Virus record (IMG/VR): IMGVR_UViG_3300035670_000014
Location: 1-64,000 of that record
From: a virus
Reading direction: 5' to 3' (one strand)
Length of the DNA stretch: 64,000 nt
Below the pieces are notes generated by a model. It was not told the DNA's origin. It was given only the letters and a program-made list of their open reading frames with translations, and did no database searches. Both the position numbers and the translations under genes were made by a program. Position 1 is the first letter of the stretch, and every line of letters starts with the position of its first letter. Of this stretch, positions 1 through 64,000 are shown piece by piece.

Positions 1-112
1 AAGGGCAGCTAATAGCAGAATAAGAAAAGAAAAAGGCATAAGAACAGAGCCTGCATATGTAACACCAGTGACGCCTAGTCACATTGACAGGATAGGGAGA
101 GATGTCTGGTAA
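1..112 (+). CDS. 3' end of an upstream gene (truncated by window edge), probably head/neck protein
   Basis: Open frame from base 2 (RAANSRIRKEKG...IGRDVW) ending TAA at 110-112, overlapping the ATG at 102. Confidence 0.5.
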   Translation, partial: RAANSRIRKEKGIRTEPAYVTPVTPSHIDRIGRDVW

Positions 113-680
113 CTCAATAGTATTTAATAGAGTAATAACTGCTAACGATAGATCAAAAGAAATAGATCTCAGAAAAGAGCTTGATGATTTTTTGTTTGGA
201 TCTTTAGTGGAGATTAGTAAACACTATGAGGTACTAATCAGGCAGTTCAGAAGGGATAAGGTGAACCAAAGAGTTAAGTGCAAATGCAATGTAAATAATG
301 AAGGTTCAATCAATCCAAATTGTCCCCTTTGCTTAGGTGAGGGATACTTGTGGGATGAAAAGATACAGCCTAGTTTTAAAGGCTATGGAACCAGTGATGG
401 TTCTAAGTTTTCAAACTTAATAAACCTGGGACCAGGTGACACAAGAAAAGGGGAAGTAGTTTTCTACTTCAGGTGGAATGCTGACATAAAAAAGACCGAC
501 ATTATCATTGAACTTCAAAAAGACAAAGAAAGAACAATAAACTTTAAATCTCTAAAGAGAGGTAAAAAGTGGAAAATACAAGAAATAGAAGAAAAGAGAA
601 GTGATTACGGGAGACTAGAATATCTTATAGTTTACTGTACCTCTGAAGATCTATTTAACAATGATAGAGTGGAGCCCTAA
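102..680 (+). CDS. Head-closure/neck protein with Cys cluster
   Basis: CKC...NPNCPLCLGEGYLW motif like neck proteins of large myoviruses; lies two genes upstream of the sheath. Confidence 0.6.
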   Translation: MSGNSIVFNRVITANDRSKEIDLRKELDDFLFGSLVEISKHYEVLIRQFRRDKVNQRVKCKCNVNNEGSINPNCPLCLGEGYLWDEKIQPSFKGYGTSDGSKFSNLINLGPGDTRKGEVVFYFRWNADIKKTDIIIELQKDKERTINFKSLKRGKKWKIQEIEEKRSDYGRLEYLIVYCTSEDLFNNDRVEP

Positions 681-1433
681 GTGACAACTGGAATAAATAA
701 TAAATTACTAAATTTAGAACTATTAGAGAAAGTAAAAAGCACTTTAAGTTCTATCCCATTAGGTTTACCTGATGGAACAAGACTTAGTATAGATAATTTT
801 GGAGGAGTTTCAGTATATGGACCTCAAAAGCATCCTAATAGCCTTAGTGATACAGATGACATATTCAATTGTATTAAGAAACTCATTGAAGAAGAAGCAA
901 AAAACAGACCATTAAACTTCTTTCCTAAAGATGAGAATGGGCAGTATTATGTGCCTTTTAAGAAGGATGAAATTGAAGATGAGCTTGTATTGCCTTGTGT
1001 TACATTCTCAGTATTAGAAGAAGAACCTGGCCCCTGGGGAAGGGGCAATCCAGGTTCACCAAATACAAGTCAACTTAAGCCGGTTCTGAGAGCTGAAATA
1101 CCAGACCCGGATGATGCTAATAAAACTATAATGATACTTTCAAGGAGGCTTTCTGGTAAATTTAAACTTACATGTTGGGGAGAAAATGCAAGATCAGTAG
1201 ATGATCTTAGGAAGTGGTTAGATCATGTAATACAAATGAATATGTGGTACTTTACCTATAGTGGTTTAAATCAGTTGCATTTTGAAAAAAGAACAGCTGA
1301 TAAAGTTTCTAAGGTTGATGGAAAAACAATGCACTCCAGAGGTTTAGAATACTACTATATGTTAGAAAGGTTACAATGGTTATCTGTAGATAACCTGAGA
1401 GAAATCATAATCAAACTTAATCTGGTATCTTAA
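681..1433 (+). CDS. Tail terminator / tail completion protein
   Basis: 250 aa, GTG start, immediately before sheath; LPCVTFS and FKLTCWGEN...DDLRKWL pattern of the tail-terminator fold. Confidence 0.55.
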   Translation: MTTGINNKLLNLELLEKVKSTLSSIPLGLPDGTRLSIDNFGGVSVYGPQKHPNSLSDTDDIFNCIKKLIEEEAKNRPLNFFPKDENGQYYVPFKKDEIEDELVLPCVTFSVLEEEPGPWGRGNPGSPNTSQLKPVLRAEIPDPDDANKTIMILSRRLSGKFKLTCWGENARSVDDLRKWLDHVIQMNMWYFTYSGLNQLHFEKRTADKVSKVDGKTMHSRGLEYYYMLERLQWLSVDNLREIIIKLNLVS

Positions 1434-1444
1434 GGAGGACCATA

Positions 1445-3820
1445 ATGGCTTATCCGAACATTGCAGGAACTACAGTAAATCTTACTGATGGTAACCTAAG
1501 AGAAGTTAATAACACAAATGAGCCTGGCGTACTAGTTATCGGTCGGGCCCAAACTGGACCTACATCCAGTATCGTTTCAGTTGCATCTATTCAAGACGGT
1601 GCAAGTATATACGGAAAGCAAAGCGATCTGTTTAAAGGAATAGTTGAGGCATCTCAAGGTGGTGCTCTTAACTTGCTAGGCTATCGGTTAGCTGGAGTTG
1701 CGCCTGTTCTAACAAATGTAGGTTCAGAAGCTGCTGAAGTATCAGGTGGTATAGAAGGAACTGGCTTCACTATAGCTCCTGCATTGGAATCAGCGGAAGC
1801 TGCTTCTATATATGCAGTTGCTTATCAGTCTTCAGTAAATAGAAACCCTGATGGGAATAATGCTGATGAAGGAGCTGCTGTTAATGAACTTATGGTTCTT
1901 AACACTCAGACCGGTAAAGTAGTCTATCACGGAACTGCAACTCAGACATTTCTTGACCTTGGAGAAGTGACTGTTTCCAGTGATGTATTTAATAATACTG
2001 ATACAAGTGTAGACGTTGTTACTGTTACATTCACGGTAAACGCAGGGTTAACTAATCAAACTTTAAGCTTTGTTATAAGTGGTAAAGTTGTTAGTTTTCC
2101 AATACTTGCAACAGATACTGCCGCTGGGATAGCAACTAAATTTGTAACTGCTTTTAATGCCACCGATCTTGATGTTGTATTTACTGCTGGTGCATCTGGT
2201 GCAATTGTAACTATTACTGCTGATAAAGCAGTATCTTCTGATGGTGTACTTAGATATCCGACAGGCCACCCTCAAGCAGGTCGTCCTGCTAGACCTGTAG
2301 TGTACTCTGTTCCTGATACTACTAGTAGCCTAGAAATTGCAATTAACAAAACAGATGGGCCTGAAGCATTTGATATTGGATGGCTACCTCTGTATGTTGA
2401 AGATCCGCTATCAACTATTAACGGTGGTGGGTTTGTAGGTCTATCTCAGGTTCCTTTATTTTTCAATACAATGAATGCTATCTACACTCAGATAGGTGGC
2501 GTAGATTTTGCGCCCAAAGCTACTATCTTTACTGCTGGTCAGACAATGGCTTCAACTTCATATATGAAGTTGTATGAGAAACTAGATGAAGCTTACTCTC
2601 TACTTTCATTCAGGTCATTTGACTTTGTCGTCCCTCAGGGAATTAAACTTGATGCAGTAAATGTTGCTGATCTATCCCCAGAGCAGGTAGCTAGCCTTGG
2701 TCTAGATGACCTAGAGGACTATCCTCTAGTTGGCTCACCTTCTGATGTATTGGGTAAATTGGCAAGAGTTCTAAATTCTGATGGATTTACCTATACCTAC
2801 TATTGGGATACTGACAATGACGGTGTAGCTAATATTGCATCAGATGGTGAGCCTGGCGATGCTCCTGATGACCTAGTTTTTTATGAAGTAAACTTTGCTC
2901 ACCAGCTTGCCTTGTTCTGCTATAAGACTAGTGAAGATTTTAACTTCTGCCATGGGTTTGTGGCCACTTCACTTCCCCGAGCACTAGATCCTCGTTCTAT
3001 TAGAACCTGGGCAGGTAGAAGCCCGTCTTCAGTTTATGACGCAAGACTTGAAAGGTATGTTATACCTGCAGCTGGTGATGGAACAGGGCTGCTTGGTCAT
3101 AAGCTTGTAGGTGGTAGTGCTGATTTCCACTTTGGATTCCGTCGACCTGGAATACCGCTTACAATTGATGAAAACTTCGGCACAATGTCAGATGTTGACA
3201 AGCTTGTAGTAGATAGCAATGGTCTAGTGGTTGACATCGGCAAGTACATATCAGTTGTATCTGGGTTTGGTAATCTAAGAAATGAATACAATTCAGTAAG
3301 AGGCGGATATCTAACTAATCTTGCAGCCTGGTATGCTGGTCGAGTATCTGCTTTAGCTCCGGTTAACTCACCCACAAATAAAACAGCCAATAACGTTGGC
3401 ATGATTTATGACATTGATGCCAGAATTGTAGATGAGCTTGCTGGAAACAGAGTTGTTGCTCTCTTTAAGAAGGATGGAGTTCCTACAATTGCAGATGCAC
3501 CTACATTTGCAAATGAAGGATCAGACTACAAGAGACTTACAACAATGCGAATTGTTCACACTGTAGTTAAAGAACTTCGCGCTGCTGCTGATCCCTTCCT
3601 TGGTGAAGGCCTTAGTACTCAAAAGCGTGCTGCTCTAGATACTGCCCTTCAAAGTGTAATACTTCAAAACATGGGTATTAATCTTACAGGTGGTAACTTC
3701 ATAGTGAAACAAACAGCGGCTGAAAGAGTTGAAGGAAGAATGAGATTATATGTATCTCTAGTTCCCATCTTTGAGCTTAGAAAGATTAACGTAGAAATTT
3801 CGCTAAGCGCAGGCGAATAA
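1445..3820 (+). CDS. Tail sheath protein
   Basis: N-terminal VLVIGRAQTGP; C-terminal YAGRVS...SPTNK, DYKRLTTMRIV, LVPIFELRKINVEI typical of sheath; strong RBS AAGGAGG. Confidence 0.92.
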   Translation: MAYPNIAGTTVNLTDGNLREVNNTNEPGVLVIGRAQTGPTSSIVSVASIQDGASIYGKQSDLFKGIVEASQGGALNLLGYRLAGVAPVLTNVGSEAAEVSGGIEGTGFTIAPALESAEAASIYAVAYQSSVNRNPDGNNADEGAAVNELMVLNTQTGKVVYHGTATQTFLDLGEVTVSSDVFNNTDTSVDVVTVTFTVNAGLTNQTLSFVISGKVVSFPILATDTAAGIATKFVTAFNATDLDVVFTAGASGAIVTITADKAVSSDGVLRYPTGHPQAGRPARPVVYSVPDTTSSLEIAINKTDGPEAFDIGWLPLYVEDPLSTINGGGFVGLSQVPLFFNTMNAIYTQIGGVDFAPKATIFTAGQTMASTSYMKLYEKLDEAYSLLSFRSFDFVVPQGIKLDAVNVADLSPEQVASLGLDDLEDYPLVGSPSDVLGKLARVLNSDGFTYTYYWDTDNDGVANIASDGEPGDAPDDLVFYEVNFAHQLALFCYKTSEDFNFCHGFVATSLPRALDPRSIRTWAGRSPSSVYDARLERYVIPAAGDGTGLLGHKLVGGSADFHFGFRRPGIPLTIDENFGTMSDVDKLVVDSNGLVVDIGKYISVVSGFGNLRNEYNSVRGGYLTNLAAWYAGRVSALAPVNSPTNKTANNVGMIYDIDARIVDELAGNRVVALFKKDGVPTIADAPTFANEGSDYKRLTTMRIVHTVVKELRAAADPFLGEGLSTQKRAALDTALQSVILQNMGINLTGGNFIVKQTAAERVEGRMRLYVSLVPIFELRKINVEISLSAGE

Positions 3821-3831
3821 GGAGATAGAAT

Positions 3832-4521
3832 ATGACACTTAGACAGAACGAGTATTTTACTAGGTCTTTTTCCTCCTTTTCTGGAGCGGATATTAAGGTG
3901 GTTTTTGCAGGGATTGAAATTGCAACCCTACAGGCCATCTCATATGCAATCCAAAGAGAAAAGGCACCCATCTATACACTAGGCGATCCTAACCCGAGGG
4001 CCTTCTCAAGAGGCAAGCGTGGCATTGCTGGATCAATGATTTTCATTATGTTTGATACTCACGCACTGCTTGATGCATTTAAGGATGCTGACCGTGAAAA
4101 TCTTGCTAAGTTCGTTACAGATATTAACGAAATTAATCCTATAATGTTTGAAAGCGGAGCTAGAGACCAAGACGTGTCACCTATAGAAGTTGACGGACCT
4201 AGTACTTATTGGAACAGCTATGGTGTAAGTACAGCATTCTATGTTGATCAAATTCCTCCATTTGATGTAACAATACTAGCTGCAAATGAAACTGCAGGTG
4301 GTGCAGTTATGAGAATTTGGTCCGCTGAAATCATGAATGAAGGCTACGGTATTAGCGTTGATGACATGGTTTCAGAAATGCAATGTACCTATGTATGTCG
4401 TATGATTACTAGATGGCGTAGAGCTGGAACTAACGGCGATACATTTGGCTTCCAGGCCAATAGAGTTGGTCCTGGTGTTGAAGTTACAGGTCCAGAGATA
4501 AGTGCAGCAAGTAGAATATAA
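3832..4521 (+). CDS. Major tail tube protein
   Basis: Directly after sheath; FSGADI, LQAISYAIQREKAPIYTLG, RGKRGIAGS, DQIPPFDVTI; RBS AGGAG; followed by a terminator. Confidence 0.85.
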   Translation: MTLRQNEYFTRSFSSFSGADIKVVFAGIEIATLQAISYAIQREKAPIYTLGDPNPRAFSRGKRGIAGSMIFIMFDTHALLDAFKDADRENLAKFVTDINEINPIMFESGARDQDVSPIEVDGPSTYWNSYGVSTAFYVDQIPPFDVTILAANETAGGAVMRIWSAEIMNEGYGISVDDMVSEMQCTYVCRMITRWRRAGTNGDTFGFQANRVGPGVEVTGPEISAASRI

Positions 4522-4569
4522 GTGATTTGATTATTCTACTTATTTGGTCACTTTAACTTAAAGTCAATT

Positions 4570-4593
4570 AAGGCCCCGAAAGGGGCCTTTTTT
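4570..4593 (+). terminator. Rho-independent terminator after sheath-tube
   Basis: AAGGCCCC-GAAA-GGGGCCTT followed by T run. Confidence 0.9.
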
Positions 4594-4635
4594 GTTATAG
4601 GATAATACTCATAGGAAGTATTCAAGGATTTTATT

Positions 4636-6009
4636 ATGAGTAGACCATTTCAGAATGAATTACAATGGTATGATCAGCCAGAAGAAATAATAAGAAGAAA
4701 TGGTGGATTTTCTGGCTGTGATATTGATTTAGTTGTCAGACTACCAGCAACTTACGATAGAAGGGGAAGGCTTCTTTCTCAGTCTGTAGCATATCAACTT
4801 GGAAGTATACAGACTTTAAGTTATCAATCTTATAACTCCAAAGAAGCAGTAAGGTCTTTGGGTTTTAAAAATGTAAGGGGCTATGCAAGAGGATCAAGAA
4901 CAATAGCTGGCACCTTAATGTTAAATCAGCTATATACACATGTACTTGATGATGTAGGTACTTCAACTATACTAAATGACACAAAAGGTATATTGACTTA
5001 TTCATCTGGTAGTATTGTTTATGTTCGTAATGTCCCCCTTGATCCTAAAATAAGAGAGGTTGTTGGAGAGACTTATGATTCTATTGAGTCTCCTTCTGTA
5101 ATAAATAGAAGGCATAACTTTGACTTTTCCTGGGATCAAAATACAATAGGAAGACAACTTAAATCTTCTGACTTGCCACCATTTGATATTATTGCCATAT
5201 TTGTGAATGAATATGGACATGTGGGTAAGATGGTTATTTATGGAGTTGATTTAGTTACTGAAGGCGGAGTACTCAGTATAGAGGATATTTATACTGAAGT
5301 TAGCATGCAGTATGTAGCTAGAGATATTGAATACTTTCATAGTGAAACTCAGGCTGGCACAAGTCAATGGAGAGGTGTGAGTCCCTTTGGAGGTGGCGGT
5401 AATAGAAACACAGAGCTATCATTTGTTATGGATTCAATGGGTGATGCAAGTGATAGGGTCTGGAGGTCAGTTTATGGAGGTGGAGATGCAGCAGGAGCTG
5501 AGTCACTTTTACGAGTTGAAGAAGGAATAAGGGCTAACAGGCAAGGGTTTGAAGGAAATAGTGTCCTTGGGACTAGTCAACCTACACTAGTTGATATTTC
5601 TGGAGTTATTGGATCTGCACAGACACAGGTAGGAAATAGCTTGGATCGATCACTATATGTTACACAAACAGTAGATGTATTTAATAATACAAACACATTA
5701 ACCAGGGAAGATGACGGATTAAATCTTACAAATCTTGATAGAATAAGATCTTTGATTACAGGTACAAGTTACCTAGATAATATTGAAACTATTATTGGAG
5801 ATACTCTTAGATTTACTACTATTAGGATACTGTATGATGAATTAGAATTAGAAAGAAGTAGGCGAATTAGTTATGAGAATGGTGGTTTCTCGTCAGAGAA
5901 TTCACTTTCTAGATCCACTACACCATTACCTTTGGATACTATAGATTTTATAATTAGATACTTAATAGATGTTGATTATTTAAATACAATTGGTGGAAGT
6001 GGAGGGTAA
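4636..6009 (+). CDS. Tail tube paralogue (tube initiator-like) with C-terminal extension
   Basis: FSGCDI, IQTLSY, RGSRTIAGTL, DLPPFDII, QYVARDI align by eye with the 3832 tube. Confidence 0.75.
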   Translation: MSRPFQNELQWYDQPEEIIRRNGGFSGCDIDLVVRLPATYDRRGRLLSQSVAYQLGSIQTLSYQSYNSKEAVRSLGFKNVRGYARGSRTIAGTLMLNQLYTHVLDDVGTSTILNDTKGILTYSSGSIVYVRNVPLDPKIREVVGETYDSIESPSVINRRHNFDFSWDQNTIGRQLKSSDLPPFDIIAIFVNEYGHVGKMVIYGVDLVTEGGVLSIEDIYTEVSMQYVARDIEYFHSETQAGTSQWRGVSPFGGGGNRNTELSFVMDSMGDASDRVWRSVYGGGDAAGAESLLRVEEGIRANRQGFEGNSVLGTSQPTLVDISGVIGSAQTQVGNSLDRSLYVTQTVDVFNNTNTLTREDDGLNLTNLDRIRSLITGTSYLDNIETIIGDTLRFTTIRILYDELELERSRRISYENGGFSSENSLSRSTTPLPLDTIDFIIRYLIDVDYLNTIGGSGG

Positions 6010-6011
6010 AA

Positions 6012-7082
6012 ATGGCAAGTGAATATTCAGCAAATTATTTTAGTGGAGCAAATGTTTCTATTTTTATAGGCCCTTACTTATTGACAGAAGTATTTGGAAT
6101 AAGCTGGCAGGAAATGGAATCACTACAGCCTGAGTATGGTTATAATTCAAGATACTATAACTTTGTGAGTGAAGGGCAAGTTTCTGTAATAGGAAACTTG
6201 TATTTAAACTTTGTTCACGTTTCATACTTGTCAACTCTCTTACAAAAGTATCATGAGTTTATTGCTCTAGTAGAAGGTGCAGCAAGGCAAGGACAGATTG
6301 AAGGCATAATTGGAATTCTTGAAGAAAGAGAAGAAACTGCAAATTTAATAAATCTTGTAAGAAACTTCTATGACCCTAATTTAAGAAATATAAGTGGATA
6401 TGGTTCTCCTGTTAATAATAGCAGTAGTAGTTTACTAAGTCCTGGGGCCTATGCAAGTGCTCCTGTTTTAACATCTCAAATGTTGAGAGCTGCCCAGGAT
6501 GGACAGCGCGTAATAAATGCGGTAGATTTTGATAATAGATCGCCTGATTTATCAATGGCAAATCTAACAGATGCTAATGCATTTAGGACTAATACTTCAC
6601 TTTCAAGATCTTTGGATGTTGGATTGAATGCTATATTTGATTCACCTGAAACAAGGACATCTCTTATATCTTTTTTTACAGGTGGTACTGTTACATCTAA
6701 TTCACTTTATGAGAATAATGATGGATCTGTAACTCAAAATTCAGGTCTAAGATTTGATTCACTATCTGAAATGGTTGATAATTCAGTAAATAGATACGCA
6801 GCAAAAAGTCCAGGTATGATTTATGCAAACCCTAGGCAGTTTGGCTCTGCCTCACAAGGCGCAAAGGGTATTGATATAGCAGTACACTATGGTCCACCTG
6901 GTGGGCTTTCAGAAGAAAATAAAGTGTATAATTACAGTACAAATAGCTCTTTCATGTTAAAAGGTGTTCGTTTTACAGGAGAGAGCGGAATATTAAGAAA
7001 TGATGATCAGCCTGTTCTTGAGTCTTACCCATTTCTGGCAAGACGCAAGGTGACTATAGCCGATAGAAGCTATACGACTTAG
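6012..7082 (+). CDS. Second tail tube paralogue with large internal insertion
   Basis: FSGANV, GISW, PEYGYNS, GQVSVIGNL and C-terminal LKGVRFTG...YPFLAR. Confidence 0.65.
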   Translation: MASEYSANYFSGANVSIFIGPYLLTEVFGISWQEMESLQPEYGYNSRYYNFVSEGQVSVIGNLYLNFVHVSYLSTLLQKYHEFIALVEGAARQGQIEGIIGILEEREETANLINLVRNFYDPNLRNISGYGSPVNNSSSSLLSPGAYASAPVLTSQMLRAAQDGQRVINAVDFDNRSPDLSMANLTDANAFRTNTSLSRSLDVGLNAIFDSPETRTSLISFFTGGTVTSNSLYENNDGSVTQNSGLRFDSLSEMVDNSVNRYAAKSPGMIYANPRQFGSASQGAKGIDIAVHYGPPGGLSEENKVYNYSTNSSFMLKGVRFTGESGILRNDDQPVLESYPFLARRKVTIADRSYTT

Positions 7083-7109
7083 GCGTAACTTGTAGGTTAA
7101 GGTGCAATA

Positions 7110-7577
7110 ATGAGTACTAAATTTAGTGATCCTAGTGAGCTACTTGAGAGAGAGCTAGCTGAAAGCGTAAAGCTTGAAGAACCTGATGCTGGTCAGGTTG
7201 AAGAAGTTAATCCTGCAGAAAAAAGACGACTAGATGGATTGGCAGTATTTGCTTCACTTGGACTGAGTGAGCTTGATATTAAGGAAGCAAAAGCAAAGTT
7301 TAAAAGAGTCTATAGTTTTATCTTTGATGAAGATAATGCCTTCCTTTACAAGGCTCTTAATAAGAGAGACTTTGATAACATTGTTGCTTTAGCTAAAGGT
7401 GATGAAGAAAAGTTTAAGTCACTGATTGTAAGGACTGGAACTATCTGGCCTTCAGTTACAACTGAGTACTTGGGCGAGAAGCCTGCTGGTATTAGTAAGC
7501 TTCTATTTGAACTCATAATGGCACAGTCAGGCTTTGTAGATATTGGACTTGCTCTTCAAAGTGTAATCGAGCTCTAA
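7110..7577 (+). CDS. Tail assembly chaperone (G-like)
   Basis: Small acidic protein between tube genes and tape-measure locus; FLYKALNKRDF and PAGI...IMAQSGF. Confidence 0.65.
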   Translation: MSTKFSDPSELLERELAESVKLEEPDAGQVEEVNPAEKRRLDGLAVFASLGLSELDIKEAKAKFKRVYSFIFDEDNAFLYKALNKRDFDNIVALAKGDEEKFKSLIVRTGTIWPSVTTEYLGEKPAGISKLLFELIMAQSGFVDIGLALQSVIEL

Positions 7578-8272
7578 TGTCTCTTTCTAATGCAGATGTC
7601 ATAAAGAGTAAAAAACTCTATCTCATAAAGTATGAGATGGAAGAGGGTGAAATTTATGTCATATTTAAACTCATACCGTGGAAAGAGTTTAAGAGAGTTT
7701 TCCACGCAAAAGAAACAGATGTAATCCCAGAGAATGAGCTTTGGAATTTAATATTTAAACTTTATACAGTTATAGGAGAAGCTTTAACCGAAGAAGATAT
7801 ACTTGAACTTCCTGCTGGTGTTGTAATAACAACTGCAAAGATTATATTTGAGATGTCAAATTCCTTCGGGATGCCTTCTAAAACTAACGGCATTGAGCTA
7901 AATAAGTTTCTAAATAAACTTAACTATGCAAGAATGATGTCTAAGGTTTCTATAGAAAAGCAACTGTTTGCTCTTATATGTTCTGTGTATAAAGGCTATA
8001 CTTTCTCTTCTCTCGAAGAGATGGATTTTAATGAAATTCTTGAGTTGTTTGTTGCAGCGGAAAACCACCTATTAAATATAGGTGTGTTGCAACAGCATCT
8101 TTCTTTTACTCCTGTTGGCGGAAATGGAGAAACCTTACAAGAAGAAGCTCCACCAAAAATGGATAAACAGGAAAGTCAAGGACAAGTAAAACTAACAAAT
8201 GCTGAAAAGCAAATGCTTATGGCAAGACAAGCACAAGAAGAAAAGAATAGGAGAATGAGAAATGGAACCTAA
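7577..8272 (+). CDS. Tail assembly chaperone paralogue (GT-like)
   Basis: IFKLIPWKEF and LPAGV...IFEMSNSF repeat motifs of the previous gene; extra C-terminal helical domain; TAATG coupling. Confidence 0.6.
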   Translation: MSLSNADVIKSKKLYLIKYEMEEGEIYVIFKLIPWKEFKRVFHAKETDVIPENELWNLIFKLYTVIGEALTEEDILELPAGVVITTAKIIFEMSNSFGMPSKTNGIELNKFLNKLNYARMMSKVSIEKQLFALICSVYKGYTFSSLEEMDFNEILELFVAAENHLLNIGVLQQHLSFTPVGGNGETLQEEAPPKMDKQESQGQVKLTNAEKQMLMARQAQEEKNRRMRNGT

Positions 8273-8606
8273 TAAAATGATTCAAACTAAAGATATAGTA
8301 ATTCAAACTAAAGCAGGTGATATGGTGTGTCCTGCGATTAACTATGACACTCCTTTCCCTGTTGATGAATTTAAAGCTGCACCTCTTATGACTGAGGAAG
8401 AGGTTATAGCTCAAGCTCTACAGGCAGGATGCCCTCCTGCTGGTTGGGAAATAATTCAAAGAAGAAAGTTAAGAGAAAAACAAATACAAATGTTAAAAGA
8501 CCAACAAGAAAAAGATAAAGTGTTAAAGGATAATAAAGGTAATAAAAAGAAACTAAACCTAAAGCAACTAAAAGCATTAGAGTTAGCAGAGAGAAAGCAG
8601 GTGTAA
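8262..8606 (+). CDS. Hypothetical protein with basic C-terminus
   Basis: 114-aa ORF filling the gap before the tape-measure locus. Confidence 0.5.
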   Translation: MEPNKMIQTKDIVIQTKAGDMVCPAINYDTPFPVDEFKAAPLMTEEEVIAQALQAGCPPAGWEIIQRRKLREKQIQMLKDQQEKDKVLKDNKGNKKKLNLKQLKALELAERKQV

Positions 8607-8607
8607 G

Positions 8608-11600
8608 ATGATTCAGGACCCTGTAACTGGGCAGACCGTACCTTTTAGCTTTGGCTTTGATGCTCCCGCAGAAAAAGTCTCATTCGGTCGAGTTCAGTCA
8701 CAGTTTGTGCCTGATGAAGGAGAATCGGGGGAAATAAATCCTACAGCCGAAAGGGCAATGTCCTTGGGTGTAGGGGCAGCTGTTTTATACTATGGCGCTC
8801 CTAGAGCTTTGGATGAATTTGTAAAGTTTAGTAAGATTAAGTCGCTTGAAGACTATGACTTGCCTGGAGAGCAAGCCATAGATAAAATTAGAAGAACTTC
8901 TGGAAGCTCAGCAAATAAAGCTCTAGATGCAATGCTTGGGCCTGAGCCTCAGGGATTTGATCCAGCCGACTTACAAGATCCAGCGAAAAGACTTAGTGCA
9001 ATAAATGCCTTCAAGGCTCAGAAGAAATACTCAGCTGAGGTTATGTTTAACCTTAAAAAAGCAGAGCTAGAAGAAAGACTAAGACTAGAGCCATTCAAGA
9101 GTACTGCAGAGGATTCTATTGGTAGGAAAGCCTTTGAGTTCGCAAGAAGAGTTGAAACATTTAATGCTGCTGGAGACTTTCTATCTCCTATATTTAGAAT
9201 ATTTGCAAAGGCTCTTGGTGCTGGTAATATTCTTTCTTATTACTCTAAGACGGGTGAGCAAGCTACAACTGCCTTTAACGTATCAGCAAGTCAAGTAGGC
9301 TCAGATGTAAGAGGTGCCTGGAGGACATTTCTTGAGTCTGATATATTTAATGCTTCACTCCCTGGTGAAGCGACAGATACAATTGAAGCTCGAAAAGCAA
9401 GGCTATCTAAAGCTTTTGAGCAAGCTGACTATCTTGTTGTAAAGGGAGGCAACCTCTATAGAGGTAGGGCTGTCGTAAGAGATAGAAAGAAAGTAATTGA
9501 AGCAATAAATGAAGATCCACTACTTAAAGGAGTGAACTTAATTAGTGGAACAGGAAAAGAAAGAGTAGGAATATTAACTGAAATTGATTCTTCTTTTGGT
9601 GATAGATTAGGCCCTACAAGAAGAATAAGAGGAGAGTTAATTGGAGCAAGTGAAGGATTTCTATTTCTTCCAAAGAATATACAAGGTCCATTTACTGATC
9701 CAAGATTAAATCAATCACTATTCCTTGCAAAGGGATGGATGTCCTCTTCTCTTCAGAGAACAGCAGGACTAATGGAAGAGCTTGCCACTGAAGGCAAAAA
9801 CTTTCTTAAAGATACAGTTGGATATTTAACTACAAATAAAAATACAGGCAAAGTATCGGCTATAGCAAGAGCGTTTGGGATACTTCCAGACTTCCACCTA
9901 AAGACCTCTGCTGGTATGCTGGGTACATACATGGGCTTCGCAATGAAGACCTATGCTGGCCTTGCCATAGCTAACCAGAGTCAGTTCTGGCAACAGAATG
10001 GAGGGTTCCTTGGCTGGATGGCTGGTGGTGCAATAAACACTGGCATTGGCGCCTATATTGGCTCTAAACTCGCCACAGCACTAAAAGTAGACTCAGGTAG
10101 GGGTAGGCTTATAGGCGCGGCTATAGGGGCAACCTCGTTCATTCCAGGCAGTCCTTTTAATGATGGTGTTATTGGTGGTGGAGCAAGGATATTTGGAGGA
10201 ATAAATCGCCTAAGGTCAACCATAGGCGAAGCTACCTTGATGAATAGCTGGAGAAGAACTCTAGAAAAAATAGCTCCTGGTTCTACTGATTTTACCAGTG
10301 CTATGTTTTTTGGCTTAGCTGGATCACTTGCACTTACAGCAGGTTACAGAAAGTTTTCAGGAAAAACTTTTATATCCAAGTCAGATAGAATTGCTTATCT
10401 GAAAGCTTTTGATTTCGACAAGATTGAAGACCTTGTTGATCCCAGGCTTGGAGAAACTCTAGATCAACCTGGTGGTAACCTTAAAGTTGCTCAAGATTTA
10501 AGAAGAACTCTTCCATTCCAGCAAATGGATGCTGGAAAAAAAGAAAAGATATTTCAAGAAATAAAAACATATGTAGAGGATGCAAGGCAGGATCCTGCAA
10601 GGTGGGTAAAGTTACAGAATGACTTTGCCATGGTTGAAGACACCTATTCTGCTAAATCAATCTCGCTAGCAGAAATGCTAGAAGAACAATCATATGAAAA
10701 AGCTAGAGCTAAATTACAGAATCCAAAACTGGGACTAGCAAAGCGTATAGAAACAATGGCACTTGAATTACCTCTCGCAAGAGGTGTAATTTATGGTGCT
10801 ATTGCTATGACTGCTATTTATGCAGGACTTACTGGTCAGCTAGGTACAAAAGAAACTCCTACAGAAATTGGGCAATATAATCGCGGAGAAAAGTTAGAAG
10901 TAGTAAGAAGAGCCCAAAACTGGGAAGGTGGCTCTGAAGCCTATGAAGGTGCTGAGCCGCTATATCACAGGCCTACATTTATTGCAAGATTAATTAGTGG
11001 AACAATGTCTTCTGGTTCCTCTAATAGGGGTATGGTTGAAGAGTTCTTACTTAAGAACTTCACATATGAACTAGAAAGAGAAAGTTACTATACTAAGCCT
11101 GCGCCAATTACTTCTGCTGCCTTTGATACATTGCCAATGGTTTACCTGGCAATAAAGCCGCTAGCAGATTTAATTAAAAGACCAAAGTTGATGCATGAAG
11201 AAATGTGGCATCAAGATGGTCAGTATTTGGAAATATCAGAAGGACTAGATCCATTGCCTAATATGGGAATGGGTGGCGAAGGTATGGCTGCCCCAGTCAG
11301 CCCATACTCATATAGTAGGGTAATCTCTAAGGTAGTTAATCAAGCTCAAGCTTTTGCAGGTATTAGAGGCTTCTATACAAAAGAAGCAACAAAGTTTATT
11401 GGAGGATTTACTGGCATTGCAGACCAGAGAAAAGAACTAGAGTCATACAGTGAAAACGTAGATATGACATCCAGGTTCTATGATCTTCATACAGGTGGTG
11501 GCTTTATGGGCGTGCCGTTTGTATCTGAAATCATAAGAAGATTCATGGTCAAAAATAATGCTGGTACTTATAATCCAATTCCTAATGAGCTTCCCAGTTG

Positions 11601-13449
11601 GCTTCCAGAATCTATGAGGTATGGAAATCCCTATACTTCACTAGCACATGGAGGAGCTGAATATAGAATGCCAGGTGAAGGCTATGCCTCTCTGAATCCT
11701 GAAATGAAAGGAGTAGACCCAGAAAACTACTCTACTGCTCATAGGTTCAAGATACTAGGTAATATAGCTCCTTGGTCAAATGAATACAGAGACACAAGAG
11801 ATCAAATAGAATCTGAAATATCAAGAGGTATGATCTCAAAAGAAGGTTATAGAGATTACTATAATACTCTTCAAGATATTAAAGATAGGCAAAAGAAGCT
11901 TGCTTTTAATCCTTACCTTTATGATCCTAGTAATTATGACAGCATCATAGGTAGGGTAAAAAACTTAGATGCTGACAATCTTGCATTTGAACTAGAAGGT
12001 GTAACTGGAAAGTTTACACTGGCAGGTGTAACTAATAATGCTGGTGACTTGGTTGGTCAGCTTAACCTTGAAATACATGAAGCTGCAAAAGTCAGAAAGC
12101 AGAATGCTTCCGAGTTTCAGAAGCTAATTGAAAAAGGTGAGTTTGTAAAAGTAACAATGCCTAAGTCAATTGGCCATGCGGTTAATGAAAGGGGCCATAT
12201 AATGGCGGCTGTAAGTAAACCTCTTACTCAGCTTAGTTATAATGCAGCCTTAGCGAGAAATGCCAATGTAGCAACTGAAGATTCAGTTATTGGTCAATAT
12301 GCAATGGGAGGTTTTGCAGGGAAGACTGCAGGTAGGGCGTATCAGGCATTTACTCATACTGCTACATCTTTAACTGCACCAGTAGAATTCATATCTAAGT
12401 TCGGCTTTTCTCCAGGCATGAAGCTTATGCCTGAAAGAACAGCAAGAGAAGAGTATGAACAGTTTAACCTGTACGGTACAAGAGTTAGACTTTGGCAAAA
12501 TCCTTTGACTCACTGGTTTGGTTCTTCAGCTAAGTCGTTCGCACATAATGTAGTTGGTTTAGACTTTGTAAGCCCTGGTGTACAGAAGCAAAGAGATGTA
12601 GAAGAATACTTTGATAAAGCTAAATATGTAAAGTACAAGAGTGCAGAAAGAGCAGCCAATGCAGCAGGCAATGATGAAATGGCTATTGCTTATAAGTCAA
12701 TGGCGAGAGACACAATGATAGGGGGCTCTGGGTTTGTAGGAGATACAAGATTTAGAAACTTGATGAAAGGAAATGAAGGAGCCTATGCTTTAGGCATGGC
12801 GGCAGAAATAAACCCTTATGAGCAAAATAAAATCCTGTCTGTCCTACCAGAACATAAAAGAAGAATAATGGCTGGCAAGTATGGCCAGCAAGACCAGGCA
12901 GCAATTAATAGAATGCTACAGGCTTCACCAATAAGTGAAGCTGGTATGGACTATTTAGATAAGCTAAATAATCTACAGAGATCAGATGGCTACCTAATGG
13001 AAACCTCTTCAGTCGAAGCATACAATATGCAGAAGCAGGAAAATGAAGAGTACTCTGATTTTAGAAGAAGAAAAGAACTAGAAGAATACTATAGAAAGAA
13101 TAATAGGCCCAAAGCAGACTGGGCAGGTTTTAATCCGAATGTAGACCTTGAAGATGTCAAGTTAAGGTACTTACAGAACGAAGGTTTGGATTATCATAAC
13201 TTCTCGATCTTTGAATCTAGAAACGAATATCTCCATAGGAAGCCCTACATAACAAGCCATGACATTACTCAAGTAGGTATAGGCTATACGAACCTTAACA
13301 TGGCAATTAACAGTTTAAATCAAGTAAGACAAATGATGGCAGCTCCCGTAAGCGGAACTACATTTGTTGGTAACTCTGAATCAAGAAGTAGTAACTTTAT
13401 ACAGTTAACACTAGAGCAAGACCGATTCTATAGAATGGAAGGAATGTAA
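8608..13449 (+). CDS. Tape-measure-like / ejection protein with membrane segments and degenerate SNase-like domain
   Basis: 1613 aa after the chaperones; several Gly/Ala-rich hydrophobic stretches; SNase-like pattern at about 11944-12275. Confidence 0.6.
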   Translation: MIQDPVTGQTVPFSFGFDAPAEKVSFGRVQSQFVPDEGESGEINPTAERAMSLGVGAAVLYYGAPRALDEFVKFSKIKSLEDYDLPGEQAIDKIRRTSGSSANKALDAMLGPEPQGFDPADLQDPAKRLSAINAFKAQKKYSAEVMFNLKKAELEERLRLEPFKSTAEDSIGRKAFEFARRVETFNAAGDFLSPIFRIFAKALGAGNILSYYSKTGEQATTAFNVSASQVGSDVRGAWRTFLESDIFNASLPGEATDTIEARKARLSKAFEQADYLVVKGGNLYRGRAVVRDRKKVIEAINEDPLLKGVNLISGTGKERVGILTEIDSSFGDRLGPTRRIRGELIGASEGFLFLPKNIQGPFTDPRLNQSLFLAKGWMSSSLQRTAGLMEELATEGKNFLKDTVGYLTTNKNTGKVSAIARAFGILPDFHLKTSAGMLGTYMGFAMKTYAGLAIANQSQFWQQNGGFLGWMAGGAINTGIGAYIGSKLATALKVDSGRGRLIGAAIGATSFIPGSPFNDGVIGGGARIFGGINRLRSTIGEATLMNSWRRTLEKIAPGSTDFTSAMFFGLAGSLALTAGYRKFSGKTFISKSDRIAYLKAFDFDKIEDLVDPRLGETLDQPGGNLKVAQDLRRTLPFQQMDAGKKEKIFQEIKTYVEDARQDPARWVKLQNDFAMVEDTYSAKSISLAEMLEEQSYEKARAKLQNPKLGLAKRIETMALELPLARGVIYGAIAMTAIYAGLTGQLGTKETPTEIGQYNRGEKLEVVRRAQNWEGGSEAYEGAEPLYHRPTFIARLISGTMSSGSSNRGMVEEFLLKNFTYELERESYYTKPAPITSAAFDTLPMVYLAIKPLADLIKRPKLMHEEMWHQDGQYLEISEGLDPLPNMGMGGEGMAAPVSPYSYSRVISKVVNQAQAFAGIRGFYTKEATKFIGGFTGIADQRKELESYSENVDMTSRFYDLHTGGGFMGVPFVSEIIRRFMVKNNAGTYNPIPNELPSWLPESMRYGNPYTSLAHGGAEYRMPGEGYASLNPEMKGVDPENYSTAHRFKILGNIAPWSNEYRDTRDQIESEISRGMISKEGYRDYYNTLQDIKDRQKKLAFNPYLYDPSNYDSIIGRVKNLDADNLAFELEGVTGKFTLAGVTNNAGDLVGQLNLEIHEAAKVRKQNASEFQKLIEKGEFVKVTMPKSIGHAVNERGHIMAAVSKPLTQLSYNAALARNANVATEDSVIGQYAMGGFAGKTAGRAYQAFTHTATSLTAPVEFISKFGFSPGMKLMPERTAREEYEQFNLYGTRVRLWQNPLTHWFGSSAKSFAHNVVGLDFVSPGVQKQRDVEEYFDKAKYVKYKSAERAANAAGNDEMAIAYKSMARDTMIGGSGFVGDTRFRNLMKGNEGAYALGMAAEINPYEQNKILSVLPEHKRRIMAGKYGQQDQAAINRMLQASPISEAGMDYLDKLNNLQRSDGYLMETSSVEAYNMQKQENEEYSDFRRRKELEEYYRKNNRPKADWAGFNPNVDLEDVKLRYLQNEGLDYHNFSIFESRNEYLHRKPYITSHDITQVGIGYTNLNMAINSLNQVRQMMAAPVSGTTFVGNSESRSSNFIQLTLEQDRFYRMEGM

Positions 13450-16400
13450 TGGAACGTAGATTTGAATTCCAGGATTTGGCTGCACTTGGTGCCATTGGTG
13501 TAGGTCTTGCCGTAGGTATAAGAAGTGCCAAGAGCGCAGGCGTTACCACAGATGATATAGTTAGAGCTTACTCTAATGTAACACCAATTAGAGATGCGAC
13601 TCCAATTCCAGTTCTGCAAAAAACTCAAATGAGCCAGCAGAATGTTCTAAGTAGAATTGCAAATGCTGTCGAAATAAGAGAAAAGTTTAATGCTCAAAAA
13701 GTAGACAGAATTATAAGTGGAATGGCAACTGCACCTCTTAGTGCAAATGAGTTAAATGCAGCAAAATTTGGATTACTAGAGTACGCTACGAGTCCTCAAG
13801 TTGATCCTCAACTTAGAAGTCAGCTACTAGGAGGTCAAGATATTGGGACCTTTGCAACTGATATATTCAACATGAATGAGCCTCAAGTTAGAGCAGAGGT
13901 AACTAGGGCATCAAGTATTAGTGCATTAAAAGAGCAGAAAAGAAATCTTAAAAATATCATTGGAAACAAGTCAAGGTCTGCTTCAAGATTTAAAAATAAT
14001 CTTGCCACTGTAGCTAGGGTATTTGATGTTAAAGAAGCTAGAGCAAAAGTAAAAAATCCAACAAATCCATCAAAAAGAGTATTTAATTCAATGACATCAA
14101 ACATGTCATATAGTGCAGTATTGAATAAAAATGTAAGAAGGTATCCATTAAAAGATAAAATAAATGTTTTAGGAACTGACTTTAGTAGAACCTTTGATTT
14201 TAAAGGTGGAGCTGAAGGCCCATGGAAGCAAGTAGAAAATGCACTAGAAGGGTTAAATTTAAAAAATAGCATAAACAACAAAGTAAGAGATGAAGTAGTA
14301 GAAAAGTTTAGAAAAACTCAAGACTATCTAACTCAATTAGAAGGTAAAGGAATCATCCCTAATAGAAGTAATCTAAGTATTACGGTTATGGGAATGAAGG
14401 GGATGGATAGTCCTGCTATTTATTTGAATGTTCCATTTGGCGATTCAATGGACCAAGCAAGAGGTAGAGTTGGTTTTCAGATTCCTTTAAATAGACCTAA
14501 TTATATAAGCCAAAGAGGAACCTCAACCCCTGTTTATTTTTCTACAGCAGAACCTAGAAATCCCGTTGCATTAAATGCAATGACAATGAGAGCGGGCTCT
14601 ATTAATGAGATAGGAGAAATACAAGGTGGTAATAGATTATTAAATACTATTGATGCTGTATTCTTTGGAGGGGCAGATAATGTTGATGTAAAAAATATAC
14701 CTTTCTATGAATCAATAATAACCTCTAAAAAATCACTACTTCCGATAGATAATAGTGATCCAATTTTAAATGAAGCAGCAGCGAGACAGAAAGGAGTCGG
14801 AGTAGAAGATGTTACAGGTAGACTGAAAGAAGGTAATATATTTACCGTCAATCCCTTAGACTCACTATTTGGAACAGGAGATGATAAAGCTAAATATGGC
14901 CAGTCAGTTATTGGATCAATTGATGATGCAGCTAAATCTCAGTTAATGGTTCAAAGAGGAAGAATGATTGGAATAAGTGGATTATCTGAACTTCTAGATA
15001 CTTCACAATTTACATCTAAAGATATATTTGATGATATACACCGTCAACTGAATAATACTATTTCTAGCTATGGGGGTAGATACTCAATCTTGAGAGTTAA
15101 TGCTTCAAGTGTTTCCCCTGGTCAGGTAGGTATAGAAAGAGGAGGGATAAGTGCTGTTTCATTTAACTTAACCAATCCTGAGGCGGTAGGTCTTACTCAG
15201 GATCAGTTAAAAGAAGTTGTTGAAGGTAGAGGCGGAAGATTAGGTAAGCTGGCTGATTTAAATCAAGCTGAAAGAGAAGACCTTGCTAAAAGTCTTGGAG
15301 TTGGAACAGAGGAGCTAGAAGATATCGCCAGAGCAGAAGGAGGAGGAGTAGGCAGAGCAAGCAAACTTGTTAGGTTAAAAATAGCTAAAATGGGAGAGGG
15401 TGCAGCAACTATACTTGATGAGTATACACACTTTGGTCTTTTAGAGGGAACAGCTGATCCTACTGGATTTAATCAAGGAAGAAGACCATCCCAGCCTCTA
15501 GTTGATGTATTTGAACCAACTCAATCATCACTAAATGAGATGAGTGAAAGTCGCTACAGTTTAACTGATGAAACAGGGAATAAGTATACTTTATTTTCTC
15601 CCTTGGAAGAGATAGGAGTATCAAGGTCAGAAATGCCCTCAGATGTAAGAAAGACAAGAATAAATAGGAGATATTTATTCATGCATCCAGAAGCAGAGAG
15701 AGACATCACTGGTGGAGTGGTTTCAAGAGCTAAATCAAGCTTTCAAGAAGGTATAAGTGTTGCTGTCACCGATAAAGTTAATCCTGAGTTTTATGGGCAA
15801 TCTGTAAAATCAAGAGTTTTTCTAGGAGAAAGTAAAACTATATTAAGCGAAAGAATGGAGAAATTAACATCAGCACTACTCTCACTGTCAGAAGATGACA
15901 GGAAAGATAGTACGATTAGAAAAGAAACAATCAGAAAAGCTCTATTTGAAGGAGATCTTGGAAATCTAAAAGCTCCTAGACCTATCTTTGAAAGGGGAGA
16001 GTTTCTAGGTCTTAAGATGGATGCTAGAAGTGGTTTAGATTTATCTGGAGTAGATTTTGGTGGAATGCCTGAGTATGCACTAGAAGATGCATATATAGAT
16101 GGTAATACATTAGACTTAGAATTTAAGCCAATTATAAGATCACAACAAGCATCTAAAGTTATGCTCTCAAGTAAGACAACTCAGGTAGCTATGGGGTCTG
16201 ATGAGTTAGCAGATGTATTAAGACTAGGACAAGAAGATGAAGATATATCAAGATTACTTAGCCGCAGGCGTATAGATGCAGTTGCTGATGCTACTGAAAT
16301 TGCAAGAAAAGGAAACTTAAATGCAATTAGATCACAGCAGCTTAGCGGGCTTATGGAAGTAATGACAGATTTATTTGAAGCAAGTCAGTCCGCAACATTA

Positions 16401-19400
16401 ACACCAAAAGGGATTGAAGCATCAGGTAGATTTGGTAATTTTATTAGAGGCGTAAAGGGGTCCATAGATGCACTAAATAATGCAATGACAGGAACCTCAA
16501 AAGGTCAAAATGTTTATAACTATAAGTTTTCAAGATTTAATGAAAATGTTAATAAAGCAAAAGAAATATTAGAAACAAGAAAGGCTAATTTTGGTCAAGA
16601 TAAAACCCTGCGTCCAGTTGCTGAAGCTTTAGATGAGATGCTTAATAGTCCAAGATCAACATCGGCCTTGTTAGATATAATAGGAATCTTTGGAGCAGCA
16701 ACAGGCAGAGGTAAGAACGTACTTGATGAAGATGTATTTGGAATATTTGGACTAGAAAAAGTTAAGGCAAAAGGTGGTTCTCTAATAGCAGGTCTAGAAT
16801 CAGTCCAATCAAAAGGAAAGTACCATGCAGGAATACTTGGTGTAATGGCAGATAAGGAAGCTAGAGATTTAACATTAGATGTTTTAGGTGAGCTGACAAA
16901 AGATGAAAAAGGAAATAGCCTTTTTCAAGCAGGGTTTTTAGATGAAACATTAGAAAGAATTGGTATCGGATTACAAAATACAGATGTAAATGAGTTCTTT
17001 ATTAGAGGACAAGCTGCTACTACTTTCAGAACGACAGCAGGTATATTTGAAGCTAATCAGGTTTCAATAGAAAGAAGGGCAATTCATTCATTACTGAATG
17101 TAAATCAATTTGTATCAGAAGATGGCAGGATCAACTTTAGAGATCTCTTTGTTGAAGACTTAGTTACTCAGATACAAGGACCTTCAAGAGAAGAAGCAAT
17201 TCTTGCAGGATCTTTACTTGGAAACAATGGGCTGCTTGATTTAGCAAGAGGCAATGAGCCAATCGAAGTTCTCACTAGCACTACTGAACTAGGAGATCAG
17301 GGAAGAAATGTGACATTACCATTCCTGCAGGGACATGTTAAGAGTCCAATTTTATACATGCCTTCTACAGAAGAAAGAGAAATACTACAAAGGAATATCT
17401 TAATTGGAGATAAGACACTTGATAAATCTTACTCTGGAAAAATAGATGAAATAAAAGCAATACTAGGAGGTATGTCACCTGAAGACATGAGTTCATTTGA
17501 TCCTAAGAGTATACATGGGCAGCAGTTAATAAATGCATTTAATGAAGCAAAAGTCATTGGGTTCTCTACTGCAACTGATATTAATGAGAGATTCTTTTCC
17601 GGTGCCATAATTGGAAGTATCTATACACTAGAACAATCAGGACATAAACACTTTGACGACAATCTCAAAGTAGCAGATAACATAATGCTTAAATCCTCAA
17701 CCAAAGGTGGGGGATTAGTGACTGCAGTAAACAAAAGAGAAGCTCAAAGATTACTAGAAGGAGTCAAGAGAGTTGCCAGTAAAGAAGTAGCAGCTCAAAT
17801 ACAAAAAGAACTATTTGAAGACATGACTCCTGTTTTGCAAATAAGCACAAGATTTCCAACTATTACTGGTACACCTAGAATAGCAGGATTAGTTCAATAT
17901 GATCCTGACTTAGATTTTGAAGTTAATGAAAGAGGTAACTTTTATAGAAGTGAAGTAGACGGAAAAGTAAACTATATAGAAGTTGATAATTTTGATAACT
18001 CAATAGAAGTCAATAAAGATAAAGAAGGGAAATTAATAAAGTACAGAGAAGTAGATACAGAAGTAAGAAGGGGCGGCGTAGCAATAGCCGAAGTAACAGA
18101 AGGTGGCAGTAAAAAAGAAGTAATTATAGACTCCTATCTTCTGTCTGGTACTACATCAGACCGTGACGGTGATCAAGCTCTAAGGAATCTATATATAGGT
18201 GGGAATAGACAAGAAATACAAGATTTCCTTATGTCAGAAGATGGGAGAAGGCAAATGTTTGCTTACATTTACAAGCAAACAGAAATGCAAAAACAGTATG
18301 AAGATATGGTAAAGTCTAGTCCTAGGATGCAAAGCTTTGAAGCTGCAGCCAAAGGAACGGGTGAAGTGTTAGATGATTCAGTAAGGGCACTATCTCAACA
18401 TGCAGGACAGGCAGAAATTGGCAAAGTTTCATCTGCTATTACTCAGTTAAAGTTACTATCTGCTTATAGTAAAGAAGCGGCAGTTCAAAGCCTGGGAAGC
18501 GATACAGTAAAAATAAATGCAATAGAAGAATCCTTTGAAAGGTTTATGGGTTTCCTTCAGGGACTGGAGCAGGTTCCTATTTCATTCAAGCACTCTGCTG
18601 CTGGTGAAACTCCCGCTGCAGCATTAACAAATCAGATAATGAACATATTTAGCAATACCGATCAGGTAGAAGCAGAAAAGGCAATGCAAGAATTCCTAAC
18701 TGGATGGATGGGTGGAGATAAAGATCAAGTTGGAAAGATAACATCAGAGTGGATGGATAACTTTATGCGAACGGCTGTAAGTTACTCAGTTGCAAGTGAT
18801 GAAATAAGAAATGCAATAAGTCTATCTACAAAGCATAGTGAAGATATTGCAAAGATGAGTCCTGAGGATTTCCAGCAAAGATACAAAATGGCAATGAATG
18901 TAAGAGGAATGAGTGTAGTAACAGCGACCCATGCTCATGCTGAGCTTGCAGCTGCTGTTCAAGCTGCCTCATTAAAGGGAAATGAGCAGATAGCTGCCTT
19001 AAATAATAGCCTTATAGAAAGAGCAGCTGAAGCTAAAATGAACAGTAAAATAAGCGGAAGCGTAGCGGAGCAAGCAAGAAGTGCAGTGTTAAATGAAAAA
19101 GGTAAAGCTTTTTCAAAGATTGCTAAGCCAGTTGGAGCTGGCCTTGCAGCTGCAGGCTTAATATATGCAATGTTTGACCAAGGCCATTCAGCAGATAACC
19201 TTGAAGAGCCAGAAGGTGGAAAAGGCCTTAAGCCTCCAGCTGGGATTAGAATGAACAATCCACAAAGAGATACTAATCTTAATGTTCCCTATGAAGATAG
19301 AGAGATGAGCTATGCACCGAATACAATAGATAGGAGAACAGTTGGTAGTTCAAATACAGGAAGAGTCAATTCCCGAGCCCAAATATCTCAGAATGTTAAT

Positions 19401-19508
19401 GCACTAGAAGTAGCAAGAGCAATGCAGACAACAATACCTCATGCTCAAATTGGTGTTAACCTTCAATATTCTAATAAAATGAATCCAAGACTAGAGCAGG
19501 ATTTGTAA
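13449..19508 (+). CDS. Putative virion-associated single-chain two-barrel (DPBB) RNA polymerase in tape-measure locus
   Basis: SDRDGDQ (D1571/D1573/D1575) preceded by RFP (R1468); K903/K909 pair; later IG and EQVPISFKH; hydrophobic segments at both ends. Confidence 0.72.
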   Translation: MERRFEFQDLAALGAIGVGLAVGIRSAKSAGVTTDDIVRAYSNVTPIRDATPIPVLQKTQMSQQNVLSRIANAVEIREKFNAQKVDRIISGMATAPLSANELNAAKFGLLEYATSPQVDPQLRSQLLGGQDIGTFATDIFNMNEPQVRAEVTRASSISALKEQKRNLKNIIGNKSRSASRFKNNLATVARVFDVKEARAKVKNPTNPSKRVFNSMTSNMSYSAVLNKNVRRYPLKDKINVLGTDFSRTFDFKGGAEGPWKQVENALEGLNLKNSINNKVRDEVVEKFRKTQDYLTQLEGKGIIPNRSNLSITVMGMKGMDSPAIYLNVPFGDSMDQARGRVGFQIPLNRPNYISQRGTSTPVYFSTAEPRNPVALNAMTMRAGSINEIGEIQGGNRLLNTIDAVFFGGADNVDVKNIPFYESIITSKKSLLPIDNSDPILNEAAARQKGVGVEDVTGRLKEGNIFTVNPLDSLFGTGDDKAKYGQSVIGSIDDAAKSQLMVQRGRMIGISGLSELLDTSQFTSKDIFDDIHRQLNNTISSYGGRYSILRVNASSVSPGQVGIERGGISAVSFNLTNPEAVGLTQDQLKEVVEGRGGRLGKLADLNQAEREDLAKSLGVGTEELEDIARAEGGGVGRASKLVRLKIAKMGEGAATILDEYTHFGLLEGTADPTGFNQGRRPSQPLVDVFEPTQSSLNEMSESRYSLTDETGNKYTLFSPLEEIGVSRSEMPSDVRKTRINRRYLFMHPEAERDITGGVVSRAKSSFQEGISVAVTDKVNPEFYGQSVKSRVFLGESKTILSERMEKLTSALLSLSEDDRKDSTIRKETIRKALFEGDLGNLKAPRPIFERGEFLGLKMDARSGLDLSGVDFGGMPEYALEDAYIDGNTLDLEFKPIIRSQQASKVMLSSKTTQVAMGSDELADVLRLGQEDEDISRLLSRRRIDAVADATEIARKGNLNAIRSQQLSGLMEVMTDLFEASQSATLTPKGIEASGRFGNFIRGVKGSIDALNNAMTGTSKGQNVYNYKFSRFNENVNKAKEILETRKANFGQDKTLRPVAEALDEMLNSPRSTSALLDIIGIFGAATGRGKNVLDEDVFGIFGLEKVKAKGGSLIAGLESVQSKGKYHAGILGVMADKEARDLTLDVLGELTKDEKGNSLFQAGFLDETLERIGIGLQNTDVNEFFIRGQAATTFRTTAGIFEANQVSIERRAIHSLLNVNQFVSEDGRINFRDLFVEDLVTQIQGPSREEAILAGSLLGNNGLLDLARGNEPIEVLTSTTELGDQGRNVTLPFLQGHVKSPILYMPSTEEREILQRNILIGDKTLDKSYSGKIDEIKAILGGMSPEDMSSFDPKSIHGQQLINAFNEAKVIGFSTATDINERFFSGAIIGSIYTLEQSGHKHFDDNLKVADNIMLKSSTKGGGLVTAVNKREAQRLLEGVKRVASKEVAAQIQKELFEDMTPVLQISTRFPTITGTPRIAGLVQYDPDLDFEVNERGNFYRSEVDGKVNYIEVDNFDNSIEVNKDKEGKLIKYREVDTEVRRGGVAIAEVTEGGSKKEVIIDSYLLSGTTSDRDGDQALRNLYIGGNRQEIQDFLMSEDGRRQMFAYIYKQTEMQKQYEDMVKSSPRMQSFEAAAKGTGEVLDDSVRALSQHAGQAEIGKVSSAITQLKLLSAYSKEAAVQSLGSDTVKINAIEESFERFMGFLQGLEQVPISFKHSAAGETPAAALTNQIMNIFSNTDQVEAEKAMQEFLTGWMGGDKDQVGKITSEWMDNFMRTAVSYSVASDEIRNAISLSTKHSEDIAKMSPEDFQQRYKMAMNVRGMSVVTATHAHAELAAAVQAASLKGNEQIAALNNSLIERAAEAKMNSKISGSVAEQARSAVLNEKGKAFSKIAKPVGAGLAAAGLIYAMFDQGHSADNLEEPEGGKGLKPPAGIRMNNPQRDTNLNVPYEDREMSYAPNTIDRRTVGSSNTGRVNSRAQISQNVNALEVARAMQTTIPHAQIGVNLQYSNKMNPRLEQDL

Positions 19509-22500
19509 TGGCAAATTATATGTTTGATGTGATTGAGCACATCAGGGAAAACCTACCCAGACTAGAAGATATATATTCTTCTCAAGCAACGGAAGATCAA
19601 GAAGCATACTCTGATGAAGAGATAATGAATCATGCCTTTTGGCTAAATGATCTCTTGTTTATATGTCCTCCTCAATCAATTAATACACAAACAGATCAGC
19701 TTATTGCGAAATATCAATCTTTAAGATCATCAGCAAGTTCAAAAGTTCCCTTTGGAAAGGGAACTAAATATTTCATGGTAGATTTAGTAATACCTGCTAA
19801 GTCTGCAATTATGAATGTAGACTACAGGCTACCTGATAATAATGCAGTTGCTACTGTATCTCATGATAGTGATTATGTCAATACAGGTAAACGGGGAGGA
19901 ATACTTGATTTAATCATTCAGTTTAAAGTTACTCCATTTGCAAGAGTAGAGAATGCCTTTATAAGATCTACCCTTGGCATACCGAAAGATAAGAATATAG
20001 CAATGTGCCTGCATCAGCTAACCCTCTACACAATAAAAGGTAGAAAGGGTGCAGTTGGATGTAAGTTACTAATGTCTGTATTTAACTACAGTCCTTATAG
20101 TCCAAATTTTGTTTATAAAGAAGATTGGGTTACTAAGAGTCAATATGGAAGATTTAATATTGAAAGTGTAAATCGAATAGATTTCGGAGATCGTAGTGTA
20201 GCAAGAAGAAGAGTTCCTTACAAGGTTTATATACAGGGGCTATCGGATGCAGTGGCAACTCTAAGATCTGAAGAAGTGGAAGCACAGCAGGCAACTTCTC
20301 CTCTAGTGCAGAGAGTTAATCCGGTAACACTTGGTAGTTTTTATGAAAGTGGAAATCCTTCTAGTTTAAGTAATGCCGAAAGATCCAGGGCATTTGAAGA
20401 GCAGTATAACATGCTCTTTACTGAGAATGAAGATGAAATGAGTAATGTTGATTCTTATTTCATGGAAAGCCCAAGAGGAGTTGCGAACCCTGCATCAAGT
20501 GCTGTATTTAAAGCTTATATTGACTGGATTCACTCACAGTGGACATCTATAAATGATATAGATGGTGAGTTTAATGGCTCTGCAATTAGTCAATATGGAA
20601 GCGAAGAGCAGGATTTAGGAGATCAAGTTATTCTTGAGTGGAAAGAATTCAAGACAGAGCCAATGCCACCTGAAGTAGAGCAGGAGGTTAGAATTTGGTA
20701 CCGCCAAAGAATGGCTGACTATCAAGCTGCTAGATCAAGCAGAGAAGAGTACACTCCGGCTACACCACAGAATAGTAATCAAAGTACAAATACAAATCAG
20801 ACTTCAACTACCAGTAATCAAAATAATAATACAAATACAAGTGAAGGGCTGTCAGTTATAACAAGTCCCAGTTATCAAGACTGGGCAAATCAAAGTGGTA
20901 ATCCACTAGAGCCATATAGAGTAATATATGATCCAGTTACACCAAGACCAGGTGGAAGATTTGCTGTGTATCGTAGGCCTAGAAATTACAATCACAAAGG
21001 CATAGATACGTATTCTCAGTCTGTTGGGGAAATAGGCTATGAGATTAGAGCAATTTATAATGGAAACTTACACTATCAGCTAAGTAGAAAAGAAGGAATA
21101 CTAACAAATGAAATAGCTAGAAAAATAATACAGTATAAAACTACCCCAGGAAATGAAACAAAGAGTAGCGGCGAACTAGACGGACTTAGCTTCTCATTAA
21201 AGGGCTTTGAAGAATACAGAGACGATGGACCTGCTGGAGTCTTTTTAAAAAGAGGGGGAGTTTTTTATCCAGTTGAAGGAATTATAGAAACAACTTCAGG
21301 GCGTCAAAATGTATACTATTTCACATACTTGAAAGAAGGAAGAGAAACTAGAGGTGGTGTAATCGCAAGCATTAGGCTAGATGATGGAACTTATGCAGGT
21401 ACAGATCTAGATGGTATAGCATGTAACTACATGCATATTGGAGTAACAGAAGAAGTAAAAAATCTAATTGATGAAACAACTGACTCTCGTGGGGGCAGCA
21501 AAAGATCAGTAGTAACTAGAATTCAGGCAGGAGATTTTGTTGCCTATGGTGGCTGTACTGGCATTTATGAAAGCTATCCTCACTTGCACTTTGAAATGGC
21601 AAAGGACGATTGGTATCCTGATCTTGACATTATTGAATATTTAGATTCAACCCCATTTGTTTTTCCTGGACAAAGATCAGATGTAACTGGAGTAGAAGCA
21701 GAACAAGATGAAGATATAAGGAATAATCCAATTTATTATTTAAATAATTTAGATTTAAATACGTGGACTAATGCTGGTTCTCCTGGGCTTATAGAATCAA
21801 GTAATTCAGGGACACTACCAGAAGAAGTAGAAACCTTAAATCAGCCTACAGGCATTGACAGGCAAGAAAGAGAAAGACAGCAAGCAAGAGATTACAATGC
21901 AGAAGCTTTAGGTTCTCTTGAACAGTATAGGGCTTTTGTAGAAAGGCAAGAAAGTCAAGGATGGAAATTATATACTGAGAATACACTAGCTTATAACATT
22001 TTTTACAGAGTAAAAAGAATTAGTATTCCTGCATCAGATCAAGAAAACTACCCTCTTGGTGTACCGATAGTCTGTGACTTCATCTCAGGTGGGGCAAGTA
22101 ATATTATTGCAAGCATCCCTATGATGGGACAGACTTATCCGACTGCACAGTTTCTTGGTAGAAGGGATGATGAGTTCATGCTTTCATTTAGAGCAATTGG
22201 CCTCAATAATGTTAAGCTTCTTTCTAGAATGAGAGATGAGCTTAAGAGTCAAGCTCATTCGTATAAGTGGATTCCTGATGCATGGATGCTGAAAGTAGAA
22301 AACAAATTTATCAATGCTTTCGGGCATCGGTACTTTGTTGTAAATAACATGAGTGAAGTAACTTCACCAGGTCAACCTAATACCTATAACATTGAAATAG
22401 GAATAACATCTCACCCAGCCAATACCGACCAGGGTCAGATAACCTCAATGCAGGCAGTTAATAAAGAAGAAATAAAACTAACATTCTGGGAAGAGCTACT

Positions 22501-25500
22501 GCATGGTTATAAAGATGGAGAAGATGAAGGTAGAATTTTAATAGAGAAGCAAACAACTTGGGCTCTTGTTTCTATGCCTGGCATAGTTGCAGGTACAACA
22601 GTTAAACCTTTTATAAGTGAAAACCAAGATAGCTTTGTAAGCGAAGATCGGACTGCTCCATATACAGGAATAGTTCCCTGTTTTGTTGCAAATCCTAGGC
22701 TGCTAAGTATTAGTCAAAATAACATACAAGCTACGTCTACAGCTACTAGTGTGGCTGACTCCACTCAGGATCCAAATCAAGAATTTTTCAACTGGCTTAA
22801 TGTCAGGGTTGCATCTACTCTAAATTTAGTAAGGCTCCTAGAAGAAAGCGTTACTCTTTATGATCCAAGTACTGGAGAAAGAGTAGATGTATCACTTAGT
22901 CGTAGGTATAAGAATCTATATGATAGAATTTTTTACTTGTGGAGAGCTAAGGCAAAAAAGATTCCATTAGGAAGTGGAAATATAGTAGCAGAAACAACCT
23001 TAATGGCAGAAATGTCAAATAGGAAAATTGTCAATTCTTTTGCACAGGAAAATGTAATCAGGGAAGCATACTCTGGATATGGGCTACAGAATTGGTTTAT
23101 AGAGGAGAATGGTTTAACCAGATGGAATAGCAATGAGAAGATTTGGACTTTTGGTGACAATGTTGCAAGGCTAGAAGACTTTGTTGGTTTAGACGCAAGT
23201 CTTAATGTAACCTCATATGAAGGAGGGGTTAATTTAGCATTAACAGAAGCATATAATTATTCACTTAGAGAGCATACAGATTGGAATCTTAATGGCGAGT
23301 ATAGGCCTAATACTGCAGTTCCAATGATGGAGGCATACCTTGATGTCAACCCAGTTGTCAAAGCATTATTGTTAAGTAACTATCTATCTAAACCTGAGAT
23401 TTATTTATTTGATGAGCTTGATAGAAGTAACTCAAACTATAGAGGAAGCATTATTGATTATTTTTGCTCCCTCTTTAAAAGAGAATTAAGAGCTGGTTTT
23501 GACTATCCGGCTTTTTCTTTTAGCCGTCCCTTAATATATGGAAATGTAATTACATTCAGAACCATAAAGCCAAGTCTTCTTTACGACTATGAATATGTAG
23601 CAAAACCTTTCCCAATGGGAAGAGATAAATCTCCAGTAGAAATAACAGAGCCTATTTTTGTTCCAAGTTCAGCAACTACAGCTCCAGTTAGAACAGTACC
23701 ATTTGAACCATCATTCTCATCAGAAGTATTACTAAAAGTAGGGAGAAGAGATCTAGCAGAAAGAATTCTAAATTCGCCTCTTGTTGCTGGAAGTAATATA
23801 AACTTTAATAATTTGAGTATATATATCTGGGATCAGCTATCTATTCCCTACCTCAATAATGCTTTCAGTATGGAAGACATTATAAAGTATAGTCAATATA
23901 CCTGGCCGGATGGCAAAGCTATATTCCCTAGAACTCAAGAATTATTAAAGAGAGAAAGAATAGGAGTTGAGGGAGTAGCTTATCCAGACATGATGCTTCC
24001 CTTGCATCCATTCTGGACAAGTCAAAATAGCTTACTTCCAGTAAGTAGTATTTATACTGAGCCAGATTTTTATCTAATTAATTATGGTGTTGATACAAAT
24101 ACAGAATCAACACACTTAGAGCCAATATCAGATCCATCTAATCCAAAGACATCTGAGAATGCTACAAATTTATTTATTCAGACACAAGCTGAACTTGCAT
24201 CTCAATCTCTTGATATGATGGAGGGAAAAGCAAGAGATGAAAGGGGAGCTTTAATAGGCGGGTTGACACACACAACAGTAGAAGGTATAGAAGTTCAGAA
24301 ATCTAAACCTTTTATTGAAATGGTAAATCCTATTAATTCTAATGCGCTTGGATTGTTTAAGGGAGATCCAGTATATCTAAGATCTGATCACTCAATTGGC
24401 TCTTATTATTCTTCTGGGAATGTAGACCCAAATACAGGAAGGCGCACAAAAGATTATAGTGAGGCAATGAGGCAAGAGGCTCTTGGGAGTGGAGCAGTAA
24501 ATATTAGAAAAACAAGATCAGCCGATGCATCTAGTGATACATTGATAGGTCAGAAAATTACACAATCAACAATAGACTCAAGATTTGAAGCAGAAGGTTT
24601 GAGTTACTTTCAGGGAGTTTCAAGAAGCCAAGCCTTTGAATACACAGCTAGTCCTCAAGGAAGTGATGTTCAACTTAATGCAGGTATGAATACCCTGTTG
24701 AATGAAGGTGGCGGTAATTCTAATCTTGTATTATGGAGAAGTGTAGTTCCAATGTTTGCTCCAAATACTGCTTTCCCGGAGACTCCGCTATCTTTTGGAG
24801 GAAGAAGTTTTGTTGGAATGGGCTTTGATGGCTACTCAAGGTACTCTCCTGCAAGTATGATTGACAGAATTAATAATGAGGCTGATGCTGTTTATGAGTT
24901 CAATACAGAAAGTTCCACTTCTGATCCTAGTGCTTTTGTGAATGGAAACTGGGGATACAGTGATATTCATCAGTTTACAACAAGTAGACTTTCTACTTAT
25001 GAAAAGATAAGAGATGGCCTCAAGGGATTAAATATAAAGAAGTGGGCGTTTAGAAGAGCATTTCCTACTTTTAAAGTTTACATTATTGAAGAAGATGAGA
25101 TTGAAAGAGAGTGGATTCAGTATGACGACTTCTATCAGTACAACCAGATTCAAGAAATACAAATCTCTGAATCAAGAAAAAGACCTGCTCCTGTATGCAT
25201 AATTAATTTCATTAATGTAGGCGGTGCGCTGGATGGAAATAACCAATGGCACTATTGGGCTAGAAATAATCCTAATCAAGAATATGATGCTCAAAATCCA
25301 AATGTAGCGAGATCGTATTCTAGAAGAGAACAACGCATGACCTCAGACACAAGTAATCAGTTACTTGCAGGTACAGCAGAAGAGCAGAATATAACTAGAT
25401 TTGTTTTAAATCCAGGAGTAAAGATAAAAGTAAAGCTAGGTTATTCAAATAACCCAACAAAAATGGAAGATGTATTCCTTGGCTCAATAGCAGAAATAGT

Positions 25501-27904
25501 ACCTGATGCAGATGCTGGGTCTGTAGTCATAATAGCTCAAGGATATGGAGCAGAGTTAGTAGAAAAGCCAAAAGGAGCAAGTAAAGAAGAGATAGCAAAT
25601 ACCTACTTTACAACTTTTGATGTATTGGCATCACTGATGTTTTCTAGTGAAGTTAAACACTTTGGCAAGAGAAAAATTGACTCAGTGTCAATGATAGGTA
25701 CTGATCAATCACTAGCTCAAAATGAACTTATATATAGAAATACAGTATCTCAAACTACTTCATCATTTGCAGGTAGGTTATTTGGAGGATTCTGGAGAGC
25801 AGGTATAGCTGCAGCTACACTTGGTACAAGTGAAGCAATCATAGCTGCCGTTGGTCTTGCTAATGACTTAGCCTATGAAATAGACAGGCAACTAAGACAG
25901 GTTAGAGTTGGACCAGAAGAAGGACCTCAAGATGATAACATTTATGCTCCTAATTACTCAAGAGCAGAATTAAATTATCACTGGTGGAATCCTGAAAATC
26001 TAGTAAATGGTAGATGGAGGCAAAGTGAGCAACCAACGAGTGTTGGACTAGAAACAGTATCTTCAGTTCTAGATCCAGAAGATGGAGGAGCCGAAGCTCA
26101 GTCTAGTCGCCCTAGTCCCCCTGGTAATATACAAGAAAGAGAATTTGATATTCCTGCTGGAGCCGGGACTAGAATAGCAGATCCAAATTTTCAATACTAT
26201 GAACAGATTAGCCCTGCAGAAATAGAATATAATATTTTCTATTCTTCTATCTGGGATGTATTCCAAGAGATGACATTAAGGCATCCAGGATTTGTAAAAC
26301 ATCCTAGGATTTACAAGAATAGTAATAGAATGACAATGTTTTTTGGATTACCTGATCAAAAATATTGGGCATCTGAACCTAGTATTGGAGAAATAACACA
26401 AGCTAATGCTACATTCTCAAGAATGAGAGATGGGATAGTAATGGTTCAAGTATCAGGTCCTACTGTAAATAGAAGCTCACAAGGTATTACTGAGGAAAAT
26501 CCAGGACAACTTACGACGGTAACTAATCTATTTCAGAATAGAACAACCAGATCTACTGGAGGCGGAGATGCTCCAGGAGAGTTAGCTGTTGACCTAGACT
26601 TGCTAACTAGCTGGATGTCTATGGTTCAGAGAAGGCTGAAGCCGTTTAGAAACTGGTATTCTGTTGATTCAGTAACTGATATAGTTGAGAACCGTATAGA
26701 AGCAAATAAACTTGGATTCTATACTTCTGTTTCGCTTCAATACTTGTCAGGTGCAAGTGCAAGTAAATTAAAAGGAGCACTAAGGAGATTAGAAAGAGGA
26801 GGTGGAGCTGACTCAGAACTTATAACTCCCTCTAACTTTATTGCCTGGTCTGACAGAGAAGTTGAACATACACAAGCTCATAGAGATATGAGCCCAGATG
26901 AAATAAGGCAGAAGTTTCATCAGTTTGCAAACTGCAGGTCAAGATCAATGGCAAGAAGATACTCTAGAGCTCTCCTTGCTTCTTATGCAAAAGAAATGTA
27001 TAAGGGAACTATTTCCATGATTGGAAATAGCAAAGTAAAACCTTATGATGTTTTGCTAATTAATGACACTCACCATAACGTTCAAGGGCCCATAGAAGTT
27101 GAAGAAGTAATACATAACTTTAATCCTATGACAGGATTTATTACAGAGGTAATACCTGATACGTTCATTATCCAAGAGGATAGGACTGCATTTGTAGTAT
27201 GGAATAGTCTTAGAGCACATGCAGGCCTTAAGACATCCAGACATATGGAAGGAATACTTTTCCAGCGAGACAATACACTTCCTGATAATAATGCTTTCAA
27301 TTTAGTTGCTGATAGGTATAGAAGAATAATAGAATCAGAAAGAGAAATTAATAGGAGATTTGACGAGCTAGTATCAGATTTAAGAAATGGTCTTTATTTA
27401 AGTGAAAGAACAGGAGGGTTGGTATTGGGTAGTATAGGTGCTGGTGTAGTTGGGGCGTCTATAACTGCGCCGGGAGTTGGAGCTGGAGCTTTAACTGCCG
27501 TTGCAGCCATTGGAACAATAGCACTAGGAGTAGGCATTTACTTCGGCTTAATATCTAATTTTGTAACTTCTATATATGTAAATTATGTACATAATAATAG
27601 AGCTTATTTTATGATTCCTTTAATGAGAAATAATACAGCTTGGACAGTAGGTTATAACATCACAGGCACTAATAGCTTTGCTATGGGTATACTTGATCTA
27701 ATAAGAAGATGGTGGCAAGATGGAGGTGAGGGTGTTACTCTTTCAAATGTTGATGCAGCAATGACTGAGCAGAGAATAGCACTTACCCTTTCATCTGAAT
27801 TAAATACTTTCTCTAGACTTAGTATCAGGTGGGATCAGTTTACTAGGTCTTTCAGGACCGGGCTGACACTTGGTGGTTCTGTAAATGTTCGCTCAGGGTT
27901 ATAA
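19508..27904 (+). CDS. Giant baseplate hub (gp27/VgrG-like) protein with M23 peptidase domain
   Basis: HKGID...YMH...PHLHFE M23 motifs; PGVKIKVKLGYS...VFLGSI and GTISMIGNSKVKPYD...VEEVIHNF hub motifs. Confidence 0.75.
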   Translation: MANYMFDVIEHIRENLPRLEDIYSSQATEDQEAYSDEEIMNHAFWLNDLLFICPPQSINTQTDQLIAKYQSLRSSASSKVPFGKGTKYFMVDLVIPAKSAIMNVDYRLPDNNAVATVSHDSDYVNTGKRGGILDLIIQFKVTPFARVENAFIRSTLGIPKDKNIAMCLHQLTLYTIKGRKGAVGCKLLMSVFNYSPYSPNFVYKEDWVTKSQYGRFNIESVNRIDFGDRSVARRRVPYKVYIQGLSDAVATLRSEEVEAQQATSPLVQRVNPVTLGSFYESGNPSSLSNAERSRAFEEQYNMLFTENEDEMSNVDSYFMESPRGVANPASSAVFKAYIDWIHSQWTSINDIDGEFNGSAISQYGSEEQDLGDQVILEWKEFKTEPMPPEVEQEVRIWYRQRMADYQAARSSREEYTPATPQNSNQSTNTNQTSTTSNQNNNTNTSEGLSVITSPSYQDWANQSGNPLEPYRVIYDPVTPRPGGRFAVYRRPRNYNHKGIDTYSQSVGEIGYEIRAIYNGNLHYQLSRKEGILTNEIARKIIQYKTTPGNETKSSGELDGLSFSLKGFEEYRDDGPAGVFLKRGGVFYPVEGIIETTSGRQNVYYFTYLKEGRETRGGVIASIRLDDGTYAGTDLDGIACNYMHIGVTEEVKNLIDETTDSRGGSKRSVVTRIQAGDFVAYGGCTGIYESYPHLHFEMAKDDWYPDLDIIEYLDSTPFVFPGQRSDVTGVEAEQDEDIRNNPIYYLNNLDLNTWTNAGSPGLIESSNSGTLPEEVETLNQPTGIDRQERERQQARDYNAEALGSLEQYRAFVERQESQGWKLYTENTLAYNIFYRVKRISIPASDQENYPLGVPIVCDFISGGASNIIASIPMMGQTYPTAQFLGRRDDEFMLSFRAIGLNNVKLLSRMRDELKSQAHSYKWIPDAWMLKVENKFINAFGHRYFVVNNMSEVTSPGQPNTYNIEIGITSHPANTDQGQITSMQAVNKEEIKLTFWEELLHGYKDGEDEGRILIEKQTTWALVSMPGIVAGTTVKPFISENQDSFVSEDRTAPYTGIVPCFVANPRLLSISQNNIQATSTATSVADSTQDPNQEFFNWLNVRVASTLNLVRLLEESVTLYDPSTGERVDVSLSRRYKNLYDRIFYLWRAKAKKIPLGSGNIVAETTLMAEMSNRKIVNSFAQENVIREAYSGYGLQNWFIEENGLTRWNSNEKIWTFGDNVARLEDFVGLDASLNVTSYEGGVNLALTEAYNYSLREHTDWNLNGEYRPNTAVPMMEAYLDVNPVVKALLLSNYLSKPEIYLFDELDRSNSNYRGSIIDYFCSLFKRELRAGFDYPAFSFSRPLIYGNVITFRTIKPSLLYDYEYVAKPFPMGRDKSPVEITEPIFVPSSATTAPVRTVPFEPSFSSEVLLKVGRRDLAERILNSPLVAGSNINFNNLSIYIWDQLSIPYLNNAFSMEDIIKYSQYTWPDGKAIFPRTQELLKRERIGVEGVAYPDMMLPLHPFWTSQNSLLPVSSIYTEPDFYLINYGVDTNTESTHLEPISDPSNPKTSENATNLFIQTQAELASQSLDMMEGKARDERGALIGGLTHTTVEGIEVQKSKPFIEMVNPINSNALGLFKGDPVYLRSDHSIGSYYSSGNVDPNTGRRTKDYSEAMRQEALGSGAVNIRKTRSADASSDTLIGQKITQSTIDSRFEAEGLSYFQGVSRSQAFEYTASPQGSDVQLNAGMNTLLNEGGGNSNLVLWRSVVPMFAPNTAFPETPLSFGGRSFVGMGFDGYSRYSPASMIDRINNEADAVYEFNTESSTSDPSAFVNGNWGYSDIHQFTTSRLSTYEKIRDGLKGLNIKKWAFRRAFPTFKVYIIEEDEIEREWIQYDDFYQYNQIQEIQISESRKRPAPVCIINFINVGGALDGNNQWHYWARNNPNQEYDAQNPNVARSYSRREQRMTSDTSNQLLAGTAEEQNITRFVLNPGVKIKVKLGYSNNPTKMEDVFLGSIAEIVPDADAGSVVIIAQGYGAELVEKPKGASKEEIANTYFTTFDVLASLMFSSEVKHFGKRKIDSVSMIGTDQSLAQNELIYRNTVSQTTSSFAGRLFGGFWRAGIAAATLGTSEAIIAAVGLANDLAYEIDRQLRQVRVGPEEGPQDDNIYAPNYSRAELNYHWWNPENLVNGRWRQSEQPTSVGLETVSSVLDPEDGGAEAQSSRPSPPGNIQEREFDIPAGAGTRIADPNFQYYEQISPAEIEYNIFYSSIWDVFQEMTLRHPGFVKHPRIYKNSNRMTMFFGLPDQKYWASEPSIGEITQANATFSRMRDGIVMVQVSGPTVNRSSQGITEENPGQLTTVTNLFQNRTTRSTGGGDAPGELAVDLDLLTSWMSMVQRRLKPFRNWYSVDSVTDIVENRIEANKLGFYTSVSLQYLSGASASKLKGALRRLERGGGADSELITPSNFIAWSDREVEHTQAHRDMSPDEIRQKFHQFANCRSRSMARRYSRALLASYAKEMYKGTISMIGNSKVKPYDVLLINDTHHNVQGPIEVEEVIHNFNPMTGFITEVIPDTFIIQEDRTAFVVWNSLRAHAGLKTSRHMEGILFQRDNTLPDNNAFNLVADRYRRIIESEREINRRFDELVSDLRNGLYLSERTGGLVLGSIGAGVVGASITAPGVGAGALTAVAAIGTIALGVGIYFGLISNFVTSIYVNYVHNNRAYFMIPLMRNNTAWTVGYNITGTNSFAMGILDLIRRWWQDGGEGVTLSNVDAAMTEQRIALTLSSELNTFSRLSIRWDQFTRSFRTGLTLGGSVNVRSGL

Positions 27905-27907
27905 GGT

Positions 27908-28366
27908 ATGGCAACAGCAGGAAGATCTTTTAAAACAAATTTTGGTCAAGAAGTAGCATCGAATTCACTTATCAGTGAAATAAGCTCACCTGGAAATTTG
28001 CAACAAAAGCAAACTAGAGGTAGGATTACTGATATAAGAATGCCAGGTGAAGCTCAGCCTAAAGAGGGAGCTGGTGTATTGGTTCAAATAGCCTTTGATG
28101 ACTCTACATATCAAAGTGATAATTGGTTTCCACTTATGGGAGACTATAGCCAAATATCATCATCTCTAGGAAACAGGCAAGCAGTAATCAAAGCAAGGCC
28201 TAGGGTTATGATTACATTCCCTATTACAAGAATTACAGATGGCTACGCTACTTTAATTTGTGATAATACTGAAGAAGATAAATATCAAAACCACTTAAAA
28301 AATAGAAGCAATAATTTTATTAGCGTAATAAGCGGTTTAGCATTCAATACAAAATGTCCAGGATAG
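27908..28366 (+). CDS. Probable spike N-terminal OB-fold protein
   Basis: Follows hub; RGRITDI...VQIAF...WFPL...RVMITF pattern like gp5/gpV OB fold. Confidence 0.45.
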   Translation: MATAGRSFKTNFGQEVASNSLISEISSPGNLQQKQTRGRITDIRMPGEAQPKEGAGVLVQIAFDDSTYQSDNWFPLMGDYSQISSSLGNRQAVIKARPRVMITFPITRITDGYATLICDNTEEDKYQNHLKNRSNNFISVISGLAFNTKCPG

Positions 28367-28370
28367 TAAG

Positions 28371-28688
28371 ATGACAGCACCAGCAAAAGTAATAAAGACA
28401 ATACAAGGAGAGGCTTTTATAGAAGTAGGAGATTCCTATGTTAGGATTGGAGTAGGAAATCAAACTTTTCTTGTAATGGACCAGGATACTTTAACTGTTG
28501 GTGGTAAGAATTTTAACTATCAAATGGAACCTGGCAAAGTAACTTATCAAGGTTTCCTTGCTCAGCAAGGATCTATTCCAGGTCTTTTTCCAGCAATGCC
28601 TAACTATAAACTCAATACTCAAGTATTGAAATCACTTATTACTGCAATGTCAAATATGCAATCAATATCTTCAGCAGTAGGAATATAA
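28371..28688 (+). CDS. Probable spike beta-helix / tip protein
   Basis: Short alternating beta strands (AFIEVGDSYVRIGVGNQTFLVMDQDTLTVG); between OB-like gene and gp25-like gene. Confidence 0.4.
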   Translation: MTAPAKVIKTIQGEAFIEVGDSYVRIGVGNQTFLVMDQDTLTVGGKNFNYQMEPGKVTYQGFLAQQGSIPGLFPAMPNYKLNTQVLKSLITAMSNMQSISSAVGI

Positions 28689-29131
28689 TGATTGACCTAA
28701 AGGTCACAAGGGAATATGATCTAGTAATAGATCCTATAAACTCTACAGAGTATGCTATTAGCAGGACGATGCCTAATACTGCAGAATATGTAAGTCAAGC
28801 TTTAGATCTCTGTATTAGGTCCATGCCAGGAGAGTGGAAGTTAAATAGGTTCTTTGGTGCAAGTCCTGTTGCAATGTTAGGATCTCCCATGAGAGATTCA
28901 CTATTTGGCTATTTAGAATCTTATGTTTCAGAAGCGCTTAAAAACTCAAGAGTAATACCAGTTAGTGCAACTGTAAGTGTAAAGTCTGCTCCAATAGACT
29001 TCGATAAGATTGTAATGAGAATTACCTTTTATGAAGGTAGTTCAAATAGGCCCGCTATGATTTTTGATTATATGTACTCTACTGAGCAAAATGCAATCTA
29101 TCCACTTGAAATTGGATATGGAGAAAGATAA
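28688..29131 (+). CDS. Baseplate wedge / sheath initiator (gp25-like)
   Basis: 147 aa; MIDLK...DL, QALDLCIRSMPGEWKLNRFFG; precedes baseplate J. Confidence 0.8.
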   Translation: MIDLKVTREYDLVIDPINSTEYAISRTMPNTAEYVSQALDLCIRSMPGEWKLNRFFGASPVAMLGSPMRDSLFGYLESYVSEALKNSRVIPVSATVSVKSAPIDFDKIVMRITFYEGSSNRPAMIFDYMYSTEQNAIYPLEIGYGER

Positions 29132-30312
29132 TGGCAAGTACGTATCAGCAAGTAAAAAATACATTAATTGAAAATGTAGCTAAAAGAGGAGTGGGAAATT
29201 ACATGGGAGAAGGCTCTGTCTTGGCAGAGTACTTATCATCGTTTTCACTAGAAGTTTCCTCTATTACTCAAAGCATCCTTAACGCCAATTCAAATCTTAA
29301 TATATCAACAGCCAGAGGGTTAGCACTTGACAGAATAGGCCAAGACTTACAGGAGCCTAGGCTTGGGGCAACCCAAGCTCAGTTTAGAGCTAGTGATAGA
29401 GTAGTTAGAATAGAAACATTTAATGGTAATTCATTTGCTCAAAATGGTATAGAATCATTTTCTCCAGGATTGAGATTATTCTCAACTGGAGGAATAGAGT
29501 TTGTGGTTACTGATATATCTCCTTTTGATAGTGCAGCAAACTCAGTATTTGTAGGAGCCAGGGCAGTTAAGTTTGGTTCTTCTGGAAATCTTGTTAAGAA
29601 TTCTTTAGAGAGACATTCCTCTATTGCTTATAGAGATGTTTTAAGAGTTAATCAAATTCATTCTATCTATAATGGAATAAATCAAGAAACAGATGACTCC
29701 TATATTTCAAGGCTTGAAAATTCTTTTCTTGCAAGAAGAATAGGATCTTCAATGGCGGTAGAAGCAGCAATAAAAAGAATACCTGGAATACAAAAGCTTT
29801 CAATAATAAACCAGTCTAGTGGACTGGGTACTATCTTAGCAGTAGTTCAGCCTGCAGTTGGATACTATGTATACCCAAGCTCTATAAATGAAATATATAG
29901 AAACTTAAGTAATTTAATGGAATTAGGCTCAAGGGTTCAAATACAAAATCCAAAACTATATCAAGCAACAATAAAAACAATAATAAAAACAGATGTAGCC
30001 TTGAATGCAACTCAAAAAATACAGCTGAAGATAAAGATTGAGAAAGCTTTACTTGCCTTAATGAACCAAATGCAAATCGGCCAATCATTGAGTCTATATG
30101 CTATTGCTAGTGCTATTAAATCAGAAGACTCCAGAATAACAAGCTTCGGAAATGGCGGGGAATATATTGACTCGGTAGTTATAACATATAGAGATGGGGA
30201 CTATGAATTTAGCGAAACATACTCTGGAGCTATTAATCCAGTAGTAACTATTCCCTCTGATTCGCTGCTGATTCCAAGTGAAACAACTCCTTTTGAGATA
30301 CAGATTGTATGA
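29131..30312 (+). CDS. Baseplate J-like (gp6) wedge protein
   Basis: TARGLALDRIG, ARAVKFGSSGN, GINQETDDSYISRL motifs. Confidence 0.88.
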   Translation: MASTYQQVKNTLIENVAKRGVGNYMGEGSVLAEYLSSFSLEVSSITQSILNANSNLNISTARGLALDRIGQDLQEPRLGATQAQFRASDRVVRIETFNGNSFAQNGIESFSPGLRLFSTGGIEFVVTDISPFDSAANSVFVGARAVKFGSSGNLVKNSLERHSSIAYRDVLRVNQIHSIYNGINQETDDSYISRLENSFLARRIGSSMAVEAAIKRIPGIQKLSIINQSSGLGTILAVVQPAVGYYVYPSSINEIYRNLSNLMELGSRVQIQNPKLYQATIKTIIKTDVALNATQKIQLKIKIEKALLALMNQMQIGQSLSLYAIASAIKSEDSRITSFGNGGEYIDSVVITYRDGDYEFSETYSGAINPVVTIPSDSLLIPSETTPFEIQIV

Positions 30313-31913
30313 TAAAGTTTAAAGAAACAATCTTATCAGAAACTACAGGAGTAAAAGAGTTAGGAAGGAATCGTGTAGTTAGAATGTGGCCTGACTGGAC
30401 AAAGCCTAAAAGAGATGAGCATGCAAATGCGTTCCTTATCCTAGGACAAGGAAGTCTTCCACTTAGAGAACTAAATAGAGAATACGAGATGATGCTTCTT
30501 AACATGACTGCATCTAACGTAGACTTCTGGGAGCCTGGCAATATATACAAGTATGCTATCCCTTCAGATTTTATATTTAATTATAAAAATACAATAAATG
30601 GCATTGAGTATATAACTCCTGATTTTATTACAGGAGATGGAATTGAATTAGTTGAGTGTAAATATAGAGACATTAATGAATTTCTATTTACTCTGCCAAC
30701 TGGACTTAAGTCATTTGAAGATAAAGGTTCCTATGCAGAAGTGGTAATTACACCTGAGAACTTACTTAATCCTGATTACGAATTCTATATAGAAAATACA
30801 AATGGTAAGTTTGTTGTTGAGGTTGAAGCTGAGCCTGGTTGGGAATGGGACAGCATTAATTCATTGACTAATAATGGAGACTCAGAACCTAGATATATTG
30901 AGATTTATAATAAGCAGTTTCCAAATATTAAAGCAATAGTAAATATCTATCGAGAAGATAGCTATGAGATAAATAAAGACTTCCCGCCTGGAAAATATAA
31001 AGTTAGAAGTAATCTTATAGGATTCAGAGTTACCTTGAATAACTGGGGATTTTGCAGTAATATCACTAATTACTTTGATGCTATATACACAAACACTGGT
31101 AACTCTAATGCTTACTTCAAGTTAAGCGAAGAGAAAGATCACTTAGAAATTAAAGATTACCTAACTGGAAGAGAAGACTACAATGCTTATCCTATAAACT
31201 ACAAGAATTATAAGTTAATGGATACTGATGGTAGTGGTGTAGTTATTGAATCAATTGCAATGCATCGAAACTATCCGTGGATACTGGGGCTTAGTAGTCA
31301 AGAGGATAGCTCTTCTATTTATTTCTGGTCTTTGTATGAAAGAGAAAGCCCGTTTATTTATACTTCAAATAATTTTGAAATACTTAGTATCTATTCAGAC
31401 ATGATTGATTATAAAGTAGGAGATCAAATAACTTTTAAAACAAGATTAAATTCCTGGAATCCAAAAATACAAATAACAAAAATAAGAATGAAAGTTGTAA
31501 ATGAAGATGGGACTTCATTCTATATAGATAGAACTGGAGCCACAGTCGAAGATACAGCTGCTTGGATTGATACAGCAAAAGGAACTGAAAGCAACTGGTT
31601 CGATATTAGGTGGGACTTTGAGATAGAGTCTGCTGGTTTCTATAAACTTGAAATAGAGACGAAGCCTATTGATTCAAATGAAATAATTAAAATAGCACAA
31701 CAAATTATAAATGTCCCATATAAGCAAGCACTTAGAAGAATTGACTTACCATTTAGTGCTAGTAAAATTTCAGTAGGTAGAGATGGGAAAGTTTACATAT
31801 TAGATTCTGAAAATGTTGTAAAAGAAATCAATCTCCTATACAATACTTACTATATAGACTATGATTCATATGAGCTCTATACAAGAACAGAGTTTGATGA
31901 AATAGTTCTGTAG
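30309..31913 (+). CDS. Baseplate structural protein
   Basis: 534 aa, ATGA-coupled to baseplate J; beta-rich with Ig-like C-terminal part. Confidence 0.5.
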   Translation: MIKFKETILSETTGVKELGRNRVVRMWPDWTKPKRDEHANAFLILGQGSLPLRELNREYEMMLLNMTASNVDFWEPGNIYKYAIPSDFIFNYKNTINGIEYITPDFITGDGIELVECKYRDINEFLFTLPTGLKSFEDKGSYAEVVITPENLLNPDYEFYIENTNGKFVVEVEAEPGWEWDSINSLTNNGDSEPRYIEIYNKQFPNIKAIVNIYREDSYEINKDFPPGKYKVRSNLIGFRVTLNNWGFCSNITNYFDAIYTNTGNSNAYFKLSEEKDHLEIKDYLTGREDYNAYPINYKNYKLMDTDGSGVVIESIAMHRNYPWILGLSSQEDSSSIYFWSLYERESPFIYTSNNFEILSIYSDMIDYKVGDQITFKTRLNSWNPKIQITKIRMKVVNEDGTSFYIDRTGATVEDTAAWIDTAKGTESNWFDIRWDFEIESAGFYKLEIETKPIDSNEIIKIAQQIINVPYKQALRRIDLPFSASKISVGRDGKVYILDSENVVKEINLLYNTYYIDYDSYELYTRTEFDEIVL

Positions 31914-31927
31914 TTAATAGGAGAATT

Positions 31928-32980
31928 ATGGCATCTATAACTGAGTTTGAAAATGAGCAAATAGCTCATTCAATAGATCACATCGGCCAAAAGTATGGAC
32001 TCAAAAGATACCATAATGAAAGTACATATGAATTTAAGAAGAGAGTTCTGGATACCTTTATCCATCGAGGGAATCCAAGTGGCTATGGAGTTGTATCTAC
32101 AACTTCAAGAGCATTAGGAACACCAATAAGGACCTGGTTTTCCTTAAAGAGGAAAACAGACGAAGACGGGGTAGTCCTTAATCCCTATGCCGGAATAATC
32201 ATAACCAATATCTCCATACAGTTCTATGAAGATGTAACTGGTGAAATACCAACTGATGAATTCTTCTTTGTAAAGAAAGATGACAAGTATCTAAACACTT
32301 GGTGGTATGCTTCTGAGTTGATTGAGTATATATCTGATTCAGATACCTGGGAGTTTGATATTGAAATCAAACCGGGAGAAGAATCAAAGCTTTTACAGTT
32401 TCTTGTTCCTTCTAATTCTTTTGTAAGAGGTCAGTCATTTGTCGGGAATACAGGAATGACCTACTTACCAAGAGAGTTCTCTTACCTTTCAGAAACACTA
32501 CAAACCAATAGTGAATATCTAGTTAATCGTGTAGAGTCATTTGAAGAAGTTCTAGAAATTGGAGATTACTTTTTTGATGAAGTACAAAAAATAATCTATA
32601 CAAAGGAAGCCGACAGGCGAGCTACATTTAACTTTTCAGTTGATACATTTGTAAATGAGTATTTTGTAGAGATTGCGCCGATATCATATAAGCCATTATG
32701 CGATGCTAAGTTTAGAGAGCTCTTTACTGAGAGAGTTATTGGAGTTGATAACATCAACATAGAAGGCTTGTATTTGATGAATAATTGGCTGTTCTACGTC
32801 CTTGAATCCATGAAGGTAGACAAGACCATGTGGATAGCAAAGGACGCAAATAAAAGCTCAATAGACGTCTATGGGGAGTCAAGAATTTCTGCAACTCTAC
32901 TTGATGAAGTAGAAGAATTTTACTTCAGTAAACCGAATGAAAACTTTAGAAACCTCCTGAGCAGATATGGAAGTCGTTAA
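31928..32980 (+). CDS. Baseplate wedge protein (gpI/gp7-like)
   Basis: IDHIGQKYGLKRYHNESTYEFKKRVL matches the LDxxGxxxGxxRxxxExDxxYRxR pattern. Confidence 0.65.
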   Translation: MASITEFENEQIAHSIDHIGQKYGLKRYHNESTYEFKKRVLDTFIHRGNPSGYGVVSTTSRALGTPIRTWFSLKRKTDEDGVVLNPYAGIIITNISIQFYEDVTGEIPTDEFFFVKKDDKYLNTWWYASELIEYISDSDTWEFDIEIKPGEESKLLQFLVPSNSFVRGQSFVGNTGMTYLPREFSYLSETLQTNSEYLVNRVESFEEVLEIGDYFFDEVQKIIYTKEADRRATFNFSVDTFVNEYFVEIAPISYKPLCDAKFRELFTERVIGVDNINIEGLYLMNNWLFYVLESMKVDKTMWIAKDANKSSIDVYGESRISATLLDEVEEFYFSKPNENFRNLLSRYGSR

Positions 32981-35816
32981 CCTGGAAGTAAAGATACATT
33001 CAAATGTATATGTAGAACAAATACCTGTATCTATTCCATACATTGAATTGAATCCTGATTTAGTGTCAGTGGATATAAGAGATGTTTTTCCTTCTCGGAG
33101 GCTAGAAGATACATTAGTTGGTGGAAATTATGTAAACATACCTAGGGAAAAGTATCCATATCTAATAGAAGAACAGTACCTGGAAAAGGGTGTAAGTAGC
33201 ATTATTGACTGCAAACTTCTAGAGCTAAAAGAAGTTTCTATTGAAAAGAAAGAGATAGAGCCAATTGTTAACGCTGGCTTTTATGTTTATGGTGAAGAGA
33301 AAAGATACCTATATCCAGATTGCTCTACAATCACTACTTCAGAAGAAGTAGATGTAGTAGATGGATTAGAAGAACATCCAATATCAGTTGCAATATTTAA
33401 AAGAAATTCAAGGCTTGAGCCTGTTATTCACAGGGAGTCACTTCAGGTCTATGATGAGGAATGGTTGGGCGATCTGGAAATAGAAGGGAGAAGTGATATA
33501 TCTTTTAACTCCCTTGATCAGTTTTCACTGGATATAGAAACAGGAGAAATTACCTTTAATAAGGTAATTGAAGAAGCAGTTCCACCTAGTGTAGATTTAT
33601 TAGACCCAGCTGTAACATATCCTGTTTTTTCTGAGTACCTAGAATTGGTAGGTACAAGTGATGGGCTTGGGTGTCAAGGTTTCTATACAAAGTACCTTCC
33701 CATTTCAAAAAGAAAACAAACTGAAACTCAGTTGATTATGTATGTTTTCCCACCAGGAATAACAGAAGAAACAACACTAAGTGATGCTGAGATCTGGTAT
33801 CCGGTAGATGATCTTCGAGAATATGATGGGACTGCTAAAGTTTTCTATGCAGACTATGACTTAGGATTCCTTCACATAGGAGGATTACTGGGTGAGAACG
33901 ACACGCTTCTATCTACTTGGTATCCAGATAGCCCTGAGGGGTTGACTTCAATTAGTATAGTAAATCCAGAAAGACACCCTGATAAGGGTGTTATTTTAAT
34001 TGAAGGCATTAAGGTTTTCTTTAAAGGAAAAATAGGACACAGACTTCTGATCGAAAAAATAGAAGGGGAAATAACAGTAGATGCTTTTGAAGCCGGGACA
34101 GAAGTTAAATACATACACACAGGAATGGTTCCTGAAGAAGGCAGCCTATGTTATGTTAGCTATGTTGCAATTCCTAGAATTGAATATGTAGATAAGAAGT
34201 ATATAAATGCAAAGTGCTCAAGGCCCGGGTCTTACAGTAGCAAAGTTTATCTGAAGAATAATGAGTCTATACTGGTAATAGGAAAAGATGTAGATCAAGC
34301 TATGTCCATTACACTTGAGGCTATGAATTTAAATTCATTAACGTTAAGTGGAGTGATGTATTATGGGCCTTTATCTTATGATGAAAATACAGTCTTACTA
34401 AGAGGCAGGGTATTAGATGGAAATGGGAATCCTGTTATAGAAGCTGAAGTAGAAGTATTTAGCCTAAATGGACTAGGTACATTCTATGGAGAAGACAGCA
34501 TAACTGTCTTTACTGATGACGAGGGTTATTTCTATACATCAATGTACATAGAAAGTACTGAGCTCTTTCAAGCTTCTTATGCAAGAGCTATAACCTTTGA
34601 AGAAGATGAAGAAGGAAACTGGAATAGTTATCTAGACTTTAATTACCCAGCAACTGCTTATGGAATCCCATCAAGGCTAGAAGAAATTCAGCTTTATACA
34701 GTAACAAAAGATGATGGCTTTACGGGGACTGTAGGTAGATACTATTTCACTCCCATAGAAGACTACTCGGATTATCCTTTTGTAGGATCTGTACTTGGTC
34801 GAGATTACTATCCCTATGATGTTGCAACTGTAGATCAGGCAGTTGGTTCAGGCTATCTTTCTGAACTTGGAACAGGGCCTGGCGCCATTGTTATAATCAA
34901 TCAATTTGAAAATGTAGATCCCAAGTTTTATGAAGATGGAACTCTGTATGTAGCTATAAGCAACAGTCCATATGTAGATGGAACTGAATCAACGCAGATT
35001 AAGAAAAGAAAAATACTAAAAGTATTAAGATACCCAAAACTGTGGGATAGTGAGATTACACCTGTTAGCAACTCTACTAGAATGTCTACATATCTAGTTA
35101 TTCTTGATGCAAGAGCTGTACCTCCTGGTAGATATATAAGAGACTGCTGGTTTGTTTCAAAAGATGAAGTAGAGTGGAACAAAGAAACTCTAGGTGGTAG
35201 GAAGTCAGTAATTAAAGTATTGCAAAATAAAGAGCAATCTAATGGTGAAGATTTTGTTGTAGATGAAAGTATTAGTACGTGGCTAAATCCTCAAGCAGAC
35301 TTGCCACCTCAGTATACTTTCGTACCGGTTACTCCAGCCGAATGGTTGGGTGGTAATAAGTTTAAGTTTACAGGTAAACTGCCTACATGTGAGGTTGCCA
35401 ATAGAAGGGTAAATTTAGGAGCTTATGCTGTCTATCTTGATAAAGTAGCAGAAGTGCAAGCAAGAGTAAAAGATAAATACTGTGTAGGAAAATACTACAA
35501 CAGTAATATAGTAAGGATAATATTTAGCGCCTCAGGCAAAGGAAAGGGAACCCATAGAGTAAATGAAAACTTTGTAGTTCCTTATGGATTTAGGTTGCCA
35601 GATACATATGAGTATTCATCTCTATTAGACGGACCAGTTTACTTAACACTTAACTGGCTGGGTACAAGATCTAACTTTGGCTTGAGTGTAGAAGATGACT
35701 TTAGTGTTCCTAAGATCTCATTTATAAATGAGATGGAAGAAATCGAATATTCGGATAATGAAATTAATCCTTATAATAACTATATAGGCTATCACTTAAC
35801 CATAACGAACTCATAA
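32967..35816 (+). CDS. Baseplate protein with Ig-like (Big_1-type) domain
   Basis: 949 aa acidic; LRGRVLDGNGNPVIEAEVEVF...TDDEGYF. Confidence 0.55.
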   Translation: MEVVNLEVKIHSNVYVEQIPVSIPYIELNPDLVSVDIRDVFPSRRLEDTLVGGNYVNIPREKYPYLIEEQYLEKGVSSIIDCKLLELKEVSIEKKEIEPIVNAGFYVYGEEKRYLYPDCSTITTSEEVDVVDGLEEHPISVAIFKRNSRLEPVIHRESLQVYDEEWLGDLEIEGRSDISFNSLDQFSLDIETGEITFNKVIEEAVPPSVDLLDPAVTYPVFSEYLELVGTSDGLGCQGFYTKYLPISKRKQTETQLIMYVFPPGITEETTLSDAEIWYPVDDLREYDGTAKVFYADYDLGFLHIGGLLGENDTLLSTWYPDSPEGLTSISIVNPERHPDKGVILIEGIKVFFKGKIGHRLLIEKIEGEITVDAFEAGTEVKYIHTGMVPEEGSLCYVSYVAIPRIEYVDKKYINAKCSRPGSYSSKVYLKNNESILVIGKDVDQAMSITLEAMNLNSLTLSGVMYYGPLSYDENTVLLRGRVLDGNGNPVIEAEVEVFSLNGLGTFYGEDSITVFTDDEGYFYTSMYIESTELFQASYARAITFEEDEEGNWNSYLDFNYPATAYGIPSRLEEIQLYTVTKDDGFTGTVGRYYFTPIEDYSDYPFVGSVLGRDYYPYDVATVDQAVGSGYLSELGTGPGAIVIINQFENVDPKFYEDGTLYVAISNSPYVDGTESTQIKKRKILKVLRYPKLWDSEITPVSNSTRMSTYLVILDARAVPPGRYIRDCWFVSKDEVEWNKETLGGRKSVIKVLQNKEQSNGEDFVVDESISTWLNPQADLPPQYTFVPVTPAEWLGGNKFKFTGKLPTCEVANRRVNLGAYAVYLDKVAEVQARVKDKYCVGKYYNSNIVRIIFSASGKGKGTHRVNENFVVPYGFRLPDTYEYSSLLDGPVYLTLNWLGTRSNFGLSVEDDFSVPKISFINEMEEIEYSDNEINPYNNYIGYHLTITNS

Positions 35817-35825
35817 GGCTTTAAG

Positions 35826-38800
35826 ATGTCGGATAAATATACAACTTTGTTTGGGGTAGATGCTTCATTCGTTCAAGGCGAACAGCCAACTCATACAAAA
35901 CTAACTAACATAGTAGCGCTTACTAGAAATGGACTTAGTGAGTTAGAGAAAGTTATTGGTATGACAAGAAACTCTCTACTGGTAGAGAGCACTGGAAATA
36001 CAAGCTGGGTTCCTGTACCTGCTAAAATTAGCTACAGTCCTTCTTATGTAGAGAGCCTTAAGTTAGATTTTCCTTCTAGTATTACTTCAATAGCTAGAGC
36101 TATTGGTCCAATGGGTGCTTTGAATCCTCGTTATCTATCGGGTCAAACTTGGAATAAAGATGACTTAGGCGGAGTGGCACTTGGGGTTCTTCTTAAGAGT
36201 GGTGTAACTGAGCAGCAGCTTCCATTTAAACCTCTTAATGTGAATACAATTCTGCCTGCAGATTTCAGTGGACCTCAGGTAAGCTTAATATTCGCAACAA
36301 GAGTTAGTAATTATGAAGAATCTTTAGAGGTTGGTAAATACTATGTAAGTTCAGAAGGTAGGCTTTTTACTGGAGCACCTGTAAGACCAGGTACAAGGCT
36401 AAGGTATAGTTTTGTTATTGGTGAAGGTGATGGCTATATTGGCTCTGGGTACAACGTAATACCAGACCCATCAATACTTACACTGAGTCTTGAAGAGAGG
36501 GATAACAAGACATTAGACACTTCAAATTATGGAGCTTGCCGTGTTTTAATTTCCTCAATAAATGAAGAAGCATTAGTTGTTGATATACTCCTACCGGAAG
36601 TAATATCTACACCGTTTTCTAAATTAAGCGCAAGTCATGAAGTTGAAGACTCAGATCCAGTAGGTAAGATTGATGAGGGCCTACCTGATCTTAGAAGGTA
36701 CAGCCTTCCTGACTTGTATCCTTCTTCCGGTTACATAGAAGATAACACTATGTACCTGTACTATACTGAGATAGGAAAGGTAATACCAGAAGCTAGATTT
36801 GAAAGAATCAGTGAATTTGTAATTAGGGCGTATTTACCAGCTCGATATAAAACAATAGTCAGAGCAGATGATGGAGAGCTATTTAATGTAGAAGGGCTAT
36901 CAAATACAAAGCATTTCTTCCTAATTACTAATGGAACTCAACTTGCTCCCCTAGTAGGTAAGCTAAGGCTTGAAATGGAAGAGCACTCCCATAACGGTCT
37001 AGATTCAGTCAGAGTGTCACATAGTGATTTAACTAATGTAAATCATATTACTCCATCTTTGCCAGCTCAATTAAGTATCTATTCAAATATAACAGGAGCA
37101 GCGCCTAATAAATCTATAACTCTAGATGGACTTCCTAGTAATTCAACTTTCTGGTTTAATAGGAAACTTAGCAAGGGTGATTTTCTTGAAGAGAATCCTC
37201 ATCCTTACTATTTGCATAGGCTAGGTTATCTTGGTGGTGGTACAGATGGAATCTACGCTGCAATGAATGCTCCAGGACTAGGAGCTTCACTTGGTAATGG
37301 TTTCACAGGTGACCTTGTTCTAATGCCTGTTAGTAAGAATCTAGATTATGAAGATACAGATCAGGCCTATTATAGTTGGGAATCTACAGAAGGCATAGAT
37401 TATTTAAAAAATAATTCAGCATCACACTCTCTTTGGTTTGGTCTTCCTTGGGAAGTTAATGCATTAGGTTCAACTGAAGCAATAAATCAAAGGCAAAGAA
37501 ATGGTTCTGTAAGAATGTACTTTGATCCCTGGATTAAAGTAATGGGTTTTACTTCTAGCTCTGCTCCTGCAAATGAACCTTTTGCAACTGAAGGATTGGG
37601 AATACTAAATACTGGAACTATAGGAGACGATGTATTTAGTAATAGCGTATTTGAAAATGCAATCAAAGGATTAAATATTCAAAGAGGAAACTTCTTCTTT
37701 GGTTATAACGAAGATAAATTCCTCAGTACAACAGAAAGGGCTAAAGGTAAATCAAGCTTTAATATTCTTGCTTCTGAGTTTAATGCAGTAGTAACTGCAA
37801 ATAAAAAAGCAACACAGTCTGGCGAAGTAAGATGGAAAGGTCAATCTGGTAACCGATCTGGGTTTGCAGTTAAGGCGATTGAAGGATCAAGTATTAACTT
37901 CTCAGTAGGTGGATTAACTGGAACAGCTGGTAATGATAACGTCAATACAGCATCACTTAGTAACTATTTTACTCCTGGAATTGAACTTGCAGGTTCATTT
38001 ACAGTAGAAGCTGCATTTGGAAATCAGTTAATATCCTTAGTAAAAGGACATGGTTCTGGAATTCTAATGTCTCCCGGTACAGGAACAACAAGGCTATTCC
38101 CCTGGCAATTAAAGTCTTTATTAATACCAATGGATGACTATTTACTGCCAACAAAATATGCAGGATGGAAGCACCTTGAAGAGATTAATAATAATTTTAT
38201 ATTTAATAACTCTCAGAATTTAGGTGGAGTTGGACATATATTTGCTATACTAGATTCTGCAGCAATAGAAAGTTATTTAACTTTTGCTAAGAATGTCGAC
38301 TTAACCGAGTCAGTTAAAAATAAAAACTCCTTCCCTTTTGGGAAGTTAATCCTTGAAGGTAGCTCTGGTATTGACTTACTTGTAAGCAGAGGTACCTATT
38401 CATCTAGTGTAGCTGGAATACTAAATGTATTAGATCTTAGCGAAGTAAGATTCTGGGCAAGAGAAGATCTAAAGGGAGACATAGATAATCAAATTCGAGA
38501 CAACCATGCAGTAGGGGCAAACCTTAATTTAATGTATGGATATGGAAAAGCTTATTCTAAGTTTGCGGTTAGCCTTCCCTGGACTGGAAGTGAAGAAGAT
38601 ATTAAAGGTTTAAAAGTACAAAACTTAGAATCAAACAGTGGAGGAATTAATCCCTGGACTTCATTAAGGACTGAAGGTTTAAATTCCTGGACCAATAAGG
38701 ATACAAGGGGATCTCAAATAAGACAGGCTTCATTTATAGAAGCAATGGAAGGATTTAGAAACGATCCGAACCAGCCTTTTACTGTATCTTATAAATTACC

Positions 38801-39953
38801 ATTTAGAGTAATTCAAAGACTTGATTGGATTAGTAATGGTTATACTACTGAACATGGAGTAGCAGTGGCAGCGTGGAGCGACCTTGGGGGAGTAACTACA
38901 GCTACCGGAGGAGGAGCACTTACACTAAAACAAGTGTTTATTCCTTCGGCTATTATAGGGAGTTTTCCAATAGCTAAACAAAGAGTCATTACTGATGATA
39001 TAGAAAATTATGATCCTAACTTAGGATACACAGTGAATCCTGCAATAAATGTTTCTTGTTATAAGAATCAGCCGGCTATTCAAAATGGAAGGTTTGTATT
39101 TAGTAGATCAGATACTCCAATTGATGACTTAGGTTATGGGGTATTTGTAGATCAAATAATAAGATATTATGATTTTCAAGATTGGGCCGCTTCTGGATAT
39201 GAAGGGAACTTTATACCAGGACAAAGTTTAATAGATTTTAAAGTAGATCTAAACTACTCAAAGCTTGTATATGGAGACAGTACAAGTGGAAACTATGGAA
39301 AATCAATACCTTATTCTCAAAATGTAGATCTTGATGATTTTACTTCTGAAGATGAAGAGAGTCTTAATTCTTACATATCTGGAAAACATTACTCTGTGAT
39401 AAGGGGAGTTGATTTAACAAATCCATCAAGAGATGGAGGTGTAGTTATTAGATCAATCGGATCAAGTTCTGGATTAGCTTCAAGTGCAGCATTAGATGGA
39501 AGTAGTTCCTGGGCAGCAAGTGCAACACAAGAACCATTTAAAGCATCCCTAATGCTAGGGAATATTAAGTTAAATGGAGATGATGACTACAAAGGAAGTG
39601 ATTCAATAGGACACGATCAATGGTTACTTTATCTTGATAAGATTAAGTCAAGTATTGATCCTGATGTTGCTTTGATTAAGCCGCAGTATAATGGGGAAAA
39701 AGATGAAGGTGGAACTCTTAATGTTCCTCAGCTAGCCTGGTTCTTGCAGCTAGAAGGTGAGCCTAAAATGGAAGACTATTCACTTCATAGGTTTGCTCCT
39801 TATGAGTTATTTATGAGTTCAAATGGAAAAGAGCATGGACTCGGACCTGGAGCACAACTAATGTTAGCATTTGATGGATATGTGACTTTAACCTTCAGAA
39901 CACTAGGTGGAACTCCTCCGGCTAGTTCTGGAGTAGTAACTCAACCTTCTTAA
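35826..39953 (+). CDS. Large tail fibre / baseplate appendage protein
   Basis: 1375 aa; HSHNG and NPHPYYLH motifs seen in trimeric fibres; Gly/Ser-rich beta C-terminal half. Confidence 0.55.
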   Translation: MSDKYTTLFGVDASFVQGEQPTHTKLTNIVALTRNGLSELEKVIGMTRNSLLVESTGNTSWVPVPAKISYSPSYVESLKLDFPSSITSIARAIGPMGALNPRYLSGQTWNKDDLGGVALGVLLKSGVTEQQLPFKPLNVNTILPADFSGPQVSLIFATRVSNYEESLEVGKYYVSSEGRLFTGAPVRPGTRLRYSFVIGEGDGYIGSGYNVIPDPSILTLSLEERDNKTLDTSNYGACRVLISSINEEALVVDILLPEVISTPFSKLSASHEVEDSDPVGKIDEGLPDLRRYSLPDLYPSSGYIEDNTMYLYYTEIGKVIPEARFERISEFVIRAYLPARYKTIVRADDGELFNVEGLSNTKHFFLITNGTQLAPLVGKLRLEMEEHSHNGLDSVRVSHSDLTNVNHITPSLPAQLSIYSNITGAAPNKSITLDGLPSNSTFWFNRKLSKGDFLEENPHPYYLHRLGYLGGGTDGIYAAMNAPGLGASLGNGFTGDLVLMPVSKNLDYEDTDQAYYSWESTEGIDYLKNNSASHSLWFGLPWEVNALGSTEAINQRQRNGSVRMYFDPWIKVMGFTSSSAPANEPFATEGLGILNTGTIGDDVFSNSVFENAIKGLNIQRGNFFFGYNEDKFLSTTERAKGKSSFNILASEFNAVVTANKKATQSGEVRWKGQSGNRSGFAVKAIEGSSINFSVGGLTGTAGNDNVNTASLSNYFTPGIELAGSFTVEAAFGNQLISLVKGHGSGILMSPGTGTTRLFPWQLKSLLIPMDDYLLPTKYAGWKHLEEINNNFIFNNSQNLGGVGHIFAILDSAAIESYLTFAKNVDLTESVKNKNSFPFGKLILEGSSGIDLLVSRGTYSSSVAGILNVLDLSEVRFWAREDLKGDIDNQIRDNHAVGANLNLMYGYGKAYSKFAVSLPWTGSEEDIKGLKVQNLESNSGGINPWTSLRTEGLNSWTNKDTRGSQIRQASFIEAMEGFRNDPNQPFTVSYKLPFRVIQRLDWISNGYTTEHGVAVAAWSDLGGVTTATGGGALTLKQVFIPSAIIGSFPIAKQRVITDDIENYDPNLGYTVNPAINVSCYKNQPAIQNGRFVFSRSDTPIDDLGYGVFVDQIIRYYDFQDWAASGYEGNFIPGQSLIDFKVDLNYSKLVYGDSTSGNYGKSIPYSQNVDLDDFTSEDEESLNSYISGKHYSVIRGVDLTNPSRDGGVVIRSIGSSSGLASSAALDGSSSWAASATQEPFKASLMLGNIKLNGDDDYKGSDSIGHDQWLLYLDKIKSSIDPDVALIKPQYNGEKDEGGTLNVPQLAWFLQLEGEPKMEDYSLHRFAPYELFMSSNGKEHGLGPGAQLMLAFDGYVTLTFRTLGGTPPASSGVVTQPS

Positions 39954-39968
39954 TTCAATACTTATCCC

Positions 39969-41969
39969 ATGACAGATGTTATATATAGTCTATCTATCTC
40001 TAGGGATATAGAGGCCAGTACTCCTACCTATAATCAAGTAGGTAAGTATCTGGAAAACTTTACCTATAGGAAGAGAGTAACCAGAGAAACTCAGCTAAGC
40101 TTTCTTAGCTTTGAGAAAGTCAATAAGACTAATCTTGTAGGTCATCTTAACCTTAATAGGTTTAAGTATAAAAATAGCCTGCAAAAAAGAACTGAGTCCT
40201 CAACAATAAGAAGTAAATCTAGATACATCCTTATTACAAATCAGTCCATTATTAAAAATGGATATAGTGTAGGTCTATTCCATGGAATGAAAATAAATGG
40301 AAGCTATCTAGGGTACGAATCAGACCTAAAAGAAGTAGATATAAAGTATGACCGAACTACTAATACTGTATGGACCAATACTCCTTCTGAATGGGATCCA
40401 GTAAATGAAAGATTTACAGGAATAAATATTCTCGTTAAAGAAGGAGAAGAAGTAAAAACTTATCTGTTCAATAGTCACCCTATTTTTAGAGAAGCAACAA
40501 TAGAAGACATAGATCCTGAAACTTCATTATTCTATGAAGATAGAATGATATATACAGTTGAGTATGATGCATTTGATGATTCCTATATCTATACGATTGT
40601 AAACGGAAGTGGTCCCTGGTTTTATAAAGAGCAAGCTGGATCAACTATCGAGCTAAAGAATGATGGCATGCAGGATGCGCAAGAGCCATGGTTCCCCTCT
40701 TATACACTTGGCGAAGTAAGAAGAGTAATAGATGGATCTACTTATTTCTACTCAACCGGAGAAATGGATTCACTAGTTTATAATCCAAGATTTCCATTTC
40801 AAGCTCAGAAGGAAAGCGCTAAGATTATAGGACCAAATCTAATAAAGCTAGATAGAAGCAACATAGTAATAAGACCAGAACAGAGACTTAACATTGACTT
40901 GATTGTTTTTAACAATCTAGGTAGCTTAAAGTTTGCCCTTACATCAGATCCTAGAAAAAATGGTCAAATTTATAATGCAAGTCAAAGAATAAAGTGGCAA
41001 TCTGTTGATTACAGGTATGACAGTTTTAATAGCGTAGTAGAAATATCCTGGGGAAATAGGTTGCTAAGTTCAGACTATATAGAAGCTACCTACCCTCATA
41101 CATCCTACTGCCAAGATGTAGTTAGTTTAAATCTTAACCCTAGGTATAATCCTAGGATTATGAATCATATCTATATTACATACCTTAAACCAGGAACAGG
41201 AAAGAAAGTTGAATGGGTGGAATTAATATTAGATACTGAAAATACCTATAGAATAACAAGGTATTCTGGAGAGCTTCCCCTTGCTATTGGGTCGCTTATT
41301 TCTATAGACTATGAAAACTCAACTTTTGTATCTGAGTCTGAAGGTGTAGATGGAAGCGAAATAGGAACATACTTAATATTAGATATGTTCCAGTTTACCA
41401 ATCCTCTTAGTTCAAGCAAAGCATATCTAAAGGATATTAGATTAAGGAATGGCCTTTCCCTGGACAAGGAGCTAGAGATTCTAAAGAAGAATCCTGTGCT
41501 CTGGCAGTTTAAGGAATTCTCGGAAAAGAATATTGAGTATAGTGATAAGTTTTTCTCTATTGTTGCAATAGACGCCGATGAAGTGCTAGCTCCAAAAGAG
41601 CAGCACCGAGAGATACTTGAGAAGCTGGTACCAATTGGACACGGCTTATATATTGAGTATCCAGAAGAACAAGTAGAAATAGTAAAAGCTGTAAGTGCAT
41701 ATGAAGATCAAATAGATGTAACAATCTATTCAAGATTAGATTCTTCTGTTTATTCCCTTGGGCTTACAGAACTTGGCATGCCAATAAACTTAGAAGAGGA
41801 TCTAATTATTACTTCTCCTTCAATCCTTCTAGAAGAAGGAAGAGAGCTAACGCTCAGATTTAATGTTGCAGATATTGTTAATTTAGCTGCTTGCTACTTG
41901 ATAGTTTCTGAAAATGAGAAAATACTTACAAGTAATATCTTTTATATAAAGGTTAGAAATGAAATCTAA
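39969..41969 (+). CDS. Baseplate/virion structural protein
   Basis: 666-aa ORF inside the baseplate cluster. Confidence 0.45.
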   Translation: MTDVIYSLSISRDIEASTPTYNQVGKYLENFTYRKRVTRETQLSFLSFEKVNKTNLVGHLNLNRFKYKNSLQKRTESSTIRSKSRYILITNQSIIKNGYSVGLFHGMKINGSYLGYESDLKEVDIKYDRTTNTVWTNTPSEWDPVNERFTGINILVKEGEEVKTYLFNSHPIFREATIEDIDPETSLFYEDRMIYTVEYDAFDDSYIYTIVNGSGPWFYKEQAGSTIELKNDGMQDAQEPWFPSYTLGEVRRVIDGSTYFYSTGEMDSLVYNPRFPFQAQKESAKIIGPNLIKLDRSNIVIRPEQRLNIDLIVFNNLGSLKFALTSDPRKNGQIYNASQRIKWQSVDYRYDSFNSVVEISWGNRLLSSDYIEATYPHTSYCQDVVSLNLNPRYNPRIMNHIYITYLKPGTGKKVEWVELILDTENTYRITRYSGELPLAIGSLISIDYENSTFVSESEGVDGSEIGTYLILDMFQFTNPLSSSKAYLKDIRLRNGLSLDKELEILKKNPVLWQFKEFSEKNIEYSDKFFSIVAIDADEVLAPKEQHREILEKLVPIGHGLYIEYPEEQVEIVKAVSAYEDQIDVTIYSRLDSSVYSLGLTELGMPINLEEDLIITSPSILLEEGRELTLRFNVADIVNLAACYLIVSENEKILTSNIFYIKVRNEI

Positions 41970-42603
41970 TATTCAACTATCCTGGCAATCAGCTGCTGAA
42001 ATCGGTGGTGTAGTAGATCTTGTTGTTGATAATAAATCTAATTCAATAAACTCATCAGGAACCATAGCTGAAAGAACCTGGACAGAGTTATACTGGTTAA
42101 AGAACCTAGGAAGGACTATAGTCGACATAGCAGACCCTGTAGCCTATAACTGTGGGTTTTATCTTGATAAGCTTCCATCATTTGATTCTCTTGATATAAG
42201 CTTGCCAGAGATATTAAGCTGGTCAAATATTATTGACCCAGGCGATGATTTACCTTGTGGTGTTTTTACTATCTTTGGATTTGATGAGTCAAATGAAAGC
42301 TACATAGAGAAGTATTTAGATGGAGCCATTACATCTGAAGAAATGTATTTTTTCTCTCATAACTGGATTCAAGGCCAGTCAAGAATAGATCAAATACCCT
42401 TAAGTACATCAAAGCGATATTTAAATACCGCTAGCTACATTCAAAGTGATGAGCTTGAAGGAGTAGGAGAAACTTTCTCAAGTAATGAGTATGATGAAAA
42501 AGCAGGAATACTAAGAGTAATGGTTTTGATTAGAGTTCCCAGTGGAATAGAAGCTAAGAAGCTGTCATTCGTACATAAGATTGGATATGATGAAAAAGCA
42601 TGA
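41959..42603 (+). CDS. Virion structural protein (hypothetical)
   Basis: 214-aa overlapping ORF in structural cluster. Confidence 0.45.
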   Translation: MKSNIQLSWQSAAEIGGVVDLVVDNKSNSINSSGTIAERTWTELYWLKNLGRTIVDIADPVAYNCGFYLDKLPSFDSLDISLPEILSWSNIIDPGDDLPCGVFTIFGFDESNESYIEKYLDGAITSEEMYFFSHNWIQGQSRIDQIPLSTSKRYLNTASYIQSDELEGVGETFSSNEYDEKAGILRVMVLIRVPSGIEAKKLSFVHKIGYDEKA

Positions 42604-43000
42604 AGTCAATTGGACAAAATATACGGAAGACGGTAGAAGGGTTTCTAATGCTGATCTTTCTGTATTGGATAATGATACTGATCTGGTTAATCTTACAGTC
42701 TACTACAACATCACGGAATTCTCGATAGGTCTTAGTGGGAAATACAATCTGTTCCATATGTACACAATGGACACATTAAACAACTCAAAAAGTCTATGTG
42801 GTGTAAAGGTTGAGGTTTTACTAAAAGAAGAAGTAGATAATATTTACTTTAGAAGAATAGGAAGCAAAGTTCTCATTTCTTCAGATAAGGTTGAAGAGAG
42901 TCCTCTTTTTGAAGCGGCTCAAAAGCAACCAATGAAAGGAAATAAAAAAATAACAATATTCCTATATCCATCTGGCAGGATTAAATGGAGAACTAAATGA
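42581..43000 (+). CDS. Hypothetical protein
   Basis: 139-aa ORF overlapping both neighbours; start may be the ATG at 42587 or 42590. Confidence 0.45.
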   Translation: MDMMKKHEVNWTKYTEDGRRVSNADLSVLDNDTDLVNLTVYYNITEFSIGLSGKYNLFHMYTMDTLNNSKSLCGVKVEVLLKEEVDNIYFRRIGSKVLISSDKVEESPLFEAAQKQPMKGNKKITIFLYPSGRIKWRTK

Positions 43001-44568
43001 GAGCTTCCCTTAAAGAGCCTAGGACTTTAGCTGAAGTTGAAAGTCGAATACTTGAAAAGTATGAATCTCTTTTCAAGAGGGATGAGTTTTCAAGTGGTAA
43101 TAACCAGGTACAGCAAGCTAGCACAAGAGTGCTAGTAAACAGCAAAGGACTTGAGTTTCAGTTAGTCGAGCTTTTTGAAGAGTGCAAGTCTATCTCAAGA
43201 AAGATAGAAGAGCTTGCAAGTGATATATCAAATTGTAAAGACTCTAGCAGCTTTGAAATTGAAAAGCTAGAACAGAGAATTAAACTATCAAGTATAAAGA
43301 AAGAAAATAACCAGAGTAAAGCTTACTTCATAAGTCTATCTAATAACGACGAAGATTACTTTGACCTGGAAACTCAAGAGTTTAGTTCCTTTCTGATTAA
43401 AGGTGTAAATGGCTTTCTTACTTTAGAAGTAAACTCAGAAGTAGAAAGGCCTAAAGTTGCATCAATAGAAACAAGCCTGGGTGGGATCGGTTTACTGAGT
43501 GAAGCTGAGCTTAGCAACTATCTTCCCAGTGAAGTCCTGGTTAAAAGCAGCGATACTAAGAAAGTAGTTTATACTTTAAATCCTGATTTAATAAAACAGT
43601 TCTCAACAAGAATAATCCTAGATAAGCCATCACAAGTTAACTTTCTTAAGTTAAATAGTTTCCTTATACAAGACTTCAGTGATACCACTAGCTATTCACT
43701 TAATGTAAAGTTTAAGTTAAATGGAAAGCTTACGGCTGAGCAGACAGTTGCGCTCTCTTCAAGATCTACACTATATGCAGTAGACTCAGTAATATGCAAT
43801 GAAGTCCTGATTACAGGAGGCAGAGGTTTTATAACCTCTCAGCCATATACTGTTACTCTTAAAGAAAGACTACCGTCAATGCCCGATAGCGAGGCCCGGA
43901 GTCTTTTTCTTATAGAAGAAAATGAATCAAAGTTAAACTGCTATATGGTAGCAGGGGGACTTGATTTAATAAGCCTTGGCTGTGGTGAGAAGAATAATGG
44001 AGCCATAGGCATAATAGAAAGTAATATTCTCACTGGAACAAATAGCTTCATGATAGAAGGAGATGTTCCTTCCGAGAATGGAACCTATATTGATTGCATC
44101 TATGAGGAAATTGAAGTAGATGGAACTATTTCATATAGAGAAAGATTCCCGATAGCTTCAATTCTAGATGATGGACTTATTAGAGAGTATCTTACCTTGG
44201 TAGATACAACTCCATCTTTCTATTTCTATAGACCCTCTCTTAAAATTAAAAACTTCATAACTGCAACTACAGACTTTGAAGTCACTAAAAATGGAGGTTC
44301 AACATGGACTCCAATTGGAAGTGGTATTGTTGATGACTTTACATTATTAAGAATCAATCGACCACTCACGAGAGAGGAGACATTAATTACCTACGATGTA
44401 GACTACAGGGTGCCAGTAGATATTAAGAATAAGATTTCCATTGATGGCTATCGTTCATTTTCTGTTACCTCTGATGTTCCATATAGAATAAAAGTAGCAA
44501 TAAAAACTAAACCTGGAAGCATAGGCTCTCAGGTAAGAATGAATGAAATATACCTACTGGTTAAATAA
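42997..44568 (+). CDS. Baseplate/fibre protein, paralogue 1 (coiled coil plus discoidin-like domain)
   Basis: N-terminal heptads; GFLTLEV; IILDKPSQVNFLKL. Confidence 0.5.
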   Translation: MRASLKEPRTLAEVESRILEKYESLFKRDEFSSGNNQVQQASTRVLVNSKGLEFQLVELFEECKSISRKIEELASDISNCKDSSSFEIEKLEQRIKLSSIKKENNQSKAYFISLSNNDEDYFDLETQEFSSFLIKGVNGFLTLEVNSEVERPKVASIETSLGGIGLLSEAELSNYLPSEVLVKSSDTKKVVYTLNPDLIKQFSTRIILDKPSQVNFLKLNSFLIQDFSDTTSYSLNVKFKLNGKLTAEQTVALSSRSTLYAVDSVICNEVLITGGRGFITSQPYTVTLKERLPSMPDSEARSLFLIEENESKLNCYMVAGGLDLISLGCGEKNNGAIGIIESNILTGTNSFMIEGDVPSENGTYIDCIYEEIEVDGTISYRERFPIASILDDGLIREYLTLVDTTPSFYFYRPSLKIKNFITATTDFEVTKNGGSTWTPIGSGIVDDFTLLRINRPLTREETLITYDVDYRVPVDIKNKISIDGYRSFSVTSDVPYRIKVAIKTKPGSIGSQVRMNEIYLLVK

Positions 44569-47336
44569 TGGAACTGTTTCTAATAAAAGAGCTATCATTC
44601 CTGATTGAGTCTCTTCTTAATTCTAGTTCGACTTTGGAAAATAAGAGTCGTATACTAAGTCTTGTAAACATGAAGATTGACGAGATAGAGTCGCAGGAAA
44701 TCTTCTATAGGTTAAACTTATATAAGCCAGAGAATGCAAGTAAGTTTTCAAGCGGAGAAATCTTAACACTTGAAATATTGAGTGCCTATGCCAGGCAACT
44801 AATCATGCTCTCTAGTGCTCTTAACAAAGATTTAACTGAATCGTATAATCAATATCTCTATGAAAAAGAATCAATATTAAAACTAACTAGAGATTCTGAA
44901 ACTAAAATTAAAGCACTTGAAGCATATAGAGATCAAGTTAATACTTTCATAAATTTAGTTAATAGTAAGACTGACTGGCTAGTCGGGCAGTTAAATGTTG
45001 ATGATGCATTTAATGGAATCACCTTGCCAATTGTTAGAACTGAGGTTGTTACTCCAAAAGTAATTACTCCATTTCAAATAAATGGATCATCATTTGGTTT
45101 TCCTTATGATGTCAATTCTTACATTGATTCAGATGAAATAAAGTCAATAGTAGATAGTAATCCAAATACATTTTTTTCGTTTTCTAAAGTAAGAACAAGA
45201 ACATGCGAAGGTGGCTTTGAGTTTTCTTTTACAAGGCCAGAGATTATCAATGCAATAGAGATTGACCTTGTCAGTGATGGCTTTGGAAATGAAGTAAGCT
45301 TAGTAAACATAGAAGCAAAAAAGCCATCTGGCTTAAAAGAAACCATAGTAGTAAACAGAATTATAAACGGGAAAAGAATAACTGTAATTAATCCCATAGA
45401 AGTTATAAGTGTTAGACTTAACTTAAAGTCTTCTGGATCAAAAGAAATAGTAACCTCAGCAGGTCTAACTACAACTCAAGCTTCCTTTTCTGTAAAGGAA
45501 GCAAGATTAATTAGATTTACTTTTGAAACAGAAGGATCTCTTAAATCGAGAAACCTTGATGCAGCTAATTCTACTTTATTTATTAGTAAACTTGATACTG
45601 AAGAAACAAATCAGGAAGCATTCACTTCTGAAGTTATTATTAATTCAGAGCCACCTAGTAAGTTAAATCCTCTAGCTGATGATACCAATGATTTTGTAAA
45701 GACAAATTCTGTTTCTCCTGATCTAATATTAACCATAACGCGAAAAAATAGTTTTCAATTTTTAACCAATCTTACAGGAAAAGAAACTCCAACTGATACT
45801 TTATACTTAACTCGTACACCAACAGGATCAAATGCCGAAATTGTATTTGTTAATGAAGGTCTAGGACTACATAGAGTAGGGGCTTGTCAGTTAACAGGTT
45901 TAGATTTCAATAACGAATTAATGTTTCCTTTTGCTTCATCATTTGTTGACTCAACAAATAGCTACAAATACTTTGAAGTGCTAGATTACTCATTAGAACA
46001 GTTAGTAGGAAATATTAAAGTATACTCTTTAGGAAGGGAACTTTATCCAGGAATAAATGAACTGCCACTTAGCAGAGAGTACTGTATATTAAGTGGAGCA
46101 ACACCACAGATAGTGGTCAATGTATCAGATCTTCCTGATGATGGAAACTTATATGTTTCCTTTGAAAGGAAACAACCATACTGTTCCTATTCTGAAGATG
46201 GACTGGTAATAAACTTAAATGAACCAATATTTCCAGATGTTGAAACTGTAAAAGTATTCAATAAACTAAGCCCTGTTGTTTATACTGAAAGAAGTGTTTC
46301 ATCTGAAGATAGGAATTTTATTAGATTAACTAAAAAGAATATAGTGCCAGGAACAGTCAATCTCATTAACCTTGCAACCTCAACACCATTGGTTTATCAG
46401 GAAGTAGAATTCTTACCGGGTGATTTGCTAGAGAATGACAAGATATATATGAACTACAAAGATGGAGTTATATACTTTAACTACCGTGTACCTGAAGACC
46501 TACTTTGTAGATATCAATATCAAGAACTAAAAGAAGTGGAAGGAGTAAAGCTTTTAACCTCAACCAGAGACCTCGTAGAAGGGGTTCATTTGACCAATGA
46601 AAGCGTTCAAATTACAAGCACGAGGGAAGTTATAGCACTCAATGCCCAAGGCATACAGAAGCTTAAAAAAGGGCAGGTTATAAAAGGTTCCATAACAATA
46701 GAACAACCTGATTCATCTCTTAGGTTTAATGAGTTTCCATATAGAGATGGATGGGGTGAGTTTACAGATAGTAACAAAGTAAAAGTAACAGTAACAAGTA
46801 TAGTAAGAGTTGGTACTAATATATGGAAATGTAGTTTCAATGTTAATGGTGTGATTGATGCATCAGTTCCACTGGAACCTGAGTCTGAACTTCTTATGAG
46901 AGAAGTTCCTTATGCTCTTGCAGGAATATCTCTCCTAGGAATGGGAGAGTACATGGTCGACTTTGGTTCTAAGCAGATATACTTTTACTCAGAGTCAACG
47001 CCAGATTACTTTGATGTTAATGTTTCTTTTGAAATTTCTGGATCAAATGTTAGCTGGTCGTGTGATTATAAAAATGGAGTTTTATATTTTAGTAGTCCAG
47101 TAGCACTAAGTGGGTTTCTTAACTATCAAGCTTGTGAACTGGAAATTGGATATAAGCAAGCAAAGCCTTTAAAGATAAATAAAAAAACAAATGATTTTAT
47201 AGAAATAAATTATGCAGGCATAGATCAAGAGAAAGATATTATTATTGTAAAAATAATACAAGAGAAAGAAAAGCTAGAAAAGCTTATTTCATACTATAGT
47301 CCTGTAATTAAATCTCTTGTTATAGGTAGGATATGA
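44568..47336 (+). CDS. Baseplate/fibre protein, paralogue 2
   Basis: N-terminal helices; GITLPI; FSFTRPEIINAIEI; repeated Y..DY..G..YF units. Confidence 0.5.
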   Translation: MELFLIKELSFLIESLLNSSSTLENKSRILSLVNMKIDEIESQEIFYRLNLYKPENASKFSSGEILTLEILSAYARQLIMLSSALNKDLTESYNQYLYEKESILKLTRDSETKIKALEAYRDQVNTFINLVNSKTDWLVGQLNVDDAFNGITLPIVRTEVVTPKVITPFQINGSSFGFPYDVNSYIDSDEIKSIVDSNPNTFFSFSKVRTRTCEGGFEFSFTRPEIINAIEIDLVSDGFGNEVSLVNIEAKKPSGLKETIVVNRIINGKRITVINPIEVISVRLNLKSSGSKEIVTSAGLTTTQASFSVKEARLIRFTFETEGSLKSRNLDAANSTLFISKLDTEETNQEAFTSEVIINSEPPSKLNPLADDTNDFVKTNSVSPDLILTITRKNSFQFLTNLTGKETPTDTLYLTRTPTGSNAEIVFVNEGLGLHRVGACQLTGLDFNNELMFPFASSFVDSTNSYKYFEVLDYSLEQLVGNIKVYSLGRELYPGINELPLSREYCILSGATPQIVVNVSDLPDDGNLYVSFERKQPYCSYSEDGLVINLNEPIFPDVETVKVFNKLSPVVYTERSVSSEDRNFIRLTKKNIVPGTVNLINLATSTPLVYQEVEFLPGDLLENDKIYMNYKDGVIYFNYRVPEDLLCRYQYQELKEVEGVKLLTSTRDLVEGVHLTNESVQITSTREVIALNAQGIQKLKKGQVIKGSITIEQPDSSLRFNEFPYRDGWGEFTDSNKVKVTVTSIVRVGTNIWKCSFNVNGVIDASVPLEPESELLMREVPYALAGISLLGMGEYMVDFGSKQIYFYSESTPDYFDVNVSFEISGSNVSWSCDYKNGVLYFSSPVALSGFLNYQACELEIGYKQAKPLKINKKTNDFIEINYAGIDQEKDIIIVKIIQEKEKLEKLISYYSPVIKSLVIGRI

Positions 47337-49243
47337 ATAGACTTGAGTCACTATATATAAAAGAAATCTCAAGTCTTGCACTTGAAAGGTACCTTTATAA
47401 TAAGGTTTGTCCTACAGTTGAACAGGTAGAGATTCAAATAAGAGAACTACAGTCTATCTATAAAAAGATAGGTAGATCTCCATTAACTGGGCAAGTAAGA
47501 GATAGGTTTTCTCCGTTTAAAAAATCTTCACTAGAAGATATACAGAGCACAATAAATGAGCCAATCATAGACTTAACTGTTCTCAGAAAAGTAATAATTG
47601 ATGGCTATAGAGATTTAATAAATCTGCAATATGAATGGGATAGAGATTCTAAATATATAGAATCAATATTAAAAACTATAAATGAAAAGATTACCTTCCT
47701 TCTTTTTGAGGAAGGTAATAGTGAAGGATTCTTTGAATCTTTTATAGATAGATTCGAGACACTATCTTTAGTAAATCAAGTTGATACAAGTTGCTTTGTA
47801 AACACTGGTTCTGGTTTTGTATCCTTGGGCTACAAAGCAGGATTAACTCCAAAGATAGATATAAGTGGAAGTATAACTTCTATTGCTTTTGTAGGTAATA
47901 GAGGAACAGGAAGCCTAAGTTTACCACTGATAGCACAGTCGGGTAGTAGGCTTTCTTATATATTAAATGGCTCAAGGCAAGGCTATATTGCTACAGGTCA
48001 AACAAGTAGCCCAATAGACTCTGCAAGTGCAACTATAAATATACAGTTGCCAGGAGTATTTAATGTTTCAAGGGTAGAAATAGAAAGAATAAGAAGAGAG
48101 TATGGATCTACATCAATTCGATGCTTTGTAAGTTCTGATGGAATTGACTTTATTGATATGGGAAGTCAAAGCTACAGTGATAATGCAATATTTAGCTTTG
48201 GATCTCAAGAAGTTAAAGAAATAAACTTACTTATATTTAAGCCAACATACGATGCTTACTCAACAGAGAGTGGGCTATATGAATTCTTTCTAGATATGAA
48301 AGAAGTAAAGCTATTTAATGAGACAGATGCATTTGATCAAAATAAAAATACATTTAAATCTGTAAGCTATACCTCACTTAATAACTTTAATAAGGCAGCC
48401 TTAGAGGTATGTGAGGTAATAAGTGAATCTACCTCAATAGATTACTTTCTTAATGGAATACAGGTAACACCAGTAAACAAAGAAGGAAGCTACCCGAAGG
48501 TAATTCAATTCAACCCTTCCAGGGTTGAGACAAACCTTACAACAGGAACATTGATAGAAGAAGGAATTCTGAGGACAGGGGTTATAAATACTTTTGGAAT
48601 GGCAAGATTTCCATTTACTGATTCCAAAGTTTGGTGTATAAACTTAAACCTACCTAAGAGTAATCTGAAAAAAGTAAGCGTTTATAGAAACTGGAGAGAG
48701 CTATCTATAAATGAAGATGTAGAACCCTGGGCTGTATCTGGTACCTTTCTTAAAGCATATGTAAAGATAGATGAAGTCTGGACACTGAAGACAATAGAAA
48801 GAAGAAGATCAACTACAGTGTTAGGCGGGGCAACTTCTGAGTTTGATCTTAGATCTAAAGACCCACTCTTTCCTAGCAATATGAAACTTATGGCTGAGGG
48901 TTACAGGTATGGAGCAGGCTATATAGGGATAAAGCCCTATCCAGAAAGCCGGGAAATATGCGAGAAAGTTTTAACTCAAGCAATGACCTTAAATGAGTTA
49001 ACACTTGATCTTGATAATAAGTTCTATATTACAGATTATCTGGAAAGCCCGACTGAGCCTTATGTTAATATTTTAGTAGGAGAACCTGAATCGCGAGCTA
49101 CAATAGAATCAAAAGTGTTTTATGTTGTAGCTGAGTATACAACAGATGGAATTAACTCTATTGAGTTAACTGCCAAGTTTAATAGTAGAGAAGAAGGACT
49201 GTCTCCTTTATTGATTTCATATTCTATAAAAGTAGGTAACTAA
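47333..49243 (+). CDS. Baseplate/fibre protein, paralogue 3
   Basis: N-terminal helices; GFVSLGY; IQLPGVFNVSRVEI...VSSDGIDF (F5/8-like). Confidence 0.5.
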   Translation: MNRLESLYIKEISSLALERYLYNKVCPTVEQVEIQIRELQSIYKKIGRSPLTGQVRDRFSPFKKSSLEDIQSTINEPIIDLTVLRKVIIDGYRDLINLQYEWDRDSKYIESILKTINEKITFLLFEEGNSEGFFESFIDRFETLSLVNQVDTSCFVNTGSGFVSLGYKAGLTPKIDISGSITSIAFVGNRGTGSLSLPLIAQSGSRLSYILNGSRQGYIATGQTSSPIDSASATINIQLPGVFNVSRVEIERIRREYGSTSIRCFVSSDGIDFIDMGSQSYSDNAIFSFGSQEVKEINLLIFKPTYDAYSTESGLYEFFLDMKEVKLFNETDAFDQNKNTFKSVSYTSLNNFNKAALEVCEVISESTSIDYFLNGIQVTPVNKEGSYPKVIQFNPSRVETNLTTGTLIEEGILRTGVINTFGMARFPFTDSKVWCINLNLPKSNLKKVSVYRNWRELSINEDVEPWAVSGTFLKAYVKIDEVWTLKTIERRRSTTVLGGATSEFDLRSKDPLFPSNMKLMAEGYRYGAGYIGIKPYPESREICEKVLTQAMTLNELTLDLDNKFYITDYLESPTEPYVNILVGEPESRATIESKVFYVVAEYTTDGINSIELTAKFNSREEGLSPLLISYSIKVGN

Positions 49244-50616
49244 TGGCTACAGGAGATAAAATTGGAGGCATGAGCCTTGGCTCATCTGTAAAAACAAATG
49301 CCTCCATAGCAGAAAGGTTCTTTAATAGTTACATATCAAATGTAACTTCAAAGATCAATGAAATAGTTCATTTTGTCTATGCTTATGATTCTTCAGGGAA
49401 AGGCGGCGTACTAAATACACCAACAGATCCAAGATATACCTTAGGCATTAACTTCTCAACAGAGAAAGGTATAAGTCCTATTTCATCTGGTATAGACGGA
49501 ACTAGTATCTATACTTTCTCAAGTACAGAGATGATAGCAGGAAAGAAAGCGTATGAAACGCTAAATCCTGTATTCTGGAAACAGGATTCACTATCTCCTT
49601 CCAGTACAAGGCCCAGGACTATTTACGAGACATTCCTTTCAGTGATGTCAAGATTTGATTCTCAGCTAGAAGCTATAAGGAGTCAAATAGTAGTTAGCTC
49701 TTCTCCAGGTGGAGTAAGCGAATATACAAAAGCTTTCATAGGCCAGGAAGCATTTAGTCCGACTGGAATAAATGCCACAGCATCAATGGCCTATAGGATT
49801 AATTATTTATCAGCCAAAATAAATGAAATAAAAGAAGATGTATACGGAGACCAGCATAACCTTAGAAGTGGGCTGGATAATACTGGGCAGTCAGTATGGT
49901 CCTTGTTACAAATAGTTGATACCCTACTTGAGCTACATGGTGGAGCGGATTACATGTCAGAGTATACATGGGAAAACCCCATAGTACTAAATCATGATTC
50001 CGTAGAAGATTTAATTACTGAAGCTATTACTGAAGTTGACGATAGAATTTCGGATTTAGAATCTAGTATTGCTGTAGTAAAAAGCGGGATAGAGGGAAAT
50101 CTATCCGTGATGGGTATTCAAGATTTATTCCTTCAAGCCTCAAGTAATCATTTAGAAAATACTTATGGAGTAGATCCACCTAGTAATGTCGGTCCGATAG
50201 ATGACTGGAATCCCTCAGTTGGAGTATTACTTGGTTTATTTACAAGATTAACTACTCTGGTAAGCACAACACTAAACTTTAGTACCTCAGCATTAACATC
50301 AATAGATAGTAATTATAGTGTACAAGTTGTCCCTGCTGCATCATCTCCATCTGTAAGATCTCTAATAGTAGATGAAGGAAATGATGAAGTAAAGAATTTT
50401 ATAACACTCTTTCTTGTAGCGCCTAAAGGAAGTGGGGATAATTTTGAGTTTAGCTTAAAAAATGGAGCAACTACGACCTTGATGCATACTTGTAATAACA
50501 CAACCACTTTTAGTTTGATTGTGTTAATTAGGGTTTGGGATTCAGCTCTTGGAAAGTCTAAATATTCCTCTATTAAGTTTGATGATTTAAAAATGATTGC
50601 TAACGCCTGGACTTAA
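49243..50616 (+). CDS. Fibre/whisker-like virion protein
   Basis: 457 aa with central coiled-coil segments; upstream of fibre genes. Confidence 0.45.
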   Translation: MATGDKIGGMSLGSSVKTNASIAERFFNSYISNVTSKINEIVHFVYAYDSSGKGGVLNTPTDPRYTLGINFSTEKGISPISSGIDGTSIYTFSSTEMIAGKKAYETLNPVFWKQDSLSPSSTRPRTIYETFLSVMSRFDSQLEAIRSQIVVSSSPGGVSEYTKAFIGQEAFSPTGINATASMAYRINYLSAKINEIKEDVYGDQHNLRSGLDNTGQSVWSLLQIVDTLLELHGGADYMSEYTWENPIVLNHDSVEDLITEAITEVDDRISDLESSIAVVKSGIEGNLSVMGIQDLFLQASSNHLENTYGVDPPSNVGPIDDWNPSVGVLLGLFTRLTTLVSTTLNFSTSALTSIDSNYSVQVVPAASSPSVRSLIVDEGNDEVKNFITLFLVAPKGSGDNFEFSLKNGATTTLMHTCNNTTTFSLIVLIRVWDSALGKSKYSSIKFDDLKMIANAWT

Positions 50617-50617
50617 T

Positions 50618-50953
50618 ATGCCATATCATTATCTAAATAATACAGATATATCTGGAGGAGGTGGTGGTGGAGGTACACTTGGTGTAGCCACTGTTTGGGC
50701 CACTGCTCCAACTATTACATTCCCGACTACCTCTCTAAGAGATGGAGATATATTCTCAGCAGACTCCTTAGGATTTACAGGATCAAGTGGAACTTTTAGA
50801 TATGACCTGGATGCTGGTATCTGGTTTCTTATATATGGAGTATTTGCAACAGAAGCAGATATGACTTCCTTTACTACTGATGTAGACAATGACATAGCAG
50901 AAGATGCAGTTCTAATTGTAAGTTCTGACCTATCAGGAGACTTAATCTCATGA
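50618..50953 (+). CDS. Small fibre-associated protein carrying one fibre repeat unit
   Basis: Likely ATG at 50618; poly-Gly; SSGTFRY...WFLIYGVFATEADM resembles repeats of next gene. Confidence 0.55.
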   Translation: MPYHYLNNTDISGGGGGGGTLGVATVWATAPTITFPTTSLRDGDIFSADSLGFTGSSGTFRYDLDAGIWFLIYGVFATEADMTSFTTDVDNDIAEDAVLIVSSDLSGDLIS

Positions 50954-53055
50954 GCTCTATTCCCTATATAAGAGAAGGTTCTTCTAATGTGAGAATGCCT
51001 AAAGACTATGGGTATGTATATGCTCAGGTTAATGACTGGGCTAGTCTAGAAGATTTAGTAGATCCCAAAGAAGGAGATATAGCTTACATCCAAGACCTTC
51101 CTACTGGAGGTGGAGGGGGGCTTGGTATGGTTTTGGGAGGCGAAGCAATCTATACTGGTGGTAGCTGGAAGTTAAGAAGAGCACAAGGACTTACAAAAGC
51201 TGCACTAGATGCATATCTTGATAGTGGAGAATATGGTTATGAGGCAATAGTTGGTTGCATAGGAGTTGTCCGTGTAACTCCATATGCTGATGCAAGTTCC
51301 AAATATTACTACTGGACTGGAAGCGAATGGCTACGTACTCCAGATGGAACTGGGTATATCCACCCTAGTGTTCCAAACTGGGATACTCTTCCTTCAGATA
51401 ATGTACAAGATGAGGATCAAGTTTTTGTTAACTCTCTTGATGATGTAGAAACTAGTAATGGAATTGCTAAGTGGTCCGAGTCAGATGAAGAATGGAAACT
51501 CCAAGAAGTAACTTATTCAGGTTGGAATCCATATACATTTAGTACTGCTTTTGCGGGCACTATTACAAATGGAGCCATTATTCGGACAGACGATGGGTCA
51601 TGGGAGGCGCCTCTTTATTTTTGGAATACTGTTGGATCTGACTGGATAAGGTCGCCTGAAAATGTTAACTATCTCTGGCCTCAAACTATTCCGGGTACTT
51701 GGGCTTCTCTTAATACAGATGGCAAGCTTAATGCGGATCGCATCTCAGTACCTAACTGGACTACAGGTGGCAGTGATGGCGTTGCACAATACGATGGCTC
51801 CGAGTGGAAGTTAGTAGAAGGTGTGGTTGATACCATTGCAAATCTTCTCGCCTTTACCGGGGAAAAAGAACCGGGAGCTAAAGTTACTGTAGGAACTGGT
51901 ATAGCAGCTGACCCTGTATATTTCTGGAGCGGCACTGGGTGGTTGCGAACTGCAGATCAGTCGCACTACATCTGGCCGCAGGTTAACAACTGGAGCGAGC
52001 TGACTACGCTACGACCTCATGCTATAAACAATGACGAAGTGCCTGTGCATACGCTTAACGTTTCTCAATCTAGCGGCACGGCGCAGTTGCATGGTGGTAC
52101 TTGGAAGCTAATTGAAGGAAAGTGGCCATCTGTAACTGACATGAACGACTGGGATGAAGGAGACATTCATTCGGGTGCAATAGCTTATGTGGACCCGACC
52201 CATCAGTATGATCAGGACTCAACTGTTTATTATTACACAGGTGGAGCTTGGGTTGCCACTCAGCCTGCTGGAGTTACAAAGGTTCACACCATTTCCTCCA
52301 TTTATGATTTTAGCGCGAGCGGTTTGGCCGATGGGGACTATGGCGTTCTGACTCCATCTGGCGGCTCTCCTATCGTGCTAAGGTACAAAGCGGCGTGTAC
52401 GATTGCGGCTGGCGGTACCCGTGCTGTCTGGATGACTCCTACTGCGTATGCTGGAAGTCCAGTTTTGCAAGCGTGGACCGACGGAACAGAAAACAATTCA
52501 ACCTTGGCCTCACAAGGGTGGACATTAGCTATTGGAACAGGCTGTACTCTTGGGCCAACTGGAGGCTATCAAAGAATGGCAACGCCCGGTTCTCAAGTTA
52601 GCGTATCGTTGGCTGCAATGTCCGGTGCGATAACATCGACCACAAAAGTAGAGTCGATTTATGAATGTAGAGGGTCAATTCCGGGAGGTTCAACTGTGCG
52701 ATCTAAACAGTTTTATCTTGCGGATGGAGTAAATGGCTATTCCATTGGTGACTCAGGCGCAGGCGGTTCCAATGGATATGGGTATCGACAAGCAGCTACT
52801 GGTGCGATTGTAAACACCCCTATTCGAGACGTTACAAGCGCAAGAATACCAGCGTTGGCGGCTACCCCATTTGTTTGTGTTGCCAGAGACGAAGGTAGAA
52901 CGGTTTTTGCATCTCTTTCAGTTAATGGAAATGCGTTTGCCGACTACCGAAGAAATCTTGGTAGTATCGCAGCCAGTATTTTTTATGTTTACATAACAGG
53001 CGATATTACTGCACCAATTACAATGGACTACCGAGGTCAGGTTCTCACCTATTAG
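50950..53055 (+). CDS. Tail fibre / receptor-binding protein with about 100-aa Trp-rich repeats
   Basis: Four repeats Y.(W)P....W..L...G.A.Y.G..WKL...YFW.G..W.R; distinct C-terminal domain; RBS AGGAG. Confidence 0.75.
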   Translation: MSSIPYIREGSSNVRMPKDYGYVYAQVNDWASLEDLVDPKEGDIAYIQDLPTGGGGGLGMVLGGEAIYTGGSWKLRRAQGLTKAALDAYLDSGEYGYEAIVGCIGVVRVTPYADASSKYYYWTGSEWLRTPDGTGYIHPSVPNWDTLPSDNVQDEDQVFVNSLDDVETSNGIAKWSESDEEWKLQEVTYSGWNPYTFSTAFAGTITNGAIIRTDDGSWEAPLYFWNTVGSDWIRSPENVNYLWPQTIPGTWASLNTDGKLNADRISVPNWTTGGSDGVAQYDGSEWKLVEGVVDTIANLLAFTGEKEPGAKVTVGTGIAADPVYFWSGTGWLRTADQSHYIWPQVNNWSELTTLRPHAINNDEVPVHTLNVSQSSGTAQLHGGTWKLIEGKWPSVTDMNDWDEGDIHSGAIAYVDPTHQYDQDSTVYYYTGGAWVATQPAGVTKVHTISSIYDFSASGLADGDYGVLTPSGGSPIVLRYKAACTIAAGGTRAVWMTPTAYAGSPVLQAWTDGTENNSTLASQGWTLAIGTGCTLGPTGGYQRMATPGSQVSVSLAAMSGAITSTTKVESIYECRGSIPGGSTVRSKQFYLADGVNGYSIGDSGAGGSNGYGYRQAATGAIVNTPIRDVTSARIPALAATPFVCVARDEGRTVFASLSVNGNAFADYRRNLGSIAASIFYVYITGDITAPITMDYRGQVLTY

Positions 53056-53062
53056 GACAAGT

Positions 53063-53299
53063 ATGCAGATTATAGCAAAGTATAGGCATCAGTTTTTAAA
53101 TGAATTAAAATCATACACAATTCATTTAGTAGATAACATTTGTACTTGTACCGAAGATGGCACTGAAGATGCGGTAGTTCTAAACTGGAATGGTGAATCA
53201 GTTTCTGGTAATTTGTCGGATGAAGTATTGAACGGGGTGTCAGCTTTAATTACAAAAACGATACAAGACGTAAGCGCAGCTGGATTATTATTAGTTTAA
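53063..53299 (+). CDS. Small protein after fibre (possible fibre chaperone)
   Basis: 78 aa directly after fibre, shares its CpG-rich composition. Confidence 0.45.
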   Translation: MQIIAKYRHQFLNELKSYTIHLVDNICTCTEDGTEDAVVLNWNGESVSGNLSDEVLNGVSALITKTIQDVSAAGLLLV

Positions 53300-53357
53300 A
53301 AAACTCATATACATAATTAAGGAATATCATGATCTATCTTGCTTTTAAAGCCGCCTA

Positions 53358-53522
53358 ATGTCTGATAGACAGGAATACCGCTATCCCTATCCGATACTTC
53401 TATCAGACTTACAAAGGCACATAGAAGCAGCATCTAAAAAGTTAAAGATGCCAATTGATCTTCTTGAAATAGTTCCAAATGAAACCCACCTCGTCATAAG
53501 AGTAAGGGAATTAGTAAAATAA
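53358..53522 (+). CDS. Unannotated 54-aa hypothetical protein
   Basis: MSDRQEYRYPYPILLSDLQRHIEAASKKLKMPIDLLEIVPNETHLVIRVRELVK; TAATG-coupled to a 9-codon ORF at 53329. Confidence 0.45.
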   Translation: MSDRQEYRYPYPILLSDLQRHIEAASKKLKMPIDLLEIVPNETHLVIRVRELVK

Positions 53523-53550
53523 ATTTAAATCAAACTTAATGGAGATATTA

Positions 53551-55341
53551 ATGAGTACAGATACTAGAGTTTCATTTGGTTCAATGGCAATATTAGTTGA
53601 AGCCGTCGAGAGTAATGCAGAGCTTAATGGGGTCCTTCCATTTAGCTTTACTGGAAATGAGATTGTAAATGTTGTATTGTTTAGCCGAAACTCTACAAGA
53701 GTTGTAACTCCGCTAAACGTAAGTACATTTAGAATGCTAAGTCAAACCTCAAAACTGTGTACTTCACTTGAGACAGTTAGAAATTCTAGATCGTCAAGCG
53801 AAGTTGGGAGATTCACTATAGCTGGAACTGGTAATCCAGTTACGGTATTTGGATTTCCTTATGAACTAATGCCAAAAGCAGGCGAGGTTACTTTTGGAAA
53901 TATATCTTCAGTAGGAATTAGCTCTAGAAGTTATCTACAAGAAAGATTTGATGAATCATCTGGAGAGTCTTTTGTTCCTATTATTATTAAGGCAGCAGAT
54001 TTCTCAGGAGTTGGTACTTTCAAAGTAGGCGACGTAGAATATCAAGTTGTAGGAGTCTGGGATTCCTTTCAAAACTTTACCTCGGGTAGCGAACTACCTC
54101 CTGATGAAGGAGGTGGAGGAGTTACCATCATTCCTAATGGTGGCACTCTAGAAGGCACCTACCAGGGAAGCGTAATATGTGAAGGTGAAGTAACAATAAC
54201 AGGTGGTTTACTTGTACAAGGATCACTTAATACTAAAGCTGGAAACTGCATAATAAATACTTTAAGTGAAGGTAATGACATTATAGTGCAAGGAGATTGG
54301 ATTTCCTCGCAAGTATTTAGTTATATGGGCGGAATTATAAGCAGTAACATTAGGATATATGGAGATTGGATATTTTCAAGTGTTAACCTAGTAAGAAATG
54401 AAGGATTTGTTTATGTACTTGGAGATCTAATTCAAGATATAGAAACCTATGGAGAATCAGAAGGTCAGTTCTATTTCTCTGTTTATACAGTAGACGGTGT
54501 AAATGGGGGTTTCATTGTGGTAGGTGGAGATTTAATAGTTCAACGATTTGAAGCAGTCGGAGGAGGACAAGATAAAGACTCAGGATCTGTGGGAAATGGA
54601 AGCTCCTTATTTGTAATGGGCAATATAAACTCTGAAACCATTCATTTATATGGTGGAAATATTACAAATGACGTAGAGGAAGTTTCTCTTCCTCAAGCAG
54701 GATCTGGCGGAGTTTTAGAGTGTGAAGGAAGTATAAACTGTGAAAATCTAGATCTATATGGTGGTAGTTGCTCTGTAATGGGACAGGGAGGAAATGGTGG
54801 GACTATACTATGCGGGGGACATTTAATTTCAAATTATATTAATTTAAATGGTGGTAATTCCTATGTAGAACAAGCAGGAACAGGCGGAATGGTAGAGGTA
54901 AATGGTTCAGCATCAGTGAAAAATACCATAAACCTAGCAGGAGGGGAGTCTTATGGAACAAATGAATATCCAGCAGGACCTGGAGGGTCATCTGGATCTT
55001 GCTATTTCTCTGGAGGTGGAAGCGTAGGGTATCTACAATTAACAGATGGAGGTGGAGTAGCTCCTACTGCGAATGCAGGGTTAGACTTCTCAGGAACCTT
55101 AAACGCTGGAACAATTGATCTCTCAATGAGATCAAATGTATATATAGTAGCAGAATCGGGATCAATTCTTAGAGTAAACTCTATGTCAGTAAAAGCAGCA
55201 CTCCATCATATTGTTGGTGATAACTATGTAGAATCTGGAGATATAAATGACTATACAATGGGCTCTATATTTTTATCAACAGGAAAGAATACAGAATGGA
55301 TGATCATACAAGGAGTTCCTGTTTCTAGCTTGTTCCCCTAA
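53551..55341 (+). CDS. Glycine-rich beta-helix repeat protein (probable virion appendage/adhesin)
   Basis: About 30-aa repeats G..GG.L.V.G.I....I.L.GG; start placed at ATG 53551 after GGAG. Confidence 0.6.
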   Translation: MSTDTRVSFGSMAILVEAVESNAELNGVLPFSFTGNEIVNVVLFSRNSTRVVTPLNVSTFRMLSQTSKLCTSLETVRNSRSSSEVGRFTIAGTGNPVTVFGFPYELMPKAGEVTFGNISSVGISSRSYLQERFDESSGESFVPIIIKAADFSGVGTFKVGDVEYQVVGVWDSFQNFTSGSELPPDEGGGGVTIIPNGGTLEGTYQGSVICEGEVTITGGLLVQGSLNTKAGNCIINTLSEGNDIIVQGDWISSQVFSYMGGIISSNIRIYGDWIFSSVNLVRNEGFVYVLGDLIQDIETYGESEGQFYFSVYTVDGVNGGFIVVGGDLIVQRFEAVGGGQDKDSGSVGNGSSLFVMGNINSETIHLYGGNITNDVEEVSLPQAGSGGVLECEGSINCENLDLYGGSCSVMGQGGNGGTILCGGHLISNYINLNGGNSYVEQAGTGGMVEVNGSASVKNTINLAGGESYGTNEYPAGPGGSSGSCYFSGGGSVGYLQLTDGGGVAPTANAGLDFSGTLNAGTIDLSMRSNVYIVAESGSILRVNSMSVKAALHHIVGDNYVESGDINDYTMGSIFLSTGKNTEWMIIQGVPVSSLFP

Positions 55342-55344
55342 TCT

Positions 55345-56178
55345 ATGATAGATAGAGCAGTACTTACATGGATAAGTAAATCTGAAGAGTGGTCAGCAAG
55401 TAGCTGGCCACATCCAGATATACACAAGTGGAGCTGGAAAGCTTCTCTTGAATTGCTTAAAAAGCAATTCAGTGAGGTTGTTCTTTATACGGATAGCTAT
55501 GGATCTAAGCTTTTTGAAGATTTTAATTTCAGCGATATTCTTGTTTCTTTTGATAGTAATTACCCCAAAGAACTATGGGGAATAGCTAAACTAGAAACTC
55601 AGGCACTTCAAGTAAAACCTTTTGTTCACGTAGATGGAGACTTCTACCTCTTTAACTTTCCAGATGAAGCAAGAAAGTCTAAAGTAGTAGTGCAATCTAA
55701 AGAATATAGAATTGGAAAAGATTATGACAATTCCTACAAGTTCCTAAGAAAGCATAATCTATGTGAACCTTTTATGTCTAATCTTCTTTATAATGCTGGA
55801 TTCATAGGTGGTAACGATGTAAGTAAGCTGCATCAGTACTCTACATATGGATGCAAAAATGCAAAAGAGGCATTAAAGCTATTAGATAAAAAACAAAAAG
55901 CTGAGATAAAGCATTTAAACTTTTACTTCGAGCAATGTGAAATTGTTAGATTTTCATCAGCTCCAGATACTCACTTCCTTGGAAATCCTCACCAGTTTCT
56001 TGGATCTAGCAACTATAGTCATTTTATTAATCATATAAGAAATGCAGAAGCACTAGTTTTTCATTTAAACTATCTAAAAGAAGTAGAAAGAAAGTCAGGT
56101 ATATACATAGAAGATGTGTGCTCGGATGAAGCAATAGAAAAAATGAGAAAAGAAATAAAAAAACATTCAATAAAATAA
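55345..56178 (+). CDS. Putative GT-A fold glycosyltransferase (DUF6734-like)
   Basis: VVLYTD, LWGIAKL, FVHVDGDFYLF (DxD), YNAGFIGGND, FEQ motifs. Confidence 0.65.
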   Translation: MIDRAVLTWISKSEEWSASSWPHPDIHKWSWKASLELLKKQFSEVVLYTDSYGSKLFEDFNFSDILVSFDSNYPKELWGIAKLETQALQVKPFVHVDGDFYLFNFPDEARKSKVVVQSKEYRIGKDYDNSYKFLRKHNLCEPFMSNLLYNAGFIGGNDVSKLHQYSTYGCKNAKEALKLLDKKQKAEIKHLNFYFEQCEIVRFSSAPDTHFLGNPHQFLGSSNYSHFINHIRNAEALVFHLNYLKEVERKSGIYIEDVCSDEAIEKMRKEIKKHSIK

Positions 56179-56241
56179 TATATATAGGAGCATGGGATTG
56201 CCCTATATAATGAAGAAAAACTTTATTAAATAGGGTAAACT

Positions 56242-56910
56242 ATGACATGGCTAAAATCAGCAAGAAGTCTAATTGCAAGAGCAGGGCTATCTCTAATAGC
56301 TCCATCCAACGCCCCTCAAGTTGTAAAACTTGTAGAGACTAAAACAGAACAAGAGCTATATGGGGAAGCTATAGTTGCTTTAGCTAGGGAAGAAGTTGGA
56401 GTCAGAGAGATTCCTATGAATTCCAATAGAGGCCCCAGGGTTGAAGAGTACCAGAGAGTTGTAGGCGAGTGGGCTGTAGGAGGACACTGGTGTGCATCTT
56501 TCGTTTCTGCCATGTGTAAGTGGGCAGCAGAAAGATTACAAGAAGTTACTAATGTTCCAATCACTGGAGGGGTAACTAGGATGTGGAGGAAGTCCCATGA
56601 AAGAGGACTTCTTTGCTATACTCCTGAAGATGTTATAACTGGTCGAGTTGAAATAAAACCTGGTGACATATTCATACAATGTCATGACATAGAGAAAGTA
56701 AGAAGAATAAGAAATTTTGAAGAAATAAGCGCGCCTAGCCATACCGGTCTTTGTACTGGTGAATATGATAAAAGAACAAAGGAATACTTCACTATAGAAG
56801 GCAACAGCAATGTTGCTGGATCAAGGAATGGTGGTGGAGTATATGCCAGATCTAGAAACTTAGTAGATAATAAGCTAGTAGGCTTTATAAGACCAGAGTT
56901 AAAGAAATGA
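56242..56910 (+). CDS. CHAP-domain endolysin
   Basis: EVGVRE..NSNRGPRVEEY, WCASFV (Cys), PGD, HTG (His), TIEGNSN. Confidence 0.85.
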   Translation: MTWLKSARSLIARAGLSLIAPSNAPQVVKLVETKTEQELYGEAIVALAREEVGVREIPMNSNRGPRVEEYQRVVGEWAVGGHWCASFVSAMCKWAAERLQEVTNVPITGGVTRMWRKSHERGLLCYTPEDVITGRVEIKPGDIFIQCHDIEKVRRIRNFEEISAPSHTGLCTGEYDKRTKEYFTIEGNSNVAGSRNGGGVYARSRNLVDNKLVGFIRPELKK

Positions 56911-57392
56911 GTAATAAGACTATTTATGTTGATTGTCAGGCTGTAAGTTCGAGTGAACTTTATGAGTTTTGTCTAAATGCACCCAATGACAAGAGTAGGT
57001 CAGTAAGGTATGTAGTCGTGATTAACAAGAATGTATCTGACTATGTACTACCAAAGGTAGGTAATGTAGAGTTTTTGAGGGCACCTGTAAGTGTAAATAC
57101 TATGAAACCATCAAGCGCAATTTCTGAAGCTAAAAGATTCCTTCTACAAAAGGAAGCTGAAGCCTTAATGGGAAAAGTAAAAGAAAAAATTGAAGAAGTG
57201 AAACCAGTCACTGAAGAAGTGAAAGTAAAAGCCCCCAAGAAAAAGAAAGAAGTAGAAGTAGTAGAGGCTCAGGAAGTTGAGCCTGTTGTTTCAGATAGCG
57301 AGGTTAGTCCTGACCAGGTGGAAGACCAGGCCGATGAATCCGGTAGTCAAAGCACCTACGATGAAAGTGGTGACTTTGGTAGTGAACTCTAA
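56907..57392 (+). CDS. Hypothetical protein with Lys/Glu-rich and acidic tail
   Basis: ATGA-coupled to endolysin; last 102 nt overlap a convergent gene. Confidence 0.5.
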   Translation: MSNKTIYVDCQAVSSSELYEFCLNAPNDKSRSVRYVVVINKNVSDYVLPKVGNVEFLRAPVSVNTMKPSSAISEAKRFLLQKEAEALMGKVKEKIEEVKPVTEEVKVKAPKKKKEVEVVEAQEVEPVVSDSEVSPDQVEDQADESGSQSTYDESGDFGSEL

Positions 57393-57740
57393 CTTAGTCT
57401 TCTGTTCGCCTTCTTCCTTCGCCCTTTGAGCATTCTTTAAAGAGGATTCTTTGAATTCTGTGAGTGCTCTCTGGGCGTTGTCTATTTTAAGCTCTGTAAT
57501 AGAGTTTATGATAGACTTTTCCATGGCATGCATGTCAGTTCTGGTCTGGTTATGAGTTGTCTTCATTGTATCTTCTAAAGCAGATATACGATGATTGATT
57601 CTATGATCAAGATCTTTTATCTTATCATCAAATTCCCGCCTCATCTCTCTTGTATTTTCATCAATCTTTTTATCCAATTGATCACCTATATAGGCAAGAG
57701 TTTCACTGAGATCCTTCTGAAGAGTAATCACGTTGGCCAT
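57291..57740 (-). CDS. Coiled-coil protein with C-terminal transmembrane helix (holin/XhlA-like)
   Basis: Heptad-rich body then VTTFIVGALTTGFIGLVFHLV; RBS GAGG. Confidence 0.55.
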   Translation of the reverse strand: MANVITLQKDLSETLAYIGDQLDKKIDENTREMRREFDDKIKDLDHRINHRISALEDTMKTTHNQTRTDMHAMEKSIINSITELKIDNAQRALTEFKESSLKNAQRAKEEGEQKTKLEFTTKVTTFIVGALTTGFIGLVFHLVRTNLAI

Positions 57741-57747
57741 TAAGTCC

Positions 57748-57966
57748 TCACTTTATCTTTAGGCGGGTTTTAATTAAAGACACCTCTGAAGATATTGTAG
57801 AAGTTATGATTTCAAGTTCACGGATTTTATCTTCAAGCAATAATCTGATTGCAGTTAGCTTAGAGAAGGTCACAGCATTCTTAAGTTGAGATTCCAAGAG
57901 TTCAATCTTAGATTCTAGAGCATTGATTTTTGTTATTAAATGGCTTATATCAGTTCCCGATGTCAT
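57748..57966 (-). CDS. Small coiled-coil protein
   Basis: 72 aa, leucine heptads throughout. Confidence 0.5.
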   Translation of the reverse strand: MTSGTDISHLITKINALESKIELLESQLKNAVTFSKLTAIRLLLEDKIRELEIITSTISSEVSLIKTRLKIK

Positions 57967-58219
57967 TTATATTCTCACTGGAATCAACTGACAGGTTATT
58001 CTGTCTAGTTTTATTGTAAGAAACAGAACCAAGGGTATCTACACCAAAATAAGCAGCCCATATGGTTGTCATTAAAATGGTATAGTTGTTAGGATCCAGC
58101 AAACCTGCTGATAATAAACAAGTATTTAGAATAGAAAGAAAGTAGGAAGCAGAAAGCTTTCTACTAATATACCCCTCTCTATCTTTAAAAATACCCTGCA
58201 TTAAGTAATCTACAATCAT
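57950..58219 (-). CDS. Putative two-TM holin-like protein
   Basis: ISRKL followed by two hydrophobic helices ending AAYFG; RBS AGGAG. Confidence 0.55.
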   Translation of the reverse strand: MIVDYLMQGIFKDREGYISRKLSASYFLSILNTCLLSAGLLDPNNYTILMTTIWAAYFGVDTLGSVSYNKTRQNNLSVDSSENINDIGN

Positions 58220-58243
58220 AAGGTCTCCTGGAAAGTCAAGAGA

Positions 58244-58271
58244 ATTATAACTTAGTAAACTTAAGTTTCAA
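58244..58271 (-). promoter_or_regulatory. Sigma70-like promoter for the small membrane genes, overlapped by a 12-bp palindrome
   Basis: Minus strand TTGAAA-N16-TATAAT; AAACTTAAGTTT at 58257-58268. Confidence 0.55.
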
Positions 58272-58299
58272 AGAAAAAAGCCCCTCTTTCAAGGGGCTT
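58272..58299 (-). terminator. Rho-independent terminator ending the minus-strand DNA-metabolism operon
   Basis: AAGCCCCT-CTTTCA-AGGGGCTT hairpin with A run on its left (U tail on minus strand). Confidence 0.85.
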
Positions 58300-58327
58300 C
58301 TTAGTAGGTAATAGAATGGCAGGCTAA

Positions 58328-58951
58328 TTAATTAGTTCGCCTTATGGCCATGTAGTATGGTGACCACTCTATAGCCTGGAATCTTTTATCCATCTCAAAC
58401 CTTGCCATGGCAGGAGCCAAGTCCATGGTGCTGACTTCAAGTCTTGCAAGATTCCTTGCAGCTACACCTTCAGCTCGAAGGGTTTCCCTATCAAGCTTAG
58501 GGTCGGTATGATAGTAAAGATAAAAGACATATGAGTTCTGAGATCTATCGACTTCAAGGCTAAAGCCTATTGCCTTAGGATCTGACAGGAAAGCTTCACC
58601 TACTGCATCTGCTACCTTAAGCCTGGTTAGGCGATCAGCTGTACCGGGAATCATAGACTTGACCATCCTGGTAGGATACTGCCCGCATAAGAATCCAATT
58701 GACTCTACAAGCCTGTTAGATTGCATGGCAAGGAAAACAGAGTGAGAGAAAGCTTGCTTATCAGCAAAGGGATTCTCTAGCTCAAGAACTGGTAAGGTAA
58801 TCAAATCGGGCTTCATAGTAGAGCCATGGAGTCGATTTACCTGATCAGCAATTTCTCTTTGAGATGTAGAGCTATTGATAATGTCACGAAATGCCTTAGG
58901 GCGGTTATCAAATACTGCATCTCTGGAGAGTACGCCTGGCGCTATTGTCAT
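58328..58951 (-). CDS. Hypothetical protein
   Basis: 207-aa ORF coupled to upstream gene. Confidence 0.55.
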   Translation of the reverse strand: MTIAPGVLSRDAVFDNRPKAFRDIINSSTSQREIADQVNRLHGSTMKPDLITLPVLELENPFADKQAFSHSVFLAMQSNRLVESIGFLCGQYPTRMVKSMIPGTADRLTRLKVADAVGEAFLSDPKAIGFSLEVDRSQNSYVFYLYYHTDPKLDRETLRAEGVAARNLARLEVSTMDLAPAMARFEMDKRFQAIEWSPYYMAIRRTN

Positions 58952-59220
58952 AAATACCTATTGGTTGTTGATCTTGTAGTAATTTTTATGGGCGGGATAT
59001 CTAATATATTACATATCCTTTTAAGAATATATTCATATTCCTGCTTAAGTAAACCTTTCTTCTGAAAAAACATATCAGCCAAAGTGGCAGGGTTAATATC
59101 AGACTCAAGCCAGCTTAGAGCGGCTCTTTCTTCTAGGTTTAATTTCTTTAGGAGCAGAGACTCTTCTTGGAGTCTTAGGCTTTGGTTCTCTAAGTGTTGT
59201 TGGTAGGCTGACTGATTCAT
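58948..59220 (-). CDS. Hypothetical protein
   Basis: About 90 aa; likely ATG at 59220; overlaps RusA tail. Confidence 0.45.
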   Translation of the reverse strand: MNQSAYQQHLENQSLRLQEESLLLKKLNLEERAALSWLESDINPATLADMFFQKKGLLKQEYEYILKRICNILDIPPIKITTRSTTNRYL

Positions 59221-59605
59221 CGTAAGCAAGTGGTATGACTTCTATTTCGACCCTGGGAGAAAGCTTGTCGTATTTCTTCTTCAGGTTCATCTCAACAATC
59301 TGAGAGTCATCTTTATAGAAAGCACCATTAAGGGCATCGCAAGTAGTCTTAGGAAGATTAGGTAAATCCTTAACCCTATGACTACTTAGGTAGTAAGTAA
59401 TATTACATATTACAGGTCCCTTATCTATTATCTTCTTTCCAGTAGTAGTCAAGAAGTGTAAGCAAGCTGTCTTCACCATTGTCTCGTAGTTTTTAAACTT
59501 TGAATCATAGGTAAACTTGCCTCTGAACATCTTACCTGCATTAGACTTTGTTATTGGTTCTCCTAAAACCACCACTTTTAATGCCCTGTCCTGAAATGAA
59601 TCCAT
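59105..59605 (-). CDS. rusA: RusA-family Holliday junction resolvase
   Basis: GEPITKSN, DLPNLPKTTCDALNGAFYKDDSQIVE, PRVEIEV; likely start ATG 59605. Confidence 0.88.
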   Translation of the reverse strand: MDSFQDRALKVVVLGEPITKSNAGKMFRGKFTYDSKFKNYETMVKTACLHFLTTTGKKIIDKGPVICNITYYLSSHRVKDLPNLPKTTCDALNGAFYKDDSQIVEMNLKKKYDKLSPRVEIEVIPLAYDESVSLPTTLREPKPKTPRRVSAPKEIKPRRKSRSKLA

Positions 59606-60086
59606 TATTACCTTTATTAAATGAAGAAGAATTATTCCAGATAGTTTCAGTTTTAGAGAATGAAGACTTCTTTGTTTCTTCACTCTTTATTTTATTTGAA
59701 TCTATATTTAGAATAGCTTCTCTATAAGCTGTAAAGAATGAATCAGGAGTTAAAGACTTTAGGTCTTTATAAGAGTAAGCAAGATAGGCAAAGCCAGCAA
59801 GGTCTGCGTAGTAAGCTTTATCATTGTCAGATAAAACTTGACGAACGTAATTTGTTTCAGCCTTAGACTTAGCTATACCACCAAAGGTAGCAGGACTATA
59901 GTGTTGTTCGCCGTGTATTTCTACAACCAGCCTCCATGTAGGAATATAGAAGTCAAACCTATGACGTCCTGAGTTCCATTCAGGATTGATAAGGTTTACT
60001 GGGTACTCCTCTTCTATACAGGAGGCTGGTATAGAAAGTTCGTTCAACAAGAATTGCTTAAACTTATTATGATAAGAAGAAGACAT
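59541..60086 (-). CDS. PD-(D/E)XK endonuclease (Vsr/DUF559-like)
   Basis: EEEY...RFDFYIP...VEIHGEQHY...DNDK. Confidence 0.75.
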   Translation of the reverse strand: MSSSYHNKFKQFLLNELSIPASCIEEEYPVNLINPEWNSGRHRFDFYIPTWRLVVEIHGEQHYSPATFGGIAKSKAETNYVRQVLSDNDKAYYADLAGFAYLAYSYKDLKSLTPDSFFTAYREAILNIDSNKIKSEETKKSSFSKTETIWNNSSSFNKGNNGFISGQGIKSGGFRRTNNKV

Positions 60087-60400
60087 TAGCCTACTGTGCT
60101 ACCTTCTGGTTTAATTCTGTTGTGATAATCATCAACATAAGATGCAAGCTCATTAAAGAGTTCCTCATCCTCTATCAGTTTTAGCTGATTAGTCAAAGGG
60201 TCTTGCTCCTCAATGTAGTATCTAATCTCTCCTATTGGATTGTCCATCCTAAAGTACACATAAGTATGCATACCTCTGCCTAGAAGTAGTAGCTGCTTAC
60301 ACTTCCATCCCTTTTGAATGACTGGGATGTCATATTGATTACCATCAATAATCCTTATATTACCGCCAGTATAGGGCATAACAATATTTGGTCTATCCAT
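60086..60400 (-). CDS. Hypothetical protein
   Basis: 104 aa; RBS CAGGAG; coupled to next gene. Confidence 0.55.
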   Translation of the reverse strand: MDRPNIVMPYTGGNIRIIDGNQYDIPVIQKGWKCKQLLLLGRGMHTYVYFRMDNPIGEIRYYIEEQDPLTNQLKLIEDEELFNELASYVDDYHNRIKPEGSTVG

Positions 60401-60423
60401 AAATCTCCTGAAGTTAATTTGTA

Positions 60424-61008
60424 TTAAGAGTTATTACTTGAGCCAAAGCCACCGGCTCCCCTTGATGTAGTCCTTATCTCTTCTGGTACTTCTTCTATAG
60501 AAGGTACTATTAGAAACTTTACCTCAGGATTAGGACTCCAAGCCTGGAACCACGGCTTACTCAAGTCAAGTAGAACAGGTGTAGTTACATCCGTCATGTC
60601 AACTTCGAGACGAGCCCTTGCCATTACTATACCTCTATAATCCCTGTCAATAAGACCAACAGTATTAAGAAGGTAAATAGAGGCTATATCTTTAACTTTA
60701 TTTAAAGATAGAGGTACTCCATCCTGCGAGTAAGCAGGGTGCTGTGAAAAGGTACCACCAAGAACAGAAGAGGCACTACTCCTCGGCAAGATAAGGTAAT
60801 CACCCGCTTCGGGAGTAGGATAAGTCTTTACTCCCAAAGAACAAGTAAAAGATGAAGACCTGTAGAAGGGAACCTTCCCTGTATAGGGCTGACCCTTGTC
60901 ATCGTTTACATGAAAGAATAAATCAATTGTTCCACTGTCATGTCCCTTTAGTGGAGTACTAGATCCAGGCTCTGGCACTACATAGATAATCTTATTGCTC
61001 ACTATCAA
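60424..61008 (-). CDS. dut: Trimeric dUTPase (divergent)
   Basis: LILPRSS (motif II), NTVGLIDRDYRG (III), SRGAGGFGSS (V). Confidence 0.88.
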   Translation of the reverse strand: MIVSNKIIYVVPEPGSSTPLKGHDSGTIDLFFHVNDDKGQPYTGKVPFYRSSSFTCSLGVKTYPTPEAGDYLILPRSSASSVLGGTFSQHPAYSQDGVPLSLNKVKDIASIYLLNTVGLIDRDYRGIVMARARLEVDMTDVTTPVLLDLSKPWFQAWSPNPEVKFLIVPSIEEVPEEIRTTSRGAGGFGSSNNS

Positions 61009-61345
61009 ACCTCTCTATGGTTTTGTTGTAAATTTCTAAGTATTGAGGACTCTCAAGTCTGCTTATTGCAATTCCATTGAAGATGGAATATGTCATCTCA
61101 GTCCTGTACTTGTCATGCAAGTACCAGTTAACCTTTGCCCAGTGAGGAATCCTGTTGCTTAATACAGCAGCCTCAATGTACATGTCAAAGTGTTGAGAGT
61201 TACCCTTGAGTTCAAGAAGAACATCGTCAATAGGTATTGACCTTGACGTTATATAAGAATGTAATTCGTTAAAAGCAACCTCAAAAATAATAGAAAAAGT
61301 CCGAGATAATTCTTTAGTTATTCTTTTATTCATTCTATTTAACAA
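60992..61345 (-). CDS. Hypothetical protein
   Basis: 117-aa ORF; start may be ATG 61333. Confidence 0.5.
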   Translation of the reverse strand: MLNRMNKRITKELSRTFSIIFEVAFNELHSYITSRSIPIDDVLLELKGNSQHFDMYIEAAVLSNRIPHWAKVNWYLHDKYRTEMTYSIFNGIAISRLESPQYLEIYNKTIERFDSEQ

Positions 61346-62054
61346 TCTTTCTATTAGAAGTGCAATCCATATAGTAGGAGCAGTTATAGTTCTTACAGTT
61401 ATAGATTGGTATATAAATCTTTTTAGCTATGCCAAGAGTTAGAGAGCTTATATAGCCATAAGAAGTTTCAGGGTCAAAGTTTCTTTTAGTCTGATAGTCT
61501 TTGATAGACATACCGTCATCGTCTACGCTTATTAGCTTTATCCACTGAGGTAGATTAGCAGCATTATCTGTCAACATCAAAGCGAGATCTACAGATTCAA
61601 AAAACTCAGCAACACTAGAATATAGATTAAACATATAAATCGTGTCACTGGTTCTTAAGAATTCATAGTAAGAAACTTCAACCTTATTAATAGTAAAAGC
61701 CTTATTCAAGCACAAAGATTCAATCTTCTTTCCAGATTGAATAACATTAACAAGAATATTCCTAAGGAACAAACAGGCTGATACTATCTGATTCATGTCA
61801 GAAAACAAAACAATTCTACCTTTAGATACAAGGTGTCTTTGTATTTCTTTGGCTTTACTGAGCATAGCCACTTCAGTTGGCATAGCTCTAGAAACTAATA
61901 ACTCATAACATAGCCATCTCCACAGCCCGTAATAGAGCGATACATCTGGTGACATTGGATTGTATAACTGTACTTCAGTACTGGGGTCCTTATAAGCCTG
62001 GTAGTACTTACCACACCTTGCATAGGATCTTAGTTCATCTAATGTAACATTCAT
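61335..62054 (-). CDS. Cas4/RecB-like PD-(D/E)XK-fold protein, apparently inactive
   Basis: LDELRSYARCGKYY and C-terminal P...CKNYNCSYYMDC; no clear D..(D/E)xK; likely start ATG 62054. Confidence 0.5.
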   Translation of the reverse strand: MNVTLDELRSYARCGKYYQAYKDPSTEVQLYNPMSPDVSLYYGLWRWLCYELLVSRAMPTEVAMLSKAKEIQRHLVSKGRIVLFSDMNQIVSACLFLRNILVNVIQSGKKIESLCLNKAFTINKVEVSYYEFLRTSDTIYMFNLYSSVAEFFESVDLALMLTDNAANLPQWIKLISVDDDGMSIKDYQTKRNFDPETSYGYISSLTLGIAKKIYIPIYNCKNYNCSYYMDCTSNRKIVK

Positions 62055-62056
62055 AT

Positions 62057-62998
62057 TTACAGTCTTGTATGGAATCCTAAACCTGCTCCATAGGACCCAG
62101 GGCCAGTCCATTGGACGAATGGAGAAATCCACAAGTCTGAAATAAAAGGAATTGGATTACCCAGGTTATAAGAGAAAGGCATAAGGTTAAAATTAAATTT
62201 ACCTATAGAGTTAAAGCCTAAACTCATATCAAGGAAAGACCACTCATCTTCTCCAGATTGATCTCTAAGATACATATAACCCACTCCCAAAGAGGCCTGA
62301 GGCACCATTCTAGGGTCTCTAAATGGAACCCCTAGCCCTACCCCTAAAGTAAGATTAGGACGCATATGAAAGCGTTCTAGAGGCTTAGAATCTTGTGTGT
62401 TATAGCTTGTATCTATCCTGAAAGAAGGATCAACAACTGTTGTCGAGTGGACTGGCAAGACATAAGGATTGCCGTTTGAAAGCAAAGTTAATCTTGTCAC
62501 AGTAGTAAGAGATCTCTCATCAGTTTGAACTATAGAAGTATCAACATTTATATCTAGATCATAAGAAGTAGTAGTCAGGTTACCTAGCTCTGTCAAAGCG
62601 ACAGAGCCAACTGGAACCTGGACTTCATCAAAGTCTACAATTAATTCCTGTTGCACAGGAGTAACTGTTTGACCTGGCTCAGTCACTACAATTACCTCAG
62701 TCCTTCTACCTGAAGAAGAGGCAACTGTAGTTGACTGGCCTATGAGTTCATAGTTAAGCCTTGATAGTTCTTCCTGGAGAACTCTAAGCTCTTCCTCTAG
62801 AAGGATGTAATCTTCCATATCTATATAGGCTGTATCTGCCATATGGAATCCGGGAGAGATCTCTCGTCCTTCTATGGGCGCAGGATCTTTAAGTGGCTCC
62901 TTCTTATTGCAGTTCTTAACCAGAAGAATCAAGCAAGTAATGATAAGCGCAAGATTAAAAATCTTGTAAGTCCAGTAAAGAATTTTATCCAGAATCAT
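62057..62998 (-). CDS. Membrane-anchored protein with coiled coil and C-terminal beta strands (spanin-like)
   Basis: IFNLALIITCLILLVKNC; coiled coil; LTLGVGLGV...LGVGYMY...YGAGLGFHTRL; ATGA-coupled to helicase. Confidence 0.5.
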   Translation of the reverse strand: MILDKILYWTYKIFNLALIITCLILLVKNCNKKEPLKDPAPIEGREISPGFHMADTAYIDMEDYILLEEELRVLQEELSRLNYELIGQSTTVASSSGRRTEVIVVTEPGQTVTPVQQELIVDFDEVQVPVGSVALTELGNLTTTSYDLDINVDTSIVQTDERSLTTVTRLTLLSNGNPYVLPVHSTTVVDPSFRIDTSYNTQDSKPLERFHMRPNLTLGVGLGVPFRDPRMVPQASLGVGYMYLRDQSGEDEWSFLDMSLGFNSIGKFNFNLMPFSYNLGNPIPFISDLWISPFVQWTGPGSYGAGLGFHTRL

Positions 62999-64000
62999 AA
63001 TTCCTCTTCTAAACCCCATTCATCAGAATCAGTTGATTCTACTTTGGAGCCAGATTCATTTGCTTGAGCAAGCTTAACTGCCTCAGCAATTGGTATGTGT
63101 ATAAAATTAGAAGCATAAGGATGGAACTTAAAGAACTCAGTTCCCTTGTTACCGTCAATCTTATTCTTGCCAACTATGGCTTCTACAATGGGAAGTTTAG
63201 TTGGGTGAAAGTCCCAGGGATGTTTTACTTCATGAAACCATGGAGACTCCCTGGGGTCCTTATGCAAGTCATTATAAAGGTGGATGATAGCATCGGCATC
63301 ATACTTGAATGCTCTAGCTTCTGCCAGTGACTCGTTAGTCGGCCTACCAGACTTTGTTTTCTTATCAGTTGACGTGTTGTATTCTAATGTACAACCAACT
63401 GATATATCAAACTCGTTAGTCATCTGCTTCAGCTTGTTAGAAACTGAAGTATAGAAAAGCCGGGGCTCGCCCTTAACGGGGAGCTTGTGAGCATTATCTA
63501 TGTGCATGTATATGTTATCATTGGGATATTGGCGTCTCATTCTGATTGCTGCCCGCCTGAAATCCTCAAGATCATAAACATAAGGTATGCCTAGAATCAT
63601 AAATCTTTCTTCGCGTGCGTACCAGTAGGCAAGCTCATAGCCCATCTTAAGAGCATTAAACATATCATCTTTCATGCCATCGGGTAAAACGTTGGCCCAG
63701 TAATTAGGCCTTGTAACCCAATTAAGATGCATAGGAAAACCACCTAGATGTTTATACTTAGGCCAATCCCTGGTAGCCCACTTTGAAAAGATGGCAACTT
63801 GCTTGGTAAACAATGTTTGGACGGAGTCATCTATAGTCATATAGATAACTCTACAGTTATTAGTTTCACTTAGGCAAAGATTGCTGCCCATCCATATACC
63901 GAAGCTAGACTTACCTGCATTCTCTGAACCGCCTATTGCAAGCATCTTGCCCTTGGACCAATCATTAGAGAATACTTTCTGAAAGTCAGGAGCCATAGGA
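62995..64000 (-). CDS. dnaB: DnaB-family replicative helicase (5' part outside window)
   Basis: Walker A GGSENAGKS; YMHIDN; LKQMTNEFDI; RPTNESLAEARAFKYDADAIIHL; IVGKNK. Confidence 0.85.
   Translation of the reverse strand, partial: PMAPDFQKVFSNDWSKGKMLAIGGSENAGKSSFGIWMGSNLCLSETNNCRVIYMTIDDSVQTLFTKQVAIFSKWATRDWPKYKHLGGFPMHLNWVTRPNYWANVLPDGMKDDMFNALKMGYELAYWYAREERFMILGIPYVYDLEDFRRAAIRMRRQYPNDNIYMHIDNAHKLPVKGEPRLFYTSVSNKLKQMTNEFDISVGCTLEYNTSTDKKTKSGRPTNESLAEARAFKYDADAIIHLYNDLHKDPRESPWFHEVKHPWDFHPTKLPIVEAIVGKNKIDGNKGTEFFKFHPYASNFIHIPIAEAVKLAQANESGSKVESTDSDEWGLEEEL

What the first reader, a model, noticed from the sequence alone, without database searches (positions are those of the whole stretch)
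8608..27904. Three coupled giant genes may form one injection-plus-transcription apparatus
The 1613-, 2019- and 2798-aa ORFs are joined by TAATG stop/start overlaps at 13449 and 19508, consistent with translational coupling. Each has Gly/Ala-rich hydrophobic helices. Together they would supply membrane-channel segments with a nucleic-acid-binding fold, an RNA polymerase, and a hub with a wall peptidase. None looks like a plain repetitive helical tape measure. Inference: the tape-measure function is split over two cargo-bearing chains that are ejected and may couple genome entry to transcription.
Basis: inference. Interest (0 to 1): 0.75.

Follow-up and report, generated by a model that had tools for sequence, protein, structure and literature searches.

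The report
Tail-lumen giants with polymerase-like core
Three back-to-back giant genes in the tail module of a 171-kb contractile-tailed phage encode a conserved virion protein, a tape-measure-slot protein with the catalytic signature of cell-type RNA polymerases, and an oversized baseplate hub with a wall peptidase, so the phage probably injects its own transcription enzyme through its tail.

Summary
The three ORFs (1613, 2019 and 2798 aa) and both TAATG junctions are real. TAATG is this module's usual junction (5 of 27 adjacent pairs), so it is not special to these genes.

The block matches gp145-gp146-gp147 of Bacillus phage 0305phi8-36 gene for gene. Gene 1 is a gp145 homologue. Gene 3 is the gp147-type hub and keeps intact M23 metal ligands.

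Gene 2 sits in the tape-measure slot. It belongs to a rare family in which P1470 and D1571/D1573/D1575 (R-x-P ... DxDGD) are invariant at 17-25% identity. The slot genes of cultured Bacillus phages WH1 and KLEB27-3 carry the same signature.

A profile of this segment found almost only RNA polymerase largest subunits in the PDB (58 of 60 hits, best E 0.038). Fold prediction, Pfam and hhalign against known phage polymerases all failed. The second barrel was not found.

The closest precedent is the tape-measure-fused virion polymerase of Thermus phage P23-45. I call this a new variant of that kind.

The nucleic-acid-binding fold and the split tape measure are not shown.

This scan has noted the same idea on this stretch and on other genomes.

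The parts
1445..3820 (+). tail sheath gene
   Evidence: phrog_16991 tail sheath, E 6.3e-56
3832..6009 (+). tail tube gene (3832-4521) and tube paralogue (4636-6009)
   Evidence: Both hit phrog_9206. BLASTP to ME3_30 gave 1.2e-26 and 6.3e-11. ME3_30 is annotated as a homologue of a 0305phi8-36 major structural protein.
6012..7082 (+). gp142-like gene
   Evidence: BLASTP to 0305phi8-36 gp142, E 1.8e-7
7110..7577 (+). gp143-like tail chaperonin gene
   Evidence: BLASTP to 0305phi8-36 gp143 (2.1e-5) and to ME3_33 'putative tail chaperonin' (5.1e-5)
7577..8606 (+). Two small ORFs (231 aa at 7577-8272, 114 aa at 8262-8606) at the position of gp144 / ME3_34
   Evidence: ORFs listed. No family hits. 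The assignment rests on position only.
8608..13449 (+). Giant gene 1 (P0001, 1613 aa): homologue of 0305phi8-36 gp145 virion protein
   Evidence: Collinear BLASTP segments to gp145, best E 2e-10. tblastn found 8 phage records, the same 8 that hold the hub homologue. Hydrophobic segment at 723-741.
13447..13451 (+). TAATG stop/start overlap, gene 1 to gene 2
13449..19508 (+). Giant gene 2 (P0002, 2019 aa) in the tape-measure slot: polymerase-like
   Evidence: Family of 12 full-length members, homologous end to end. No Pfam, PHROG or PDB hit for the whole protein.
13464..13529 (+). N-terminal Gly/Ala-rich hydrophobic segment of P0002 (residues 6-27)
   Evidence: Kyte-Doolittle 1.41-1.44. Reaches 1.3 in 4 of 12 members.
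17832..18188 (+). beta-prime-type barrel segment of P0002 (residues 1462-1580), with a lineage-specific insert of about 55 residues
   Evidence: Alignments. Top hhalign hit to the WH1/KLEB27-3 slot proteins, E 0.0057. The PDB profile search hit RNA polymerase active sites.
17850..17858 (+). R1468-F-P1470 loop (R-x-P)
   Evidence: P is invariant in 12 of 12 members. R is present in 8 of 12.
18159..18173 (+). D1571-R-D-G-D1575 metal-binding-type motif
   Evidence: All three Asp are invariant in 12 of 12 and in 15 of 15. Distant members read DFDGD or DYDGD.
19119..19505 (+). C-terminal hydrophobic segment (residues 1891-1909) followed by the most conserved tail of the family (1910-2019)
   Evidence: The representative search matched mostly this end of the protein.
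19506..19510 (+). TAATG stop/start overlap, gene 2 to gene 3
   Evidence: Also TAATG in the distant locus L003.
19508..27904 (+). Giant gene 3 (P0003, 2798 aa): oversized baseplate hub
   Evidence: phrog_20474, E 1.5e-49. tblastn to hubs of 0305phi8-36, ME3, WH1 and KLEB27-3. BLASTP to gp147, E 4e-12.
20975..21607 (+). M23 peptidase-like region of the hub (residues 490-700)
   Evidence: H496, G498, D500 and H692, H694 are invariant in 3 of 3 hubs. Pfam M23 scored 13.6 bits, below the 28.7 cut-off. PDB 5kqb E 0.024-0.053.
25055..27226 (+). Hub core homologous to gp147 (residues 1850-2573)
27413..27553 (+). C-terminal hydrophobic cluster of the hub (residues 2636-2682)
   Evidence: Kyte-Doolittle up to 2.13. 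Present in 3 of 3 hubs.
27908..28366 (+). 152-aa gene directly after the hub
   Evidence: An ORF of similar size follows the hub in L002 (152 aa) and L003 (141 aa, open end). No family hit.
29131..30312 (+). Baseplate J-like wedge gene, the downstream boundary of the block
   Evidence: PF04865, E 4.3e-12; phrog_6

Best explanation
The three genes are the tail-lumen and hub block of a contractile-tail module of the 0305phi8-36 lineage.

Gene 1 encodes a gp145-type virion protein. Gene 3 encodes a greatly enlarged gp147-type hub with an M23 wall peptidase and a C-terminal membrane-type segment cluster.

Gene 2 occupies the slot where a tape measure gene is expected. It encodes a roughly 2000-residue protein whose conserved core includes a beta-prime-type barrel with the R-x-P loop and the DxDGD metal site of two-barrel RNA polymerases. 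It ends in a hydrophobic segment followed by a highly conserved tail.

Inferred mechanism: genes 1 and 2 are built into the tube lumen on the hub with help from the upstream chaperonin-like gene. They are expelled when the sheath contracts, and the hub peptidase opens the wall. Their hydrophobic segments enter the membrane. The polymerase core then transcribes the first DNA that enters, as proposed for the tape-measure-fused polymerase of Thermus phage P23-45.

Shown here: gene order, homologies, motif conservation, and the absence of any other recognisable polymerase or tape measure gene.

Inferred only: location in the virion, ejection, polymerase activity, and which chain sets tail length.
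For: Synteny
- The order sheath, tube, tube paralogue, gp142-like, gp143-like chaperonin, then three giants, then baseplate J matches 0305phi8-36, ME3, WH1 and KLEB27-3.
- P0001 resembles gp145 and P0003 resembles gp147.
- The same 8 phage records hold homologues of both.
- The 0305phi8-36 record notes that gp145, gp146 and gp147 were found in virions by mass spectrometry.
- WH1 labels all three giants as virion structural proteins.

Polymerase signature
- Twelve full-length members share 17-75% identity with P0002. P1470, D1571, D1573 and D1575 are invariant, and G1574 is conserved in at least 90%.
- In the 15-sequence alignment of residues 1395-1625, these four are the only invariant columns.
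- Distant members read DFDGD or DYDGD.
- The experimentally verified phage polymerases P23-45 gp96 and phi14:2 gp66, and the YonO-like family, show the same R-x-P ... (S/T)G-x-D-F/T-D-G/I-D pattern.
- The slot genes of cultured phages WH1 (gp095) and KLEB27-3 (gp034) carry NRYPTIN, then about 38 residues, then KAD(H/Y)DGD. ME3_36 carries R-E-P ... DHDQD.
- The motif lies 73-79% along the protein in the five proteins tabulated.
- In hhalign of the family against WH1+KLEB27-3, the top hit is this very segment, with R-x-P on R-x-P and DxDGD on DxDGD, E 0.0057. Weaker hits downstream are collinear.
- A PDB profile search with the family segment alone returned one hit at E <= 10, the vaccinia rpo147 active site.
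- With WH1 and KLEB27-3 added, 58 of 60 hits were RNA polymerase largest subunits at the NADFDGD loop. Best E values were 0.038 (beta-prime), 0.048 (phiKZ gp55) and 0.063 (rpo147).
- In the protein-language-model search, ranks 2 and 3 were RdRP (PF05183) clusters at score 0.77, which is only a lead.

Distribution
- Only 0305phi8-36, whose slot gene has no DxDxD, has a stand-alone PF05183 polymerase. WH1, KLEB27-3, ME3 and this genome have none.

No rival gene in the genome
- The complete genome has no PF10145, PF05183, PF00623 or PF00562 hit. No other large ORF is annotated as a tape measure.

Precedent
- P23-45 (PMC10770324).
Against: - No fold evidence. The AlphaFold2 models of residues 800-1720 and 1395-1625 were poor (mean pLDDT 58 and 64; the DxDGD loop scored under 50). 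Foldseek and VIA-align gave only chance-level or helical-hairpin matches.
- No significant profile match to phi14:2 gp66, the P23-45 gp96 N-terminus or a 16-member YonO-like alignment.
- No Pfam hit on 12 of 12 members, nor on 7 of 7 barrel fragments.
- Every PDB E-value is marginal (0.038 or worse). The clean hit list owes part of its signal to the near-canonical WH1 and KLEB27-3 rows.
- The second, beta-type barrel is not identified. My candidates (D880, K903, K909) have no profile support, and K909 is not invariant.
- The Arg of R-x-P is missing in 4 of 12 members.
- The middle genes of 0305phi8-36 and MTATph1 lack the motif, and no profile links them to this family. The slot therefore does not always hold a polymerase.
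- No early-promoter evidence was found.
- There is no direct evidence on virion content for this phage.
Confidence: 0.6

Rival explanations
1. Gene 2 is a purely structural tape measure or tail-lumen protein. Its DxDGD loop is a conserved metal-binding (for example calcium) or assembly site with no polymerase activity, and the resemblance to polymerases is convergence in a short acidic motif.
For: No fold, Pfam or hhalign support for a polymerase. No second barrel was found. The slot proteins of 0305phi8-36 and MTATph1 do without the motif. An earlier scan note on another genome reached this cautious verdict for a similar protein (e1-3183601; not checked by me).
Against: The motif is not just acidic. 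It comes with the upstream R-x-P-x-I/L strand at the right distance, about 45 residues in members without the insert. It reads DFDGD or DYDGD in distant members. Among 177,635 PDB sequences, the profile picks out RNA polymerase active-site loops almost alone (58 of 60). The same pairing recurs in WH1, KLEB27-3 and probably ME3.
Confidence: 0.17
2. The three genes are ordinary neighbours of a tail operon and do not form one apparatus. Gene 1, the gene nearest the chaperonin genes, is the real tape measure. Gene 2 is a polymerase that is packaged elsewhere (for example in the head) or not packaged at all. The TAATG overlaps only reflect tight gene packing.
For: TAATG or ATGA overlaps join many unrelated pairs in this module (10 of 27 pairs overlap). 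In the usual arrangement the tape measure gene directly follows the chaperone genes, and here that is gene 1, preceded only by a 114-aa ORF. The C-terminal 1130 residues of gene 1 are 97% identical to L002, while the neighbouring proteins are about 72-73% identical. This shows a different constraint on gene 1.
Against: The order gene 1, middle giant, hub is kept across very distant phages. The gene 2 to hub TAATG junction is kept at 33-36% protein identity. Gene 2 has a hydrophobic segment and a highly conserved C-terminal tail, as tape measure proteins that dock on hubs do. Homologues at this position are labelled virion structural in WH1 and KLEB27-3.
Confidence: 0.15
3. Gene 2 is a two-barrel nucleotide polymerase of another kind, such as an RNA-dependent RNA polymerase, a primase-like enzyme or a PolD-type DNA polymerase, used for something other than early transcription.
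For: The two-barrel superfamily includes RNA-dependent polymerases and archaeal PolD (PMC7824862 and PMC2919709, passages read). The nearest named language-model clusters are RdRP.
Against: All phage members tested so far (YonO, gp66, gp96) are reported as DNA-dependent transcription enzymes (PMC10770324; YonO from recall). The phage has its own DNA polymerase III alpha and no other recognisable RNA polymerase.
Confidence: 0.06

Closest known systems
Thermus phage P23-45 gp96: tape measure protein fused to a virion two-barrel RNA polymerase (Chaban et al. 2024, PMC10770324; abstract and passages read)
   Same: A polymerase-type DxDGD core sits inside the protein encoded in the tape-measure slot. 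The R-x-P ... G-x-DFDGD pattern is shared. The paper's authors propose the same coupling of DNA entry and first transcription.
   Different: P23-45 has a non-contractile tail, whereas this phage has a sheath. In gp96 the polymerase is N-terminal (active fragment 327-1124 of 5002 residues) and a very long ruler follows. Here the motif lies at 78% of a 2019-residue protein with only about 450 residues after it. No sequence or profile similarity was detected. P23-45 has a second, non-virion polymerase, and none was found here.
Bacillus phage 0305phi8-36 gp145-gp146-gp147 (Hardies et al. 2007, PMC2147016, passages read; record EF583821)
   Same: Gene-for-gene synteny. P0001 is homologous to gp145 and P0003 to gp147 (the paper's 'hyperplastic' gp27-type hub). 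A chaperonin-like gene lies upstream. Both have three giants in a row.
   Different: gp146, assigned as tape measure from its length, shows no similarity to P0002 and has no DxDxD motif. That phage instead has a stand-alone YonO-like polymerase, gp99. Its junctions are spaced, not overlapping.
Slot genes of cultured Bacillus phages vB_BceM_WH1 (gp095, 2515 aa) and vB_BauM_KLEB27-3 (gp034, 2434 aa), annotated only as structural proteins
   Same: Same slot between the gp145-like gene and the hub. The R-x-P ... DxDGD signature lies at 79% of the length. The top hhalign hit to the P0002 family is this segment. Neither genome has a PF05183 polymerase elsewhere.
   Different: Only marginal profile similarity overall (E 0.0057, probability 6.5%). 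They are longer, their junctions do not overlap, and their hosts are Firmicutes.
crAss-like phage phi14:2 gp66 virion RNA polymerase (Drobysheva et al. 2021, recalled and cited in PMC10770324; record NC_021806)
   Same: A virion protein of about 2000 residues with a DFDID site. It is encoded between other giant virion genes, and g067 and g066 share a base at their junction.
   Different: Different virion type, with no sheath gene in the stretch shown. No sequence or profile similarity was detected. The flanking giants are unrelated to P0001 and P0003.
YonO / 0305phi8-36 gp99 single-chain two-barrel polymerases (Pfam PF05183; PMC2919709, passages read)
   Same: A single chain with R-x-P and DxDGD about 44 residues apart. 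The nearest named clusters in the language-model search belong to this family.
   Different: They are stand-alone non-structural genes of about 1200 residues. hhalign found no significant match, and PF05183 does not hit P0002.

Membership tests
Two-barrel (double-psi beta-barrel) RNA polymerases | beta-prime-type metal site DxDGD with three invariant Asp | tested here: met
   D1571, D1573 and D1575 are invariant in 12 of 12 and 15 of 15 sequences. G1574 is conserved in at least 90%. Distant members read DFDGD or DYDGD.
Two-barrel (double-psi beta-barrel) RNA polymerases | Invariant R-x-P loop upstream of the Asp triad (among the eight invariant residues listed in PMC2919709) | tested here: inconclusive
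   P1470 is invariant in 12 of 12. Arg two residues before it is present in 8 of 12; three members have Gln and one has Leu. The spacing to DxDGD is about 45 residues in members without the insert.
Two-barrel (double-psi beta-barrel) RNA polymerases | Second (beta-type) barrel supplying an Asp and two basic residues | tested here: inconclusive
   Candidates D880 and K903 are invariant in 12 of 12, and K909 in most members. No profile match of this segment to WH1/KLEB27-3 or the YonO-like family.
Two-barrel (double-psi beta-barrel) RNA polymerases | Two-barrel fold | tested here: inconclusive
Two-barrel (double-psi beta-barrel) RNA polymerases | Sequence or profile similarity to known members | tested here: inconclusive
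   A PDB profile search of the barrel segment returned 58 of 60 hits to RNA polymerase largest subunits, but the best E was 0.038. With the family alone there was 1 hit, rpo147, at E 0.61. hhalign to gp66, gp96 and the YonO-like family was not significant. Pfam found nothing. PF05183 also misses the verified gp66 and gp96 genomes.
Two-barrel (double-psi beta-barrel) RNA polymerases | Template-dependent RNA synthesis | not testable with these tools
   Needs a biochemical assay.
Phage tail tape measure proteins | Gene lies between the tail chaperone genes and the baseplate hub gene | tested here: met
   The order is gp143-like chaperonin at 7110-7577, two small ORFs, gene 1, gene 2, hub. Both gene 1 and gene 2 meet this feature.
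Phage tail tape measure proteins | Match to a tape-measure profile family | tested here: not met
   No Pfam or PHROG tape-measure hit for P0001 or P0002. PF10145 is absent from the genome. Many true tape measures lack such hits.
Phage tail tape measure proteins | Length proportional to tail length, with extended helical build | not testable with these tools
   No virion images exist for this uncultured phage. The model of residues 800-1720 mixes helices and strands at low confidence.
0305phi8-36 gp145 family (gene 1) | Collinear sequence homology to gp145 and the same gene position | tested here: met
   Four collinear BLASTP segments, E 2e-10 to 1e-5. tblastn hits in 8 records, all at the gene before the slot gene.
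gp27/gp147-type baseplate hub (gene 3) | Homology to annotated hub proteins and position before the baseplate wedge genes | tested here: met
   phrog_20474, E 1.5e-49. BLASTP to gp147, E 4e-12. tblastn to the ME3 'baseplate hub protein' and others. The link to T4 gp27 itself comes from PMC2147016 and was not tested here.
Peptidase M23 (domain in gene 3) | HxxxD and HxH zinc ligands, and a profile match | tested here: inconclusive
   H496, D500, H692 and H694 are invariant in 3 of 3 hubs at 35-72% identity. Pfam PF01551 scored 13.6 bits against a cut-off of 28.7. PDB M23 chain 5kqb gave E 0.053 and 0.024. About 190 residues are inserted between the two motifs.

The most novel reading that the evidence does not exclude
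Across a whole lineage of large contractile-tailed phages (relatives of 0305phi8-36, including cultured Bacillus phages WH1 and KLEB27-3 and probably Acinetobacter phage ME3), the gene long read as the tape measure is itself an injected single-chain two-barrel RNA polymerase. It is built into the tail lumen between a gp145-type partner and the hub, so sheath contraction delivers the transcription enzyme ahead of the DNA. Lineage members that lost the motif (0305phi8-36) compensate with a stand-alone YonO-type polymerase.
Probability: 0.4. Interest if true: 0.75.

Novelty: new variant of a known kind. Interest (0 to 1): 0.62.

Why it matters
In the papers I found, a virion RNA polymerase carried by the tail's internal protein is described for one group only, the non-contractile Thermus phages.

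If the slot protein of these contractile-tailed phages is an active polymerase, tail-borne delivery of a transcription enzyme would be a recurrent solution rather than an oddity. It would also mean that 'tape measure' annotations of giant slot genes hide enzymes.

The idea becomes testable in culturable, harmless laboratory systems, because the Bacillus phages WH1 and KLEB27-3 carry the same signature. Their gene is labelled only 'structural protein'.

It would also explain how large phages with no recognisable polymerase gene could start transcription independently of the host.

Tried and rejected
Searches and tests of P0002 that found nothing useful
- Whole-protein searches: Pfam, PHROGs, PDB phmmer, tblastn against 50,697 phage records, and a full-length language-model search.
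- Related loci: none in IMG/VR or in GTDB genomes. One search failed because the alignment had no usable conserved stretch.
- Structure: two AlphaFold2 models and four fold searches gave nothing usable.
- hhalign of the family against phi14:2 gp66, the P23-45 gp96 N-terminus, ME3_36, MTATph1 CDS0027, 0305phi8-36 gp146 and a YonO-like alignment gave no significant match.
- hmmsearch of the family profile against 13 proteins of related and reference phages gave nothing.
- Pfam on 7 barrel fragments at E <= 10 gave no polymerase family.
- ME3_36 has no homologue other than itself in the phage collection, so its motif conservation could not be tested.

Other tests
- P0001 against phi14:2 gp67 showed no similarity.
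- An alignment of the P0001 family found nothing in PDB or PHROGs.
- The 155-aa and 231-aa proteins upstream are not detectably paralogous, unlike gp143 and gp144 as described in PMC2147016.
- The search for recurring promoter-like words found only coding repeats of the Gly-x protein array, a set of paralogous gene starts, and hairpins.
- PF00940 (T7-type polymerase) found nothing, but its control rang in no genome, so that result says nothing.

Tests that could not be run
Full report
OBSERVATION

The window is the first 64 kb of a complete 170,948-bp virus record. It has 127-bp direct terminal repeats and 40% G+C.

The three ORFs are exactly as described: 8608-13449 (1613 aa, P0001), 13449-19508 (2019 aa, P0002) and 19508-27904 (2798 aa, P0003). 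Both junctions read TAATG, with one shared base and a purine-rich stretch just upstream.

This junction is the house style of the module. Of 27 adjacent pairs of + strand ORFs of at least 150 aa, 10 overlap. Five of those share one base, all as TAATG, and three more read ATGA. The overlap therefore fits translational coupling but does not single out these genes.

The junctions are conserved, however. TAATG stands at both junctions in metagenome locus L002, whose P0002 homologue is 73% identical. It also stands at the gene 2/hub junction of the distant locus L003, whose hub is 36% identical, and at the ME3 gene 35/36 junction.

Hydrophobic Gly/Ala-rich segments are present in all three proteins.

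CONTEXT

Upstream of the block lie:
- a sheath gene (phrog_16991, E 6.3e-56);
- a tube gene and a tube paralogue;
- a gp142-like gene;
- a gene homologous to the 'tail chaperonin' gp143 of Bacillus phage 0305phi8-36 and to ME3_33.

Downstream lie a 152-aa gene and a Baseplate_J gene.

In 0305phi8-36 the same order continues with gp145 (1930 aa), gp146 (2537 aa, 'hypothetical tape measure protein') and gp147 (1903 aa, baseplate hub). The record's notes say all three were seen in virions by mass spectrometry.

P0001 aligns collinearly with gp145 (best E 2e-10). P0003 aligns with gp147 (E 4e-12) and hits phrog_20474 at 1.5e-49.

The same 8 phage records (six phages, two of them held twice) contain homologues of both P0001 and P0003: 0305phi8-36, WH1, Edson, KLEB27-3, ME3 and MTATph1. 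In each of the five I opened, a giant gene lies between the two homologues.

The three-giant layout is therefore an old, conserved feature of this lineage. It is not peculiar to this phage.

THE MIDDLE GENE

P0002 has no Pfam, PHROG, PDB or cultured-phage match as a whole. Its family is rare:
- 5 proteins (itself included) among 5.8 billion clusters by word-based search;
- 14 proteins at E <= 0.001 among 1.84 billion representatives.

Twelve full-length members, 17-75% identical to P0002, align from end to end. Only 46 columns are invariant among them, and these include P1470 and D1571, D1573 and D1575. G1574 is nearly invariant. In a 15-sequence alignment of residues 1395-1625, those four are the only invariant columns.

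Distant members read S-S-D-F-D-G-D or D-Y-D-G-D. About 45 residues upstream they carry R-(N/S)-P-x-(I/L)-x-x-x-(S/G). P0002 and its close kin have an extra insert of about 55 residues between the two motifs.

This is the pattern of the beta-prime-type barrel of two-barrel RNA polymerases. I printed the same pattern from the two experimentally verified phage enzymes, P23-45 gp96 and phi14:2 gp66, and from a 16-member YonO-like alignment. PMC2919709 lists R-x-P and the Asp triad among the eight residues invariant in the superfamily.

INDEPENDENT SUPPORT

(a) The slot genes of two cultured Bacillus phages carry the motifs. WH1 gp095 (2515 aa, 'virion structural protein') and KLEB27-3 gp034 (2434 aa, 'structural protein') are 27.5% identical to each other. 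Both carry N-R-Y-P-T-I-N followed about 38 residues later by K-A-D-(H/Y)-D-G-D. ME3_36 carries R-E-P ... D-H-D-Q-D.

(b) The motif lies at 73-79% of the protein length, 386-519 residues from the C-terminus, in the five proteins tabulated.

(c) In hhalign of the P0002 family against WH1+KLEB27-3, the top hit is exactly this segment, with R-x-P on R-x-P and DxDGD on DxDGD (E 0.0057, probability 6.5%). Weaker hits downstream are collinear.

(d) A profile of the segment was searched against 177,635 distinct PDB sequences. With the family alone, a single hit appeared at E <= 10, the vaccinia rpo147 active site (E 0.61). With WH1 and KLEB27-3 added, 60 hits appeared. Of these, 58 are RNA polymerase largest subunits aligned at the NADFDGD loop. 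The best are beta-prime (0.038), phiKZ gp55 (0.048) and rpo147 (0.063). The two exceptions are a glutamine-binding protein and a uridylate kinase.

(e) A language-model search of residues 1440-1760 ranked RdRP (PF05183) clusters second and third, at score 0.77. By the tool's own standard this is only a lead.

(f) The distribution is complementary. 0305phi8-36, whose slot gene has no DxDxD at all, has a stand-alone PF05183 polymerase (gp99). WH1, KLEB27-3, ME3 and this genome have none. MTATph1 has neither.

EVIDENCE AGAINST

Two AlphaFold2 models were poor (13 and 15 sequences, mean pLDDT 58 and 64, catalytic loop under 50). Four fold searches gave nothing meaningful.

hhalign against gp66, the gp96 N-terminus and the YonO-like alignment was not significant. 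Pfam hit none of the 12 members nor the 7 barrel fragments.

PF05183 also fails on the genomes of the verified gp66 and gp96 enzymes, so the Pfam silence carries little weight.

The second barrel is not identified. D880, K903 and K909 are my candidates, but they have no profile support. The Arg of R-x-P is replaced in 4 of 12 members.

All PDB E-values are marginal, and part of the clean list comes from the near-canonical Bacillus-phage rows.

I put the chance that P0002 contains a two-barrel polymerase active site at about 0.8. I put the chance that it is an active, injected transcription enzyme at about 0.5-0.6.

GENES 1 AND 3

P0003 keeps H496-x-G-x-D500 and H692-x-H694 in 3 of 3 hubs at 35-72% identity. 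Matches to M23 are weak: Pfam scored 13.6 bits, under the cut-off, and PDB 5kqb gave E 0.024-0.053. A wall peptidase is likely.

The hub core (residues 1850-2573) matches gp147. A strongly hydrophobic cluster at 2636-2682 is conserved.

P0001 has no recognisable domain. I found nothing to support a nucleic-acid-binding fold. Its last 1130 residues are 97% identical to L002, while the P0002 and hub homologues are 72-73% identical. At the DNA level the figures are 89% against 74-81%.

IS THERE A TAPE MEASURE ELSEWHERE?

No. The genome has no PF10145 hit. The only other very large ORFs are:
- a 2365-aa minus-strand protein with DUF4326 and NADAR domains;
- a 1435-aa protein with a staphylococcal-nuclease domain, next to the terminase gene.

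Neither is tape-measure-like. One or both of genes 1 and 2 must therefore serve tail assembly. Which of them sets the tail length cannot be told from sequence.

COMPARISON WITH WHAT IS KNOWN

Chaban et al. 2024 (PMC10770324; abstract and passages read) showed that the N-terminal part of the 5002-residue tape measure of Thermus phage P23-45 is a virion two-barrel polymerase that transcribes pre-early genes. They proposed that it works at the pore formed by the tape measure while DNA enters.

The present case differs in four ways:
- the tail is contractile;
- the protein family is unrelated in sequence;
- the core is placed near the C-terminal end and no long ruler follows it;
- a conserved partner giant and an oversized hub flank it.

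My searches found no paper describing a polymerase in the tape-measure slot of a contractile-tailed phage. The jumbo-phage review PMC7824862 mentions only YonO-like gp99 for 0305phi8-36. The library holds no paper on WH1 or KLEB27-3, so I cannot tell what their authors noted. Supplements were not consulted.

This scan has noted the same reading on this very stretch (e1-5738892, follow-up withheld). It has also noted similar slot giants in several other genomes. I did not check those notes.

VERDICT

The block is the conserved tail-lumen and hub unit of the 0305phi8-36 lineage, with a probable injected polymerase in the tape-measure slot. It is a new variant of a known kind, and it can be tested in cultured Bacillus phages.

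Noticed in passing
window 10056-15224 versus L002 1-5178: The C-terminal 1130 residues of gene 1 are 97% identical to the relative L002, and the DNA is 89% identical through the first ~590 codons of gene 2. The rest of the block is 74-81% identical at the DNA level. This points to either strong constraint or a recent exchange of this piece.
   Followed up: partly
L017 (KLEB27-3) 1827-8980: The gp145-like gene seems to be in two pieces (gp031 of 1340 aa and gp033 of 677 aa, both 'structural protein') with a small gene, gp032, between them. The P0001 match lies in gp033.
   Followed up: no
L014 (MTATph1) 16539-19869: A transposase gene and three small genes sit between the middle giant (1309 aa, no DxDxD) and the hub. 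The slot gene may be disrupted there.
   Followed up: partly
L013 (ME3) 13173-17984: ME3_36 (1603 aa, 'hypothetical protein') has R-E-P followed 45 residues later by D-H-D-Q-D, at 76% of its length. It has no homologue in the phage collection other than itself.
   Followed up: partly
genome 135126-142223, minus strand (L007 11126-18223): A 2365-aa ORF with DUF4326 (E 3.8e-24) and a NADAR-like domain at its C-terminal end. Its first ~2000 residues match no family.
   Followed up: no
genome 148417-152724 (L008 4417-8724): A 1435-aa ORF with a staphylococcal-nuclease domain, just upstream of the terminase, portal and capsid genes. It may be a packaged nuclease.
   Followed up: no
genome 69428-73491, minus strand (L004 5428-9491): DNA polymerase III alpha is split over two ORFs about 290 bases apart. 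One (416 aa) holds the PHP domain and the first part of the NTPase domain. The other (840 aa) holds the rest with the finger, HhH and OB domains.
   Followed up: no
window 59105-60086, minus strand: A RusA-like resolvase ORF (59105-59683) and an HNH/homing endonuclease ORF (59541-60086) overlap by about 140 bases in the mechanical ORF list.
   Followed up: no
genome 144546-146260: Five small genes start with the same ATGAAAAAAGAATG word. Four of them share an identical stretch of about 30 bases around the start, so this is a tandem paralogue set.
   Followed up: no
genome 128382-132533: The G+C-rich palindrome GGCCCCGAAGGGGCC occurs four times in a region of small genes. It looks like a terminator.
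   Followed up: no
window 55345-56178: A DUF6734 protein (E 2.1e-28) lies next to an endolysin-like gene at 56242-56910.
   Followed up: no

Follow-up and report, generated by a model that had tools for sequence, protein, structure and literature searches.

An invariant aspartate triad marks a candidate two-barrel virion RNA polymerase encoded at the tape-measure position of a contractile-tailed phage

Results

Three overlapping giant genes in a contractile-tail module

The window, a stretch of 64,000 nucleotides that makes up positions 1 to 64,000 of virus record IMGVR_UViG_3300035670_000014, carries a contractile-tail module whose features are collected in Table 1. The sheath gene has tblastn matches to the sheaths of Acinetobacter phage ME3 and Bacillus phage 0305phi8-36, and tube-like genes come after it. 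P0001 is the middle one of three giant genes that overlap in TAATG, its start and stop being shared with the two neighbours, and has the sheath and tube genes on one side and the baseplate genes on the other. The first giant, P0010, is homologous to ME3 gp035 and 0305phi8-36 gp145 (blastp 6.6e-19 and 9e-10), the latter recorded as a virion protein on the basis of mass spectrometry; the third, P0011, matches ME3 gp037, annotated as a peptidase/baseplate hub homologue (blastp 4e-19).

The same layout of three giants is found in the distant relatives P0007 and P0009, and in all relatives the P0001-type gene lies between tail chaperone-type genes and the hub. The original prediction had placed P0001 in the tape-measure slot of a contractile tail module, and the gene context is as claimed and conserved in the relatives, in ME3 and in 0305phi8-36. 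ME3 gp036 and 0305phi8-36 gp146 are likewise the middle of three giants, which follow sheath, tube and chaperone genes and precede the hub, and their flanking giants are homologous to those of the window; between P0001 and either of these middle giants themselves, sequence similarity was not detectable. ME3 gp036 has SREP... and GGDHDQD about 45 aa apart, together with terminal hydrophobic segments. Unlike P0001, gp146, whose record calls it a hypothetical tape measure and notes its identification in virions by mass spectrometry, is devoid of any DxDxD, and the slot therefore does not always hold such a motif. A YonO-like enzyme is encoded elsewhere in the 0305phi8-36 genome (PMC7824862).

Table 1. 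Features of the tail module and of the P0001 gene, in window coordinates
Feature	Position (nt)	Strand	Basis
Tail sheath gene, marking the contractile-tail module	1445..3820	+	PHROG 16991 at 6e-56
First giant gene, P0010, 1613 aa	8608..13449	+	Homologue of ME3 gp035 and 0305phi8-36 gp145
Middle giant gene, P0001, candidate single-chain two-barrel virion RNA polymerase	13449..19508	+	Open frame, 2019 aa
N-terminal Gly/Ala-rich hydrophobic segment, aa 10–26	13476..13526	+	Most hydrophobic 17-aa stretch of P0001
Candidate second (beta-like) barrel region, aa 847–965	15987..16343	+	Conserved block in six full-length relatives; assigned by eye
ERRA motif, invariant, aa 1208–1211	17070..17081	+	Present in all of P0001–4 and P0007–9
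R1468-F-P1470 of TRFPTIT, candidate R-x-P of beta-prime-like barrel	17850..17858	+	Conservation; hhalign MAC onto NRAPTLH
Clade-specific insertion of about 60 aa between R-x-P and triad, aa about 1489–1548	17913..18092	+	Alignment
D1571-R-D1573-G-D1575, candidate Mg-binding catalytic loop	18159..18173	+	Invariant Asp; hhalign match to beta-prime NADFDGD
GQAEIG motif, aa 1653–1658, Q/E/I invariant	18405..18422	+	Helical region after catalytic loop
ISFKH motif, aa 1711–1715, F and K invariant	18579..18593	+	Invariant columns
C-terminal hydrophobic segment, aa 1891–1907	19119..19169	+	Second most hydrophobic stretch; retained in all relatives
Conserved C-terminal tail, aa about 1956–2019, ending ..Q-[IV]-G-[VI]-..P-R-x-L-..	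19314..19505	+	Sequence conservation
Third giant gene, P0011, 2798 aa, baseplate hub/cell-wall hydrolase type	19508..27904	+	PHROG 20474 at 1.5e-49
Baseplate wedge gene, closing the tape-measure slot	29131..30312	+	PHROG 6 at 2.6e-20

Sequence searches of Pfam, PHROG and PDB gave no match for P0001; this includes PF05183, the eukaryotic-type RdRP/YonO family (hmmscan, E up to 1), Pfam RNA_pol_Rpb1_2, and the tape measure families (Pfam PF10145, PF06791 and others). The motifs named in the original prediction are each found where it had put them: FQEG at 765, ASKVMLSSK at 901, RIDAVAD at 941, RKGN at 953, FFSGAIIGS at 1382, STRFPT at 1466, SDRDGDQ at 1570, EIGKVSS at 1656 and LEQVPISFKH at 1706. 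The tape-measure-like hydrophobic ends that it described are also seen, and no other 17-residue stretches of P0001 are as hydrophobic as these two; a segment similar to the N-terminal one is retained in P0007 and P0009. The C-terminal tail is common to all eight relatives and to two further metagenome fragments.

The aspartate triad and its surroundings are conserved

Nucleotides 18159–18173, GACCGTGACGGTGAT, encode the DRDGD of P0001. The chance expectation for D.DGD is 0.035 per 2019 aa of P0001 composition, and the pattern has one match in the 24,608 ORF residues of the window; a single D.DGD is unremarkable by itself, and it is the conservation that goes beyond chance. A search of about 15 billion proteins yielded no more than eight relatives, and D1571, D1573 and D1575 are invariant in the eight sequences, down to 21% identity, in support of the original prediction. 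In the central part of their alignment, of roughly 1000 residues, only 15 columns are invariant, and the triad accounts for three of them. Several residues occur at its x positions (R/D/F/K/H/A), the position that follows the motif is variable too, and the glycine is retained in seven relatives, with DADAD in P0007. After the triad, Q1654, E1656, K1668, Q1708, K1714 and W1753 are invariant, a degree of polar conservation that appears from the alignment to be more than expected for a plain ruler protein.

Upstream of the triad, R-[SF]-P-[TA]-I-[TS] is found in 7/8 relatives (as QRSPTIT in P0008 and P0009). This supports the R-x-P that had been proposed here; its proline is kept throughout, and only P0007 lacks the arginine. 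Another invariant arginine, R1540/1541, is a candidate as well. The spacing from R-x-P to DxDGD is 103 aa in P0001 versus 55–61 aa in P0007, P0008 and P0009, from which the clade-specific insertion is missing; the longer spacing in the P0001 clade is due to this insertion, the need for which had been foreseen.

The candidate catalytic loop resembles that of the beta-prime barrel

We compared the P0001 family by hhalign with a beta-prime barrel profile of 22 diverse sequences. The best local match was to the catalytic loop, NADFDGD, over 43 columns with P 0.001 (0.001–0.003 over runs), and among 15 windows along P0001 and 15 reversed decoys only the windows holding the triad gave a high score. 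The similarity disappears when the five motif columns are masked, the motif alone accounting for about two thirds of the score; the native flanks reach 30.9, compared with at most 30.2 (median about 21) in 30 column-shuffled decoys that keep the motif. The claimed likeness to the beta-prime loop has support from flanks that beat every one of these decoys, though most of the score comes from the motif. QRSPTITERG falls on NRAPTLHRLG in the permissive (MAC) alignment only. In both the beta-prime barrel (NRAPTLH ... NADFDGDQ) and P0001, a hydrophobic strand is followed by R-x-P-T-[IL] and then by the Asp-triad loop, and the loop itself follows the pattern h-x-h-x-P/x-h-h-x-A-x-N/S-x-D-x-D-G-D, whereas the spacing from R-x-P to the triad is 35 aa in beta-prime and 55–103 aa in the P0001 family.

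A candidate second barrel and low-confidence fold models

The two-barrel RNA polymerase superfamily is defined by eight invariant residues (Ruprich-Robert and Thuriaux, PMC2919709), which we mapped by eye to D880 or D858, K903, K909, R1468, P1470, D1571, D1573 and D1575. In the candidate beta-like region D858, D880 and K903 are invariant across the six full-length relatives, accompanied by K909 and R953..N956; of the two lysines put forward originally, K903 holds in all six and K909 is an arginine in P0007. Neither E. coli beta nor a 10-sequence beta profile gave an hhalign match to the P0001 family (P above 0.2 everywhere), leaving the proposed beta-like motifs (K903/K909, RKGN) without profile support.

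The mean pLDDT of the AlphaFold2 models is 49.9 over aa 835–1835 of P0001 and 46.3 over the P0009 barrel crop, and it stays under 50 in the beta regions. Both models are mostly helical at this pLDDT of 46–50, and a double-psi barrel could not be discerned in them. The GQAEIG region is a helical part of the P0001 model with better pLDDT. Foldseek and VIA-align searches with this low-confidence P0001 model (pLDDT 49.9) returned generic helical matches only and were uninformative. The nearest named language-model cluster is RdRP (PF05183) for the P0001 crop, and the nearest ones for the P0009 crop are tape-measure families, both at 0.77, which is chance level. The suggested resemblance of the post-catalytic helices to YonO/RdRP enzymes has this chance-level match as its sole link and was not borne out.

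A second polymerase-like giant and GAA-triloop hairpins

Pfam recognises no Rpb1 or Rpb2 domain in this phage genome. P0005 is a second polymerase-like giant, with C-terminal domains of the polyvalent-protein type (DUF4326, NADAR). Hairpins with a GAA triloop and stems of 6 bp or more number 32 on the plus strand, and no other triloop exceeds 11; they cluster in the leftward gene block, where many genes have one ahead, the one at the P0005 gene lying 46 nt upstream. These hairpins recall the promoters of phage N4, whose virion RNA polymerase is injected and starts early transcription at hairpins with short stems and 3-nt loops, and a link between them and P0001 is our proposal only. The N4 enzyme, unlike the P0001 candidate, is of the T7-like right-hand type, and N4, a podovirus, carries it in its head.

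Discussion

On balance we favor the view that P0001 represents a new and strongly diverged virion RNA polymerase family, located in the tape-measure slot, which would work as gp96 of Thermus phage P23-45 does while being unrelated to it in sequence. Most likely the polymerase, a single chain of the two-barrel (cellular) type, is built into the protein at the tape-measure position of the contractile tail, so that the phage would probably inject an enzyme of its own for transcription. We infer the fold, polymerase activity, ejection and promoter choice of P0001 and, from its gene position only, packaging in the virion.

The precedent originally cited is genuine: gp96 is a two-barrel RNA polymerase of the virion that is fused to the tape measure (PMC10770324). 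Like P0001, it is a giant encoded in the tape-measure slot, carries a DxDxD signature and has next to no sequence resemblance to other RNAPs, and delivery through the tail is shared with our proposal; P23-45 furthermore has a second, non-virion two-barrel RNAP (PMC10770324), a parallel to P0005 here. The differences are that the tail of P23-45 is long and non-contractile and that the polymerase of gp96 forms the N-terminal part of 5002 aa, while P0001 goes with a contractile tail, would have a central core (about aa 850–1800) within 2019 aa, and has a giant gene on either side. Profile likeness between the two, looked for with the family alignment A4 against gp96 residues 1–1200, was not found (hhalign probability 0.4, with the match off the motif). 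YonO (SPbeta), QDE-1 and crAss-like phi14:2 gp66 are single-chain two-barrel RNAPs (PMC5467207, PMC2919709, PMC10770324), and P0001 would similarly hold both barrels in one chain; it has no HMM or profile match to the YonO/QDE-1 family PF05183, and its beta-like barrel was mapped by eye.

A possible alternative, which we consider unlikely but take seriously, is that P0001 acts solely in tape measurement or ejection, as a long and largely helical ruler and conduit whose conserved acidic loop holds a structural metal or contacts a tail partner, with no polymerase activity. Its position is that of gp146, a hypothetical tape measure lacking DxDxD, hydrophobic segments at both ends, as it has, are a typical tape-measure trait, its model and that of P0009 are mostly helical, and the P0009 crop is nearest to tape-measure clusters, if at chance level; moreover, no HMM detects any polymerase family in P0001, and the beta-prime score of the family hinges on the motif. 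The same motif, however, is D-x-D-G-D with a variable sixth residue and, as the original prediction had also argued, not a D-x-D-x-D-G calcium loop, and its flanks in P0001 outscore all the motif-keeping decoys. The triad, R-x-P-T, QAEIG and ISFKH are all retained in the family at 21% identity, at which, to our knowledge, tape measures do not usually retain invariant polar and acidic residues, and a candidate ruler is also present in the first giant, P0010.

It is improbable that P0001 is another kind of two-barrel nucleotide polymerase delivered with the DNA (RNA-dependent, primer-making, or a PolD-like DNA polymerase) in place of a promoter-dependent transcriptase: the Asp triad and barrels are common to RdRPs such as QDE-1 and to archaeal PolD (PMC10770324; PMC2919709), and the P0001 crop has RdRP as its nearest named cluster, at chance level, yet where a phage is known to deliver a two-barrel enzyme with its virion, that enzyme is a transcriptase (PMC10770324). 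That P0001 is an unpackaged RNA polymerase, merely encoded among tail genes and acting late in infection, with P0005 as the injected enzyme instead, seems very improbable given that its start and stop overlap flanking virion-protein genes, that its position between chaperone-type genes and hub is conserved in all relatives, and that its conserved hydrophobic termini fit a protein of the tail lumen.

If P0001 is a virion RNA polymerase, as we favor, it would be made late, with translation probably coupled to that of the two flanking giant tail proteins, and would probably be held in the tail lumen via its conserved hydrophobic N- and C-terminal segments. Contraction of the sheath would expel it into the cell, where the central core would refold, D1571, D1573 and D1575 would bind the catalytic Mg, and the first phage genes would be transcribed without the host polymerase. 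Its targets may be the GAA-triloop hairpins ahead of the leftward genes, that of P0005 included, and P0001 followed by P0005 could then form a two-polymerase cascade as in P23-45. The full scenario is more doubtful than its core, and we regard it as rather unlikely in its entirety: an undescribed virion RNAP family, present as or on the contractile-tail tape measure and threaded through the tube, with N4-like GAA-triloop promoters, a YonO-like P0005 (NADAR/DUF4326) and a host-independent cascade, in a 171-kb lineage distantly related in its tail genes to 0305phi8-36 and ME3.

The P0001 family goes unrecognised by annotation pipelines, having no Pfam, PHROG or PDB match and only about nine public sequences, and its synteny with the cultured phages ME3 and 0305phi8-36 gives the idea a setting that can be tested at the bench. 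If the idea is true, tail-delivered two-barrel RNA polymerases would not be peculiar to Thermus siphoviruses and would also be found in contractile-tailed phages, raising the mechanical question of how a polymerase core of about 1000 residues passes through a contractile tail tube. It would explain how transcription starts without host-type promoters in large phages of this kind, and work on how the active site of cellular RNA polymerases evolved would gain a new minimal scaffold.

Conservation of P0001 and its candidate catalytic motifs

The best reading of P0001, the 2019-aa protein encoded in the tape-measure slot, is that of a virion two-barrel RNA polymerase, a reading in which we place moderate confidence and which is preferred because of an invariant DxDGD with R-x-P-T upstream, flanks modestly resembling beta-prime, a conservation pattern like that of an enzyme, and a tape-measure position that is itself conserved. 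The original prediction is thus supported in part. The ORF, the DRDGD, and every other motif listed in the original prediction are found at the residues assigned to them, and the top two hydrophobic stretches of P0001 lie one at each terminus (aa 10-26 and 1891-1907). A D.DGD is expected by chance 0.035 times per protein of the size and composition of P0001, and there is one match in the 24,608 ORF residues of the window; a lone occurrence is not significant.

Neither P0001 alone nor its family profile has a match in Pfam, PHROG, or the PDB sequences, and tblastn of P0001 and of two distant relatives, P0007 and P0009, against 50,697 phage records gave none. Three close homologues share 65-75% identity with P0001. 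When 1.84 billion cluster representatives were searched exhaustively with the profile, five clusters only were returned and four proteins added, all of which align to P0001 from about residue 1560 on; a word-index search around P0009 found no further relatives, and scans of viral and metagenome contigs gained only C-terminal fragments.

Identity in the eight-sequence alignment goes down to 21%, and just 15 columns of the roughly 1000 in its centre do not vary; three of these are the DxDGD aspartates, whose invariance the original prediction had proposed to test. The loop is otherwise variable among relatives (SDRDGDQ, SDDDGDE/L, TDFDGDN, ADKDGDY, SHDHDGDH, SSDFDGDR, and, in P0007, SADADADE). 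A DxDxDG calcium loop was rejected, as the glycine stands before the last aspartate and the sixth residue is variable. Upstream of the triad, every sequence except P0007 has R-[SF]-P-[TA]-I-[TS], so that of the predicted R-x-P the proline is found everywhere, but the arginine is not. This motif lies 55-61 aa from the triad in P0008, another relative, and in P0009. In the P0001 clade it lies 103 aa away, since about 60 variable residues are inserted there, which supplies the insertion that the predicted spacing called for. Also invariant, downstream of the triad, are GQxEI..S......K, Q....FK....G and W, while an ERRA motif is found about 360 aa upstream.

Similarity to the beta-prime catalytic barrel

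The family was aligned by hhalign with a beta-prime catalytic-barrel profile of 22 sequences, from bacteria and ten diverse phage/virus enzymes. The best local match falls on the catalytic loop (43 columns, P 0.001, probability 22%), and in a permissive mode QRSPTITERG is paired with NRAPTLHRLG too, with a 26-residue insertion between motif and loop. Fifteen windows covering the whole of P0001 were compared with 15 reversed decoys, and high scores came from the two triad-containing windows alone (27 vs ≤21). Two controls temper this result: masking the five motif columns abolishes the match, and 30 decoys in which the motif was kept and every other column shuffled scored 19-30, with a median of about 21, the native alignment scoring 30.9. 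Since none of the 30 attains the native score, the flanks of the triad contribute a real, albeit modest, signal. When P0001 is placed first in the alignment, the local mode pairs NRAP with another stretch, which makes an invariant arginine at 1540/1541 an alternative candidate to R1468. A weak switch-2-like hit that pairs aa 849-868 with the "LLGKRVDYSGRSVI" region of beta-prime (P 0.028) was rejected, being not significant once the testing of 15 windows is allowed for.

The tail module

P0001 is the middle one of three giant proteins encoded in a row, between P0010 and P0011, and the stop/start overlaps between the three genes read TAATG.

Features of the tail module, its ME3 counterpart, and the candidate transcription elements
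Feature	Position	Strand	Remarks
Tail sheath gene	1445-3820	+	PHROG 16991, 6e-56
P0010	8608-13449	+	1613 aa; Gly-rich membrane-like stretch, ~aa 430-560
P0001	13449-19508	+	2019-aa ORF
DRDGD (D1571/D1573/D1575)	nt 18159-18173	+	Within P0001
P0011	19508-27904	+	2798 aa; matches PHROG 20474 "endolysin" at aa 2374-2563
Baseplate wedge gene	29131-30312	+	Downstream of P0001
GAA-triloop hairpins	12102, 43054	+	Two in the window
P0005	Genome 135,126-142,223 (L002:1127-8224)	-	2365 aa; outside the window
GAA-triloop hairpin	Genome 142269	+	46 nt upstream of the P0005 start
ME3 gp036	L099:28143-32954	+	1603 aa, annotated hypothetical; positional counterpart of P0001

The three-giant layout recurs around P0009 and P0007, and the contig that carries P0009 also continues with small genes of nearly the sizes found here. 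The sheath is distantly related to the sheaths of the cultured phages ME3 (Acinetobacter) and 0305phi8-36 (Bacillus), both of which share the layout. Homologues of P0010 are ME3 gp035 (6.6e-19) and 0305phi8-36 gp145 (9e-10), the latter a virion protein, and P0010 may be what actually sets the tail length, or else an ejection protein that inserts into membranes; P0011 has a homologue in ME3 gp037, a hub/peptidase (4e-19). P0011 itself carries an M23-like peptidase signature at aa 670-701 (a weak Pfam match) and a very hydrophobic Gly/Ala-rich segment close to its C-terminus, and its homologue adjoining P0009 has a weak CHAP match in place of the M23-like one. The adjacent genes at 3832-4521 and 4636-6009 (+) both match PHROG 9206, "major head protein," a label that looks wrong for this lineage because of their position and the 0305phi8-36 annotation, by which they are taken as putative tail tube and tube paralogue.

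The middle giants of this phage, ME3, and 0305phi8-36 have no detectable similarity to one another. That of 0305phi8-36, gp146, is annotated in its record as a hypothetical tape measure protein that mass spectrometry identified in virions. The term "tape-measure slot" therefore suits the position of P0001; by gene position only, it is reasonable to infer that P0001 would be virion-associated. ME3 gp036 has hydrophobic segments close to both ends, as well as ..SREPAQGT.. and ..MMGGDHDQDQ.. about 45 aa apart; by hhalign it matches neither the beta-prime profile nor the P0001 family significantly, and it has no homologues in the phage collection.

Predicted fold and the competing reading

In AlphaFold2 models built on the eight-sequence alignment, mean pLDDT was 49.9 (aa 835-1835) and 46.3 (P0009 barrel crop), with beta regions below 50, and Foldseek and VIA-align with the low-pLDDT model of aa 835-1835 found generic helical matches only. 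The main rival reading, on which P0001 has a tape-measure or ejection role only and its conserved loop binds a metal, draws in part on the ESM Atlas look-alikes of the P0009 crop, which are tape-measure clusters at a chance-level 0.77; the P0001 crop yields an RdRP cluster at the same 0.77. Being at chance level and mutually contradictory, these look-alikes were rejected. We consider the rival less likely than the polymerase reading.

Of the proposed second, beta-like barrel, the candidate residues D880, K903, K909, and R953..N956 are conserved across the six full-length relatives, but hhalign finds nothing significant for this region against E. coli beta or a 10-sequence beta profile.

Candidate transcription features of the genome

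The window covers the initial 64 kb of a viral record that is complete (170,948 bp, with direct terminal repeats), and Pfam detects neither Rpb1 nor Rpb2 domains in this genome. A further giant gene product, P0005, has three homologues (51% identity), in which F[YF]RNPST and, 44 aa later, QDG[AG]DLDD are kept, an arrangement that appears YonO/RdRP-like with a non-canonical triad. A DUF4326 (3.8e-24) and a NADAR domain stand at its C-terminus, and it also has a weak ART-PolyVal match. The match of P0005 to the beta-prime profile is collinear, though not significant, and hhalign of the P0001 and P0005 families gave nothing significant. P0005 is a candidate second RNA polymerase, non-virion or polyvalent.

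GAA-triloop hairpins are strongly over-represented: with stems of 6 bp or longer there are 32 on the plus strand, whereas no other triloop exceeds 11, and with stems of at least 5 bp the two strands differ by 41 vs 9. On the plus strand they cluster at about 88-146 kb, in the leftward-transcribed block, and are densest at 128-135 kb, where they have GC-rich stems and common flanks (..tat | stem .. stem | tg.ag..). Three identical copies, AATGAGACA[GAA]TGTCTCATT followed by ccccatgaaaaaaga, at genome positions 145475, 145786, and 146215 (+), sit in the interval from which the leftward and rightward gene blocks diverge. The hairpins are unlike intrinsic terminators because no U-tracts follow them on the transcript strand. 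Phage N4 uses DNA-hairpin promoters, of which they are reminiscent, and they may be promoters of that sort. P0005, the hairpins, and the lack of detectable Rpb1/Rpb2 together fit a transcription system of the phage's own, which would need an injected polymerase.

Relation to P23-45 gp96

By function, the closest known system to our reading of P0001 is gp96, the two-barrel RNA polymerase of Thermus phage P23-45 (PMC10770324). The two are not sequence relatives: hhalign, on the comparison that the original prediction had proposed, finds no profile similarity. If the reading is true, P0001 would add a contractile-tail, central-core, three-giant variant to the gp96-type virion RNA polymerases.
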